From NCBI RefSeq assembly GCF_044704955.1, contig NC_091999.1, positions 29,698,001-29,762,000 of the forward strand: a stretch of DNA of 64,000 nucleotides, read 5' to 3'. The notes under the pieces were generated by a model, which ran no database searches, was not told the DNA's origin, and worked only from the letters and a program-made list of their open reading frames with translations. The position numbers and the translations under genes were made by a program. Below are positions 1-64,000 of this stretch, one piece after another (within the stretch, counting starts at the first letter, position 1; every line of letters starts with the position of its first letter). The stretch comes from Pristiophorus japonicus. Lineage: Eukaryota.

Positions 1-1372
1 ATTTCAGTGTTAGGCGGGTTTGGTGATTGTGTAATGAGATTTTTTGCAATGATACATTTGATTCTGCTGAAAGGGTTTATAGAATTACGGATCTGCTCCA
101 TGAAAGGTTCTGTCGAGGGATTCCGCCCCTCAGCGATGTGATTTAGTGTTGATCTGCTGAGGAGAGTTTGTGCCTGTGTTACTCAGAATACCTAGAATTT
201 GTGAAACTGTTTGGCGTTTCTACAATGTTTAATATCGGTGACAGCAGCAGGTTTCTGATCGAATCCAAACACGATATGTATTTTGAAACTGTTTGAAAAC
301 AGTCGGTAGGCAAAGAACAGGACGGGTTTAGACATCAGAAATTATTGAAAGGTATTTTAACATCACAATTATTGAAGTGATAATTATATATTCAACTATT
401 AATCTATGTTGACGATGCTGGTATATTAATATGTGAAATGTAACTAGTTGCCATCTACATAATTAACTTATTCAGGTTGTAGTTGGATTAAATTACTATT
501 AACCAACCGATTATAATGCAATAATATCTCTGAATGTTATTCAAATATGCTATAAGTCCAATGTTCATTTACTTAATATTATTCGCCTTCAAAAATCCTG
601 CTCTACACTGGGCACCATTAAGGGAAGCAGAAACTTTTAGAGGCTGGATACAGTTATTAATTATGCCTGCAATTATTTCATTAACAACATACTGATTCCA
701 CCGCTGTGTTCAGTTTGAGTCGGGAGTTCAATTACTTGCTACCTCCTGTTTACACAGATGAATGACTGAGTGCAATTAATTATAACTTAAAGCTGTGTTG
801 CAAATTCCATTTTGTCAATTTAATCTATCTGCCGGGGTATGACATTCTCACTGTGTAGCAGAAATTTGTTATTGAATCAATATTGTGTGTTGTTTGATAG
901 AATTATCACTAAGTTAATCTTGAACACTTTGCAAGAACAAAAGCTGAGAGACAGGCGTCGCTGGCAGTCAAAGAATTGTTCATGTAATTATATTGAAATT
1001 CAAGGCAGGTTCCGACTGCGTATGGCTGGAGACAGCAAATAATCCATTGAAATTCAAGCAGATTAATTTACTTACAAAAGGTTCATCTCATTTTAAATTT
1101 CAAACAAATTCCTATCTCCCAAAACGCTGCTGTATGCGGAATAGAACGGTAGACAAAGCACAAATCATATCTGAGAGCTATGTTTAATTCGTATTAATAT
1201 TAAATTGATGAACAATGTCTCTCCTCCATTTGCTCATTCAGTTTCAGTGCCCCAGATGGTCTGAATGAATTGTTCTCCTCTAGTTTTACACTGACCATTC
1301 TGGAAACTATTTTCAAGAAGTAGCAGAATATATTTAATCATTAACTTACGGGCATTTTGTGAATAACTGGAG

Positions 1373-1457
1373 TGTTCAGCCATGAACTCATTGAATGGCG
1401 GTGCAGGCGCGAAGGGCCGAATGGCCTACTCCTGCAGCTATTTTCTATGTTTCTATG
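1373..1457 (+). mobile_element. Very short 3'-terminal fragment of a CR1 LINE
   Basis: Nearly identical to the 3' end of the full-length CR1 at ~61316-61400 (TGTTCAGCCATGAACTCATTGAATGGCGGTGCAGG...GGGCCGAATGGCCTACTCCTGCA) and ends in TTTCTATG repeats. Confidence 0.85.
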
Positions 1458-2949
1458 AACGTTAAAAGATTGTCTGTGTTATTAAGTAGCGGAGGCTCTG
1501 CTACTGACTGCAAACTGCAAGGATGGATTTTAATTAATAAAACCATTTTTGGGGTTTAAGATTGAGGAGAATATTTCAGCTCGAGATTCCAGCATTAGTA
1601 AACAAGCGGTTTACAGCCCATCGGAGTTGTGACCCCGGCTGGACAGAGAACTATTTAAATTAGTCCACCCCCAAATCCATCATGTGAAATGTTCTCTGCG
1701 AATAGACGCAGTTTATGCTATATTAGAAAAATGCAGATTTTAAAAAGGTGTCGGTCGAGAGCGGGACAATAGTTGAACTGCGTGATTATTGTCAATTATT
1801 CAAGTTTGATTCCATTTAAGTAAAAATAAGGTATATTTCTGAGTAGTTATGTATTAATATGCTGCTTAATATTTTAATATTGATTAATTGTTATGGTAAG
1901 TTAAGTAAACCATAATATATCACAAGTTATCAGGCAGAAAAGGTTTTAGAATTATTAATAATTACTTGTATTTGTATGGCTGAAATTCAAGCACATTAAT
2001 TTAATTTCAAAAGTTCCAGGTAGGTATGCTTCTGAGGCGGAAGGGCCAGACTGGCACTCAGATTATTTTCAATATTCAGCTAACATGAACATTAAATTAG
2101 AATGTAACATCAGTGCTAATTCATTAAAACATAAGCGAGCCCTTACAATTGTGTTGCATACTGGTCAGTATTACAATTATTGCAAAATTTCATGCGTTGG
2201 AGATAATGTTTAATTCATTCATAAATTAATTTAGAAAACAATGCATTGATAACTCGGCTGTGCTGAGTTCGACAAGGTGTCGCTGCAGATTTTAGTGAAT
2301 TAATTTCCTGTTTTGCCACGATGATTTTACAGGTTATATTTACTGACGAAAACATATAAAATCAGTGGGTGATTAGGTATCACTGGATATGTCTCCTGGA
2401 TTGTGACATTCTTTCTCTGTCACCGAGACCCGTGTGACGGGCAGAAAATTCCCGTGGAATATGAATTATTTGCAGATACTTGCTTTCAGGGAAGTTAATC
2501 TTTACACGGTTTACAAGATAGTTGACAGAGATGGGGAAATGGCTGGATGTTGAAGAGTCTCTCAAATTAATATCAGATTAATTTCAAAGAATCTGCAGCG
2601 TTGAGGTGGTTGGAAATTGACAAGAAATAAACTAGAAATCAAACAGCTTCATTGAAATTAACAGATTGAACTGGTCTCTCTCTGCCTAGAGCACCCTTGT
2701 TGCACCGTTTGTGTCTGTTCTGTTTCTGTGCGCCTGCTCACTGGGTGAGAATCAGGAGTCCTCCTGACGGGTTGTAAACCTTCTGGGTTGTGATCCTGTA
2801 TTGCGGGGAGTGTCACTTAATTTAGTTATTTAAGAAACTGGTATATGTGAGAAACGGGAAAGATTGACTTTAAGGTTGAGGAGTCGCCGTAGAGATGAGA
2901 TCAGTAATCCAGATTGTGACAGTCAGAAGGAGCAGTTCTGAAACACCAC

Positions 2950-3470
2950 GGGGAGACAGTCGAAGGAGCTTTAATCAGTTTCTAACCCGGTTGTACCTGC
3001 CCTGACAGTGTTTGATATGACAGCTTTACTCTGCAACTAACCCGTGCGTTATCTTATCTGGCAATGCTTGATGGGACATTGCAGAGATAGCTTTAATCAG
3101 TCTTTAACCTTTTCTTTACAAGGACGTGGAACTTAATTGGGTCCTTCAATATAGAATGATCTTCTATTTAATCAGAGCTTTGGAGCGGTGGTGCGCTTTA
3201 ATGGGACAGTGTATTGGAAGCTTTTCATTGTACTCGTCATAATTGTGCTTAATTAATCGGTCAATTTGATAACGCATTTTAAGGGAAGACATTTCGTAGC
3301 ACATCTCTGCAGTACTTGAGCTGGGAATGTTTGACGAGATAGTATAGATAACATATTACTCTGTGTGCAACACTTGCTATACCTGTCCTGACCCACACGG
3401 CAGCATAGCGGGAGCTTTGCTCTCTTATCCGTGCTGTATCTGACCTGAGAGTGCTTGGTCAGGCAGTGTT
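2950..3470 (+). repeat. Degenerate tandem repeat, roughly 65-bp unit
   Basis: Recurrent GGGACAGTGT..GGAGCTTTA.TC.G...CTAACCCG..CTGTACCTG.CCTG..AGTGTTTGA motif; copies are highly diverged. Confidence 0.55.
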
Positions 3471-4189
3471 CTAGGCATCGTTATCTGCGACGAACAGATA
3501 GCAGATAAACTGCTCGTGCCAGATATATACAATAATTCGTCCCATTGCCCAGATTAAAAAGCGCACATTCTTTGATGTTTATATTCTTTCTGAAAAAATG
3601 CCCAATTTTTAATGAGTTATTAATGTTTGAACATTTTGAGCATCAGATTACTAATGAACATGATTGGCCTGATCTTCAGCTCACTTTCAGAACAAACAGG
3701 TTCAGGAAGTGAATAACGCTCCAGAAAGCAGCGCCTGTTCTGATCTGATGGGAGGTTACAAGTTATTTCCACAATTAAAATAGAGAATATCGAGACTCCC
3801 ACTTCAAATAACCGTCATGGGGACCTCATGTTTAGAAAAATTATGTTGTCCAATTCTTCCTGAGAAGGTTAAAGGCAGGGACAAACTGTGACGAGATGCA
3901 GCTATTGGCCTGGGTCACAACACAAGGCACACAGTCACTGAGCTGCAATTCTGTGAAACATTTAAAGAGAGAGAGTCAACCTGCAATAAGTCATCATTCG
4001 CAATGAATTTAAGCCTTTCTAACAGCATGTGATTGACTAAGTTGCGTCAGATTTATAAGATCCCTTTATTTTAAATATCCTCTTTTATTATAACGAACAA
4101 TAAAAATAGATCTGGTATAGGTGTCCAAAATATGAAGTGTTTCCTTCCATGAAATCTAGAAGAACTGTTCCCACTCACTCGTGTAGACT

Positions 4190-5110
4190 GATAGCATCTC
4201 ACAGCATTGGAAGAGGCCATTCAGGCATCGTGCCTGTGCCGGCTCTGAAAGGCTGTCCAATTTAGTCCAACTCCCCAGAGTTTACATTGTAAACGTGCAA
4301 ATGAGTCCTCCTGACGTACTGGAGATACTGCCTTGTGCATTCCTGAAATTACCAACCCTCTGTGTGAAAAAAACACCTTAATTTCACCTTCTGATCTTTT
4401 CACAATTATTTTAAAACGGCGACATTTGGTTACCCACCTACTTTCCAGCGGAACAATTTCTCCCGACTTGGTATATCAAAACCTGACATAATGTTGAATA
4501 TCTCTCTTAGGTCTCCTCTTAACCTCTGCTCTAAGGAGAATATTCTAGCTTCTCCAATCTCTCCACATAACTGAAGACCCCATCCCTGGCATCATCCAGG
4601 TAAAAGTCTCCCCTCTACGCTCCCCAAGTGCTTGACATCCTTCCTACATTGTGGTGACAAAATTGTACGCAATAGTCCAGCTGAGGCCTAACACGTGATC
4701 TGTAAGCTTAGCATAACCGCCTTGTTTTTGTAGTCAATGCCCCATTTACAAAGTCAAGTATCCCATACGCTTTCCTAACAGCCTTACCAGTTTGCCCTGC
4801 CCTCTTCAAAGATTTGTGAATATGTACATCCAGATCTCTCTATTCGTGCATCCCCTCAAAACAATACTATTTAGATAATACTGCCTCTCCAACTTCCACC
4901 CAATGTGCATCGCTTCTCAATGATTCGCATTTAATTGCAATTGCCATGTCCCAGCCTATTTCACTGGTCCATCTGTCTCCTCATGGAGTCTGCTGCTATC
5001 ATGCTCACTATTGGCTGCGTTGCCAGGTTTTGTATCATTTTTGAACTTCGAAATTGTATTCCCTGTAACCAATTCCATGTCATTGTTATATAACAAGAAC
5101 AACAATGGGA
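4190..5110 (-). mobile_element. Old degenerate CR1 LINE 3' portion
   Basis: Reverse complement resembles the CR1 ORF2 C-terminal region and 3' UTR (GGCCATTCAG.., ACCACCCTCTGTGTGAAAA-like, CAATAGTCCAGCTGAGGCCTAAC); no open ORF. Confidence 0.6.
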
Positions 5111-5863
5111 ATTGAAACGGGCCATTTAAGAAGTAAACTTCAAATTAAGCGGATTTTGGAATGGTATTTTATTCGGATTATTAATTGAGTGGCAGGAAGC
5201 AGGCTACTCAAGAGACATGCATATAATTGGATGGAATAGAGCTCAGATCACAGTGCGCTGAAGGACATCGCTCTCACTCAAATGCTGAGAAAATAAGGAA
5301 GACATTCGACTCAATCACGGTTCATTTACAACTTGCATCTTAGAAACTAGACTATGGAAATGCTACCTGTTGAATTATGTGGTAGGCAAGTTTGGAGGGT
5401 ATTTTGCTAACGTCCTAAGCAGGAATTCCGCTGCTCCTTTGAAGTGCAGTCACTGTTGTTTTGTAGGGATACACCACAGGCAATGTGCACAGAGCAAATT
5501 TCCCCAAACTGCAATTAAATAAAGGACAAGAAATGGTGCTCATTGAGAAATAAATGCAGGCCGAAATAACAGGAACACGTCTCTGTTCTGCTATTGCATG
5601 ATCCAATGAAGGCTTCTTTATTGACGAGTTGTGTAAAGGTTCTTGTTGTGTAATGTGATAGAGCTCGGTGATAGAGTAGTGCGTTCCTGACCAGCGCCTT
5701 GACAGGTGCTTACGATAGAACTGACAAAGCTCAAATGCCCGTGTCGCCTTTGATGGAGAAATGGTGGAATTAGTTTATTCTGCAGTCAAATTTCGATTTG
5801 TTTATTTCTTTTATAAGCACGGATTACAGAGTCTAACTTGTTCAATGGGCCATTCCTTCCCAG

Positions 5864-6162
5864 TAACACCGTCTCCCCCATCCTCTGCGCCCTGCTCTCC
5901 TCCTGTGAACAACCCAGCACCGATGGCTCCATCACGTAGGGCTGTTTGGTGATGGGCGACTCCCGTGACATCATCAGCCTTTTCTGGGAGGAAGATAAAG
6001 AGCCGACCACCACTGGATTGAAGACCTACCCGTCATTGCTCAAAAAGAATTGAACGAACACCCTGAGCAGCCAGTTAACCATCACCGAGTCCGAGGTGGG
6101 GAGCAGCACAATCTGCTGCGAAGTTCGACGTGGTGGGTCGCTGTGGAACATCACAATGTCAG
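5864..6162 (+). pseudogene. IGHM: IgM heavy chain constant exon CH1 (shark type), disabled
   Basis: AG acceptor at 5862-63 and GT donor at 6163-64. Translation TPSPP/LCALLSSCEQPSTDGSIT*GCLVM...[47 protein letters not shown] matches shark mu CH1 as recalled ([42 protein letters not shown]). Frameshift near 5880; TAG at 5937; TGA at 6051. Confidence 0.92.
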
Positions 6163-6229
6163 GTTAATGATGTGGGATACAGGGCAAACTGTGATAAGGT
6201 GAGAAGTTATGTTCAATTTGTATCGAAAC

Positions 6230-6535
6230 TTGGTTAGACAATACTTAGAGTACTGTGCATAGTTCTGGTCTCCATATAATACTTAGAATACTGTGCACAG
6301 TTCTAGTTTCCTTATCACATTTAGGATCCTGTTTACAATTCTGGTTTCCATCTCATACTTAGAATACTGTGTAAAGTTCTGTTCTCCATATCATACTTAG
6401 AATAATATGCACAGCTCTGCTCTCCATATCACACTTAGAATACTGTGCATGGTTCTGGTCCCCATATCGCACTTACAATATTATGCACAGTTCTGGTCTG
6501 CATATTACACTGAGTATACTGCGCACAATTTTGCT
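6230..6535 (+). repeat. 38-bp minisatellite (about 8 copies) derived from CR1 ORF2 sequence
   Basis: CTTAGAATACTGTGCACAGTTCTGGTCTCCATATCACA-type unit at 6245, 6282, 6320, 6358, 6396, 6434, 6472 and 6510. The first unit reads LVRQYLEYCA*FWSPY, compared with CR1 LVRPHLEYCVQFWSP at ~60826-60870. Confidence 0.85.
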
Positions 6536-6654
6536 CTCTGCAAATGCCAGGTTAGTGTGGATCTGACAGCAAAGAACTTGTTAAAATATAAGGACACTTT
6601 GCCTTTCTTAATCATTTATTTTGCAAGCAATGTCAATAAAATGCCTTCTCGTGA

Positions 6655-6974
6655 ACGTCCTGAACGGATCATCGTTCCTCCAATTGTTCTTATCTTGCTA
6701 AGCTCCACTGAACAAATCATCTGCAGCAGATATGCAAGCGCCATGTGTTCAATCATCGAATTAAGGCCAAAGTCACTGACCGTGAATTGGCTGAAGAGTG
6801 GACAACTCCTGGATTCGGGCTTCATCACCTCTCCCGCCTATTAGATGAACGGAAACGTTTTGACGGCCAGTCGTCTGACACTCCCCGACAGGGAATGGTT
6901 CACCGGCTCGGTCTACACCTGCCAGGTCACTCATGAAAGGGGCACACAAAGCCGTAACTTCAGCAGATCTCAGG
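6655..6974 (+). pseudogene. IGHM: IgM CH2 exon, disabled
   Basis: [98 protein letters not shown]. In-frame TAG at 6842-44; GTAAG donor at 6975. No AG acceptor at the expected position, so the start is approximate. Confidence 0.9.
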
Positions 6975-7189
6975 GTAAGAGGCACAATCCAGGGAGGTTC
7001 CAGACCATTCTGAGCGCTGATCTCAGTCAGAACTTTGATTGAAATTAGTAGAAAGCAGAAGAATATTCCTAATTCCCAATCATGCAGTTTGTGTATTCTT
7101 GTGATAAAATTTTGCCTTTATACAGCGTCTTCAGCGACCACAGACTGAACCAAAGCGCTTGCCAGGCAATGAATTAAGTTGTGAAATGT

Positions 7190-7535
7190 GGTCACATTTG
7201 TAATGTACAAAGTGCGGCAGTCATTTAGTGCTCAACAAGCTCCCACAAACAGCAGTGTGATAACGACCATTTTTTTTCTTTAGTGTTATTTCTTGAGGGA
7301 TTAATATTCCCAGGCCACCAGGGAGACCTCCTCTGCTTTTCATTGAAATAATTCCAGGGGAACTTTTACCTCCACCTGAGAGGCTAGACGGATTCTTGGT
7401 TTAACACATGATCCGAAATACGGCACCTCCGAAAATGCACCACGCCACCAGTACTGCACTGAGAGACTCAGCTTACATATTGTGATCAAATATCTGGAGT
7501 GGGACTTCAACCCACGATCTTTTGGTTCAGGATTC
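7190..7535 (-). mobile_element. tRNA-headed Deu-domain-type SINE (SacSINE1-like)
   Basis: B-box-like GTGGGACTTCAACCCAC near 7498-7515 and Deu-domain-like core (CCACCTGAGAGG..AGACGG...GGTTTAAC...ATCCGAAA.ACGGCACCTCCGA) on the reverse strand; family name is from memory. Confidence 0.65.
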
Positions 7536-7719
7536 CTCATTGCTCAGGATTTATTAACCTCGCAAAAGAAGCTTTCCCTTGCTCTGGTGTCAGGCAGTGA
7601 GTGAAGTGTCATTAGTCTCAGGTATATCCTGAGTTAGCTGATCATATACGGAATGGCAATAGGAGTCCGGAATCCTTCACTGCTAACTGTCCAGGAACCC
7701 ACTGCAAGAATGGGCATCT

Positions 7720-8240
7720 ACCCTATTCAGAGTACTGAGCCGAATTCTGGGCTCCGCACCTGAGGAAGGATATACGTGGAGGTGCTAAACTGCAGGTTTA
7801 CCCGAATTATACCGGGGCTAATAATGTAAAATGATCAGGTGGTGAGAATAGAACGTTAAGAGATGGTCCAATTGACGTGTTTAAGTTGATAAATGGAATT
7901 GTATCGACTAGATATAGAAACATTTATTTAGTTTGATGGGAGAGTCCAGAACAAGCAGCAGAACCTTAACATTAGAGTTAGGCCGTGCAGAGGTGATGTC
8001 AGAAAGGATTTTCTAACAGGAAGAATAGTGCAAGTCTGGATTTCCCTCCCCAAAAGCTGCTGAAACTTGCTTTCAATTGAAAAGTTGAAAACTGAAATTG
8101 ATAGATTTTTGTTCGGCAAGGTTATCATGGGTTACATAACCAAGGCGTGAAGATGGTGTTGAGTGTTGATCAGCCATGATCTAACTGGATGGCGGGACAG
8201 GATGGATGGGCTGAATGTCCTTCTCCTGTTCCTATGTTGC
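7720..8240 (+). mobile_element. Degenerate CR1 LINE 3' fragment
   Basis: GAGTACTG...TTCTGGGCTCCGCACCTGAGGAAGGATATA (EYC..FWAPHLRKDI) followed by a CR1 3' UTR (GATCAGCCATGATCT...GGGCTGAATG.CCT.CTCCTGTTCCTATGTT). Confidence 0.75.
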
Positions 8241-8945
8241 TATTAATGCCCGGATGTCATAGTGCTTTCTGAATCTCTCTCACCAGACATGATAAATGTT
8301 CAGTAATTACAGATATTAACAAACTACCTCACATCATTACAAATGATGCCCCACCACAAAAGATTCCTTGCAACTCCATTCTCCGGACCTTGCACTTCTC
8401 CTCTGACGGGGGATGTGACTGGTTCCTGCACATTTTCATCGCAACAAAAATAGCAGCAAAAGACTAGAAACTTAACTTTGTTTCCTGTTGTCCCATAAAT
8501 CCTGAAATTAATTTGACACTGGTTTTGAACCAGTATAATGCTGGTGTAGACCTCTTGAACTTGGGGATATTCGGGCTTCAGCTATTATAACCAGTGGAGA
8601 TGCACTTGGGTGCAAGAATCTATAGACAGGCGTAAAGGAGCAAGGGATTTCAGGAAGAGCGCTATTCAGTGCCTATCACAATTGCGTCCCAATGTATTCC
8701 CATTTTACGCCAGGTATTTGCTTCACAGCCCATTACAGGTGGCTCTGGCTCAAATACACAGGAAATATTACAGACCTCCCGGAATCGTTGCCAATTCATT
8801 GTCCTTCCATAACGACGGTGTTCAAGCAATAGCGAGAGGTTGATATCTCAAAAGTGAGTTATTCCCCTTGAAAGAGTTAAGGCTAATTATTGGTGTCCTG
8901 ATTCTGAAGATGCGGCTTTTCCTGACTTTCATTCCTGTTTCGCAG

Positions 8946-9253
8946 TGGATGTCCCATGCAGCGATTAAAAATCACTCTTCGCCCACCGTCACTGGAACAG
9001 GTTTTACTGGAGGCGACGGTGACCTTAACGTGCGTTGTGTCTGACGCTCCTTATGGGCTCACCGTGACCTGGACCCGAAAAAACGAGACTTTGAAATCAG
9101 AGATTGCCGTCCAACACGGAGAGGATCCCAACAGTGTGATCAGCAACTTAAACATCTCGACACAAGAGTGGCTGAGTGGGGATAAGTTCTACTGCGTGGT
9201 GAGCCATCAGGATATGCCGACTCCTCTCAGAGATTCCATCCACAAGGAAAAGG
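8946..9253 (+). pseudogene. IGHM: IgM CH3 exon (open frame, canonical splice sites) of the pseudogene
   Basis: CAG acceptor ends at 8945 and GTGAG donor starts at 9254. [35 protein letters not shown]...[12 protein letters not shown]...[34 protein letters not shown] matches shark mu CH3. Confidence 0.93.
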
Positions 9254-10170
9254 GTGAGCGGGGAGATTGTTGCAATAAGTGATACACTGCGACAATTTCG
9301 ATGCGTGTGCAAGGGCCAATTGATGATATAAAGTGTTTAATGGCTACTCTGATCATTCAGGTTTGTAATTCCACCAACTCAGCACTCTGGGACCTGACAT
9401 TGTGTATTTTAGGGGAAACTGGATAAGTCCATGAGCGAGAAAGAAATAGAAGGGTATATTATTAGGTTTAGATGAAGTGGGCTCGCAGGAGGCTTGTGTG
9501 GATCATAAACACCGGCATAGACCAGTTAGCCAAATCTCCTCGTTCTGTGCATTAAATTCTTTGTCATTTTCCAGTCCAATGCTTCAAGATTTCAGAGAGA
9601 AAGAATACGTTCCCTGGGATAAGGGATGAAAAACCAGAGAGGCAACAGAGGGGAAAAGGAAAAGTGTTAAAATTCAATGCAGTGTCCATTTCTCTCACAT
9701 CTAACCACCGGAAATTGGCTGAATTTAAATGAGGAAGGCGAGTTGTGGGCGTTGGTCTCACAGGCCACCAGTGAAAACGGGAGGATTGGAAGCCGAGTGA
9801 GGAGGTCGCGGATCGCGGGGGGTGGGTTAGGCAGGGACCCTGGATCCAGGAGGTAGGTTTAAGGGCAATTACCACCTGGGAGCAGCAATCCCCACCTTGC
9901 TGTAACTGCTGAGATTTACACAGTGTGTCAAACCGGACCAGCGACTGTTAAACACCAAATGGTGGTTAAAATAGAGGATTCAATTCTCATTTAAATATAT
10001 TACTCAAATATAATATTACAACTGGAAATAGGCGAGTTGAGGTAGGGATTCAAATTTTTACCAATTTAACAACCTCCACGCCCAAAATCCGCCCGCTATA
10101 TTGGGTTGAAATTCCCCCATTGTCTCTGGAACTATCCAGTTCATTGGCCTTTGTTGTAACTGTTCTACAG

Positions 10171-10530
10171 CGAAAGATCCGCGGGAACCAGCCGTGTCTG
10201 TCCTCCTGCCCTCAGCAGAAGTCTCTGCTCAGAGGTTGGTCAGCCTCACCTGCTTAGTGAGAGGTTCTCCCCCCGAAAAATCTTCGTCAAAAAGACCGTC
10301 AATAACAAACTGGTGGATTACGGTCACTACAAGAACACCGAGGTGATGGCGGAGAACGGCGGCAGCTCCTTCTTCATGTGCAGCCTGCTATCCATTGCAG
10401 CCGAGGAGTGGGCCAGAGGCGCCTCTCACACCTGTGTGGTGGGACATGAAGCGATCCCATTGATAATCACCAACAGAACCGTCAATAAATCCAGTGGTAA
10501 AGCATTTCCCTTGTTCTGATGGACACCTTC
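10171..10530 (+). pseudogene. IGHM: IgM CH4 exon plus 5' part of the secretory tailpiece, disabled
   Basis: CAG acceptor ends at 10170. [31 protein letters not shown], frameshift near 10265, conserved Trp lost, then [58 protein letters not shown]. Internal GGTAA donor for TM splicing near 10496. After a short deletion the tailpiece reads ISLVLMDTF and is cut by CR1. Confidence 0.92.
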
Positions 10531-11217
10531 ATAAGAACATAAGAACATAAGAATTAGGAACAGGAGTAGGCCATCTAGCCTCTCGAGCCTGCTCCGCCAT
10601 TCAACAAGATCATGGCTGATCTGGCCGTGGACTCAGCTCCACTTACCCGCCCGCTCCCCATAACCCTTAATTCACTTATTGTTTAAAAATCTATCTTTCT
10701 GTGAATTGAATACATTCAATGAGCTATCCTCAATTCCTTCCCTTTGCAGATAATTCCACAGATTCACAACTCTGTGGGAGAAGAAATACCTTCTCAACTC
10801 GGTTTTAAATTGGCTCCCCTGAGGCTGTGCCCTCTAGTTCTAGTCTCCCCGAGCAGTGGAAACAACCTCTCTGCTCTATCTTGTCTATGCCTTTCATTGT
10901 TTCAAATGTTTCTATCGATCACCCCTCATCCTTCTGAACTCCAACGAGTAAAGACCCACTCTACTCAATCTATCATCATAAGGTAACCCTCTCATCTCCT
11001 GAATCAGCCTCGTAAATCGTCTCTGTACCCCCTCCAAAGCTAGTATATCCTTCCTTAAGTAAGGTTACCAAAACTGCACGCAGTACTCCAGGTGCGGCCT
11101 CACCAATACCCTATACAGTTGCAGAAGGACCTCCCTGCTTTTGTACTCCATCTCTCTGGCAATGAAGGCCAACATTCCATTCGCCTTGCTGATTACCTGT
11201 TGCACCTGCAAACTAAC
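10530..11217 (-). mobile_element. Host CR1 LINE, 3' segment (antisense, inserted in the IgM tailpiece)
   Basis: Starts with (CATAAGAA)n, the reverse complement of the CR1 3' microsatellite tail. Reverse translation near 11217 gives VSLQVQQVISKANGMLAFIARE...LLQLYRVLVRPHLEYCVQFW. Confidence 0.92.
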
Positions 11218-11218
11218 A

Positions 11219-11407
11219 TTAATTGCCGGTGCTTTTAGTGTCCCCCTCCCCTTTTATAGGGGGCACTTGGAGAAAAAATATGTTTTTTGCCCAAAAAAAA
11301 CCCCCAAAAAATACCACCAAAAATAAAAGGGCCTGTAAATGTTTGGTGTTTCCCCCAGATCGGGGGGGGGGTACGGTTTAATGTTTTTTGTTTACTCCCA
11401 AAAAGAG
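11219..11407 (+). mobile_element. Tx1-clade element, 3'-UTR-only fragment (unit 0 of the array)
   Basis: TTAATTGCCGGTGCTTTTAGTGTCCCCC...TTTACTCC.AAAAGAG matches the last ~160-190 bp of each full copy (18319-18475, 25459-25631, 32633-32786). Confidence 0.9.
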
Positions 11408-11425
11408 TTTCATGCACAAGGACCA
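11408..11425 (+). repeat. Junction repeat / putative target-site duplication copy 1 (TTTCATGCACAAGGACCA)
   Basis: The same motif recurs at 18476-18492, 25632-25649 and 32787-32804. The last copy is continuous with the host CR1 ORF2 and reads VLVHE on the minus strand. Confidence 0.88.
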
Positions 11426-12349
11426 ATGATGGAGCTTTGGAGGCGTGGCCTATGCACTTGGAGCCTGGCTGCTGTGAGAGAAGGAACTCCCTGCTTTAGC
11501 TTCTGTTTGGAAGGCCTGGAGTTAGCCCTGAGACCAGCCCAGGAACAGGAGGTAGGAAGGGGCTTCATTACCATTCATCTAGAGTGAGAGGAGGAGAGCC
11601 GAAGACTGCAACACCTTCATTATTTCAACAAAGAGTTGGAAAGAGGTGGAAAAAAGAACAACAACTTACCAGTGTGGAAGGAGGGAAAGACTTCTTCAGC
11701 CAAAGGTGGGTGTGTTTTGGTGCATTCACCAAAAAGACTTTGTTGTATCGGTGGGGGGAGGAAAGAAGACCAATCGAGGGCCAGAACATCGCGGGGGTGT
11801 GTGTGTGTGTGTGGAAGTGTGTGTGGGGGTCTTGCCTACAGCTAGGCCCACACACCACTGAAGCACCCCTCACCCAATTGCCTAGCCTGGGATAGCTGGA
11901 GCAACCAGGCTGAAGAAACTGAATCACCCTAATTAACATCGTTGGGAGTGTGTACCTGTGTGGCTCCAGCTGCCCCAGGTGAAGACATCTTCTCCCCCCA
12001 CCCGAAGATCACCCCAAAGACTGTTTTGTTTGCCATCTGGGGAATGCACCCACCCATTACTGTGAGGGGAGACCTGCCCTTGCAGCCTCCCTCTTTCCCA
12101 CACCCCATCACTCTGTCTCTCTCTCTGTCTCCCCCCTCTCTCTCTGAGAGCCTTTCCTCCCAATTGGAAAAAAAAGACAAGAACAATTAAGACAACTGAG
12201 CAGAGGGAGCAAGGCCCCTCCCCAATTGCAAACTAGGGGAGAGCAGTGCCTCTTTCAGAGCTGCCGCTGTTAAATACTTAAACGAGGCCAGTTAAGACCA
12301 TTAAGGCATGTGACTTTGGGGTGGGTGTCGCCCTTAAAGGGACCCCGTG

Positions 12350-14403
12350 ATGGCGACACCATCCACGCCGGTGGCAGGGCCAGCTAGGAATTATGTGCAG
12401 GCGGCGTCCACATCCACGGCACCTCCTACGCCTCCTGCTGACCTGCCACCATTCGGACTGATAACTAAAAAACACGGGGTCAAGGGCTACACTCACCCCA
12501 AAATGAGCATTGAGGAGTGCGCGCGGGCGATGGCTGGGGTAGTCGGCCCCTCGGCCATTGTCGCAGCCTCCAAGATGTCTGGGAAGGCTGTGTTCTTCCT
12601 GGGGTCGGAGCGACCGGTGTCCCTGGCCCTTGAAAAGGGGCTCACGGTGGGCGGGACGTTCCTGCCGGTGGACCCTCTCGAGGCCACCGCGCAGAGGGTC
12701 ATCATTTCAAACGTCCCGCCCTTTGTACCCGCTGAGCTCCTCCTCCCTCACCTACAACAACTGGGGGAGGTAAGGTCGGGTATCAACCCCATACCGCTCG
12801 GCCTCAGGGAGAACAGCCTGCGCCATGTGCTCTCCTTCCGCCGCCAGCTCTTTGACCGGCAGGCGCGGGAGGAGACGACGGAGGGCAATGCTAATGTGGT
12901 GCACGAGGGGACTGCCTACCGCAACTTCTGGACGTCGGATGGCGTGCGGTGCCATGCCTGCAGAGAGGTGGTGCATGTTCGCAAGAACTGCCCCGCCAAC
13001 AAGGCTGCCAAACCACCGAGGGCGTCCAAGGCTGGCGCCGCCGCCACCCCTCCCTCTAGTAGCGTCCGCTTGCCGGGAGCCGTAGGTGCGCGGGCATCGC
13101 CGGAGGCCTTTGTTTTCACGGCCGGAAAGAAGGCGCGGAAGAAGGCGAAACATCCCCTCGGTGCGCCAAACAACTTGTTTGCCGCGCTCGGCCAAACCCC
13201 GTCAGCTGCGAGCGCGGGGTGCCCTGAGCCGGTGCCCGAGCCCTTGACTAGTATCACAGAGGGGTTCGGGCGTGGGCAAGACAAGAAAAAGGGGGGAGTG
13301 GAGCGGGAGGCCTCGGCAGGCATGGGGGTCTCCCTGCCTCCGCGCACCCCCAGGAAAAAAAGGAGGCGTCGCTCCAATGAGATGGAGGGAGAACAACATC
13401 CCTCCGCGGAGGAGGCGGTGCCCGCCGCGTGTCCCGCGTCCCCCACCAGCGCCCCCAAGCTGCGCTGTAGGCGAGAGGAATCTGTCCCCGGGGAGGGTGA
13501 GGCAGTCGAGGCTGCCCAGCCGCTGCCTCCCGGGGATGACGTGGAAGATCTGCCTGTCGTGGGGGGCGTGGGGCCAGCGGAAGAATCCGTAGCCGCCGGG
13601 TCGAGCATCCCGGGGACTGAGGCGTGCGAGGACGAAAAGGCCGAACCTGAGCCCGCCCAGCAAATACCCAACTTGCCCCGGGATTTGCTCGACTCGGCAG
13701 AAGCTGACACTGCAGACAACTGTAATATACATCCACACGCTGGGCCGGGGGGTGGCGGCGGGAGGGGGAAGAACAACAACCCTCGCCCCCTACTTTGGAG
13801 CTGAGGGGCTTGGTGGACCTGGAGAATTTTCGTAACCAGGTCTCTCCGTGTTCCCCGGCTCCTGGGGCGGGGGAGGACCCCCTTCCGCTGTCGCCTCCCG
13901 ACCCAGCACCACTTTTAAAAGAGCTCAGTGGGGACTCCTCTGCCGACGATCCTGGGGGTGGGATCGGGGCGGAGCCAGGGCCGGATGGAGCGGCCGGGCC
14001 GTTTGCCGTACCTCGTGCGGTCGACGGGCCGGCTGCTTGCGGCGACCTCCCGGAGGGGGACGGAGACTGGGTGGGGGACGCAGGAGAAGATCTAGAGACC
14101 ATCGCCAGTGAGGCGGTGGATCTGCTCGCGGCCGCCGCTGAGACCCTCCTCATTCCTGTAAAGGAACTCCGGGACTTTTTGGTCCAGTGCCGGGGTCGCC
14201 GCGACCAAGCCCGTCTGGCCCTGGAAAGATGGTCTGAGCCAGTGTTGCTCGTCGCTTCCGTCCGCGCCGCAGCTAAAACCATGGCCGCGGGCGGGCCCTT
14301 ATCAAGAGCGCAAGGCCTTGAGCTGCGCCGGCTCAACGGGTTCCTCGCTGGGCTGCTGAAGGAGTGGAGGTCAACAAACGACTCCACTCCCCCCCCACAA
14401 TAG
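12350..14403 (+). pseudogene. Tx1 ORF1 (ZCCHC3/Tx1-ORF1-like with zinc knuckle), copy 1, frameshifted
   Basis: LITKKHGVK...SIEECARAMAGVVGPSAIVAASKMSGKAVFFL...ISNVPPFVP; knuckle CHACREVVHVRKNC; long Pro/Ala/Glu-rich tail; frameshift near 13765. Confidence 0.88.
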
Positions 14404-14433
14404 GTTAGGTAGAGGTTGCTCTATGCTTTTGCC

Positions 14434-17400
14434 ATGAAGATAACCATAGCCAGCCTCAACATCAACGGCGGCAGAGAGGCACGCCGTAGATTTGACAATT
14501 TTTCGCTCATGTGGGAGGGGAAATATGCGGTGTGCTTCCTGCAAGAAACCTACACCGTTCCGGGAGATGAAGCCACGTGGCTCCTGGAATGGCAAGGAGA
14601 GGTCCGCATGAGGCACCTCACTATCACTTCTAGTGGGGTGGCCATCTTGTTGGCCCCGCATTTTCAGCCGGAGATCTTGGGGGTCGAGGATCCCCTTCCA
14701 GGCCGCTTGCTGCACGTAACGGTTCGCCTGGGGGACGTGCCACTCCATCTCGTGAACGTGTACGCCCCTCAGCACGGCCAACAGCAAGTGCGCTTCTTCG
14801 AAGAAGTGTCCGCTCTTCTTGGCTCCGTCGACGTCGGCGACTGCATTGCCCTGTGGGGGGAATTTTAACTGCACCCTCGAGGCGATGGACCGCTCCAGTG
14901 CCCCGCAGAGCATGACGGTGATGGGGAAGTTGAGGGACCTGGTCGGGTCCTTCGACTTGGTGGACGTCTGGCGAAATCTCCATCCCGACTCCAGCGCCTT
15001 TACTTGGGTGAGGCCTGGAGTAGGATGGTCCAGAGTCGACCGCGTTTACGTGTCTCGGGCATACGTTTCCTGCGTCCTGGCGGCCTCCATGCGGCCGGTG
15101 CCGTGTTCGGACCACCACCTGGTGTGGGCGGAGCTCGCTTCGCTCCGCACGAGAACGGGGTCCGCGTACTGGCATTTTAACACCCGGCTGCTGGAGGACG
15201 TGCGGTTCCAGGACTCGTTCCGTCGTTTCTGGGCCGACTGGAGAAGGAAGCAGGGAGGCTTCCCCTCCTTGAGGCTATGGTGGGACGTGGGCAAGGCTCA
15301 CGTCCGTGTCTTCTGTCAAGAGTACGCGAGGGGGTCGACCAAGAGGCGGGCGGCCAGGGTTGGGCGCCTAGAAAAAGAGGTGCTCGACCTAGGGTCCCAT
15401 CTCAGTCAAGTCGTCGGGGACTCGGCCCTGCGGACGGTGTAAAAAGCGAAGAAGGCCGCGCTGAAGCACCTGCAGCTCGTCGGGTCCCGAGGCCAATTCG
15501 TAAGGTCGCGGATCCGGTTCCTGCGGGATCTGGACTGCGGCTCCCCCTTCTTCTACTCACTGGAAAAAAGACAGAGTGTCCGTAAGCAGCTCTTGACGCT
15601 GCTGGCCGATGACGTCTCTCTCGTCTCGGATCCGGAGGGCGTCAGCAACAGGGCCCGTGAACATTACGGGGCTCTGTTCTCTCCGGAGCCGTCCAGCGAG
15701 GAAGCGCATAGAGTTTTGTGGGAGGACCTGCCAAAGGTCATCCCGGAAGGCGCCGAAAATCTGGAAGTTCCGCTAAGCCTGGCGGCGCTGACCGGTGCCG
15801 ACCAGCTCTCGAGGGGAAAAGCCCCGGGGCTGGACGGGCTGACCGTGGAGTTCCACAGGGCGTTCTGGGACGTCCTGGGGGGTGACTACGCGCGGGTCCT
15901 GGGGGAAAGTCTGGTGACCGGGGAGATGCACCTCTCTTGGCGCAGGGCAGTCATCGTCCTGCTGCCTAAGAAGGGCGATCTCCGCCTCCTTAAGAACTGA
16001 CGCCCGGTCTCGCTCCTCAGCACAGACTACAAAATCTTCGCCAGGGTGATGTCTGCTCGCCTTGGTGCCGTGCTGGACCACATGATCCACCCCGACCAGT
16101 CCGACACGGTCCCGGGCCGGACAATCCACGATAACATCCATCTGGTCCGGGACCTCATCCATCATTCCCAGGAGGCTGGTCTGTCGGTCTCCTTCCTATC
16201 CCTCGACCAAGAGAAGGCGTTCGACAGGGTGGATCACGACTATCTGCTCGGAACTCTGCGCGCTTTCGGGTTCGGGATGCATTTCGTCGCCCAGATCTGA
16301 CTATTGTACGCTGCCGCGGAATGTCTGATTCAGGTTAACGGGTCCTTGACGGCGCCCCTTCGCTTTGGGAGAGGGGTGCACCAGGGATGCCCCATGTCCA
16401 GCCAGTTATATGCCATCTGCATGGAGCCTTTCCTGCACCTCCTGCGATGAGTTTGACGGGACTGGCTCTGCAAGGGCCGGGCGTGGAGGTCGTCCTCTCG
16501 GATTACGCCGATGACGTGCTCCTCGCGGTAGAGGATCCCGCTGACCTGCGGAGGATGCGTGAGTGCCAGGAGATTTACTCAGCTGCATCCTCCGCCAGAA
16601 TCAATTGGGAGAAATGCTCCGGACTCCTGGTGGGTCAGTGGCGGGTGGACTCCCTGCCGGAGGAGCTCAGGCTTTTTGCCTGGAGCACGACCCATCTCCT
16701 CTATCTGGGAGTCTACCTTAGCCCCGACGAGGAAGTGTGGGTGGCGAACTGGCAGGAGCTGGAGGCCAAGGTCGCCGCTCGCCTAGGCCGCTGGACAGGA
16801 CTGCTCCGAGTGCTGTCCTACAGCGGTCGAGCGCTAGTCATAAACCAGCTGGTGGCCGCCATGTTATGGTACCGGCTGGTCACTTTGACCCATCCCCCTA
16901 CGTTTGTCGCCAAGATACAGAAGAAGCTGGTGGACTTCTTCTGGAACAACAGGAAGCACTGGGTCTCTGCCGCGGTCTTGAGTCTCCCGCTTGGGGAGGG
17001 CGGTCAGTCGTTGGTGCGCGTCAGCGCGCAGCTCGCGACTTTCCATCTTCACGTCGAGCCTCCTCCTAGGTCGCGTGCTCTGGCAATGTATTTCTTTCGC
17101 CATCAGCACGGCCCCAACTACGACACGCAGCTCCTGTTTGTGAGTGTGGGGGGCGTCAGGACCGCCCTCCGGGAGCTGCCTGTCTTTTACAAGGAACTCA
17201 TCAGGGTCTGGAACAGAGTCTCCAGCAAGCCCAGCTCTGCACCAGCTGGAGTGGCGGCCGTCCTGCAGGAGCCGCTGCTCGCGAATCCGTACCTCCACGA
17301 CCGAGGTTTTTTGTGGCGGTCGGATGAGAAGGCTGTGGCTGGTGAGGTGACCAGGGTCCGGGACCTGCTCGATGGTGGAGGAGCGGGCTGCATGGCACCA

Positions 17401-18308
17401 GACCGCTGGCGCGGCGCCTAAATTCTGCCAACGTCCGCAACGAGGCCGATGCCATCGAGTCGCTAAAAAGAGCTCTGGGCCCTGACTCCGTTTGGTGCAT
17501 CGAGGAGGCTCAAGCACGTGGGGAGAGCCCTTCCGAACTGACCCCCGTCCGGACGGAATTCCTCCTTGGCGCCAAACCCCGGAACCTCCCTCGGGAGCAG
17601 GCGCCTCACAACTTGAGCCGCCCCGGGGAAATCCCCTCCGTGCCTTTCAGTTCCGCACGGAGGGGTTTCCTGTACGGGCTGCTCCTGCACACTCTCAACT
17701 TTGCCAACCTCGCCTGCCTTCCGGACACGCCATGGCGTACCATCTTGCCGTCCGGAGGAGGCGGGGGTCACCGATGGAGGGCACTCTACGCAGGCGTCCT
17801 CCCAGTATTTATCGGGGACTTGGCCTGGAGGGTGGTGCACGGAGCAATCCCGTGCAATAAATTTTTAAGCCGGTTCACGGGCTCCCAGGCCGCTTGCAAT
17901 TTCTGCCGCCTAGAAGAGTCCGTCTTCCATGTTTTTATTGAGTGCACGAGGTTGCAGTCCCTGTTTTGTTATTTAAAGGGGCTGCTCCTGAAATTCTGGC
18001 TGCACTTCAGTCCCACACTCCTGATCTTCGGGCGCCCTGTGCGGAGGGGAGCGGGTAGGTCCGAGGGCCTCCTCGTAGGACGGCTCCTGGGCACGGCCAA
18101 GGGGGCCATCAGCCGGTCCAGGCAGCGGGCGGTCGTGGGGGTCGTTCAGCCAGACTGCCTGCCTCTCTTCCGCGCATACATCCAGTCCAGGCTGTCCTTG
18201 GAGATGGAGCACGCGGTGTCCACTGGTACGCTCGCGGCCTTCCACGAGAGGTGGGCACCGGAGGGACTGGAGTGCATCATCACGCCTGGCAACCAAGTTT
18301 TAATTTGA
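14434..18308 (+). pseudogene. Tx1 ORF2 (APE endonuclease - RT - zf-RVT), copy 1, multiply disrupted
   Basis: MKITIASLNING, FLQET, NVYAP, SDH (APE domain); PGLDGLTVEF, SLDQEKAFDRVDH, YADD (RT); CNFCRLEESVFHVFIEC. Several stops and frameshifts. Confidence 0.93.
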
Positions 18309-18492
18309 CTTTATGTGTTTAATTGCCGGTGCTTTTCGTGTCCCCCTCCCCTTTTGTAGGGGGCACTTGGATAAAAATTCAATTCTGTGCCCAAAAAAAA
18401 AAGGACATTGTAAATGTTGGTGTTTCCCCCAGATCGGGGGCACGGTTTAATGTTTTTTGTTTACTCCTAAAGGAGTTTATGCACAAGGAACA

Positions 18493-21400
18493 ATGGTGGC
18501 GCTTTGGAGGCGTGGCCTATTCACTTGGAGCTGTGCTGCTGAGAGAGAAGGAACTCCCTGCTTTGCTCCTGTCTGGGAGGCCTTGAGTGAGCCCTGAGAC
18601 CAGCCCAGGAATAGGAGGAGGAAGGAAGGGGCTATATTACCATTCATCCAGAGGGATAGGAGGAGAGCAGAAGACTGCAACAACTTGATTAATTCTACAA
18701 AGTGTTGGAGAAAGGGGGAAAAAACAACTGTGTGGAAGGAGGGAAAGACTTCTTCAACCAGAGGTGGGTGTGTTTTGGTGCATTCCCCAATAGACTTTGT
18801 TGTATCGGTGGGGGGAGGAAAGAAGACCTATCGAGGGCCGGAACATCGCGGAGGGTGTGTGTGTGTGTGTGGAAGTGTGTGTGGGGGTCTTGCCTACAGC
18901 TAGGCCCACACTCCACTGAAGCACCCCTCCCCCATTGCCTAGCCTGGGATAGCTGGAGCTACCAGGCTGAAGAAACTCAATCACCCTAATTAACATGGTT
19001 GGGAGTGTGTACCTGTGTGGCTCCAGCTGCCCCAGGTGAAGACATCTTCTCCAGCCACCCGAAGACCACCCCAAAGACTGTTTTGTTTGACATCTGGGAG
19101 TGCACCCACCCATTGCTGTGAGGGGAGACATGCTCTCGCAGCTTCCCTCTTTCCCATCCCCCCTCTTCCTCTATCTCTCTCTCTCTGTCTCTCCCCTCTC
19201 TCTCTGAGAGCCCTTTCCTCCTAATTAAAATAAACAAACAATTAAGACAACTGAGCAGAGGGAGCAAGGCCCCTCCCCAACTGCCAACTAGGGGAGAGGT
19301 GTGCCTCTTTCAGAGCTCCCTCTGTTCAAATATTTAAACGAGGCCATTTAAAACCATTAAGGCCTGTGACTTTGGGCTGGGTGTAGCCCTTAAAGGGACC
19401 CCGTGATGGCGACCGCATCCACGCCGGTGGCAGGGCCAGCTAGGGCATATGCGCAGGCGGTGTCCACATCCACGGCACCTCCTGCGCCTCCTGCTGCCCT
19501 GCCACCATTCAGACTGATAACTAAAAAACACGGGGTCAAGAGCTACACTCACCCCACAATGAGCATTGAGGAGTGCGTGCGGGCGATGGCTGGGGTAGTC
19601 GGCACTTCGACCATTGTCGCAGCCTCCAAGATGTCTGGGAAGGCCGTGTTCTTCCTGGGATCGGAGCGGGCGGTGTCCCTGGCCGTCGAAAAGGGGCTCA
19701 CGGTGGGCAGGACGTTCCTGCCGGTGGACTCTCTCGAGGCCACCGCGCAGAGTGTCATTCTATCGAACGTCCCGCCCTTTGTTCCCGCTGAGCTCCTCCT
19801 CCCTCACCTACACCAACTGGGGGAGGTAAGGTCGGGGATCAACCCCATGCCGCTCGGCCTCAGGGAGAACAGCCTGCGCCATGTGTTCTCCTTCCGCCGC
19901 CAGCTCTTTGTCCGGCTGGCGCGGGAGGAGACGATGGAGTGCAATTTTAATGTGGTGCACGAGGGGACTGCCTACCGCGTCTTCTGGACGTCGGACGGCG
20001 TGCGGTGCCATGCCTGTAGGGAGGTGGGACACGTTCGCAAGAACTGCCCCGCCTCCAAAGCCGCCAAACCACCGAAAGCGGCCAAGGCTGGCGCCGCCAC
20101 CACCCCTCCCCCTAGTTGCGTCCGCGTGCCGGGAGCTGTAGGTGCGCGGGCATCGTCGGGGGCCTTTGTTTTCACGGCCTCCGGCGGGGGGGAGGGAGAG
20201 CGTCCGACCGGAAGGAAGGCGCAGAAGAAGACGAAACATCTCGAGGCGGGTCCCTTCGGTGCGCCAGACAATCTGTTTATTGCGCTCAGCCCAACCCCGT
20301 CACCGGCGAGCGCGGGGTGCCCTGAGCCCGTGCCCGAGCCCTCGATCAATACCGCAGAGGGGTTCGGGCGCGGACATGATAAGTAAAAGTGGGGAGTGGA
20401 GCAGGAGGCCTCGGCAGACATGGGGGTCTCCTTGCCTCCGCTCACTCCCAGGAACAAAAGGAGGCGCTGCTCCAATGAGGCGGAGGGGGAACAACATCCC
20501 TCCGTGGAGAAGTCGGTGCCCGCCGCGTGTCCCGCGTCCCCCACCAGCGCCCCCAAGCTGCGCTGTAGGCGAGACGAGTCTGTCCCCGGGGAGGGTGAGA
20601 CAGTCGAGGCTGCACAGCCGCTGCCTCCCGGGGATGGCGTGAAAGTTCTGCCTGTCGTGGGGGGCGTGGGGCCAGCGGAAGAATGTGTAGCCGCTGGGTC
20701 GAGCGTCCCGGGGACTGAGGCGGGCGGGGCCGAAAAGGCCAAACCTGAGCCCGCCCAGTCAATACCCAACTTCCCCCGGGATTTGCTCGACTCGGCAAAA
20801 ACTGACACTGCAGACAACTGTAATATCCATCCACACGCTGGGCCGGGGGGTGGCGGTGGGGAGGGGGAAGAACAACAACCCTCGCCCCCTACTTTGGAGC
20901 TGAGGGACTTGATGGACCTGGAGAATTTCCTAAACCAGGTCTCTCCATGTTCCCCGGATGTTGGGGCGGAGGAGGAACCCCTTCCGCTGAAGCTTCCCGA
21001 CCCAGCACCAATTTTAGAAGAGCACAGTGGGGACTCCTCTGCCGACGATTCTGGCGGTGGGATTGGGGCAGAGCCAGGGCCAGATGGAGCGGCCGGGCCG
21101 TTTGCCGTATCTCGTGCGGTCGACGGGCCGGCTGCTAGAGGCAACCTCCCGGAGGGGGACGGGGACTCGGTGGAGGACGCGGGAGAAGATCTAGAGTCCA
21201 AAGCCAGTGAGGCGGTGGATCTGCTCGCGGCCGCCGCTGAGCCCCTCCTCATTCCTGCAAAGGAACTCCGGGACTTTTTCGTCCAGTGCCGGGGTCACCG
21301 CGACCAAGCCCGTCTGGCCCTGGAAAGATGGTCCGAGCCGGGGCTGCTCGTCGCGTCCGTCCGCGCCGCCGCTAAAACCATAGCCGCGGGCGGGCCCTTA

Positions 21401-24400
21401 TCAAAGGCTCAAGGCCTTGAGCTGCGCCGGCTCCAAAAGTTCCTCGCTGGGCTGCTGAAGGAGTGGAGGTCAACAAACGACTCCACTCCCCCTCCCACAA
21501 TAAGTTAGGTAGAGGTTGCACTATGCTCTAGTCATGAAGATAACCATAGCCAGCCTCAACATCAACGGCGGCAGAGAGGCACGCCGTAGATTTAACAATT
21601 TTTCGCTCCTGCGGGAGGGAAAATATGTGGCGTGCTTCCTGCAAGGAACCCACACCGATCTGGGAGACGAAGCCACGTGGCTCCTGGAATGGCAAGGAGA
21701 GGTCCGCATGAGCCACCTCACCGCCACTTCGAGTGGGGTGGCCATCATGCTGGCCCCGCGGTTTCAGCCGGAGATCTTGGGGGTCGAGGAGCCCGTGCCA
21801 GGCCGCTTGCTGCACGTAACGGTTCGCCTGGGGGACGTGCCGCTCCATCTCGTGAACGTGTACGCCCCTCAGCCCGGCCCGCAGCAAACGCGCTTCTTCG
21901 AATAGGTGTCCGCTCTTCTTGGCTCCGTCGACGTCGGCGACTGCATTGTCCTCGGGGGGGATTTTAACTGCACCCTCGAGGCGAGGGACCACTCCGGTGC
22001 CCCGCAGAGCATGACGGCGATGGAGAAGTTTAGGGACCTGATCGGGTCCTTCGACTTGGTGGACGTCTGGCGAAATCTCCACCCAAACTCCAGCGCTTTT
22101 ACTTGGGTGAGGCCTGGAGTAGGATGGTCCAGAGTCGACCGCGTTTACGTGTCTCGAGCGTACGTTTCCTGCGTCCCGGCGGCCTCCATGCGGCCGGTGC
22201 CGTGTTCGGACCACCAACTGGTGTGGGCGGAGCTCGCTTCGCTCCGCGCGAGGACGGGGTCCGCATAGTGGTATATTATCAACCAGCTGCTGGAGGACGT
22301 ACGGTTCCAGGACTCGTTCCATCGTTTCTGGGCCGACAGGAGAAGGAAGCAGGGGGGCTTCCCCTCCTTGAGGCTATGGTGGGACGTGGGTAAGGCTCAC
22401 GTCCGCGTCTTCTGTCAAGAGTACGCGAGGGAGTCGACCAAGAGGCGGGCGGCCAGGGTCGGGCGCCTAGAAAAAGAGGTGCTCGAACTGGAGTCCCGTC
22501 TCGGTCAAGTCGTTGGTTCCCCGGCCCTGCGGACGGTGTACAAAGCGAAGACGGCCGCGCTGAAGGACCTGCAGCTCGTCGGGTCCCGAGGCGCGTTCGT
22601 GAGGTCGCGGATCCGGTTCCTGCGGGATCTGGACCGCGGCTCCGCCTTTCTTCTAGTCGCTGGAAAAAAGAGAGGGTGTCCGTAAGCAGATCTTGACGCT
22701 GCTGGCCGACGACGGTTCTCTCTCTCGGATCCGGAGGGCGTCAACAACAGCGCCCGTGAATATTACGGGGCTCTGTTCTCTCCGGATCCTTCCAGCGAGG
22801 AAGTGCATAGAGTTTAGTGGGAGGACCTGCCGAAGGTCAGCCCGGAGGGCGCCGAAAATCTGGAAGCTCCGCTAAGCCTGGCGGAGCTGACCGGTGCCCT
22901 CGACCGGCTCTCGAGGTGAATAACCCCCGGGGCTGGACGGGCTGACCGTGGAGTTCCACAGGGCGTTCTGGGACGTCCTGGGGAGCGACAACGCGCGCGT
23001 CCTGGGGGAAAGTCTGGCGAGCGGGGAGATGCCCCTCTCTTGGCGCAGGGCAGTCATCGTCCTCCTGCCTAAGAAGGGCGATCTCCACCTCCTTAAGAAC
23101 TGGCGCCCGGTCTCCCTCCTCAGCACGGACAACAAAATCATTGCCAGGGCGAAGTCTGCTCGCCTTGGTGCCGTGCTGGACAACATGATCCACCCCGACC
23201 AGTTCTACACGGTCCCGGGCCGGACAATCCACGATAACATCCATCTGGTCCGGGACCTCATCCATCATTCCCAGGAGGCTGGTCTGTCGGACGCCTTCCT
23301 ATCCCTTGACCAAGAGAAGGCGTTCGACAGGGTGGATCACGACTATCTGCTCGGAACTCTGCGCGCTTTCGGCTTCGGGACTCATTTCGTCACCCGGATC
23401 CGACTTTTGTACGCCACCGTGGAGTGTCTGATTAAGGTTAACGGGTCCTTGACGGCGCCCCTTCGCTTTAGGAGAGGGGTGCGCCAGGGATGCCCCATGT
23501 CCGGCCAGTTATATGCCGTCTGCGTGGAGCCTTTCCTGCGCCTCTTGCGGACGAGGTTGACGGGACTGGCTCTGCAAGGGCCGGGCGTGGAAGTCGTCCT
23601 CTCGGCTGATGCCGATGATGTGCTCCTCGCGGTAGAGGATCCCGATGACCTGCGGAGGATGCGTGAGTGCCAAGAAATTTACTCGGCTGCATCCTCCGCC
23701 AGAATCAACTGGGAGAAATATTCCTGACTCCTGGTGGGTCAGTGGCGGGTGGACGCCCTGCCTGAGGAGCTCAGGCCTTTTGCCTGGAGCACGACGCATC
23801 TCCTCTATCGGGGAGTCTACCTTAGCCCCGACGAGGGAGCCTGGCCGGCGAACTGGCAGGAGCTGGAGGCCAAGGTCGCCGCTCGCCTAGGGCGCTGGAC
23901 AGGACTGCTCCGAGTGCTGCCCGACAGGGGTCGAGCGCTAGTCATAAACCAGCTGGTGGCCGCAATGCTGTGGTACCGGCTGGTCACTTTGACCCCTCCC
24001 CCTGCGTTTGTCACCAAGATCCAGAAGAAACTGGTGGACTTCTTCTGGAACAACAGGAAGCACTGGGTCTCTGCCGCGGTCTTGAGTCTACCGCTTGGGG
24101 AGGGCGGTCAGTCTGTGGTGTGCGTCAGCGCCCAGCTCGCGACATTCCATCTTCAGACCCTGCAGAGATACCTTTACGTTGAGCCCCCTCCTCGGTGGCA
24201 TGCTCTGGTGATGTATTTCTTCCGCGAGCAGCACGGCCTCAACTACGACACGCAGCTCCTGTTTGTGAGTGTGGGGGGCGTCAGGACAGCCCGCCGGGAG
24301 CTGCCTGTCTTTTACAAGGAACTCATCAGGGTCTGGAACAAAGTCTCCACCAAGCGCAGCTCTCCACCAGCTGGAGTGGCGGCCGTCCTGCAGGAGCCGC

Positions 24401-25631
24401 TGCTCGGAAATCCGTACCTCCACGACCAAGGTTTTAGGTGGCGGTCGGACGAGAGGGCTGTGGCTGTTGAGGTCACCAGGGTCAGGGACCTGCTCGATGG
24501 CGGAGGAGCAGGCTGGATGGCGCCAGACACGCTGGCGCGGCGTCTAAATTCTGCCAACGCCCGCTAAGCGGCCGATGCCATCGATCGCTAAAAACAGCTC
24601 TGGGCCCCGACTCCTTTAGGTGCATCGAGGAGGCTCAAGCACGTGGGGAGATCCCGTCTGAACTGACCCCCGTCTGGACGGAATTCCTCTTTGGCGCCAA
24701 ACCACGGAACCTCCCTTAGGAGCAGGCGCCTCACAACTTGTGCCGCCTCGAGGAAATCTCCTCCATGCCTTTCAGTTCCGCGCGGAGGGGTTTCCTGTAT
24801 GGGCTGCTCCTACACACTCTCAACTTTGCCATCCTCGCCTGCCGTCCTTACACGCCATGGCGTACCATCTTGCCGTGCGGAGGAGGCGGGGGTCCTCGAT
24901 GGAGGGCACTCTACGCAGGGGTCCTCCCACTATTTGTCGGGGACTTGGCCTGGAGGGTGGTGCACGGAGCAGTGCCGTGCAATAAATTTTTAAGCCGGTT
25001 CACGGGCTCCCAGGCTGCCTTCAATTTCTGCGGTCTGGAAGAGTCCGTGTTCCATGTTTTTATTGAGTGCACGTGGTTGCAGCCCCTGTTCTGTTATTTA
25101 AAGGGGCTGCTCCTGAAATTCTGGCTGCACTTCAGTCCCACACTCCTGATCTTCGGGCACCCTGTGCGGAGGGGAGCGCGTAGGTCCGAGGGCCTCCTCG
25201 TAGGACTGCTCCTGGGCACGGCCAAGTGGGCCCTCAGCCGGTCCAGGCAGCAGGCGGTCGAGGGGTTCGTTCAGCCAGACTTCCTGCCTCTCTTCTGCGC
25301 ATACACCCGGTCCAGGGTGTCCTTGGAGATGGAGCACGCGGTGTCCACCGGTACGCTCGCGGCCTTCCGTGAGAGGTGGGAACCGAAGGGACTGGAGTGC
25401 ATCATCACGCACGGCAACCAAATTTTAACTTGATTTTATATTTTTAAGTTCATTTGTTTTAATTGCCGGTGCTTTTAGTGTCCCCCTTGGCTTTTATAGG
25501 GGGTACTTGGAAAAAAAATTGATTCTGTGCCCCAAAAAAACCCCAAAAATTAAAAAAAGGGACTTGTAAATGTTGGTGTTTCCCACAGATCGGGGGGCAC
25601 GGTTTAATTCTTTTGTTTACTCCTAAAAGAG
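18493..25631 (+). mobile_element. Tx1-clade element, full-length copy 2 (~7.14 kb, disabled)
   Basis: Colinear with copy 1. ORF1 19406-21508 (CHACREVGHVRKNC; stop at 20384-86). ORF2 21534-25433 has several stops, and YADD is mutated to DADD. Confidence 0.93.
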
Positions 25632-25649
25632 TTTGATGCACAAGGACCA

Positions 25650-28600
25650 ATGGTGGAGCTTTGGAGGCGTGGCCTATTCACTTGGAGCTGTGCTGCTGAG
25701 AGAGAAGGAACTCCCTGCTTTGCTCCTGCCTGGGAAGCCTTGACTGAGCCCTGAGAACAGACCAGGAATAGGAGGAGGAAGGAAGGAGCTTCATTACCAT
25801 TTATCCAGAGTGAGAGGAGGAGAGCAGAAGACTGCAACACCATTATTATTCCTACGAAGAGTTCGAGAGAGGGGAAAAAAAAAGAACAACAACTTACCAG
25901 TGTGGAAGGAGGGAAAGACTTCTTCAACCAGAGGTGGGCGTGTTTTGGTGCATTCACAAAAAATACTTTGTTGTATCGGTGGGGGGGAGGAAAGAAGACC
26001 AATCGAGGGCCGGAACATCGCGGGGTGTGTGTGTGTGTGTGTGTTGAAGTGTGTGTGGGGGTCTTGCCTACAGCTAGGCCCACACACCACTGAAGCACCC
26101 CTCCCCCATTGCCTAGCCTGGGATAGCTGGAGCTACCTGGCTGAAGAAAGTCAATCACCCTAAATAACATCGTTGGGAGTGTGTACCTGTGTGGCTCCAG
26201 CTGCCCCAGTTGAAGACATCTTCTCCACCCACCCGAAAACCACCCCAAAGACTGTTTTGTTTGACATCTGGGGAGTGCACCCACCCATCGCTGTGAGGGG
26301 AGACCAGCCCTCGCAGCTTCCCTCTTTCCCACCCCGCCTGGCTCTTTCACTCTTTCTCTGTCTCTCCCCTCTCTCTCTGAGAGCCCTTTCCTCACAAGTG
26401 AACAAAAACAAGAACAATTAAGACAACTGAGCAGAGGGAGCAAGGGCCCTCCCCAATTGCCAACTAGGGGAGAGGAGTGCCTCTTTCAGAGCTTCCTCTG
26501 TTCAAATGCTTAAACGAGGCCATTTAAGACCATTAAGGCCTGTGACTTTGGGGTGGGTGTAGCCCTTAAAGGGACCCCGTGATGGCGACCCCATCCACGC
26601 CGGTGGCAGGGCCAGCGAGGACATATGCGCAGGTGGCAACCGCTTCCACGGCACCTCCTGTGCCTCCTGCTGCCCTGCCACCATTCAGACTTATAGCCAA
26701 GAAGCACGGGGTCAAGAGCTACACTCCCCCCACAATGAGCATTGAGGAGTGCGTGCGGGCGATGGCTGGGGTAGTCGGCCACTCGGCCATTGTCGCAGCC
26801 TCCAAGATGTCTGGGAGTGCCGTGTTCTTCCTGGGGTCGGAGCGGGCGGTGTCCCTGACCATTGAAAAGGGGCTCACGGTGGGCGGGACCTTCCTGCCGG
26901 TGGACCCTCTCGAGGCCACTGCGCAGAGGGTCATCATTTCAAACGTCCCGCCCTTTGTTTCCGCTGAGCTCCTCCTCCCTCACCTACACCAACTGGGGGA
27001 GGTAAGGTCGGGGATCAACCCCATACCGCTCGGCCTCAGGAAGAACAGCCTGCGCCATGTGTTCTTCCGCCATCAGCTCTTTGTCCGGCTGGCGCGGGAG
27101 GAGACGACGGAGGGAAGTTTTAATGTGGTGCACGAGGGGACTGCCTACCGCGTCTTCTGGACGTCGAACCGCGTGCGGTGCCATGCCTGCAGGGAGGTGG
27201 GGCACGTTCGCAAGAACTGCCCCGCTTCCAAAGCCGCCAAACCACCGAGGGTGGCCAAGGCTGGCGCCGCCGCCACCCTCCCCCAAGTAGCGTCCACGTG
27301 CCGGAAGCTGTAGTTGGGCGGGCATCGTCGGAGGCCATTGTTTTCACGGCCTCCGGCGGCGGGGAGGGAGAGCGTCCGACCGGAAAGAAGGCACGGAAGA
27401 AGACGAAAGATCTAGAGGCGGGACCCCTCAGTGCGCCAGACAACCTGTTTACCGCGCTCGGGCCAACCCCGTCACCGGCGAGATGGGGGGTGCCCTGAGC
27501 CCGTGCCCGAGCACTTGACCAGTATCACAGAGGCGCTGGGGCGCGGGCAAGAAAAGAAAAAGAGGGGGGTGGAGCGGGAGGCCTCGGCAGACATGGAGGT
27601 CTCCCTGCCTGCACGCCCTCCCAGGAACAAAAGGAGGCGCCGCACCAATGAGGCGGAGGGGGAACAACATCCCTCCGCGGAGGAGTCGGTGCCCGCCGCG
27701 TGTCCCGCGTCCCCCACCAGCGCCCCCAAATTGCGCTGTAGGCGGGAGGAATCTGTCCCCGGGGAGGGTGAGGCAGTCGAGGCTGCCAGGCCTCTGCCTC
27801 CCGGGGATGGTGTGAATGATCTGCCTGTCGTGGGGGGCGTGGGGCCAGCGGTGGAATGCGTAGCCGCCGGGTCGAGCGTCCCCGGGACTGAGGCAGGCGG
27901 GGCCGAACAGGTCGAACCTGAGCCCGCCCAGCTTTTAATTATCTGCCCCCTAGAGTCGCTCGGCCCAGAAGAAACTGAAAATGGATTAATTTTAACGATT
28001 CTGTACACGCTGGGCCGAGGGGTGGCGGCGGGGAGGGGGAAGAACAACAACCTTCGCCACCAACTTTGGAGCTGGGGTACTTGGAGGACCTGGAACATTA
28101 CTTTGACCAGGTCTCTCCGTGTTCCGCGGTACCTGGGGCGGAGGAGGAACCCCATCCGCTGTCGCTTCCCGACCCAGTACCAATTTTACAAGAGCCTAGT
28201 GGGGACTCCTCTGCCGACGATCCTGGGGGTGGGATCGGGGCAGAGCCGGGGCCAGATGGAGCGGCCGGGCTCTTTGCCGTACCTCGTGCGGTCGAGGGGC
28301 CGGCTGCTGACGGCGACCTCCCGGAGGAGGACGGGGACTCGGTGGAGGACGCGGGTGAAGATCTCGAGTCCATCGCCAGTGAGGCGGTGGATCTCCTCGT
28401 GACCGCCGCTGATTCCCCCCTCATTCCCGTAGAGGAACTCCGGGACTTTTTGGTCCAGAGCCTGGGTCGCCGCAACCGAACCCATCTGGCCCGGGAAAGA
28501 TGATCCGAGCCGGGGCTGCTCATCGCTTCCGTCCGCACCGCCGCTAAAACCATGGCCGCGGGCGGGCCCTTATTAAAGGCGCAAGGCCTTGAGCTGCGCC

Positions 28601-31600
28601 GGCTCAAAAGGTTCCTCGCTGGGCTGCTGAAGGAGTGGAGGTCAACAAACGACTCCATTCCCCCCACCCACAATTGGTTAGGTAGAGGTTGCACTATGCT
28701 CTAGTCATGAAGATAACCATAGCCAGCCTCAACATCAATGGCAGCAGAGAGGCACGCCGTAGATTTAACAATTTTTCGCTCCTGCGGGAGGGGAAATATG
28801 TGGCGTGCTTCCTGCAAGAAACCCACACCGTTCCGGGAGACGAAGCCACGTGGCTCCTGGAATGGCAAGGAGAGGTCCGCATGAGCCACCACACTGCCAC
28901 TTCTAGTGGGGTGGCCATATTGCTGGCCCCGCATTTTCAGCCGGAGATCTTGGGGGTCGAGGAGCCCGTGCCAGGCCGCTTGCTGCACGTAACGGTTCGC
29001 CTGGGGGACGTGCCGCTCCATCTCGTGAACGTGTACGCCCCTCAGCCCGGCCCGCAGCAGACGCGCTTCTTCGAATAGGTGTCCGCTCTTCTTGGCTCCG
29101 TCGACGTCGGCGACTGCATTGTCCTAGGGGGGGATTTTAACTGCACCCTCGAGGCGAGGGACGGCTCCGGTTCCCCGCAGTGCATGACGGCGATGGAGAA
29201 GTTGAGGGACCTGGTCGGGTCCTTCGACTTGGTGGACGTCTGGCGAAATCTCCACCCCGACCCCAGCGCCTTTACTTGGGTGAGGCCTGGAGTTGGATGG
29301 TCTAGAGTCGACCGCCTTTACGTGTCTCGGGCATACGTTTCCTGTGTCCCGGCGGCCTCCATGCGGCCGGTGCCGTGTTCGGACCACCACCTGGTGTGGG
29401 CGGAGCTCACTTCGCTCAGCGCGAGGACGGGGTCCGCATAGTGGCATTTTAACAACCAGCTGCTGGAGGACGTGCAGTTCCAGGACTCGTTCCGTCGTTT
29501 CTGGGCCGACTGGAGAAGGAAGCAGGGCGGGCTTCCCCTCCTTGAGGCTATGGTGGGACGTGGGCAAGGCTCACGTCCGCGTCTTCTATCAAGAGTACGC
29601 GAGGGGTTCCACCAAGAGGCGGGCGGCCAGGGTCGGGCGTCTAGAAAAAGAGGTGCTCGAACTGGAGTCCCGTCTCGGTCAAGTCGTCGGGGACCCGGCC
29701 CTGCGGACGGTGTACAAAGCGAAGGAGGCCCCGCTGAATGACCTGCAGCTCGTCGGGTCACGAGGCGCGTTCGTGAGGTCACGGATCCGGTTCCTGCGGG
29801 ATCTGGACCGCGGCTCCCGCTTCTTCGACTCGCTGGAAAAAAGGCAGAGTGTCCGTAAGCAGCTCTTGACGCTGCTGGCCGACGACGGCTCTCTCGTCTC
29901 GGATCCGGAGGGCGTCAACAACAGGGCCCGTGAATATTACGGGGCCCTGTTCTCTCCGGAGCCGTCCAGTGAGGAAGCGCGTAGAGTTTTGTCGGAGGAC
30001 CTGCCGAAAGTCAGCCCGGAGGGCGCCGAAAATCTGGAAGCTCCGCTAAGCCTGGCGGAGCTGACCGGCGCCCTCGACCGGCTCTCGAGGGGAAAATCCC
30101 CGGGGCTGGACGGGCTGACCGTGGAGTTCCACAGGGCGTTCTGGGACGTCCTGGGGGGCGACTATGCGCGGGTCCTGGGGGAAAGTCTGGCGACCGGGGA
30201 GATGCCCCTCTCTTGGCGCAGGGCAGTCATCGTCCTGCTGCCTAAGAAGGACGATCTCCGCCTCCTTAAGAACTGGCGCACGGTCTCCCTCCTCAGCACG
30301 GACTGCAAAATCTTCGCCAGGGCGATGTCTGCTTGCCTTGGTGCCTAGCTCGACCACATGATCCACCCCGACCAATCCTACACGGTCCCGGGCCGGACAA
30401 TCCATGATAACATCCATCTGGTCCGGGACATCATCCATTATTCACAGGAGGCTGGTCTGCCGGTCGCCTTCCTATCTCTCGACCAAGAGAAGGCGTTCGA
30501 CAGGGTGGATCACGACTATCTGCTCGGAACTCTGCGCGCTTTTGGGTTTGGGACTCATTTCGTCGCCCGGATCCGACTTTTGTACACCGCCGCGGAGAGT
30601 CTGATTAATGTTAATGGGTCCTTGACGGCGCCCCTTCGCTTTGGCAGAGGGTTGCGCCAGGGATGCGCTATGTCCGGCCATTTATATTCCGTCTGCGTGG
30701 AGCCTTTCCTGCGCCTCCTGCGGACGACGTTGACGGGACTGGCTCTACAAGGGCCGGGCGTAGAGGTCGTCCTCTCGGCTTACGCCGATGATGTGCTCCT
30801 CACGGTAGAGGATCCCGCTGACCTGCGGAGGATGTGTGAGTGCCAGGAGATTTACTCAGCCGCATCCTCCGCCAGAATCAACTGGGAGAAATGTTCCAGA
30901 CTCCTGGTGGGTCAGTGGCGGGTGGACTCCGTGCCGGAGGAGCTCAGGCCTTTTGCCTGGAGCACGACCCATCTCCTCTATCTGGGAGTCTACCTTAGCC
31001 CCGACGAGGAAGTGTGGGTGGCGAACTGGCAGGAGCTGGTGGCCAAGGTCGCCGCTCGCCTAGGGCGCTGGACAGGACTGCTCCGAGTGCTGTCCTGCAG
31101 GGGTCGAGCGCTATTCATAAACCAGCTTGTGGCCGCCATGTTGTGGTACCGGCTGGTCACTTTGACCCCTCCAACTGACTTTGTCGCCAAGATACAGAAG
31201 AAGCTGGTGGACTTCTTCTGGAACAACAGGAAGCACTGGGTCTCTGCCGCGGTCTTGAGTCTCCCGCTTGGGGAGGGCGGTCAGTCGTTGGTGTGCGTCA
31301 GCGCCCAGCTTGCAACTTTCCATCTTCAGACCCTGCAGAGATACCTTTACGTCGAGCCCCCTTCTAGGTGGCGTGCTCTGGCGATGTATTTCTTCCGCCA
31401 GCAGCACGGACCCAACTACGACACGCAGCTCCTGTTTGTGTGTGTGGGGGGCGTCAGTACCGCCTTCCGGGAGCTGCCTGTCTTTTACAAGGAACTCATC
31501 AGGGTCTGGAACAAAGTCTACACCAAGCGGAGCTCTCCACCGGCTGGAATGGCGGCCGTCCTGCAGAAGCCGCTGCTCGGGAATCCGTACCTCCACGACC

Positions 31601-32786
31601 GAGGTTTTAGGTGGCGGTCGGATGAGAGGGCTTTGGCTGGTGAGGTGACCAGGGTCAGGGACCTGCTCGATGGCGGAGGAGCGGCTTGGATGGCGCCAGA
31701 CACGCTGGCGCGGCGCCTAAATTCCGCCAACGTCCGCCGCGCGGCTGATGCCATCGAGTCGCTAAAAACAGCTCTGGACCCCGACTCCATTAGGTGCATC
31801 GAGGAGGCTCAAGCATGCGGGGAGATCCCATCCGAACTGACCCCCGTCCGGACGGAATTCCTCATCGGCGCCAAACCCCGGAACCTCCCTCGGGGGCCGG
31901 CGCCTCACAACTTGAGCCGCCTCGGGGAAATCCCCTCCGTGCCTTTCAGTTCTGCGCGGAGGGGTTTCCTGTTCGGGCAGCTCCTACACACTCTCAACTT
32001 TGCCATCCTTGCCTGCCGTCTGGACACGCCATGGCGTACCATCTTGCCATCCAGAGGAGGCGGGGGACCCCGATGGAGGGCACTCTACGCAGGGGTCCTC
32101 CCACTATTTGCCGGGGACTTGGCCTGGAGGGTGATGCACGGAGCAGTGCCGTGCAATAAATTTTTAAGCCGGTTCATGGGCTCCCAGGCCGCCTGCAATT
32201 TCTGCGGTCTGGAAGAGTCCGTGTTCCATGTTTTTATTGAGTGCACGAGGTTGCAGCCCCTGTTTTGTTATTTAAAGGGGCTGCTCCTGAAATTCTGGCT
32301 GGACTTCAGTCCCACACTCCTGATCTTCGTGCACCCTGTGCGGAGGGGAGCGGGTAGGTCCGAGGGCCTCCTCGTAGGACTGCTCCTGGGCACGGCCAAG
32401 GGGGCCCTCAGCCGGTCCAGGCAGCAGGCGGTCGAGGGGGTCGTTCAGCCAGACTGCCTGCCTCTCTTCCGCGCATACATCCGGTCAAGGGTGTCCCTGG
32501 AGATGGAGCATGCGGTGTCCACCGGTACGCTCGTGGCCTTCCGCAAGAGGTGGGCACCGGAGGGACTGGAGTGCATCATCACGCCCAGCAACCAAATTTT
32601 AACTTGATTTCATATTTTTAAGTTAATTTGTTTTAATTGCCGGTGCTTTTAGTGTCCCCCACCCCTTTTATAGGGGGCACATGGACAAAAAATATGTTTT
32701 TGTGCCAAAATTAAACCTTGTAAATGTTGGTGTTTCCCCCAGATCGGGGGGCACGGCTTAATGTTTTTTGTTTGCTCCTAAAAGAT
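25650..32786 (+). mobile_element. Tx1-clade element, full-length copy 3 (~7.14 kb, disabled)
   Basis: Colinear with copies 1 and 2. ORF1 26582-~28681 is frameshifted. ORF2 28707-32607 has an open 749-aa RT and C-terminal stretch (YADD, CNFCGLEESVFHVFIEC) but stops in the N-terminal part. Confidence 0.93.
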
Positions 32787-34016
32787 TTTCATGCACAAGG
32801 ACCACCAGGTCCCTCTGCATCGCAGCATGTTATAATTTCTCCCCATTCAAATAATATTCCCTTTTGCTGTTTTTTTCCCTCAAGGTGGATGACCTCACAC
32901 TTTCCGAGATTGTATTCCATCTGCAAAATCTTAGCCCATTCTCTAACCTATCTAAATTTCTTTGCAGCCTCTCTGTGTCCTCTGCACAACCCGTTTTCCC
33001 ACTAATCTTTGTGTCATCTGCAAATTTTGTCACACTATACTCTGTCCCCTCTTCCAGGTCATCTATATATATTGTAAACAGTTGTAGTCCCAGCCCCGAT
33101 CCCTGTGGCACACCACTAACCACCGATTTCCAACCCAAAAAGGACCCATTTATCGCGACTCTCTGCTTTCTGTTAGCCAGCCAATTCTCTATCCATGCTA
33201 ATACTTTTCCTCTGACTCCACGTGTCTTTATCTTCTGCAGTAACCTTTTGTGTGGCACCTAATCGAATGCCTTTTGAAAATCTAAATACAGCACATCCAT
33301 CGGTACACCTGTATCCACCATGCTCGTTATATCCTCAAAGAATTCCAGTAAATTAGTTAAACATGATTTCCCCTTCATGAATCCATGCTGCGTCTGCTTG
33401 ATTGCACTATTCCAATCTAGATATCCCGCTCTTTCTTCCTTAATGATAGTTTCAAGCATTTTCCCCACTACAGATGTTAAACTAACCGGCCTATAGTTAC
33501 CTGCCTTTTGCCTGCCCTCTTTTTTAAACAGAGGTGTTACATTTGCTGCTTTCCAATCCGCTGGTACCTCCCCAGAGTCCAGAGAATTTTGGTGGATTTT
33601 AACGAATGTATCTGCTATAACTTCCGCCATCTCTTTATCCCTGCGATGCATTTCATCAGGACCGGGGGACTTTTCTACCTTGAGTCCCATTAGCCTGTCC
33701 AGCACTACCCCCCTAGTGATAGTGATTGTCTCAAGGTCCTCCCTTCCCACATTCCTTTGACCAGCAATTTCTGGCATGGTTTTTGTGTCTTCCACTGTGA
33801 AGACCGAAGCAAAATAATTGTTTAAGCTCTCAGCAATTTCCACATTTCCCATTATTAAATCCCCCTTCTCATCTTCTAAGGGACCAACATTTACTTTAGT
33901 CACTCTTTTTCGTTTTACATATCGGTAAAAGCTTTTACTATCCGTAATCATGTTTTGCGCAAGTTTACCTTTGTAATCTATCTTTCCTTCCTTTATTGCT
34001 TTCTTAGTCATTCTTG
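32787..34016 (-). mobile_element. Host CR1 LINE, 5' (RT) segment; 5'-truncated
   Basis: Minus-strand ORFs 33259-34020 and 32830-33258: KSPGPD, ANVTPLFKK, NYRPVSLTSVVGK, LDFQKAFD, SGVPQGS, FADDTK, continuing into QRDLVVLVHE at the array junction. Confidence 0.93.
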
Positions 34017-34067
34017 TCAATGAGAATGTCTCGATTGCATTTCAGTTCTTAAATAAAAAACAATAAA
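34012..34067 (+). pseudogene. IGHM: Displaced end of the IgM secretory tailpiece (S-C-Q-stop) with poly(A) signals
   Basis: TCT TGT CAA TGA (34012-34023) lies right at the CR1 5' end and completes ...LMDTF(N)SCQ*; the shark mu tail as recalled is LMDTINSCQ. AATAAA at 34052 and 34062. Confidence 0.85.
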
Positions 34068-34979
34068 GGGCTTTTCTTCCATCGTGAGTTAAACACACAG
34101 CCACTCAATTAATTATGATTCCTATTTTGGCCAATGTGAGGGCTGTTTGTCTGAAGTAGGGTGTTTGCGGATCTTGGTCCCAAGGCTTGTACAGCCAGCG
34201 CTCCCAGCTCAGATACAGCATGAGTTAGAAACTGGGTGGAGTTCTCTCATTACAGGATTCCTGAAGGTAACTTCAGCTGAGAGGGAGTAAAGGGTAATTT
34301 TAACTCACTGTACCTCTCACACGCACCAGCGAGAGGAGAAAGGGAAACGTGTAATTCATGTAACCCCCACTGCCCCTCCCGCAGGGAGATGGGAAGTGAA
34401 CCACGCTCTTTTTAATGCACTAAGTTGCCATCGTACATTCTAACCCATGATCTAAAAATATTAAACTTGCCATATGAGTATTATATTCTGAAATAACTAT
34501 TTATTCCACGTAATATTTTTAAATAGGGTTGGGGGTGCAACAGTCAATGTTAATTGTAAACTAACATGTTGAATTCTAATGGGCCATGTCTAAACTGGTG
34601 ACTGAATCCTCTGCGGGTTTCTCACAGTCGTGTCCCTGATGGTGCTGAAGCCCATCGGTTGAATTGTTGCAATCGTTCGGCTGATGTCACATTGCGCCTC
34701 ACACAGAACACATTTACACAGAGCGGAGGAGAATACATGTGAAAGTGAGTTTGTGTGTGTTCACATGTAAGTGTTTTGATGATTTTGTATAAGTTTGTGT
34801 TTTTGTGTAAGTGCACAATTACACATGAGCACACAAAGATTACATATAAAGACATATTAACAACCTGAAACATAATATTATACATGACTAGAATATAATG
34901 AAAACCATCATTGTCAAATCCAGTTATTGGTACTCTCTGAAACTTTGAACAAAACAATAATACACGTCAATCGAAACGT

Positions 34980-35720
34980 ACACTAACACAACGGAAACTT
35001 ATACACACTTACACAAGCATAGACACACATATCAATCCAGACACGCATACACAAAACACACTTACACACATTTACACATATATCAACACATACATCAATC
35101 TACACACACATTTACACAAAGCACACACACACTTACACGCACATAAACACACACATCAATCCACACACACACACTTACACAAAACACATTTATACACACT
35201 TACACACACATAAACACACACATCTACCCACACACACACTTGCAAAAACACACTTACACACACATCAATCCACACACACACTTACACAAAACACAAAAAC
35301 AGACTTACACACAGATAAATACACACGTCAATCCACACACAGACTTGCACAAAACACACACACACTCGTAAACAAATGCATCAAATCAAATACAGATTTA
35401 CACAAAACACACACACGCTTACATGCAAACACACTATTGCACTTATACACACACAACAAAACACACACTTACACGAAACATACACACACAAACACTCACC
35501 AAACATGAACAACATTGAGACATAACCATACACTTACAGGAAAACACATACCTCAACACAATTACACAAGCATGGACATGCCTATAAATCCAAACACAAA
35601 CTAACACAAAACACACACACACACACACTTACATGTGAACACAATGTTACACGAAAACTCACACACACTTACACCTCAACATAAACAAACATTTCGACAT
35701 AACCACATATATACATTTAC
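34980..35720. repeat. CA-rich low-complexity / degenerate minisatellite
   Basis: Interrupted (CA)n with recurring ACTTACAC and ATCAATCC motifs. Confidence 0.85.
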
Positions 35721-35774
35721 AAACATGAACAAAGCATAATTTTAAAATTGAGTCATTAATATTTTATCCATTTT

Positions 35775-37148
35775 TGTAACTGCTGATAAAGCTTCATTTA
35801 GAAATAGAAAGATCAAGGCCAAAATTATTAATCAATAACATAAAGGTGTACATTGCGTACCAGTTCTTGTCATATTTTTGTAAAGCCAAGCTCAGTAATG
35901 AATTCTGTGTGACCATGGTCTGTATAATTGTTCTCAGAGAAGTGATTCCTGCCACAGAGAGGGAGGGAGATAGAGATAACATAGAAAGTCAAAGGCAGTA
36001 GATAATATGACCTACTGTAAGGCTACAACAGCTGTAAATTTTCACAGCTTTTGAATGGGAGAAAAATGGTATAAAGTAACAGCTCTTCTACTCAGAAGGC
36101 AGTGCGAATCAAGCGAACAGGAGATAAGGAGTCGGCACCACGGTCAGCTCGAGAGGACGCTATCGAGAATTGGACTGTGACTATAATTTGTTAAGTATTA
36201 CTTTTTGTAACAGAATGTAATTTACTTGATAAAACACTGTTTTTACTCACTATACCTGTATTAAAAGTATTTGGTATGATCTGAACAAGAGTCTCCCAGT
36301 TTGAATTAAGTATATACCCTGGAAATAGCTGAATTGCAATAGTTAGCAAAGCGGCAAAAAAGCTGCTCATTGGTTAAAAACTACATCTGGCGACCACGAA
36401 GGAACAAAACAAAGAGATATTGAACAAAATGCAATATACTCAATAATCAAGTTAATTGGGAACTCTTGTAATTTTTTCTGTCCATTTGAAAACAAGTTCT
36501 TGTGTGTCACCAGCAGATGCAAGGCAGATCAAATCTTGTGTAAGGTTGATTTACGTCAACTGCTAGTGACTGTTATCTTCATTAAGGAAGCTTACTTAAA
36601 AATAATTAATTTTCAGATGCCGGAGGAGTGTCTCTTGGAAGAGTAATCCGAAAAAGTTAGAAAAAAGATGTGACGAAACGCAAGTGCAGACACTGTTGCT
36701 AGATTGCCTAGGGAAGAATCCGAATGTATCCCTGAAGGATACGGTCACTTTTATTGATGAACAGATTAAAGCTAAGAAATGGAAGCTGGGTAAGGCGATG
36801 AGTCTAGTCACCTGTGCAGCTTCGTACTTCGCAGGACGTCAATCAAAGGTCAAGAAAAATTAGAGGATAAAATATCAGAACTGGAAAAAAAAATTCGGCT
36901 AAGAATGAAGAATTGCAGAAAATAGATTCAGACATTAAACAGAAAATTTTGAATTTGCAGAGTCAATTTGCCTCAGCTACTGCAGTAATGCAACAGCAGA
37001 GTATCAATGCAATTCATGTAGGGGCTGCAATGTAAACAATTAGGAAATCTTGAGATTTAAAAAGAAGATCTAAGCAGAGAGTATAAACGTCTCACCAAAC
37101 AATTAGAGGACTCATGGGGAACAATGATGGAGGCTTTGCATCGACCCC
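35775..37148 (+). mobile_element. ERV-like element A: putative 5' LTR (~35775-36385), PBS and truncated internal region
   Basis: ...ACTACA is followed by TGGCGACCACGAAGGAAC (36388-36405), 17/18 to a recalled tRNA-Arg(TCG) PBS. TATAAA near 36070; downstream coiled-coil-like remnants. The LTR start is uncertain. Confidence 0.6.
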
Positions 37149-38999
37149 TTCAAGGGATAAATTATAAGGTTGCAAATAGGAGCTCAGAATTACGATGAAG
37201 GTCTTGAACTTATAATTGCTATGTAGGTAACACTTGCTTATATCGGTACAGTGCAAATGTATAACGCATTGAACTGAATCCGTAACCTCTGTAATAGTTA
37301 AACAGCCGGTCAGCAGTTTTTTTACGTCCCTGAGGAAGAGACAAATAAGCAAGTGCAGCCACTCTAACCGTCGGATAGACTGGGGTAGAGGGAAACATGG
37401 AACAAAACAATGATGAGAGATGGACTGTTGCATTTACCACTCAGAACCCGTCGGATAAGAGTCGACAAATCAATGTAACTTCGCTGATATCAATAGACCT
37501 ATCGATGATTTTGCAGGAGCATAGCTCCTCTCCAAAACCTGTATAAGTTATGCTTGAAAACTCTTGTATTTCGGAGGTTCCACGACTGAACCTTCCCTTG
37601 CAATTGCTCGTAATAAAAGCCAGTTGATCGTGGGATTTCGTGTGTTCACATCCGTGGTCGTTATACAGTGGGAGAAAGGTGAGGTGTCGATGAACTATAT
37701 CAGTTAGTCCACGTCGAAGAAGAGAAGCCTCCTTTTTAACCCCAACATTTGGCGTCATGAACCGGATGCAGACCTTCCGACCTGGATCACGTGACAGCTA
37801 AATGGGAGTGAGCATGTTTTTACCACATGCAGCTGTAGCATTGACGCGGAAGGAGCTAATTTGTATAAAGGATTAGAAGCGGTCAGCTGTAGGACAACTT
37901 ATAACGAACCACAGATTGCTGAAAACCAAGGGTGGGATAGGTGTATGCCTGAGAAAGAAGGAATGCAACCGCAGGGGGAGTGGGAAATATAAGGTGTATG
38001 TCCTGAAGCATGACGTGGTAATCACACAGTGAAGCTGGTATTGATCGTGTGCGGTGCAAACAAGAAGGAATACAACCTAAACTGTGGGATGGGACCCCAG
38101 GATCCTAGGAAAACTGGCCAGTGGGATAAAATGCTCGCTGAGATAAATGGAAAATTAATAAAAGAAAAGATAAATGTTGGATATCAAATTGAATTTACAA
38201 AGGACAGTTTGTTTTTATCAAAAGATAGAAATTTGACCTTGAAAGCTGCAGAGAAACAAAGATGTTGAGCAAAATGGACTGTAGGAAGATCATCAAAATA
38301 CAAAACCTAATTTGAGAAACGAGATTTAAATTGGCTGTGAAAAGGACATTGGTTGAAATATAAAAACTTATGAGTTAAACCCGACAAGGCTTTGTGCCGA
38401 GGAAGAGAAACAAAGATGTTTAACTATGGACTGGAGTAAGGTCATCAAAAAATGATTAAGTTCAAATTCAAAAGGGGGAAAAGATCTAAGTTATGTGAAC
38501 TCAGCACAGAAAGAAAAAACTGGGAATTACAGGATTCTTAAAAAGATGGACCGGCACCGAAGTTTAGATTTTGTGCCGAGAGAAAATAAAACACAAGATT
38601 TACTCAGTGAACGGGACCATAAGAAAACAAAATGCTGGAATGTATATAGCTTGCGTGGAAATTGGATTTCTGTAAACAAAATAGCTATTAAAATGTGTGG
38701 TCTCGCTTTAAATCAATGAAAAACTCGTTGGCACGTATATGAAATGGGTGTGTAGAGAAAATGGAGTTTAATCTAAAATGTTGCCTTTCCCGCTGAGAAA
38801 GTTTTATTTTGACAACTTTACCAATAATTTCTGCTATTTTAACGGATTCCTAATTTCTTATCAAGTTTTGAAAGCACAAAGACTTGGGGTAATATTTTCA
38901 GATGGATACCCGAAGTCACGTAATGACGCCAGAACTTCTTACAAACCTGTAGTGGAGTTAACCCTTTCCATTGAAAGATATTTTATACTGGACATTATT

Positions 39000-40150
39000 A
39001 GTTTGGATTTCTTAATAAAAGAAAAAGACTCACCTGACAGACAGAAGAAATGTGGTGATATTCAGAATGAAAACAAAACGAAGAAAGCCTATGTAATAAT
39101 ACTCACCTGCTACAGAGGACAGATAGATACTTAAACACATCACATTCAAGAGTTAGAAGCTAAGATAAATAAGCTGGCAGAGAAAAAGACAGGACCAGAT
39201 AGATAGTGCAGAGCACAGCCATAGCACCATCACCTACGGTAATAGAGATAATGTACCCCAAGGTGGGTAAGTGCAGTCCACAACCCCAACCTAACAGTCA
39301 ATCAGACAGGGATAATGAGTTTGGAGTAGAGGTGGTCCCGGCACATGATAATGGCTATTTATCAGTGGCACTGATACGCACGACCACCATTCGCTCCAGC
39401 GGATGTAGAGCAGCCCACATTGCCATACAGGAGGTGCCCCTCAGCCCACAGCAGACAAATTCTATTGAATATTTTACCACGTGCTAAAGCAAAATAGTAG
39501 AGATACAGAACTCTGACAAAAAACTGGAGTAGAATACTTTGACTCAAAAGACAGGGAAAAGGGTTGGGGAGTACGGGGAACGAAAGTGGATTGAATACAA
39601 AAACCACTCTGGGGCTGATGACCGCAACAGAAATGATGCAGCATTCTTGAAAATGTTTAAGGATGGACTAGGAAAGGCACATCAAAAGATAATTAAGTGA
39701 GTATTTAAGACAGGAGATGATTATGATAAAACTTTGGAATGGGCAGAACATGTAGAGTGGTTAAAGTTAGAACAAGGGATAAATGAGCAAAAATAGCAGC
39801 AACAGCGTTAGCAGCAGAGACGAAGGAGGAAGAGAGAGACTCCCGCGCAGATCCACTGATATGTTTAAACTGCAATCAGGAAGGTAACTTCAGTAGGGAT
39901 TGCCTGCAGAAAAGCAGACGTTACAGCAATTCTAAAGGGACATGTCAAAATTGTGGTAAACTTGGACATTTGGCCAAAGATTGCTGGAGTTATGAGGAAG
40001 GCGCTGGATGGCGGGACCACAAACAGGCAAAGAAGGGAATACCATTAACCAGGGAAGATCTGATGGACATGCTCAGACAGGTACCAGCACCACTGGTACC
40101 ACTGCCACCACCGCCCCAACCCGAGAACACCCAATAACCAACTTAGATTT
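39000..40150 (+). pseudogene. gag: gag remnant with two zinc knuckles
   Basis: CLNCNQEGNFSRDC (~39862-39903) and CQNCGKLGHLAKDC (~39943-39984), followed by a Pro-rich segment. Boundaries approximate. Confidence 0.75.
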
Positions 40151-40479
40151 GCCCCTGACCCATAGGACCATCAACATACAAGGAGAGAGTGGGGGATATC
40201 AGAAAGCAACCCGAAGTGAGATGGTGTTGTCGAAGTACAGGGGTAATGCTACCTGCTCAGTTTTAGTGCTGTCAGAATACAGAAGACAACCTAAAGAAGG
40301 CATACAGAAGGCAGCGATACATTTCGGGAGATAGGGGTACTGATAGTTATTCAGCGTAATCGGATAATTTTGGGAGATAAGCACGGAACCGAATTAAGTT
40401 CGAAAACCCGGGACACCAGCAGCAACGAGTGGTAGGAACAACCATAATACAACCCGAGTGGGAAACAAAGGGTGTATGG

Positions 40480-42490
40480 GGTAGCGTGTGCCAATTATAC
40501 CCGACTCTGTGGGCACAATGCAAACAAGATTATGGATTAGCAGAGATATCACCCATCAAATTTCCTGGACCCTAACACAAAGCTCACCGACAGTTCCAAT
40601 TAACACCCGAAGATGAGGTAGCGGTCTGTCAGATAGTGCATGAATTAGAGGAGCAAAGTATATTCAAACATGTAATAGCCTCCATTAATTCACCTGTGTG
40701 GCTGATGAAGAAACCCGACAAGTCTTACCGATTGACTATCGATTATACCACCCTGAATAAGGTGACTTCCGGAGAACACCCAATAGTGGCAAGTCCAGCC
40801 ACAATTATTAATGGCCTGGATCCAGATCATCAGATATTCACCATGCTGGATATAGTGAATGGAACTTGGACCATTCCCTTAGCCAAAGGGTCTCAAGGAA
40901 AATTTGTCTTCAAGGTAAATGGATAACAAAACACATGGGCGAAGGTACAACTGGGATTCAATAACAGCTGGAGCATCTTTCATCGAATATTGTCTGGGAT
41001 TTTGGAACCAGTAGACTTAGGAGAAAGAAGGAGCGAAGTAACATATCTGGGATACATAATATCGTAAGGGAAGAAACAGATGCCCGAGGACAGTAAGGAA
41101 CAATTCAATCAATCCCCAGACCAGGAACCGTGAAAGGGGTCAGGCAGGTACTCGGGCTATTAAACTACTGCAGAAATGTTATTCCCGAATATGCCAAGAT
41201 GACCTAACCTATACAGAAACAGGTCAAAGGATGGGACCCCTCCTAAGAGCCAGTAATCTGGGGCCTAGATCAAGAAACTGCATATGTGCGGTTAAAACAA
41301 ACTCTCACAAGTGCTCCAGCCCTGGGACTACCAGACCAGAATAGGCCCTTTCACGTCTATACCTACCATATTAACCATCATTATAACGCGGTGGTCATTC
41401 AATTACATGGCGACAGGCATAGACCGTGGCATATTACTCAGATAAACCGCAACCTGTAGCTGCAGGACTGTCCAGGTGCGTTGCTGCCCTCGACTGTGCG
41501 GCTTGGGCCATCAGAGTTAACGAACCAATAATAATGTCAGGGTGCATTATTCTACAAACCCAGCGTACCTTAGTAGAATTACTTAAAACTGGAAGGCTAA
41601 AAATGTATTCGATGCACAAATGGCGAGGTGGTAAATAATGTTCTCCCCCCTCCTTTCCCGCCACCCCCCACCCCCCGCCCCACCCCACTCAACGGGACGG
41701 TAACAATAATAAAAGACGCCTGCAGGGTGGATCATTACAGAGGGAGAGGAGCATCATTGTAGCACAACAGAAGATGAGGAAGTAGTCAGGCAAGTGAAAC
41801 CCTGCTTGAGGAGGCAGACATGGATCTATATGTAGATGAGTTTCGGCGCTATATCAATGGGACACCACAGACAGGATGGGTCGTGGTAGATAGCAGCGGT
41901 CAGGTCAAAGAGGAAGGACGGTTAGTAGAGAATCTATCAGCTCAAGTGGTTGAATTAGTGGTTCTCACTGAGGATCTGAGGCTTGCGAGGGGAAAATGAG
42001 TAAATATCTATACAGACAGTCGATATGCTTTCGGAGTAGAGCATGATTATATGATAGCCTGGAGCAGACGGTGATACAGGACCTCAGGAGGAGGACCGAT
42101 TAAACATGAGGAGATTGGGAAACATCTAGTGGAAGCCTCCTTCCTACCCCAGGAGTGTGCGATAATAAAGATCAAAGCACACGTAAAAAATAATGATCAG
42201 TATGAACAGGGGAATGCATGGACAGATGAAGCAGCAAAGCGAGTGGCAGGTATACTGGCCGGGGAAGCCCTAGGCAGAGCATGTACAATTGGGCCTGAGG
42301 AAGTAAATATGCTTGAGGGACAGGGAGAGGCCACTCCGCAGGAACAGGAGGAGTGGAAGCAGAGAGGGCCAAACAAGGGACCGACAGGATATGGAGAAAA
42401 GATGGGAATGTGGTGGCCCCGGAATGCATCCAGGGGAGCCTATTAAATTTATACCACGGGTATGTGCATACAGGTAGAACCAACATGATA
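40480..42490 (+). pseudogene. pol: pol remnant (RT, tether, RNase H; YxDD segment and most of the integrase not found)
   Basis: NSPVWLMKKPDKSYRLTIDYTTLNKV, LDIVNG, GFNNS, LGLLNYCR, LKQTLTSAPALGLPD, VAYYS, LYVDE, SAQVVELV, NIYTDSRYAFG, IKIKAH...QGNAWTDEAAK. Confidence 0.85.
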
Positions 42491-42799
42491 AGCTCGATAT
42501 CCAGATGCTGGTGATGGATTTAGAGAACGACACTAAGAAACAGAAGTTCCAAACACCCCAAATAGGCAGTCAAGAGATTACCCCAGAGAGGTTCGGGATC
42601 GCATCCAAATGGATCGGTCTCGATCAGGTAATCATGGTAAGTTATGGTACTTATAAGGAGTATCGGCAAGTGGAAACACTGGATCCAGTTAAAAAAGCAT
42701 GGTCACTAACTAACCAGTGACGACCGGAAAATATTGCTTTTTGCAGGACTCAAGAGCTCGTGGAAATAACGTGGAGTAACGCAGCCTCATATCAGGGAC

Positions 42800-44720
42800 A
42801 ACAGACTGAGGGATGGCAAGGCCTGTATTACAGGGACTTGGGCGACATTAGTTTAATAAAACATCAAAAACACTGATGGTGACGGACAGAACAACAGTAG
42901 AGTTAAATAACGGGCATAAAACAACGTAACAAGGAAACGAAACAACATTGGGGATGTGTCAATAATACGGGACCATAATTAGTGGGAATAAGACCGCGGT
43001 GTGTTTTATAATCAGGAGGGTCAAACATACTGCACCCGGGGAAGGGGGTGCAGATTTCACTAACATCTATGAATAGTGGTGGAGGGATATCTCCAGAGAT
43101 AGACCCACCAACACGGCCCCATCCACTAGTTTAGCAACAGTGAGCATTACCAGGACCTCGACCATCACACCCCTAGCGCCACAAACATGTCCAAATGTGA
43201 ACACTGGGGCAAAAGAGAAATTGCTATGGCAGACCAAGGATAAGATACACTTCAGGGTACGTCAGCGAATAATTACTGTATTCGTAAATTTAAACAATAT
43301 AAATAACACCAACATCTGCAGGTTAAACAGTATAAGCCTGTATAGAAACCTGACCCTGCGAGCACTTAAAGGCCCTCAATCAAAAGCCATGAAATTTATT
43401 GTCGAAAGAGGGTCAGGTAAAAAACGGGACAGGGGAAAAAGAGGGATGCTAGAAATGGTACACGGTGGGATACGTTGCGGGAGTTGGAACACTATAGAGC
43501 CAGACACGATAGATGATCGAGTTAACGCCCAAACACAAACCTTACAGGAATTGCTGGAAAGGGATGAGGATCATGAAACGTTACAGACACAACTGGGTAA
43601 TGGCGCAGAAAGAGAATTATTAAAGTGGCCCACACATTGCGAGACCACGCCAGAACTAAAAATGAATAGAGCAGAAACGAATTTAAGTAAAACCATACAG
43701 ACAGAACTATTATATATAGGATATGGAGTGTGGTTGCTGAATGGAATAAAACATAACATTGAACAGCTTCAGAATGGAAAGGTGCCGGATTGGATAACAC
43801 TCGATATATTTACCAACTGGACCTGCGAAAAAACATGACTCATGCCTGCGAGGTGCAGAGAAACAGTCATGCTTGGGTTTCAAAGGCCTGCTGTGTAACC
43901 ACACATTAAATATATGTTTTATTATCTATATGACAGTATGATGTGACAATGGTAGATACTCTACACCAAACAATGTAGGAGTAAAAAGGAATCAAACTCG
44001 TGTGCAGTACGATGAAAAAACAGAAATTTAATTGAAGAGAACAACAGTACTAAGAGTCTCAGCATATCTAGATTGTTATAAAAATAACCAAGTTGCTTTA
44101 TGTCGAGATCTACTACGAATGATCAAAGATGACTGTGGATATAACCAAGTGGACGGGTGCACCTTGAGCATCACCTCCACTAACACAGGACTACAAAATT
44201 ATCGCTGTTTCACGAGGATATGGAGATTCATGTGTGAGCACCACGGCAACTGAAATGAAGAAAGGAACACGTCATGCACCATTATGGATATTGACTTCTG
44301 CTTTACTCCACTTAACGAGACAGATATAAATGGGTTTATTATAACCCCTGAGCTAAAGGAGGAAAATCGACGGGGCAATGATGGACATTACCTGAGGAGG
44401 TTATGCGAAGGCCATCGGACAACAAGGAAAACCAATACTCCAACTGAAAGAGAAACAAACTGGACTGAATTGGACACCATTCGTCAACATAGAGGATACC
44501 CCAGGCAGGGCAGGAATTCGATAGAATAGAGAAGACCCCAAGTGGAGGAAAAATAGAAGAAAGAGATGATACCCCAGGCGGGGCATAATTCGAACACCGA
44601 GAAAATATTGGCTAGAAAGGACTTATACACAAACTATGCTGGACTCAATGTACTGGTTGTAGTGCAAGGGAACTCACCTTGCTAGTATTATCCTTTAAAA
44701 AGCTGTAACCGACGTAAGAG
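42800..44720 (+). pseudogene. env: env-like glycoprotein remnant
   Basis: Lies between pol and the 3' LTR. ORF 43140-43838 has a furin-like RGKR site, N-glycosylation sequons and a downstream helical segment, followed by Cys-rich fragments (LDCYKNNQVALC, DDCGYNQVDGC). Confidence 0.65.
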
Positions 44721-45545
44721 GCAGGCCCTAGTCCGTACTATGCATAAAACATTGAAGAAAGGGAAATCAGACAGTCCGGCAGAAAGGACATACATAGTAT
44801 AACCTTGATGGGAAAACCAACAGATAGCTCCAGGAGCTCGGGAAGTAGCACTACCCAAGTAAAAGGTCACCCCTGGAAGCTCACCCATGTGGAATTAATT
44901 GCGAAATTGCCTATCTTGGGCATATAGCCAAGGGCCATTATGTGGAATTGTAAAGGATAAATAATAAGGTTGTAGATATGGGGTCAGAATTATGCTGAAG
45001 GTTGTGAACTTATCAATTACCTATGTATGTAACACTTGCTTATAAAGGTATAACACGCTTATACGCAGTATATTATAGCTTAACCTTAGTAAGACTTAAG
45101 CAGCCAAAGCCAACAGTTTTCTTTACAATCCCTGAGAAGAGATAAAGAAGCCAGGAGAATCACACCAGGCATCGGATAGACTGGGGTAGAGGGCAAAATG
45201 GAACAAAACAAAGATGAGAGATGGGCAGTTTCATGTACCACTCAGAGCCCGTCTGATAAGAGTCAACAAATCAATGTAACTTCGCTAATAGCAATAGACC
45301 TATCAATGATTTTGCAGGAGGTTAGCTCCTCTCCAACACCTGTATAAATTATGCTTGAAAACCCTTCTATTTCAGTGGTTCCAAGACTGAACCTTCCCGT
45401 GCATTACTCTTAATAAAACCAACAAACCTGAGGTTTCGTTTGTTTACTTCCTTGGTCGTTATACAGTGGGAAGCTGGGCAAGATGTCGTTTAACTACATC
45501 AGTTAGTCCACCTTAAAGGAGAGAAGCCTCCTTTTTACCCCAACA

Positions 45546-47615
45546 CCTCCCCTCCTCACCCCTCCCCTCTCCTCTCCTCTATCCTCACATCTCTCCTATG
45601 CTCGTCTCCTCTCCTCTCCCCTGCCTTCTCCCCTCCTCTACTCTATTCTCCTCTCCTATCCTCGCCCCTACCCTCTCCTGTCCCCTGCCCAGTCCTCTCC
45701 TCTAATCCCCTCCCCTCTTCACTCCAATTACCTCTCCTCTCCTCTCATCACATCTACTCTCCATTCCTCTACTCTCCCCTGCTCTGCTTTCTTCTCACCT
45801 CTCCTCCCCTACACTCTCGTCCCCTCCCTGCTCATCTCTACCCTCCTCTCTCCGCTCGTCCCTCTTTTCCACCCCTCTCCACAACTCTCCTCCTCTCGCC
45901 TCCCCTCTCCTCCACACTCCTCTCATCTCCTCTCTACTCTGCTCACCTCCTTTTCCTTTCATCTTCTCTCCTCCTCTCCCCTCTCCTCCTCTATCCTCTC
46001 CACTCGGCTCATCCCTTCTCCCATCTGCTCCTCTCTCCTCTCCACTTCTCTCCTCACCTGTTTTCCCGTTCTCTCCTCTCTCCTCTCCCATCTCCCCGCC
46101 TTTCCACAACTCTCCTCCCCTTTCATCTGTTCTCCTCAACTCTCTTATGTCCTCATTTTCTCCCCTCTCGCCTACCTTCTCCATGCCTCTATTCCATTCT
46201 CCCCTCACCCCGACCCTCTTCTCCTCCCCTTTCCTCTCCTCCATTCTCCTCTCATCTCCTCTCCTCTGCTCTCTCATCTCCAATCATCTCCTCTCCTCCC
46301 CTATCCTCTCCTCCCCCCTGTTTTCAAGTCGCTTCTATCTCTACTCTCCTCTCCACTCCAATCATCTCTATTCCGCTCCCCTAAATTCTCCCCTCTTCTC
46401 CTCTCCCCTCTGTCTCACCTCTTCACCCCTTTCATTTTAACTCCTCTCCTCAAACTGTGTCCTCTGATGTTCTCCCCTCTCTTCTCCTTCCCGCTCCTCT
46501 CGTTCCCTCTGCTCTCCTGTACCCTCTCCACTCCTCTCTTCTCCACTCCTCTCCTTGCCCTCCTACCCTCTCCTCCCATCTGCTCTCCTTTCCTCTACCC
46601 TCTTTTCACCTCCTCCTCTCATTCATTGTCTTCTCTCTCCTCTCCTCTCCTCTAACTTCACCACCCCTCTTTTCCATTCACCTCTACTCACCTCTGCACT
46701 ACCCACTCTTCTTTCCTCTCCTGCCCTCTTTTCTACTCTCCGCTCTTGTCCCATGTCTCATCCTCTCCTCTCCTCTAATCTACTACCCTCCTCTCTCCTT
46801 TTCTTCTTTTCTCTCCTCTCCTCTCATCTCCTCTACTCTCCTCTCCGTTGCTCGACTCTCCACAGCTCTTCTCCCCTCCATTCTCCTCCCCACTTCCCCT
46901 CTCTTCTCCCCTCTCCTCCCCTCCCTTCTCATCTCTTCTCGCCCCTGCTCTCCCCACTCTCTTCCTCTCTTCTCCTCTGATGGTCTCTCCTCTACTCTCC
47001 CGGCGCCCTTCCCCTCTCCTCTGCTCTACTCTCCTTCCCTCGCATCCTCTCTCCCCTCTCCACTTCACTCCATTCCTCCCTTCTGCGTTCCGCTCCTCTC
47101 CTCCTCTCCCCTCTCATCTCTCTTCTCTCCCCTACCTTCTCCCCACCTCTATTCCACTCTCCTCTCCTACCATCTCCCCTACACTCTCATCTCCATTCCC
47201 TTCCTCTCTTCTCTTCCCCTCTCATATCTTCTCCTCTGCCCTCTTTTCTCCTCTCTTGTCCTCTCCTTAGATCTTATCAACTCTCCTCTCCATTCCTCTA
47301 CTCATCTCTGCTCTGCTCTCCTCTCTACTTCCCCTATCCTCTATCCTCTCCTCCACTAAACCCTCCTCCCCTTCCTGCTCATCTTCTCTCTTTCCTCCTC
47401 CAACCTCTCCTCTCACCTCCTATCCTCTAATCTGCTCTGCTGTCTTCTCCACTCCACTCATCTCCTCCCCTCACCTCTGCTCTCCTATTCCCCTCCTCTC
47501 CTCTCCTCCACACTCATCTCCTCTCGCCTACTCCCCTCCCGCCTCCTGTCCTCTCTCTTCTCCCCTCCTCACCTTTCTGCTCATTTCATCGCCTTTCCTC
47601 ACTTCCAGTCTCTCC
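45546..47615. repeat. ~2-kb polypyrimidine (CTCTC/CTCCT-type) low-complexity tract
   Basis: Strongly C/T-biased on the + strand; degenerate (CCTCT)n. Confidence 0.95.
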
Positions 47616-47679
47616 ATTCCATGCTCTGAGTAAAATAAACGATAGCACGGCGTGTGACTATCTGCATGGCATTGGTCGC

Positions 47680-48920
47680 CATGAATCCTTACTGACAATT
47701 GTATTAACAGCACACATGTATCCTTACTGACCATTGTATTATCTGTCCCCATGTACCCTTACTGACCAATATGTTATCTGCCCTCATATGCCCTTACGGA
47801 CCACTGTATTATCTGTCCCCATGAACCCTTACTGACCAATATATTATATGCCCCATGTCCCCTTAGTGACCACTGTATTATCTGTCGCCACGTATCATTA
47901 CTGACCTCTGTATTATCTGTCCACATGTATCCTTACTCACCATTATATTAACAGTCACCATGTACCCTTACTCACCATTTTATTATCCTTCCCAATGTAC
48001 CCTTACTGACCATTGTATTATCTGTCCCCATGTATCCTAATTGACGACTGTATTATCCATCCGCATGTACACTTAGTGACCACTGTATTATCAGTCCCAT
48101 GTATCCTTACTCGCCATTATATTAACAGTCACCATGTACCCTTACTGACCATTGTATTATCAGTCCCCATGTACCCTTACTCACCACTGTATTATCAGTC
48201 CCCATGTACCCTTACTGACAACTGTATTATCAGTCCCCATGTACCCTTACTGACCATTGTATTATCTGTCCCCATGTATCCTAATTGACGACTGTATTAT
48301 CAGTCCGCATGTACACTTAGTGACCACTGTATTATCAGTCCCATGTATCCTTACTCGCCATTATATTAACAGTCACCATGTACCCTTACTGACCATTGTA
48401 TTATCAGTCCTCATGCACCCTTACTGACCACTGTATTATCAGTCCCCATGTACCCTTCCTGACCATTGTATTATCTGTCCCCATGTATCCTAATTGACGA
48501 CTGTATTATCCATCCGCATGTACACTTAGTGACCACTGTATTATCAGCCCCATGTATCCTTACTCGCCATTATATTAACAGTCACCATGTACCCTTACTG
48601 ACCATTGTATTATCAGTCCTCATGTACCCTTACTGACCACTGTATTATCAGTCCCCATGTACCCTTACTGACCATTGTATTATCAGTCCTCATGTACCCT
48701 TACTGACCACTGTATTATCAGTCCCCATGTATCCTTACTGACCATTGTATTATCAGTCCTCATGTATCCTTACTGACCATTGTATTATCAGTCCTCATGT
48801 ATCTTTACTGACCATTGTGTGATCAGTCGTCATATATCTTTACTGACCATTGTATTATCAGTGCCAATGTATCCTTACTTAGCACTGTACTCTCAGTCCC
48901 CATGTATGTTACTGACCTTT
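47680..48920. repeat. 35-bp satellite, about 35 copies, with higher-order structure
   Basis: Unit CATGTACCCTTACTGACCATTGTATTATCAGTCCC; two units span 48651-48721 (70 bp). Confidence 0.95.
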
Positions 48921-49273
48921 ACTTAGAAATCTATCCTTCCATTTGTTTTATTTCACTTGTGTTACGCCGAGAAGTGAATTGAAAATCTGAAATTACAGAG
49001 TTATTTTACATCTCAGTAATAATAGAAACTCCCTAAATGAAGCTGCTCCCTTCACATGCATGCTGTGATTCTGTGGACTTAACTATTTTTGCTTTTACCA
49101 ATAGTGCTTGGTTTTGGATAACGTTATTTGATTTGAAAGCCACGTTGCTTTTAAGATATTTTGCAATTGAAAGTGATGCAAAGAAAAGTTTCGGACAACT
49201 TGTTTATTCAGTGACTGTGATCAATATCCTTCAGTGTGCAGTTTAATTGTCTCACTGGAGAGTTCACTCAGGC

Positions 49274-49279
49274 TATAAA
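49274..49279 (+). promoter_or_regulatory. Putative TATA box of the GPCR gene
   Basis: GGCTATAAAT about 95 bp upstream of the ATG at 49370. Confidence 0.5.
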
Positions 49280-49369
49280 TAGGTGTTTTTTCAGCCTGTA
49301 TAGCAATGTTTGACTGAAGTTGTTGTCTAAAACGAACAGTTCTCATTGGAGGTCACAGAAAGTCAAATC

Positions 49370-52300
49370 ATGTTCTGGGAGATTCCAACTGAGCTTAGTA
49401 TCCTGTGGGCACTTTTAAATGTGGAACGTATTTATTACCCGCTCCTCGCTGCTGTTGGTGTTCCTGGTGAGACCTTCATCTGCAATTAATTATGGAACCC
49501 ATGTTTCTCTGTATTTTCTGTCCTTGTCCTTTAGTTCTAGTTATTAATTGTATTCAATTTAAACCTCTTGTTCTGTGTCTGGCAATGCAAAGAAGTTTCT
49601 GTCATGTAATGTTTGATCATTTGTGAATTCGCTGCTCCCAGTTCAATGAACAGTATGTTGTTTTCACAATTTAAACCTGTTTTCTGTGTCTGGCAATGCA
49701 CGGAAGTTTCTGTCATGTAATGTTTGATAATTTGCTGATTCGCTGCTCCCAGTTCAATGAACAGTATGTTGTTTTCACAATTTAAATCACTTGTTCTGAG
49801 TCTGGCAATGCACAGAAGTTTCTGTCATGTAATGTTTGATCATTTGCTGATTCGCTGACCCCAGTTCAATGAACAGTATGTTGTTTTCACAATTTAAATC
49901 ACTTGTTCTGAGTCTGGCAATGCACAGAAGTTTCTGTCATGTAATGCTTGATCATTTGCTGACTCACTGCTCCCAGTTCAATAAATAGTGTGTTGTTTCC
50001 GCAACTTGTTTCCAGTGATAGTGGTTTACAGGATTTGACAGAAATTTGATTTTATTGACACAAGATATGTTAGTGAACGATTATATTATAGAACAGCTTG
50101 CAGTCAGCTTTCTGCACTGATGCCCAGTGTTAGATAATAAATATGTGTTCAGCGATAATACGTGTTTTAAGGACCGCTGGTTATTGTTAATGAAACTGCT
50201 CTGTGGAAATCAGCGTTAAGAGATCCTTCACAAATACACTGAGATATGGGAGATTATCCACTAATGATTCAGCTATAGACAGTTGTCGTAATTTCCACTG
50301 CCTCCCGCTCTGCCTCACAGTCACTACTACCAGATGGTCAGGACAGGGTTAAAACTGCAATACGTCTTCCAGTAAAATGTTTATTCAGTTGTGTTTGAAT
50401 TTATTTATTTCCCTTGTTCAGCCACAGTTCAGGAGATTTCGGTGTGGGCCGCACGGTAGCAACTATTCAAAATGGAGCACTATATTGTGAAATATTTTGA
50501 TATTTCCAGTCTCAAACGCTCTCTGTCAACTGGAAGTCTGTAACATTCTCACACCAGGTGAAAGGCAGCAGGTTGACACAGTTCCAGCTGTAAACAGACA
50601 CGTTCGAAAATCCTCTGTGACATCATACAACATGCGTCATCATCAGTCTATTGTAAAGCGACAGTCCCTTCTTTAAAGATTATTTGCAATATTCTTGGAA
50701 AGTCAGCTTAAGCCAGTTACAAAGTGTACTTTCAATACAATGGTTGGAAAGGTTCTGATTTCGATACATAATGCAATTCAAGTCATCTTCTTCAGCCTTC
50801 GACACAACCGCCATAATCTCGCCAAAGACTCCATTCTCCTCTCTGGCAACAAATTTCATTCCCCACCTTGGCCACAGACTCCATTCCCCTCCCTGTACAG
50901 AATCCATTCCTTTTCATGGCCACAGACTCCATTCCTCCCTTGGCCCACAACTCCATTCTCCTCCCTGGACACAGATTCCATTCCCCTCGCTGTCCCCAGA
51001 CTACATTCCCATCCCTGGACAATGACTCTATTCCCCTCAATGGACACAGGTTATTGACAAACTCGCGGCTTCTTGTGCTGAATTATTGCTCACTCTGACT
51101 TGGATATGGCGTTATATATTAGTCTCATTCAGCGCTTTAACATCCCGGCAAAAGTCCAACACATTAATTCTTTCAGTCATGACCCAGCAACCACACATCA
51201 CATCCACCGCTTCACTCACTCCCTGTCACAACACCCAAACATCCCATCCACTGGTACATTCAGTCCAGAGCCAACACCCACACTTTCCATCCATTGGTAC
51301 ATTCAGTCCTTGCCACGACACCCACACGTCCCATATATTGGTTCTTTCAATACCTGTGCCAAACACCACACGACCCATCCGCTGGTGTAATCAGTCCTGA
51401 CCCAAACACCACACGACCCATCCGCTGGTGTAATCAGTCTTGACCCAAACACCACACGACCCATCCGCTGGTGTAATCAGTCCTGACCCAAACACCACAC
51501 GACCCATCCGCTGGTGTAATCAGTCCTGACCCAAACACCACACGACCCATCCGCTGGTGTAATCAGTCCTGACCCAAACACCACACGTCCCATCCGCTGG
51601 TGTAATCAGTCCTGACCCAAACACCACACGTCCCATCCGCTGGTGTAATCAGTCCTGACCCAAACACCACACGTCCCATTGGATAGTTCTTTTAATCCTG
51701 ACACATTTCACACATAATTCTTTGAGACTGCTGTTGTTGCTCTCAATCTGAAATATAAATTCCCTGTTTTTCTCTTTCTTGCAGTGAACTTAGTGACGAT
51801 AATGATCCTGTCTCGAGGAAGGTGCGGTCTCTCCAAGTGTGTTTGTCGTTACCTGGTGGCAATGGCAGCGGCAGATCTACTGGTCGTTATCCTCGACCTG
51901 ATATCCAGGCAGATTTCTATTCTTTATTCAACCGTGTTTGAGTTCATGTGGAAGATTAATGTTTGTAATATCCATGCCATCCTGCTTTACGCAGTCACAG
52001 ACTGTTCCGTCTGGTTCACAGTTGCTTTTACCTTTGATCGATGTATAGCCATTTGTTGTCAGAAGCTCAAAACCAAATATTGCACCGAGAAAACGGCGAC
52101 TGTGGTTGTGGGAACAGTGACTGCGCTGTTCTGTGTAAAGAACACTGTCTGGTACTTTATGTATGGAGGTATGTATCAGATTTCCAATGGTCCCTGGTTT
52201 TGTTTTGTTACATGGGAAGTCTCTGAGTCACTATCATGGGCAGTAATTGAATTCCTTCATTATTTTATAACACCGTTTATTCCATTTGTTCTGATCCTTC

Positions 52301-52683
52301 TGCTCAATACTTTAACTGTCAGACAGGTTTTAGTATCGAGCAGAGCCCGCAGGAGACTCCGGGCCCACAGCAGTGGGGAGAGTCCCAGTGACCCAGAGAT
52401 GGAGAAGCGAAGGAAATCCGTAATTTTACTGTTTGTTATATCCGGCAATTTTATCCTGTTATGGGCAGTGTTTCTGTTACATTCTGTGGTTACACGATTG
52501 TATTTGTTAAACGTTATTCGTGTATCTCTACCTGAATATGTACAGGAAATGGGATTTATGCTTCAGCTCCTGAGTTGCTGCACTAACACATGTATTTATG
52601 CCGTGACCCAGACGAAATTCAGAGAGGAGTTGAAGAATGTGGTGAAATATCCCTTTACTGTAATTGTTAAATGTATTAAATAA
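49370..52683 (+). CDS. Class A GPCR, GPR139/GPR142-like; two exons, join(49370..49466,51785..52683), 331 aa
   Basis: Exon 1 encodes MFWEIPTELSILWALLNVERIYYPLLAAVGVP and ends at a GTGAG donor (phase 1). Exon 2 follows a polypyrimidine tract and CAG, giving VNLVTIMILSRGRCGLSKC...YLVAMAAADLLV...SVWFTVAFTFDRCIAIC...PFVLILLLN...LLSCCTNTCIY...FREEL. Seven hydrophobic segments; no stops. Confidence 0.9.
49556..50000. repeat. Intronic tandem repeat, 111-112-bp unit, 4 copies
   Basis: TGGCAATGCA anchors at 49580, 49691, 49803 and 49915. Confidence 0.92.
50820..51050. repeat. Degenerate ~25-bp repeat (GACTCCATTCCCCTC...GGCCACA)
   Basis: Recurrent ACTCCATTCC motif. Confidence 0.6.
51361..51678. repeat. 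Intronic 43-bp minisatellite, about 7 near-identical copies
   Basis: AAACACCACACGACCCATCCGCTGGTGTAATCAGTCCTGACCC repeated. Confidence 0.95.
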
Positions 52684-54419
52684 TAAGAATCACACAATGT
52701 TTTGGGCGTGTATTCTGCCCAATCCGCTCATCTCTGTTATACACACACAGTGAGGCCTGTTTTCATCTTTAATGCGCGCGGATTCAGCGACTAACAAAAC
52801 TGATAGAGGTGAGGAAGTCCACGGAGATCAGTCCCGCTGGACTCCTGCGGGATTTATCCCCGCTAAGACGTCTGCTGCGGCCTGGGACGGATTTATAAAG
52901 TTCCCGACCGCCAGGCTCGTGTCGGATGTGTTTACCCAAAGGGAGCGGCACGGGGAAGGTGGCTCTGTTACTTTTCAGACCACGGGCGGGCCGCTCAGTC
53001 CCCAGTACTCCCAGGAGAATCTGGGGGGAAATGGCCTGGGACCAAACAACAGCCAGAGAGGGAAGGTTTCAAAGGCTCAAAGGTCAGTGCTTTCATCCTT
53101 TTGCAGGCTCCTTGTGTTTTTCTCCCAGTGGGGTTTAACCTGAGCAGCTCCAACGCCTGGTGATAGCGGCGTATCCTTGTTTCAGAAAATCTACCTTTGG
53201 GATTAAAGGGTCTCCTGCAGACGGAGTATATCCCAGTGACATTCACCACTATAACGTTCATTTGTAAGTTTGCCTGAACAATGCGGTGATCTGCAGGATG
53301 AAGTGTTCCCCGCAAACACTCGACACACATTAAACTCAGCTCCTCCTCACTCTGTGTAAAATCTCCGAGCTCAACATAGCCCATAATATGCAGTGTTCAG
53401 GGAGGGTGGTAACGAGCTTTGTTACTAGGTATTGCTGTACCTGTGTAGTAATACAGCGGTGAAACCCCCATGACACTGTGCCTGAGCATTGTGACATCAC
53501 AGACCTGCCCTTCTGACCACGCCCTGGTTTGTGGTTGACACAGAATCGCATTTCAGACATCCCTTCTCCCTCACCCATCACTTTACAAAGAGTTACTTAA
53601 TGTCTGCAGCACAGAAATAGGCCATTCGGTGCTCGCGGCTGCAAACTGGTCTGAGGGGTCCCCCTGAGGTTTCCCTGGGGGTGCTGGGAGTTAGCAGCCC
53701 GTCTGCCTGTGGACTGCAAATTTACAGAGCGACCTTCCCCACCCCGACCATTTCGGCCCAGCAGAGCATGCCAGAGCTTACTCGATCATCACATCCTGAT
53801 CTTAAACAGAGTGCACAAAGAGAGTAGTAAACTTGGGAACGTAGAGAAAGGTGAGATTCAGTGGTAAGTCCGTGGTGAGTCTGGCTGAGTATTAGCTGTA
53901 AGAAGGGAAATTTAGTTTAACGTTTTGAATTGAACTTAGAACTTTAAAAACAGAAGTTAGCAGAAACTGCCTGTTAGTGGTAGTTAACTATCAGTCAGCT
54001 GTAAGTGTTAGTCTTAAATATGTGCTAATTACTGCGAGCAATGGGCATGGAGCTGAGACAGCACTTGTAACTTGTGTGTGGCTCCAAAGGGATGAACTAA
54101 ACACTAACTGCTGACTCACAGTGTGTTCTGCACAGTGATATTAAACGGAATTTGGTGAGAGTTTGAATGGGAAATGTGGTTGAAGGAGGTGCTGCTTTGG
54201 CCTCCAAAATACAGCAGGTAGATGAACGTTTGGTGAGTATTACCTTTTTTCTCGAAGCTTGGTCCACACTAAGACCTGGGAGCAATACAATACTTTATTA
54301 AATTAATAATTTAACTATAATTACTAATTAATTAATATCATTATAAATAACCATTGAATAAAAACTAAGTAATTCAATTAATTCAGTGTGTAAATAAGCA
54401 AATACATTTATAAAAAATA

Positions 54420-55377
54420 ACTAAAGATGGCAGGGCAGGCAATGAGTCGAGACATTAATGTGTGTGAGTTTGTGGACATCAAATCTGTCCCACATTCCCA
54501 CATCTGCAGGAAATGTCTCTGCTTTATTCTCTCTGGCTCAGGGTAATTGGGCTGGAGTGCGAGTTCGACACACTCTGAAACACACAGGATAAGTAATTTA
54601 ATCCAGAAAACAGTCACATCCCACAGAAAAACGCAGTTTCAGGAAAGTCCGTGTCTGATTGGGTGCCGTGTAGCGAGAACTGAGGAGAGGCTGATAATGA
54701 GATACTGCTCCTGCCCAACGATAAGGATAAAGATTGCGTGGAGGACATCCACAATACATACCAAGGTACGTGGCTCAGAAGGTTGTCCACAGGCAGAGAT
54801 AGGAAGAAATATTAAACAATTACTTTGCATCAGTATTTATCAGGGAGTCAACACAGGTGGACATGACATTGGATGATATTAGAAATGAAATAACTGCATT
54901 TAAAATAACAAGAGGGAAAATATTATATAAACTAATCAAACCGAAAATGGATAAAATGCCGGCTTCGGATTATTACATCAAGGGAAGAGATAGCAGAGGC
55001 ATTAATAAACATATTTAATACATCGTTAGAATAAAGTGCAGTGCCGGAGGATTGGCAGATACCTAATGTAATACCTATTTTTAAGAAGGGAGGTAGAACG
55101 TGTCTGAGGAACTATAGTCCAGTCAACTTAACTTCGTTGGGAGGAAAAATAATGGATTCCCTACTAAAGGAGAAAGTGGAAGAACAACTAGAAACCAAAC
55201 ATGAATAGTCAGCATGGATAAGAAAAGGGAAAGTCTTGAATTGACCAAATTCTTTGAATTTTTCGAATAAGTAACAGATAGCGTAAACTAACGTAATGTA
55301 GTAGATGTAATTTATCTAGATTTCGAAAGGCCTTCGATAAGATACCCCATAATAGACTGAAAGGGAAGATCACAAAT
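54420..55377 (+). mobile_element. Old, internally deleted CR1 LINE (ORF1 start and RT fragment), interrupted by ERV-C
   Basis: ATGGCAGGGCAG...CACATCTGCAGGAAATGTCTC resembles the CR1 ORF1 zinc-finger start. 54950-55375 gives VPEDWQIPNVIPIFKKG, NYSPVNLTS and YLDF..AFDKIPHNRL remnants. Confidence 0.7.
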
Positions 55378-56435
55378 TGTAATTACAATTAATAATAATA
55401 ATTGGGATGTTTAAAATGGAGTTAACAGATTTTTAAAATAGATCCCACAGCCTGTTTTTCAGACTGTGGGAAGCATGTGTGGGATGCCTTCCGCAGAGGG
55501 TCAGATGTTTCAATTCATAGACCAAAGCCCTTGGGAGCTGGGCACAGACACAGATAACATAGAATTTGAATTCTGTAATAAGATACAAGTTAAATAAAAG
55601 GAATCATAACAACACGTATCCTGAATTACTAATTAAAGTATATAGAGGCCAGATTGGAGGAAGCAACCTACCAGATAATCATGTATTAATCAATCAGCAC
55701 ATATTAATTGTAACTTGCGTAATTACGTAAGACGATAGTCTGAAACTGTATAAAATAAGATGTCTCTGGCAGTTTCTCTGAGCATTCGTTCAAGGGTAGC
55801 ACACCTGCCAGCTTGTATCTCCGAGTGGTGGTTTGAAGTTAACTCTAACAACGTGGCGCAGTCAGCAGGATCTACTGGACGGGCAGATTGTCGTCAAAAA
55901 GCCAAACCAACCGAATAATGAGTGAGTAGAGAATTACCTTGAGAAATTCTCCTCGCAAAGTAACCAGAGATCCAACGAATCTGAGGTAGAGTCCATGCAG
56001 CCAGTAAATCCAGTTGAAGGGTGCGTCAGGACAATGCAAATAAATACTGTAAGTGTCGGTACAATAAGCACGTATACGGGATATCGGGGAAAAAGCCTCA
56101 GTGTATATAGTGCCGCATAAGTAAAGGCAGAAAAACAGCACTAGGTAAAAAGCCTTGGTTTAAAAAGTTCTGCTTAAGTAAAGATGGTAAAACAGGAACT
56201 GGGGAAAAAGCCCCAATGTATGAAATGGCAAAGGAATCTGCCAAGGCCTTTGGAGGGCTGATGTATAAACTACCAGAAGAGTTTCTGAGAGATAAATCTG
56301 AAAAGGTCATGAAGATGGTTAAGGCAGGATATGATGAAGGGAAAAAGATAATTTTAACAGCCGGAAAGATGAATAGAAAGATACCCGAAGGTGAGATGGA
56401 CAGAGAAAGTGACAAAAGACAACAGGATGTAAGTG

Positions 56436-57204
56436 GAGAGAGGTGGGAGTCGAGAGAGGCAGCGGCCTATAAAAGGCTCAGCAGTCCGGGGAGCGTCGAG
56501 AGAGGCGGGAGTCGAGAGAGGCAGCGGCCTATAAAAGGCTCAGCAGTCCGGGGAGTGTCGAGAGAGGCGGGAGTCGGGAGAGGCAGCGGCCTATAAAAGG
56601 CTCAGCAGTCCGGGGAGGGTCGAGAGAGGCGGGAGTCGAGAGAGGCAGCGGCCTATAAAAGGCTCAGCAGTCCGGGGAGCGTCGAGAGAGGCGGGAGTCG
56701 AGAGAGGCAGCGGCCTATAAAAGGCTCAGCAGTCCGGGGAGGGTCGAGAGAGGCGGGAGTCGAGAGAGGCAGCGGCCTATAAAAGGCTCAGCAGTCCGGG
56801 GAGCGTCGAGAGAGGCGGGAGTCGAGAGAGGCAGCGGCCTATAAAAGGCTCAGCAGTCCGGGGAGCGTCGAGAGAGGCGGGAGTCGAGAGAGGCAGCGGC
56901 CTATAAAAGGCTCAGCAGTCCGGGGAGCGTCGAGAGAGGCGGGAGTCGAGAGAGGCAGCGGCCTATAAAAGGCTCAGCAGTCCGGGGAGCGTCGAGAGAG
57001 GCGGGAGTCGAGAGAGGCAGCGGCCTATAAAAGGCTCAGCAGTCCGGGGAGCGTCGAGAGAGGCGGGAGTCGAGAGAGGCAGCGGCCTATAAAAGGCTCA
57101 GCAGTCCGGGGAGCGTCGAGAGAGGCGGGAGTCGAGAGAGGCAGCGGCCTATAAAAGGCTCAGCAGTCCGGGGAGCGTCGAGAGAGGCGGGAGTCGAGAG
57201 AGGC
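56436..57204 (+). repeat. 62-bp tandem monomers (12 copies) at the CR1 5' end, each with TATAAAA and a GC-box-like motif
   Basis: TATAAAA every 62 bp from 56468 to 57150; unit GAGAGAGGCGGGAGTCGAGAGAGGCAGCGGCCTATAAAAGGCTCAGCAGTCCGGGGAGCGTC. Confidence 0.95.
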
Positions 57205-57387
57205 GTACCGGTGCAGCTCCAGCTGGGAGAGAAGGCAAAAAAGAAGTAGAAATAAATCAAAAGGTGACGTCACAGCCAACGTGGTAAGTGATTGGCTGCT
57301 GATTGGTGAGTAGTTTTTCTTTTTCTTTATTAGTCAGTAACTTTTAACATTGTTGTCGGCAATTTAACTGTATCTAAGGGTTAAGTC

Positions 57388-58324
57388 ATGGCAGGACAGC
57401 TCGGTCACGTGATATGCTCCTCCTGTACCAGGGGACAACACCAGTGTCCCTGACGACTACATGTGCGGGAAGTGTGTCCACCTCCGGCTACTGACGGTCC
57501 GCGTTGCGGAGTTGGAGCTGAAGGTGGATTCACTCTGGAGCATCCACGATGCTGAGAATGACGTGAGTATCACGTGTAGCGAGTCGGTCTTACTGCAGGA
57601 GAAGGGTCCACAGCCAGCGAGGGAATGGAAGACCAGCAGGAAGAGTAGTGCAAGGAAGGTAGTGCAGGGGTCCCCTGTGGTCATCCCCCTGCAAAACAGA
57701 TACACCGCTTTGAGTACTGTTGAGGGGGATGACTCATCGGGGGAGGGCAGCAGCAGCCAAGGTCATGGCACCGTGGCTGGCTCTGTTGCACAGGAGGGCA
57801 GGAAAAAGCGTGGAAGAGCGATAGTGATAGGGGATTCAATTGTAACGGGAATAGATAGGCGTTTCTGCGGCCGCAACCGAGACTCCAGGATGGTATGTTG
57901 CCTCCCTGGTGCAAGGGTCAAGGATGTCTCGGAGCGGGTGGAGGACATTCTAAAAAGGGAGGGAGAACAGCCAGTTGTCGTGGTGCACGTTGGTACCAAT
58001 GACATAGGTAAAAAAAGGGATGAGTTCCTACGAAATGAATTTAAGGAGCTAGGAGCTAAATTAAAAAGTAGGACCTCAAAAGTAGTAATCTCGGGATTGC
58101 TACCAGTGCCACGTGCTAGTCAGAGTAGGAATCGCAGGTTAGCTCAGATGAATACGTGGCTTGAGCAATGGTGCAGCAGGGAGGGATTCAAATTCCTGGG
58201 GCATTGGAAACGGTTCTGGGGGAGGTGGGACCAGTACAATCCGGACGGTCTGCACCTGGGCAGAATCGGAACCAATGTCCTCGGGGGAGTGTTTGCTAGT
58301 GCTGTTGGGGAGGAGTTAAACTAA
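57388..58324 (+). pseudogene. CR1 ORF1 (zinc finger/leucine zipper + SGNH esterase), frameshifted near the 5' end
   Basis: ATG at 57388 (MAGQLGHVICSSC) is out of frame with ORF 57461-58324 (CGKC...LELKV; IGDSIV, LPGA, HVGTND, DGLHL). Confidence 0.85.
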
Positions 58325-58401
58325 TATGGCAGGGGGATGGGAACCAATGCAGGGAGATAGAGGGAAACAAAAAGGAGGCAAAAACAAAAGACAGAAAGGA
58401 G

Positions 58402-61308
58402 ATGAGGAAAAGTGGAGGGCAGAGAAACCCAAGGCAAAGAACAAAAAGGGCCATTGTACAGCAAAATTCTAAAAGGACAGAGGGTGTTAAAAAAACAAGC
58501 CTAAAGGCTTTGTGTCTTAATGCAAGGAGTATCCGCAATAAGGTGGATGAATTAACTGTGCAAATAGATGTTAACAAATATGATGTGATTGGGATTACGG
58601 AGACGTGGCTCCAGGATGAGCAGGGCTGGGAACTCAACATCCAGGGGTATTCAACATTCAGGAAGGATAGAATAAAAGGAAAAGGAGGTGGGGTAGCATT
58701 GCTGGTTAAGGAGGAGATTAAGGCAATAGTTAGGAAGGACATTAGCTTGGATGATGTGGAATCTATATGGGTAGAGCTGCAGAACACCAAAGGGCAAAAA
58801 TCGTTAGTGGGAGTTGTGTACAGACCTCCAAACAGTAGTAGTGATGTTGGGGAGGGCATCAAACAGGAAATTAGGGGTGCGTGCAATAAAGGTGCAGCAG
58901 TTATAATGGGTGACTTTAATATGCACAAAAATTGGGCTAACCAAACTGGAAGCAATACGGTGGAGGAGGATTTTCTGGAGTGCATAAGGGATGGTTTTTT
59001 AGACCAATATGTCGAGGAACCAACTAGGGGGGAGGCCATCTTAGACTGGGTGTTATGTAATGAGAAAGGATTAATTAGCAATCTCGTTGTGCGAGGCCCC
59101 TTGGGGAAGAGTGACCATAATATGGTGGAATTCTGCATTAGGATGGAGAATGAAACAGTTAATTCAGAGACCATGGTCCAGAACTTAAAGAAGGCTAACT
59201 TTGAAGGTATGAGGCGTGAATTGGCTGAGATGGATTGGCGAATGATACTTAAGGGGTTGACTGTGGATGGGCAATGGCAGACATTTAGAGACCGCATGGA
59301 TGAACTACAACAATTGTACATTCCTGTCTGGCATAGAAATAAAAAAGGGAAGGTGGCTCAACCGTGGCTATCAAGGGAAATCAGGGATAGTATTAAAGCC
59401 AAGGAAGTGGCATACAAATTGGCCAGAAATAGCAGCGAACCTGGGGACTGGGAGAAATTTAGAACTCAGCAGAGGAGGACAAAGGGTTTGATTAGGGCAG
59501 GGAAAATGGATTATGAGAAGAAGCTTGCAGGGAACATTAAGACGGATTGCAAAAGTTTCTATAGATATGCAAAGAGAAAAAGGTTAGTAAAGACAAATGT
59601 AGGTCCCCTGCAGTCAGAATCAGGGGAAGTCATAACGGGGAACAAAGAAATGGCGGACCAATTGAACAAGTACTTTGGTTCGGTATTCACGAAGGAGGAC
59701 ACGAACAACCTTCCGGTTATAAAAGGGGTCGGGGGGTCTAGTAAGGAGGAGGAACTGAGGGAAATCCTTATTAGCCGGGAAATTGTGTTGGGGAAATTGA
59801 TGGGATTGAAGGCCGATAAATCCCCAGGGCCTGATGGACTGCATCCCAGAGTACTTAAGGAGGTGGCCTTGGAAATAGTGGATGCGTTGACAGTCAGTTT
59901 CCAACATTCCATTGACTCTGGATCAGTTCCTATGGAGTGGAGGGTAGCCAATGTAACCCCACTTTTTAAAAAAGGAGGGAGAGAGAAAACAGGGAATTAT
60001 AGACTGGTCAGCCTGACATCGGTAGTGGGTAAAATGATGGAATCAATTATCAAGGATGTCATAGCAGTGCATTTGGAAAGAGGTGACATGATAGGTCCAA
60101 GTCAGCATGGATTTGTGAAAGGGAAATCATGCTTGACAAATCTTCTGGAATTTTTTGAGGATGTTTCCAGTAGAGTGGATAAGGGAGAACCTGTTGATGT
60201 GGTATATTTGGACTTTCAGAAGGCGTTCGACAAGGTCCCACACAAGAGATTGATGTGCAAAGTTAGAGCACATGGGATTGGGGGTAGTGTACTGACATGG
60301 ATTGAGAACTGGTTGTCAGACAGGAAGCAAAGAGTAGGAGTAAATGGGTACTTTTCAGAATGGCAGGCAGTGACTAGTGGGGTACCGCAAGGTTCTGTGC
60401 TGGGGCCCCAGCTGTTTACACTGTACATTAATGATTTAGATGAGGGGATTAAATGTAGTATCTCCAAATTTGCGGATGACACTAAGTTGGGTGGCAGTGT
60501 GAGCTGCGAGGAGGATGCTGTGAGGCTGCAGAGCGACTTGGATAGGTTAGGTGAGTGGGCAAATGCATGGCAGATGAAGTATAATGTGGATAAATGTGAG
60601 GTTATCCACTTTGGTGGTAAAAACAGAGAGACAGACTATTATCTGAATGGTGACAGATTAGGAAAAGGGGAGGTGCAAAGAGACCTGGGTGTCATGGTAC
60701 ATCAGTCATTGAAGGTTGGCATGCAGGTGCAGCAGGCGGTTAAGAAAGCAAATGGCATGTTGGCCTTCATAGCAAGGGGATTTGAGTAAAGGGGCAGGGA
60801 GGTGTTGCTACAGTTGTACAGGGCATTGGTGAGGCCACACCTGGAGTATTGTGTACAGTTTTGGTCTCCTAACCTGAGGAAGGACATTCTTGCTATTGAG
60901 GGAGTGCAGCGAAGGTTCACCAGACTGATTCCCGGGATGGCGGGACTGACCTATCAAGAAAGACTGGATCAACTGGGCTTGTATTCACTGGAGTTCAGAA
61001 GAATGAGAGGGGACCTCATAGAAACATATAAAATTCTGACGGGGTTAGACAGGTTAGATGCAGGAAGAATGTTCCCAATGTTGGGGAAGTCCAGAACCAG
61101 GGGTCACAGTCTAAGGATAAGGGGTAAGCCATTTAGGACCGAGATGCGGAGGAACTTCTTCACCCAGAGAGTGGTGAACCTGTGGAATTCTCTACCACAG
61201 AAAGTTGTTGAGGCCAATTCACTAAATATATTCAAAAAGGAGTTAGATGAGGTTCTTACTGCTAGGGGGATCAAGGGGTATGGCGAGAAAGCAGGAATGG
61301 GGTACTGA
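58402..61308 (+). pseudogene. CR1 ORF2 (APE endonuclease + RT) with a single in-frame stop
   Basis: LNARSI, ITETWL, YRPP, GDFN, SDH; KSPGPDG, LDFQKAFD, GVPQGSVLGP, FADDTK. TAA at 60787-89, after which the frame continues to 61308. Confidence 0.93.
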
Positions 61309-63229
61309 AGTTGAATGTTCAGCCATGAACTCATTGAATGGCGGTGCAGGCTAGAAGGGCCGAATGGCCTACTCCTGCACCTATTTTCTATGTTTCTATG
61401 TTTCTATAAAAATAGATATAGATGACTGAAGGGAATGGACAGAGAAATTTGGCCCAAATTTGTATCCCCCACTAACAGGGTTATGATTAGGACCTGATGA
61501 AAATGAAGGATTGATTGGGGTCCAGAAGGCTCGCTTAGGAGATATTTTTCGGAAGTCCATAACAAAAACTGTTCGTGACTATCTTAAGTGAAGTATGGAT
61601 ACAAAAATAGAGCCGGCCAAACAATAAGCTTTGTTGAATGAAGAGAGATTTTTGTGAATGTCTGTCTTTGAATGAATGTGCTTGTGTGATTTTTAACTTC
61701 GGAATATTTGAGGTGGGAATTAATGAATTTTTCAGGTGTCTGAAAGCCTGCTTCAGAAGTGGTAGAGCTGTCTGTTGTTATGGCCCCACCCACTTTTTCA
61801 GACAGAGTGAATTTGTTTTAACCCTTTGAAGTGTTGTCCTGTATGAGGGAAGTTTTAAGAAAGTGTGAACCTAGAATTGAATTACATTTTAATTTAGAAA
61901 CGCAGGTGTGGATTTATTCAGATGATATGTTATGGAGCTAGGAAATGCACAAAGGATAGGTTTGTTGAGCAAAAGATAAAAAATGTGTGGTCCCGATGGT
62001 TTTAAAAAAAATGTTTTGACACGCTCACTTGTCAAAAGAAAACACGTATGCATTGATTACATTTTGTTGAAAGACAATACATTTAGTCTAGGAATGAAAT
62101 AAAGAACGATGAAGGGAAATTGTAATGCCTTAAAAAAAGAAGCCTGCGTGGGTGTCTCAAGGCTGTGGGCTGGGGAAATACGCCCCCATATTCCTTTGTG
62201 TAAAATCTTGATGCGAAAGCTTCTAGCTCAGTAAAAAGATTTTTAAATAAAAGATTGGCAATACGATATTTGAATTGGGATTTTGAGATATTTCTGGTGA
62301 TTCTCCTTGATAAACATTTTGGTTGTATTGGAAAATCTTGGATTTGGAAGACTTTTAATAAAAGTAAACATATTGCGTCTGAAGCTGAAGCTTAAAAAGA
62401 TTAAAATTATGAGATACTGTATCACAAAATTGAAGTTACAGCGCAAAAGAATAGAGTTTTTGATGTTCAGCTTCTAAAACAGAAGTCAGGCACATAATTA
62501 TAAAACAAGTACTTTGTATTCTGTGATCTGTGAATCACTATAAGCATAAATGATAAGTCCGATTAAAAAACAGTATTACCATATTTGACATTTCATAATC
62601 CAACAATGAATACAAATACTACAAAAGGGGAGCAGAAATTAGGATGGGAGCAGTGAAGAGTTAATTTTGTTGTGAAGATTTCAAGTTCCACTCTTTAAGA
62701 AAATACACAACAAAATGAAATACATTTAACATAAAAATTTAAAGCTGATCTCTTAAAAAAAAGAAATAAAACAATAATTTTTGGAAACAATGTAGAAATA
62801 CCTTCAGGGATCAGGTCAAACTCCTGGGCAAGTGGGGAGCTATCTGCGAAAGTGTAAAAGGAATTTTGAAAAAAATTAAATGTTAAAACGGCAGGCTTTA
62901 GCAGTTTAGAACAAAGGAAAATATAAGTTGAACTTGTGACTTAAGATACAGTGGTTGAAGAACCATAGAAACTGAGACGTAAAGGCTTTGAAACTGGAAC
63001 ATGTGAGATAACAGAAAGCAGCTATCAAAGCCTTCGTGCTAGACTCTGTTCTAGTTATGAAAAATACATTTGAGATAACGGAAAGCAGGATTTAAAGTAA
63101 ATCCCAAAAAGGCACAAATCGGACAAGCTGTGGTACAGTACCTGGGACACGAAATATCTCAAGTAACTCGGACCATGTCCAATGGCAGGAAGGAGGACAT
63201 TAGGATTATGCCCCGACCAAAACCAGTCT

Positions 63230-64000
63230 GAGGGGTTTGTAAGGTACTGGGGTTCTTTAGCTATTGCAGGAATTTTGTGCCTAACCACAGCAATTGCAGA
63301 ACCAATACAATGGCTAGTGAAAGGAAAATCCGGTTGAAATGGAAATGTAAGAGTCTAACTAAAACCTGGAATATCCAAGATGTGTTTTATCAACAGAATA
63401 TAAACGTGACCATCACCGTCCTTCCGATTCTACAAGGACAAGCTACAAGGCCGCCCCGAGGGGGCCCAGAAGCATTTAACCACAGCGGAGGGTACAACAA
63501 CTACGTAAAGCAGCCTCTAGGGGGCGGCATCTAAGTGTCCGGAGCGTTTGTCTTGAAGCCATAAGATAAGTGTGTAAAAAATGTTACCTGAATATTGTAA
63601 ACCAGGGGAATTAACCTTGGGAAATTGCGTGGTAGTTAAACCTGGAACAGAAGTAATGTTGTTATTTGACAATGTGCAGCATGAAATGTTACCTGTGAGC
63701 ATAAATTAATCAGCCCTATACCTGCCAGAAAAAAATAGCCACAAGACTAAAGCTTTGTAAATAGGATTGCTAGACACAATCCTGAGAATAGCTAGTGACA
63801 CATCAGGAGCAAGGGAGTAACACAAGAAGCTGAGACACAAAGAAGGAAGACAGAGGAGATTTACAGCGAATGACGTATTAACTTTACAGGGACATCTCTA
63901 GTAGATGCACCAGATATACAGGCGATCCAGGCAGGTGTAGATAGTTTGAGGGGAACAACGGAGTTACTATTCAGGAAACAGACCAGGATTGAGATACAAT
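63230..64000 (+). pseudogene. env: env-like remnant of ERV-C (partial)
   Basis: Signal-peptide-like FVRYWGSLAIAGILCLTTAIA; furin-like RQRR|FTANDVLT near 63847-63882; then, after a frameshift, GTSLVDAPDIQAIQAGVDSLRGTTELL. Confidence 0.55.

Follow-up and report, generated by a model that had tools for sequence, protein, structure and literature searches.

A severely 5'-truncated Tx1-clade insertion at the left edge of a LINE array in Pristiophorus japonicus, and how stacked LINE copies may acquire their 5' ends

Three Tx1-clade copies and a short tag interrupt a CR1-like LINE

We analysed a stretch of 64,000 nucleotides from Pristiophorus japonicus, referred to throughout as the window. Three head-to-tail LINE copies of 7.1 kb, ~92% identical over their whole length, fill positions 11423-32787 and are preceded by a short segment, the tag. 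This array interrupts, in antisense orientation, another LINE, which we take to be CR1-like from its 3' repeat tail and which is 70-74% identical to the window's other LINE at 59533-61410 (APE and RT). The array sits downstream of Ig heavy-chain constant exons, in a much-duplicated IgH-type cluster. The features are as follows.

~6660-6975 and ~10140-10497, further CH-like exons, upstream of the array
8946-9253, + strand, Ig heavy-chain constant exon (C1-set; PF07654, E 4.6e-10; exon limits approximate)
10528-11219, - strand, host CR1-like LINE, 3' part, left of the insertion; stops 7 bp short of the target
11219-11408, + strand, tag, a severely 5'-truncated Tx1 insertion without left target-site duplication (TSD)
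11409-11422, + strand, 14-bp TSD of the host target between tag and copy 1
11423-18475, + strand, Tx1 copy 1, full length, ORFs decayed, begins CCAAT
18476-18489, + strand, TSD (mutated) between copies 1 and 2
18490-25632, + strand, Tx1 copy 2, full length, decayed
25633-25646, + strand, TSD (mutated) between copies 2 and 3
25647-32787, + strand, Tx1 copy 3, full length, decayed, with RVT_1 and zf-RVT matches
32788-33954, - strand, original target (32788-32801) and the continuing host CR1-like ORF2

By eye, some of the Ig heavy-chain constant exons at 5860-10497 carry in-frame stops, as in a pseudogene cluster. Several minisatellite arrays lie at 45500-51700 and 56433-57204, among them one with a 62-bp unit, ~98% identical, that comes just before the LINE at 57.4-61.4 kb.

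The element inserts at a 14-bp site of its host LINE

An intact young relative (L095), to whose array copy 3 is ~90% identical, has ORFs of 699 and 1299 aa. A Pfam search with ORF1 queries gave no match. The 1299-aa ORF2 contains APE, RT and a C-terminal zinc finger (zf-RVT) and is closest to Tx1: it is 49% identical over 100% of its length to ORF2 of Tx1L of Xenopus laevis (YTX2_XENLA), an element with the same two-ORF, APE, RT and zinc-finger organisation. The units of the array are separated by the 14-mer TTCATGCACAAGGA (11409-11422), which a preliminary description of this DNA had called the junction motif. This motif contains no element sequence; it is the empty host target, duplicated on insertion, and is present as 24,407 exact empty sites genome-wide, together with 14,553 exact junctions of the element 3' end with the TSD and 6,088 right-end junctions. 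When 101 distinct filled left junctions were classified by a crude script, the TSD was called whole in 77, partial in 10 and absent in 14, the latter two classes including at least three junctions with a TSD on inspection and three that are paralogues of the tag. As in target-specific Tx1 families, the element enters a defined sequence, with a constant 3' junction and a TSD. From these sequence comparisons, we assign the element to the Tx1 clade as a LINE whose insertions fall on a single 14-bp site within a CR1-like LINE.

A flank search for paralogues of the locus returned 141 candidates, and most of the 40 that were scored lie on contig 23. Thirty paralogues, the window included, could be classified, 10 as empty and 20 as filled. 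All ten empty paralogues (L244, L246-L248, L253, L254, L256, L260, L264 and L266) carry a C-to-G change inside the 14-bp target, and they may have stayed unfilled because of this variant base. They thus represent a natural test of endonuclease specificity.

Several related units were observed elsewhere. A sister Tx1 family (L288-L317, L318) has a 5' end like that of copy 1, occupies the homologous site of another CR1-like family and shows a different, shorter TSD. Units in L019, L033, L060 and L200, inside the same arrays, seem by eye to be headed by a tRNA and to end in a Tx1 3' tail; they look like SINE-like or template-switch chimeras. Finally, a nine-unit young array with intact ORFs is present at L091-L097 (G000:C1 9.71-9.77 Mb), in which units 6-8 are without differences, reflecting recent duplication or an assembly artefact, and the other units are mosaics.

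The tag is an independent insertion and not a terminal repeat of the array

When aligned, positions 11219-11425 matched the 3' end of each copy of the array, which bore out the earlier observation that a 3'-UTR segment and the junction motif precede copy 1, except that the last three bases of this piece (CCA) already belong to the start of copy 1. The tag comprises 190 bp of Tx1-clade 3' UTR, is of the older A-type defined below and starts ~25 nt past the ORF2 stop. The reported absence of the motif at the extreme left end was likewise confirmed. Host sequence missing there had been estimated at ~9 bp; comparison with the ten empty paralogues showed that exactly 7 bp were lost, with 1 bp of microhomology, as base 11219 is common to tag and host.

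It had also been proposed that the array begins with a copy of its own 3' end, in a pseudo-LTR architecture. The tag, however, differs from copies 1, 2 and 3 at 14/156, 14/171 and 8/152 aligned bases, respectively, plus 21-40 gap columns, and is 94-97% identical to non-paralogous copies elsewhere. Counting gaps, its identity to the end of copy 3 is 77%, so that the near-identical terminal repeats of an LTR-like element are lacking. These results support the first of two models put forward for the tag, in which an independent and severely 5'-truncated copy inserted at the same target. As truncated insertions go, the tag is an ordinary one, and the pseudo-LTR idea, once tested, is ordinary as well.

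The second model invoked behaviour like that of HeT-A and TART, in which transcription starting in the 3' UTR of an upstream neighbour provides each new copy with a terminally redundant tag. The head-to-tail architecture fits this model, a neighbour lies upstream of most full-length copies of the family (48/60), and HeT-A itself starts transcription 31-93 nt before the junction, inside its upstream neighbour, in the portion of PMC1636488 used here. The model predicts a constant tag, and the proposed check was made at 90 full-length 5' ends, the first 30 matches of each of three patterns (195, 1,629 and 148 matches). In this sample 31/90 ends were without a tag and sat on host sequence. Among the 60 same-family ends, in which the classes of L133 and L047 were reassigned by eye, host sequence with a TSD lay upstream in 12, units of 22-1413 bp in 25 and more than 1.5 kb in 23; in the third set of 30, 28 of which belong to the sister family with the other target, 19 were on host. 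Upstream tags at other loci therefore vary in length, between 22 bp and >1.5 kb, and do not share a start point, and copies 2 and 3 carry no tag of their own. Furthermore, full-length copies begin with CCAAT immediately after the TSD (n = 114; no extra base in 102, an A in 9 and a G in 3), so that the defining feature of HeT-A, a start 31-93 nt inside the upstream neighbour, would not apply here. A HeT-A/TART-like origin of the tag is thus highly improbable. Positions 11000-12500 were also compared with Rfam in search of a ribozyme at the 5' end, with no match at E ≤ 1.

The fixed start also disposes of a suggested marker. An A in GGACCA had been thought potentially private to this host copy, and hence a sign that the duplications arose in situ. 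This rests on a misreading, since the A is the element's own start (CCAAT genome-wide), and it was rejected as a mark of in situ duplication. In the right host flank an A occurs in the window and in 1/6 paralogues whose right junction was fetched.

Copies 1-3 inserted independently and were later reshuffled by unequal crossover

In situ duplication of copies 1-3 was considered and rejected. The identity of the copies is ~92% throughout, and neighbours have only 6/197 and 14/203 array-private alleles in common; because so few are shared, we conclude that the copies are independent insertions.

Unequal crossover among the paralogues, after insertion, is nevertheless real. In seven fetched paralogues the number of units was 3, 4, 2, 1, 1, 1 and at least 3. 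In one paralogue an additional unit, copy 2 at its front and copy 1 at its back, stands between copies 1 and 2; in three, the only unit combines the front of copy 1 with the back of copy 3. The direct repeats bounding the array had been proposed as the substrate for such exchange. That crossover occurs was therefore correct, with 1-4 units and chimeras as its products, but it runs through the homology of the 7-kb units and not through the 200-bp repeats. A solo tag, the product of recombination between the terminal repeats, was found in 0/20 filled paralogues, and this route was rejected.

Arrays grow mainly at the 5' TSD

The order in which units arrived was assessed from array-private ORF2 mutations. 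Of 35 arrays, 26 had more of these in the right-most unit than in the left-most one, 3 had fewer and 6 were tied (sign test p = 1.5e-5). The tails gave the same polarity. Two types are present, a young B-type (mostly 0-2% ORF2 divergence between arrays) and the older A-type (mostly 3-8%). A young B-type tail was found upstream of an old A-type 5' end at 7/30 loci, two of which are duplicates of each other, and the reverse arrangement at 0/30, 23 of these loci having an upstream unit. Likewise, among 67 pairs of adjacent tails, B was followed by A in 5 and A by B in none. Exceptions do occur. Exact junctions of an A-tail with a TTG-start numbered 7, of which at least one (L163) has a B-like start, versus 29 junctions of an A-tail with a TGG-start, 11 of them on contig 23. 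In addition, 3/35 arrays were of opposite polarity, and units in L184 and array C6 seem to have inserted internally. Taken together, these results showed that the arrays grow mainly at the 5' TSD, with polarity as a bias and not a rule. This is the R1-type pattern, in which units separated by TSDs are added at the 5' TSD, here as a strong bias with exceptions. In the text of Stage and Eickbush (PMC2718515) drawn on here, R1 arrays grow by insertion into the 5' TSD, and no insertions are described upstream of copies without a 5' TSD.

Since growth favours the 5' TSD, the tag was probably the last insertion event at our locus and not the first, and the site would likely be closed to further insertion, as the tag destroyed the left TSD. 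From the genome-wide polarity, copy 3 was likely the first insertion; private-mutation loads at the locus itself are flat across copies 1-3 (2.33, 2.40 and 2.44%). An opposite history, with the tag first and each of copies 1-3 then entering in turn at the TSD on the tag's right (3') side, would agree with the apparent occurrence of some internal or right-side insertion and with the finding that all filled paralogues carry the tag (tag-less, 0/20). However, it requires three successive uses of the disfavoured side, against the 26:3 polarity and the 0/23 and 5:0 subtype orders, and we consider it decidedly unlikely.

We also weighed two other origins. A single cDNA, made by read-through of a donor array and cut short within the upstream unit, could have brought in the tag and copy 1 at once, or a later deletion could have reduced a longer unit to the tag. 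Either would explain why the left end alone has a truncated unit and why the TSD is absent. Among the left junctions examined, L047 is the only other one to have lost several host bases on the upstream side of the nick, and its host deletion is far larger. Both proposals are weakened by the presence of truncated units at every array position. Co-arrival is further opposed by the lack of any non-paralogous tag joined to a copy-1 start among the first 30 of 148 copy-1-like starts, and the one exact-variant start outside contig 23 among the first 100 matches listed sits tag-less on host. Co-arrival or deletion is accordingly unlikely, and a separate, late insertion of the tag is preferred.

Neighbouring truncated units share their exact 5' breakpoints

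Truncated units were sampled from the first matches on contig 1 of an internal-junction pattern (1,096 matches). Nine loci that overlapped or duplicated others were left out, as were units shorter than 100 bp and those of full length. In this sample, 50/67 adjacent truncated pairs, in 29/40 arrays, start at the same exact base, compared with 30/6,671 cross-array pairs. The tag, with its own breakpoint, belongs to the less common class (17/67 pairs differ in start). Short tags are also repeated in cis ahead of units with different tails (L209, L157/L158).

Duplication of a neighbour followed by mutation was rejected as the general cause. The last 150 bp differ in 49/50 of the start-sharing pairs, and 650/985 ORF2 differences between start-sharing neighbours are variants also present in other arrays. 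Median divergence was 1.22% between neighbours and 1.69% from outside copies; only 8/37 neighbours were closer to each other than to every outside copy, and only 27/191 resident-private alleles were shared, concentrated in a few pairs. Most tracts copied from a resident would consequently have to be short. A minority are true duplications or long copies of kilobases, as in units 6-8 of the array at C1 9.7 Mb, L213 and L219. For most pairs, then, starts are shared while tails and variants differ, which indicates that the newcomer derives from a different RNA yet has the start point of the resident.

Two further observations concern the left junctions. At L085:478-1509 (oriented), a TSD, 64 bp of element, ~50 bp of host and a second TSD are followed by element from the same start; this repeated junction looks like an aborted and re-primed second strand. 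Some truncation points (reference positions 6609, 6900, 6937, 6893 and 6709) recur in unrelated arrays, which likely reflects microhomology with the TSD end.

Discussion

Our main reading, to which we give a probability of about 0.8, is that the 207-bp piece represents the 3' end of a fourth Tx1 copy, severely 5'-truncated, that likely arrived last by entering the TSD on the left side of copy 1, and that its 7-bp host loss without a new TSD likely closed the site.

Pairing between the incoming cDNA and the resident copy is the best reading of the shared starts. In the mechanism that we propose, target-primed reverse transcription would begin at a nick made by the endonuclease at the left margin of the TSD. 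The new cDNA would usually pair with the homologous resident copy next door and be trimmed or extended to the resident's 5' end, the TSD being copied again, so that the newcomer would acquire the start point of the resident and keep its own body and tail. Less often, as for the tag, early end-joining of the cDNA would produce a unit with its own truncation. L1 chimeras reportedly form with endogenous copies. We favour, with some reserve, the general view that at an occupied target most new Tx1 insertions are completed by such pairing, with the resident dictating the 5' end. Thousands of CR1 sites would then have become polarised, time-ordered stacks that record how LINE 5' junctions and truncations are made in vivo, and a stub that destroys the TSD would end its stack.

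Target-specific Tx1 families and TSD-separated tandems are already known, as set out in portions of two earlier reports (PMC4494074; PMC5932611). The target-specific Tx1 clade includes Keno, Tx1-Mar, Kibi and Koshi. In the text of PMC4494074 used here, the targets named are DNA transposons, LTR elements, snRNA and 5S genes, satellites and microsatellites, with no LINE among them, and tandem SINEU-3 copies sandwich a TSD. The present family resembles that clade in targeting another mobile element and in its tandems, and departs from it in that the target is ORF2 of a CR1-like LINE, in antisense. Among titles and abstract openings, we found neither a CR1-targeting or LINE-targeting Tx1 element nor shared truncation points in tandems; target lists in supplements may bear on the former.

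Drosophila R1, although of a different clade and with a different target, is similar in its 14-bp TSD between units, its growth at the 5' TSD and the absence of insertions upstream of TSD-less copies, as stated in the sections of PMC2718515 cited above. A double insertion seeds R1 arrays, which then expand, according to part of PMC5932611. R1 dimers are described with distinct 5' truncations in the text available to us, whereas most neighbours here share the exact truncation point. The proposed pairing resembles the 'anneal' junctions of R2/PRINT, in which, according to the relevant part of PMC11331408, the cDNA 3' end pairs with homologous target DNA to give a precise 5' junction. In that case the homologous sequence is upstream rDNA carried by the RNA; in ours the resident element, on the downstream side of the nick, would provide it. 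HeT-A and TART arrays are likewise polarised and head-to-tail, and they gain new units on the 5' side. In contrast to these, our arrays have no constant upstream tag, have host TSDs between units and occupy an endonuclease-type internal target that is non-telomeric.

To what was known, the locus adds empty-site paralogues, the rejection of a pseudo-LTR model, a measured polarity and a crossover series. One LINE here uses another as a renewable landing site, and in a duplicated IgH-type cluster the resulting stacks alter copy number by unequal crossover. The findings further bear on the open question of how non-LTR elements form their 5' junctions and why they are truncated. A single breakpoint is common to neighbours that differ in age and in source RNA. 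This suggests that the homology available at the joining step sets the truncation, and that fall-off of the reverse transcriptase is not its only cause.

Follow-up and report, generated by a model that had tools for sequence, protein, structure and literature searches.

R1 and R2 are site-specific LINEs of the 28S rDNA, a host gene kept functional by selection: each inserts at one defined nucleotide, and truncation and filler make the 5' junctions variable. The R2 endonuclease is restriction-like, and template jumping by the R2 reverse transcriptase is documented; R1 belongs to an APE clade different from Tx1. Within the Tx1 clade, Mutsu and Dewa have targets that fall in the group of U2 snRNA, microsatellites, 5S rRNA and tRNA. 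Keno, Kibi and Koshi belong to the same clade, and the targets given for the group named there include U2 snRNA, microsatellites, 5S rRNA and tRNA arrays (Kojima and Fujiwara, 2004, as summarised in PMC4494074). Published transposon targets of Tx1 families are the piggyBac-type Tx1D, Mariner-N4_AMi and LTR elements (PMC4494074): Tx1L of Xenopus laevis inserts into Tx1D (Christensen et al., 2000, as cited in PMC4494074); Tx1-8_Crp and Tx1-4_AMi target specific LTR retrotransposons (PMC4494074); and Tx1-Mar and SINEU-3 of crocodilians insert into Mariner-N4_AMi with a 16-bp TSD, AGGTTCCCATCAGCAT (Kojima, 2015; PMC4494074). Tandem SINEU-3 copies sandwich a TSD and were read as sequential insertions, target duplications and truncations both occurring (PMC4494074).

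The locus described here resembles Tx1-Mar and SINEU-3 in what appears to be a fixed site in another transposon, an abundant one, and in tandem copies arranged around a motif, although their target is a Mariner DNA transposon and their host a crocodilian, whereas here a LINE is the target and an elasmobranch the host. With Tx1L, its best named homologue, the element shares an APE-type endonuclease, an ORF2 colinear over residues 1-1292 (47% identity for the best match) and a transposon target, but target sequence and target class are different. Tx1-8_Crp and Tx1-4_AMi are likewise Tx1 families with a retroelement target; those hit LTR elements, however, and not the coding region of the non-LTR CR1. 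Keno, Kibi, Koshi, Mutsu and Dewa are of the same clade and also land in multicopy sequence, but in host multicopy genes or simple repeats rather than a transposon ORF. The likeness to R1 and R2 lies in the fixed nucleotide of a multicopy target and in variable 5' junctions with truncation and filler; unlike here, their target is a selected host gene, and their endonucleases are either restriction-like (R2) or of another APE clade (R1).

The window, meaning the whole stretch of 64,000 nucleotides that was analysed, holds a 190-bp 3' fragment and three Tx1-clade LINEs of 7.05-7.14 kb, placed head to tail within an antisense, 5'-truncated CR1:

11219-11408, plus strand: 5'-truncated Tx1 copy, the last 190 bp of the 3' UTR (aligned with the three full 3' ends)
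11409-11425, plus strand: motif copy 1, TTCATGCACAAGGACCA (motif scan, 0 mismatches)
11426-18475, plus strand: Tx1 unit 1 (u1), 7050 bp (alignment to the other units)
18476-18492, plus strand: motif copy 2 (motif scan, 2 mismatches)
18493-25632, plus strand: Tx1 unit 2 (u2), 7140 bp (alignment to the other units)
25633-25649, plus strand: motif copy 3 (motif scan, 1 mismatch)
25650-32787, plus strand: Tx1 unit 3 (u3), 7138 bp (alignment to the other units)
32788-32804, plus strand: motif copy 4 (0 mismatches), the host CR1's own sequence, with minus-strand codons ...V L V H E

Coordinates and full-length alignments agree on the arrangement reported in the first-pass annotation of this DNA, namely four same-strand Tx1 units (a 3' fragment and three copies of about 7.1 kb) inside one CR1, and its motif of about 17 bp at the 3' end of every unit was recovered in all four places, the earlier coordinates being off by at most 1. 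Pairwise identity of u1, u2 and u3 is 90.5-91.3% over their full length. When the four junctions were aligned, 3' end and motif were identical in arrangement in 4/4, followed by the 5' start ATGGTGGAGC... in three and by CR1 in the fourth; the fragment with its motif, and likewise each unit's 3' end with its motif, constitute 207-bp direct repeats. Chance occurrence of TTCATGCACAAGGACCA was rejected, as the window contains four matches against 0.02 expected and four were reached in 0/100 shuffles.

Two CR1 copies are relevant to the origin of the motif:

10528-11218, minus strand: host CR1, 3' part, ORF2 residues ~753-958 and downstream sequence (tblastn, blastn)
32788-34014, minus strand: host CR1, 5' part, ORF2 residues ~349-760 including the RT domain (tblastn with CR1 protein P0121, blastn)
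57461-61299: second CR1, near-intact, with a GDSL/OSK-type ORF1 and with Exo_endo_phos and RVT_1 in ORF2
60689-60705, plus strand: homologous unoccupied site in the second CR1, which is of another subfamily (11/17 motif positions identical)

P0121 aligns to the host fragment over residues 349-958 with 58-61% identity; its tblastn match in the 3' part runs from 11244 to 10636, the window's other CR1 matches 10528-11210 (blastn), and RVT_1 is present in the host-CR1 ORF 33259-34020. We read these elements as CR1 from their domain layout and because LINE RT proteins of birds and turtles, whose source names lack 'CR1', are strongly homologous to them; the features of the CR1 clade, APE and RT in ORF2 and an esterase-type ORF1, are found in the near-intact copy. 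As there is no CR1 further upstream of the 5' part, the host copy is 5'-truncated. It begins at about ORF2 residue 349 and was already dead on arrival; the earlier proposal that Tx1 inactivates CR1 is not applicable to this copy.

At the left junction the 3' part of the host CR1 stops at ...CAAACTAAC, followed by A. Both minus-strand translations previously given for the flanks (right, QRDLVVLVHE; left, VSLQVQQVISKANGMLAF) were reproduced. A CR1 contig from a second organism (run X5, record 29) is unoccupied and reads ...CAAACTAAC-TTTTTGGGA-TTCATGCAC...; it aligns from 32788 onward into CR1, with a loose end at 32788. Because this contig holds TTTTTGGGA between left flank and motif, just 9 bp of host (3 codons) are absent at the left junction, in line with the three or so codons that had been thought missing, and the junction of the 190-bp fragment with CR1 carries a 9-bp target deletion without a TSD. 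The first-pass annotation had taken the motif for CR1 ORF2 coding sequence, and so it is: it occurs in the unoccupied contig in frame with P0121, which reads QRDLGVLVHESLKVSMQVQQ there. Further, a reconstruction of the empty site could be aligned with 60640-60790 of the other CR1 with no gap. A motif belonging to the element alone was rejected on the basis of the unoccupied contig and of this colinear empty-site alignment. The putative target lies about 13 codons past the Pfam RT domain of CR1 ORF2, in a part retained by most 5'-truncated CR1 copies.

The inserted element is best explained as a Tx1-clade LINE of cartilaginous fish of about 7.1 kb, with a 5' UTR of about 0.9 kb, two ORFs and a 3' UTR of about 0.2 kb that is predicted to be structured and has no poly(A). 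The putative ORF1 is about 2.1 kb long with a weak CCHC knuckle; ORF2, of about 3.9 kb, comprises an APE-type endonuclease, RT and a C-terminal zinc domain. The coding regions were delimited as follows:

~12347 to 14403, plus strand: u1 ORF1
14434-18290, plus strand: u1 ORF2, with 3 frameshifts and 3 stops private to u1
21534-25409, plus strand: u2 ORF2, with TAG stops at 21903-21905 and 22266-22268, common to u3
28707-32607, plus strand: u3 ORF2, with one frameshift; longest open piece 30358-32607
29076-29078 and 29439-29441, plus strand: u3 TAG stops, common to u2

The best named homologue of the 749-aa ORF is the Xenopus laevis Tx1 149-kDa protein (YTX2_XENLA; 47% identity over 99%, 723 bits), and many proteins named 'transposon TX1' by their source are among its top matches; human L1 ORF2p scored 96 bits and R2 proteins at most 45 bits. 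The closest protein to the element is P0001 (ENA), with 64% identity. All of u1, u2 and u3 are colinear with residues 1-1292 of Xenopus Tx1 ORF2. The endonuclease N-terminus, MKITIASLNINGG...FLQET (144 aa), is 45% identical to the Tx1L endonuclease and keeps the LN.NG and QET motifs, and the Pfam Exo_endo_phos model gave no score on the short broken open pieces of the Tx1 units. RVT_1 (E 1e-26) and zf-RVT were found in the u3 ORF 30358-32607, and zf-RVT in u1 too. Upstream of ORF2, each unit has open pieces of 244-485 aa, the sole family match being to zf-CCHC, which scored weakly (E 0.002) and fell short of the curated cut-off. YTX2_XENLA as best named match, the colinear ORF2 and the domain order APE/RT/zinc uphold the membership of the Tx1 clade originally assigned, an assignment made from pairwise scores. 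A consensus fold of the four 3' tails yielded predicted hairpins without covariation, the tails being four near-identical sequences.

Logan contigs are assembled from 31-letter words, so that a shared motif of 17 nt should not cause false joins between them. Whole-genome contigs of the source organism (45,000-83,000 short contigs per run, with depth not usable as copy number) yielded at least nine distinct joints, each leading from 13-15 nt of motif into a Tx1 copy, with truncation at various internal positions. These run from 32800-32802, in the motif, to Tx1 positions 32112, 32332, 32365, 32395, 32404, 32408, 32583 and 32780, the joint to 32408 being found twice with differing fillers; they carry 0-6 filler letters and are all on the same strand. 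Such structures are absent from the window, which has four motif copies only, and so represent insertion events at other loci. The junction therefore recurs elsewhere in the genome, as had been predicted, and in these joints the motif stands ahead of the 5' end wherever a Tx1 copy is truncated, as a target or TSD would. That the motif leads into truncated Tx1 rather than CR1 would, alone, also be compatible with a motif belonging to the element's 3' end; the same orientation, variable end points (32800-32802) and filler are, however, the signature of 5' junctions and not of a fixed 3' end.

At other loci in these data, where the end of the Tx1 3' UTR (32660-32791) is thinly covered, no contig was seen to lead from the 3' end of a Tx1 across the motif and on into CR1, and the exact pattern of 3' end plus motif had no match in metagenome and genome contig collections holding little or no shark DNA. 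An operational criterion for a target-specific non-LTR retrotransposon is the same repeat in >20% of flanks (PMC4494074); the evidence bearing on it here consists of four window junctions and at least nine joints elsewhere. If the family is site-specific, most genomic 3' flanks should read TTCATGCACAAGG... and then either CR1 ORF2 (antisense, at the same codon) or another Tx1 5' end.

Taken together, we think it probable that this is a sequence-specific Tx1-clade LINE with a CR1 ORF2 stretch of about 17 bp as its target, and that the array arose via priming events and one copying step. The endonuclease would be the determinant of specificity, nicking the CR1 sense strand at a putative site ...CATGAA^TCCCAA (A^TTCATGCAC on the plus strand of the window), and the left edge of motif copy 4 would be the priming nick site. 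The freed 3'-OH would prime reverse transcription on the element's 3' end (...AAAAGAGTT); priming from the 3'-OH of the CR1 sense strand would place Tx1 antisense to CR1. If the second strand were cut 13-17 nt downstream, the motif would be duplicated on both sides of the insert, each copy again a target. About three priming events at the same nucleotide may have produced the 190-bp fragment (with the 9-bp target deletion), u1 and the ancestor of u2 and u3, and an already defective unit may then have been copied to give u2 and u3, most simply by unequal exchange between the repeated blocks of 3' end plus motif.

The units themselves bear on how many events there were. Two TAG codons in the endonuclease region are derived states common to u2 and u3; at the corresponding positions u1 and the outgroups have E and the conserved Y of YWHFN. 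u2 and u3 were therefore copied from an already defective template. The four independent insertions first envisaged do not survive this finding, since one of the two units copies an already-dead element. The copying step is most simply an unequal exchange, giving an array of about three priming events at one nucleotide and one duplication. Frameshifts differ from unit to unit, and by comparison with u2 and u3, u1 is missing 30, 12 and 21 bp (all in frame) as well as 15 bp of 3' UTR; the private frameshifts and the three in-frame coding indels point to separate insertions of u1 and of the u2/u3 ancestor. Private substitutions number 292, 257 and 295 across the three units, a near-equal divergence with a near-star phylogeny, which indicates that the array formed within roughly 5% of its age. 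So short a span would not be expected if a single locus had been hit independently several times, given how numerous CR1 copies are. When outgroup proteins were used to polarise the unit differences, the three groupings received 8, 17 and 6 'shared-derived' sites, counts that are noisy near frameshifts and do not give the length of the u2-u3 branch; the shared stops and the indel pattern are more informative.

It is unlikely, if worth serious consideration, that the family is site-specific and yet the array was built in essentially one step, with no repeated targeting of a TSD that earlier insertions had regenerated. In one version, read-through RNA spanning several units of an array elsewhere would have been reverse-transcribed and 5'-truncated within an upstream unit; the 190-bp fragment would be accounted for in this way. 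In another, RT would have switched from one RNA template to the 3' end of a second that carried read-through motif, and the filler letters at the read joints are also compatible with template jumps. One or two insertions could also have been amplified at the DNA level through unequal exchange, for which the 207-bp direct repeats are well suited. In favour of a one-step origin are the near-star phylogeny, the two nonsense codons common to u2 and u3 (at least one unit being a copy of a dead one) and the leftmost junction, with its 9-bp deletion and without a TSD. Against it, a 21.6-kb cDNA would be exceptional, and the joints to many truncation points elsewhere need many separate events. A single DNA-level origin is nevertheless argued against by u1, which is set apart by its three in-frame coding indels and lacks the u2/u3 stops; every unit also has its own frameshifts, and tandem SINEU-3 was published as sequential insertion (PMC4494074). 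Regeneration of the TSD, which the first-pass annotation had given as the cause of the stacking, has to compete with read-through RNA and template jumping, and we infer it with that reservation.

Very improbable is a family without site specificity, in which the motif would be the element's last 13-17 nt and the array the product of one chance CR1 landing and subsequent tandem duplication, other flanks being random. u2 and u3 are indeed duplicates, and the motif in the read joints continues into non-CR1 sequence, the Tx1 body, an outcome named beforehand as counting against a CR1 target. Set against this, the motif is found in frame with the CR1 protein where CR1 is unoccupied; only one motif copy is present at the CR1 junction, so that the element ends exactly at the start of the CR1 motif; and 9/9 listed joints enter Tx1 in one orientation with variable ends and filler, as 5' junctions do. 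We give almost no credence to an assembly artefact, that is, to a collapsed or expanded repeat wrongly set out in tandem. Assemblies are prone to errors where tandem repeats are long, but a divergence of about 9% and private indels make the units distinguishable, and source-organism runs contain 37-43% of the sampled words of 10000-13000; this explanation was rejected on both counts.

Returning to a sequence-specific element with a CR1 target, a long TSD would restore the target to either side of the insert, and the element would thereby seed its own landing pads and grow arrays. It is possible, and is offered here tentatively, that this LINE is the first on record to have an endonuclease directed at a fixed site of about 17 bp in the ORF2 of another LINE (CR1), with TSD-seeded landing pads and head-to-tail arrays: a self-propagating LINE-in-LINE hyperparasite with many copies in elasmobranch genomes. 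A Tx1 family with CR1 or another LINE as its target was not found in the open-access literature searched (Repbase and Dfam being outside its scope), and to that extent the novelty originally claimed holds; it does not extend to transposon-targeting Tx1 elements, a 16-bp TSD or TSD-sandwiching tandems, all of which were already published (PMC4494074).

With such a target, the list for Tx1 (snRNA, 5S and tRNA genes, microsatellites, DNA transposons and LTR elements) would gain a non-LTR coding region, and would do so in the elasmobranchs, vertebrates for which transposon curation is sparse. The element would also offer a natural case of how an APE-type endonuclease reads a long site (13-17 bp), which is relevant to engineered site-specific retrotransposon insertion. 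For annotation, it would explain a recurrent GC-rich, multi-kilobase tandem structure in CR1 copies that might otherwise be mistaken for a satellite or segmental duplication. If the proposed growth is correct, arrays could give multi-unit RNAs carrying defective units, which would account for the stops shared by u2 and u3. Given that arrays also grow by copying dead units, as these shared stops demonstrate, array size overstates the number of retrotransposition events.

The 17-bp CR1 ORF2 motif joined to each Tx1 3' end (TTCATGCACAAGGACCA) was found four times in a scan of the window, always on the + strand and compared with 0.02 copies expected by chance. Its copies delimit three Tx1-clade LINE units (u1, u2 and u3) of 7050, 7140 and 7138 bp, with 90.5–91.3% full-length identity in pairwise alignments.

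Motif copies in the Tx1 array
11409, + strand: motif copy 1, no mismatches
18476, + strand: motif copy 2, two mismatches
25633, + strand: motif copy 3, one mismatch
32788, + strand: motif copy 4, no mismatches

The 190-bp piece ahead of the first motif (11219-11408) corresponds to the 3'-terminal 190 bp of a unit, and alignment of the junctions gave a common 3' end (...TTTGTTTACTCCTAAAAGAGT) followed by the motif in 4/4 cases. Beyond the motif, three of the four continue into a shared 5' start (ATGGTGGAGCTTTGGAGG...) and the last into unrelated sequence. The GC content of the array is ~62% against a background of ~40%, and sequence comparison within the 64,000-nt window found no further pieces of the Tx1 element outside it. 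The 3' end plus motif with which the array opens (11219-11425) recurs at the 3' end of each unit as a 207-bp direct repeat, and such repeats could promote unequal exchange.

Assignment of the units to the Tx1 clade in the first-pass annotation was confirmed: the longest open piece in the array (749 aa, 30358-32607; RVT_1 and zf-RVT domains) has as its best named homologue the Xenopus laevis 'transposon TX1 149 kDa protein' (47% identity, 99% coverage, 723 bits), compared with only 96 bits for human L1 ORF2p, the nearest solved structure; and Tx1 ORF2 residues 1-1292 are colinear with all three units. ORF2 starts at 14434, 21534 and 28707 with the residues MKITIASLNINGG...FLQET, and its N-terminus has 45% identity to that of the Tx1L endonuclease. 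ORF1-like open pieces (~2.1 kb) containing a weak CCHC knuckle lie upstream, as does a ~0.9-kb 5' UTR. In the 3' UTR, conserved GC hairpins flank a variable A/C-rich spacer, and there is no poly(A). Every Tx1 copy in the array is dead, and frameshift positions differ from unit to unit.

Both flanks of the array belong to a single minus-strand CR1, as ORF2 residues 349-760 of P0121, the CR1 protein used as query, match 34014-32782 and residues 753-958 match 11244-10636. That the match begins only at residue 349 shows that this host CR1 was 5'-truncated and non-functional from the start; the proposed inactivation of CR1 by the insertion is thus inapplicable at this locus. Minus-strand translation gave QRDLVVLVHE at the right flank and VSLQVQQVISKANGMLAF at the left, as originally read. 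In a second organism, a contig of sequencing run X5 (record 29) matches CR1 from 32788 onward with 95% identity, and its unaligned letters ahead of 32788 (CTGCTGCACCTGCAAACTAAC TTTTTGGGA) are the left flank of the window followed by 9 bp missing from the window. The empty-site model aligned without gaps to a second CR1 (57461-61299), in which the homologous site (60689-60705) is unoccupied and matches the motif at 11/17 positions (6 differ). Contig continuity and the gap-free alignment together show that the Tx1 element ends exactly where the CR1 motif starts, and they uphold the earlier claims that the motif is host CR1 sequence and that ~3 host codons are missing. At the left junction, where the 190-bp fragment meets CR1, 9 bp of the target are deleted and there is no target-site duplication (TSD). 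The target site lies ~13 codons past the Pfam RT match, within the conserved ...QRDLGVLVHESLKV... block. Among named CR1 matches, the best belong to sharks and rays (Pristiophorus, Hypanus, Chiloscyllium and Mobula).

The second CR1 is near-intact, with an ORF1 containing a GDSL/OSK-type esterase domain and an ORF2 open over 795 aa; CR1 homology extends beyond a stop codon (60787-60789) to ~61299. Directly upstream of its ORF1 is a 62-bp unit repeated 12.4 times with 98% identity (56436-57204), a possible monomeric 5' UTR or promoter array belonging to a young CR1. At 4657-5126, a divergent and older CR1 fragment, with 37-47% protein identity to residues 653-811 of P0121, runs through the homologous site region without interruption.

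Read contigs were mapped to 32000-33300 from four runs: three from a single sample of the source organism and one from the second organism. Each run gave 45,000-83,000 matching short contigs, and both repeats are therefore very abundant. At least nine different joints ran from the motif to an internal Tx1 position, a lower bound given that 72 more rows exist beyond the joints listed. These exit the reference at 32800-32802, after TTCATGCACAAGG, GGA or GGAC, and those listed re-enter Tx1 on the same strand at 32112, 32332, 32365, 32395, 32404, 32408 (twice, with different fillers), 32583 and 32780, with 0-6 filler letters. No such structure of motif plus truncated Tx1 occurs in the window, so the joints derive from other loci; and as Logan contigs are built from 31-letter words, a shared 17-nt motif should not cause false joins. 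Variable end points, filler, many truncation points and a single strand characterise the 5' junctions of LINE copies truncated at the 5' side, and the motif thus sits before Tx1 5' ends whatever the truncation point, as a TSD or target would. This supports a fixed site whichever precedes the motif in these contigs, a Tx1 3' end or CR1. Exact-pattern scans of metagenome and genome contig collections, in which shark DNA is scarce or absent, gave no match to the junction of 3' end plus motif. Contig depth over the Tx1 ORF2 end (32000-32660) was roughly that of the CR1 flank. Cover was thin over the terminal ~130 bp of the 3' UTR, at a few per cent of ORF2-end depth, which suggests several Tx1 subfamilies with a common ORF2 but different tails, and possibly different targets too.

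The three units are near-equidistant, with 292, 257 and 295 private substitutions in ~7,000 aligned sites. In the endonuclease region, u2 and u3 share two derived TAG codons that are missing from u1: the pair at 21903 and 29076 stands against GAA in u1, and the pair at 22266 and 29439 against TAC in u1, the Y of YWHFN being conserved in all outgroups. Two base changes are required for one of these stops and a CpG transition accounts for neither, so parallel mutation is not a credible explanation; u2 and u3 came from a single, already defective template. Departures of u3 from the majority letter in the genome are mostly private, with a few shared only with u2 and none only with u1. By comparison with u2 and u3, u1 has a 15-bp indel in the 3' UTR and three coding indels, all in frame.

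Coding sequence of u2 and u3 without counterpart in u1
20178-20207, + strand: 30 bp
20240-20251, + strand: 12 bp
24155-24175, + strand: 21 bp

These differences suggest a different source variant for u1, and the three coding lengths, being multiples of three, hint that it was functional. Our reading is of three priming events at one nucleotide and one copying of a dead unit. Priming at that nucleotide would account for the fragment, for u1 and for the ancestor of u2 and u3, and unequal exchange between the 207-bp repeats of 3' end plus motif would be the simplest route for the copying. Alternatively, a unit may have been mobilised in trans or within a multi-unit read-through RNA, or the reverse transcriptase may have jumped templates onto RNAs with motif sequence gained by read-through.

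Target specificity is a known trait of the Tx1 clade, with other transposons among the targets: Tx1L inserts into the piggyBac-type Tx1D, Tx1-Mar and SINEU-3 into Mariner-N4_AMi, and Tx1-8_Crp and Tx1-4_AMi into LTR retrotransposons (PMC4494074). That study records a 16-bp TSD and interprets tandem copies sandwiching the TSD as successive insertions; it also describes duplication as well as truncation of targets (PMC4494074). This anatomy closely matches that of the present array. The novelty initially claimed therefore holds in part: transposon targets and TSD-sandwiching tandems were already published, but neither a LINE (CR1) as a Tx1 target nor a CR1-targeting Tx1 family in cartilaginous fishes was found in the open-access literature searched, which does not cover Repbase or Dfam.

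Elsewhere in the window, a 43-bp tandem repeat (51230-51679) lies ahead of a rhodopsin-family GPCR ORF (51784-52683; 299 aa open; 7tm_1, E 1e-17) to which no PDB sequence matched at 1e-10. At 45561-48917, a degenerate (CCTCT)n tract of ~2 kb shows extreme GC skew and gives way to a 35-bp satellite (35.7 copies), whose higher-order period is 209-244 bp. The repeat at 6243-6538 has 7.8 copies of a 38-bp unit, which we take to encode the CR1 C-terminal motif (...LEYCVQFWSP...); it overlaps a CR1 protein match at 6203-6277 and looks like a minisatellite born from the 3' end of CR1 ORF2.
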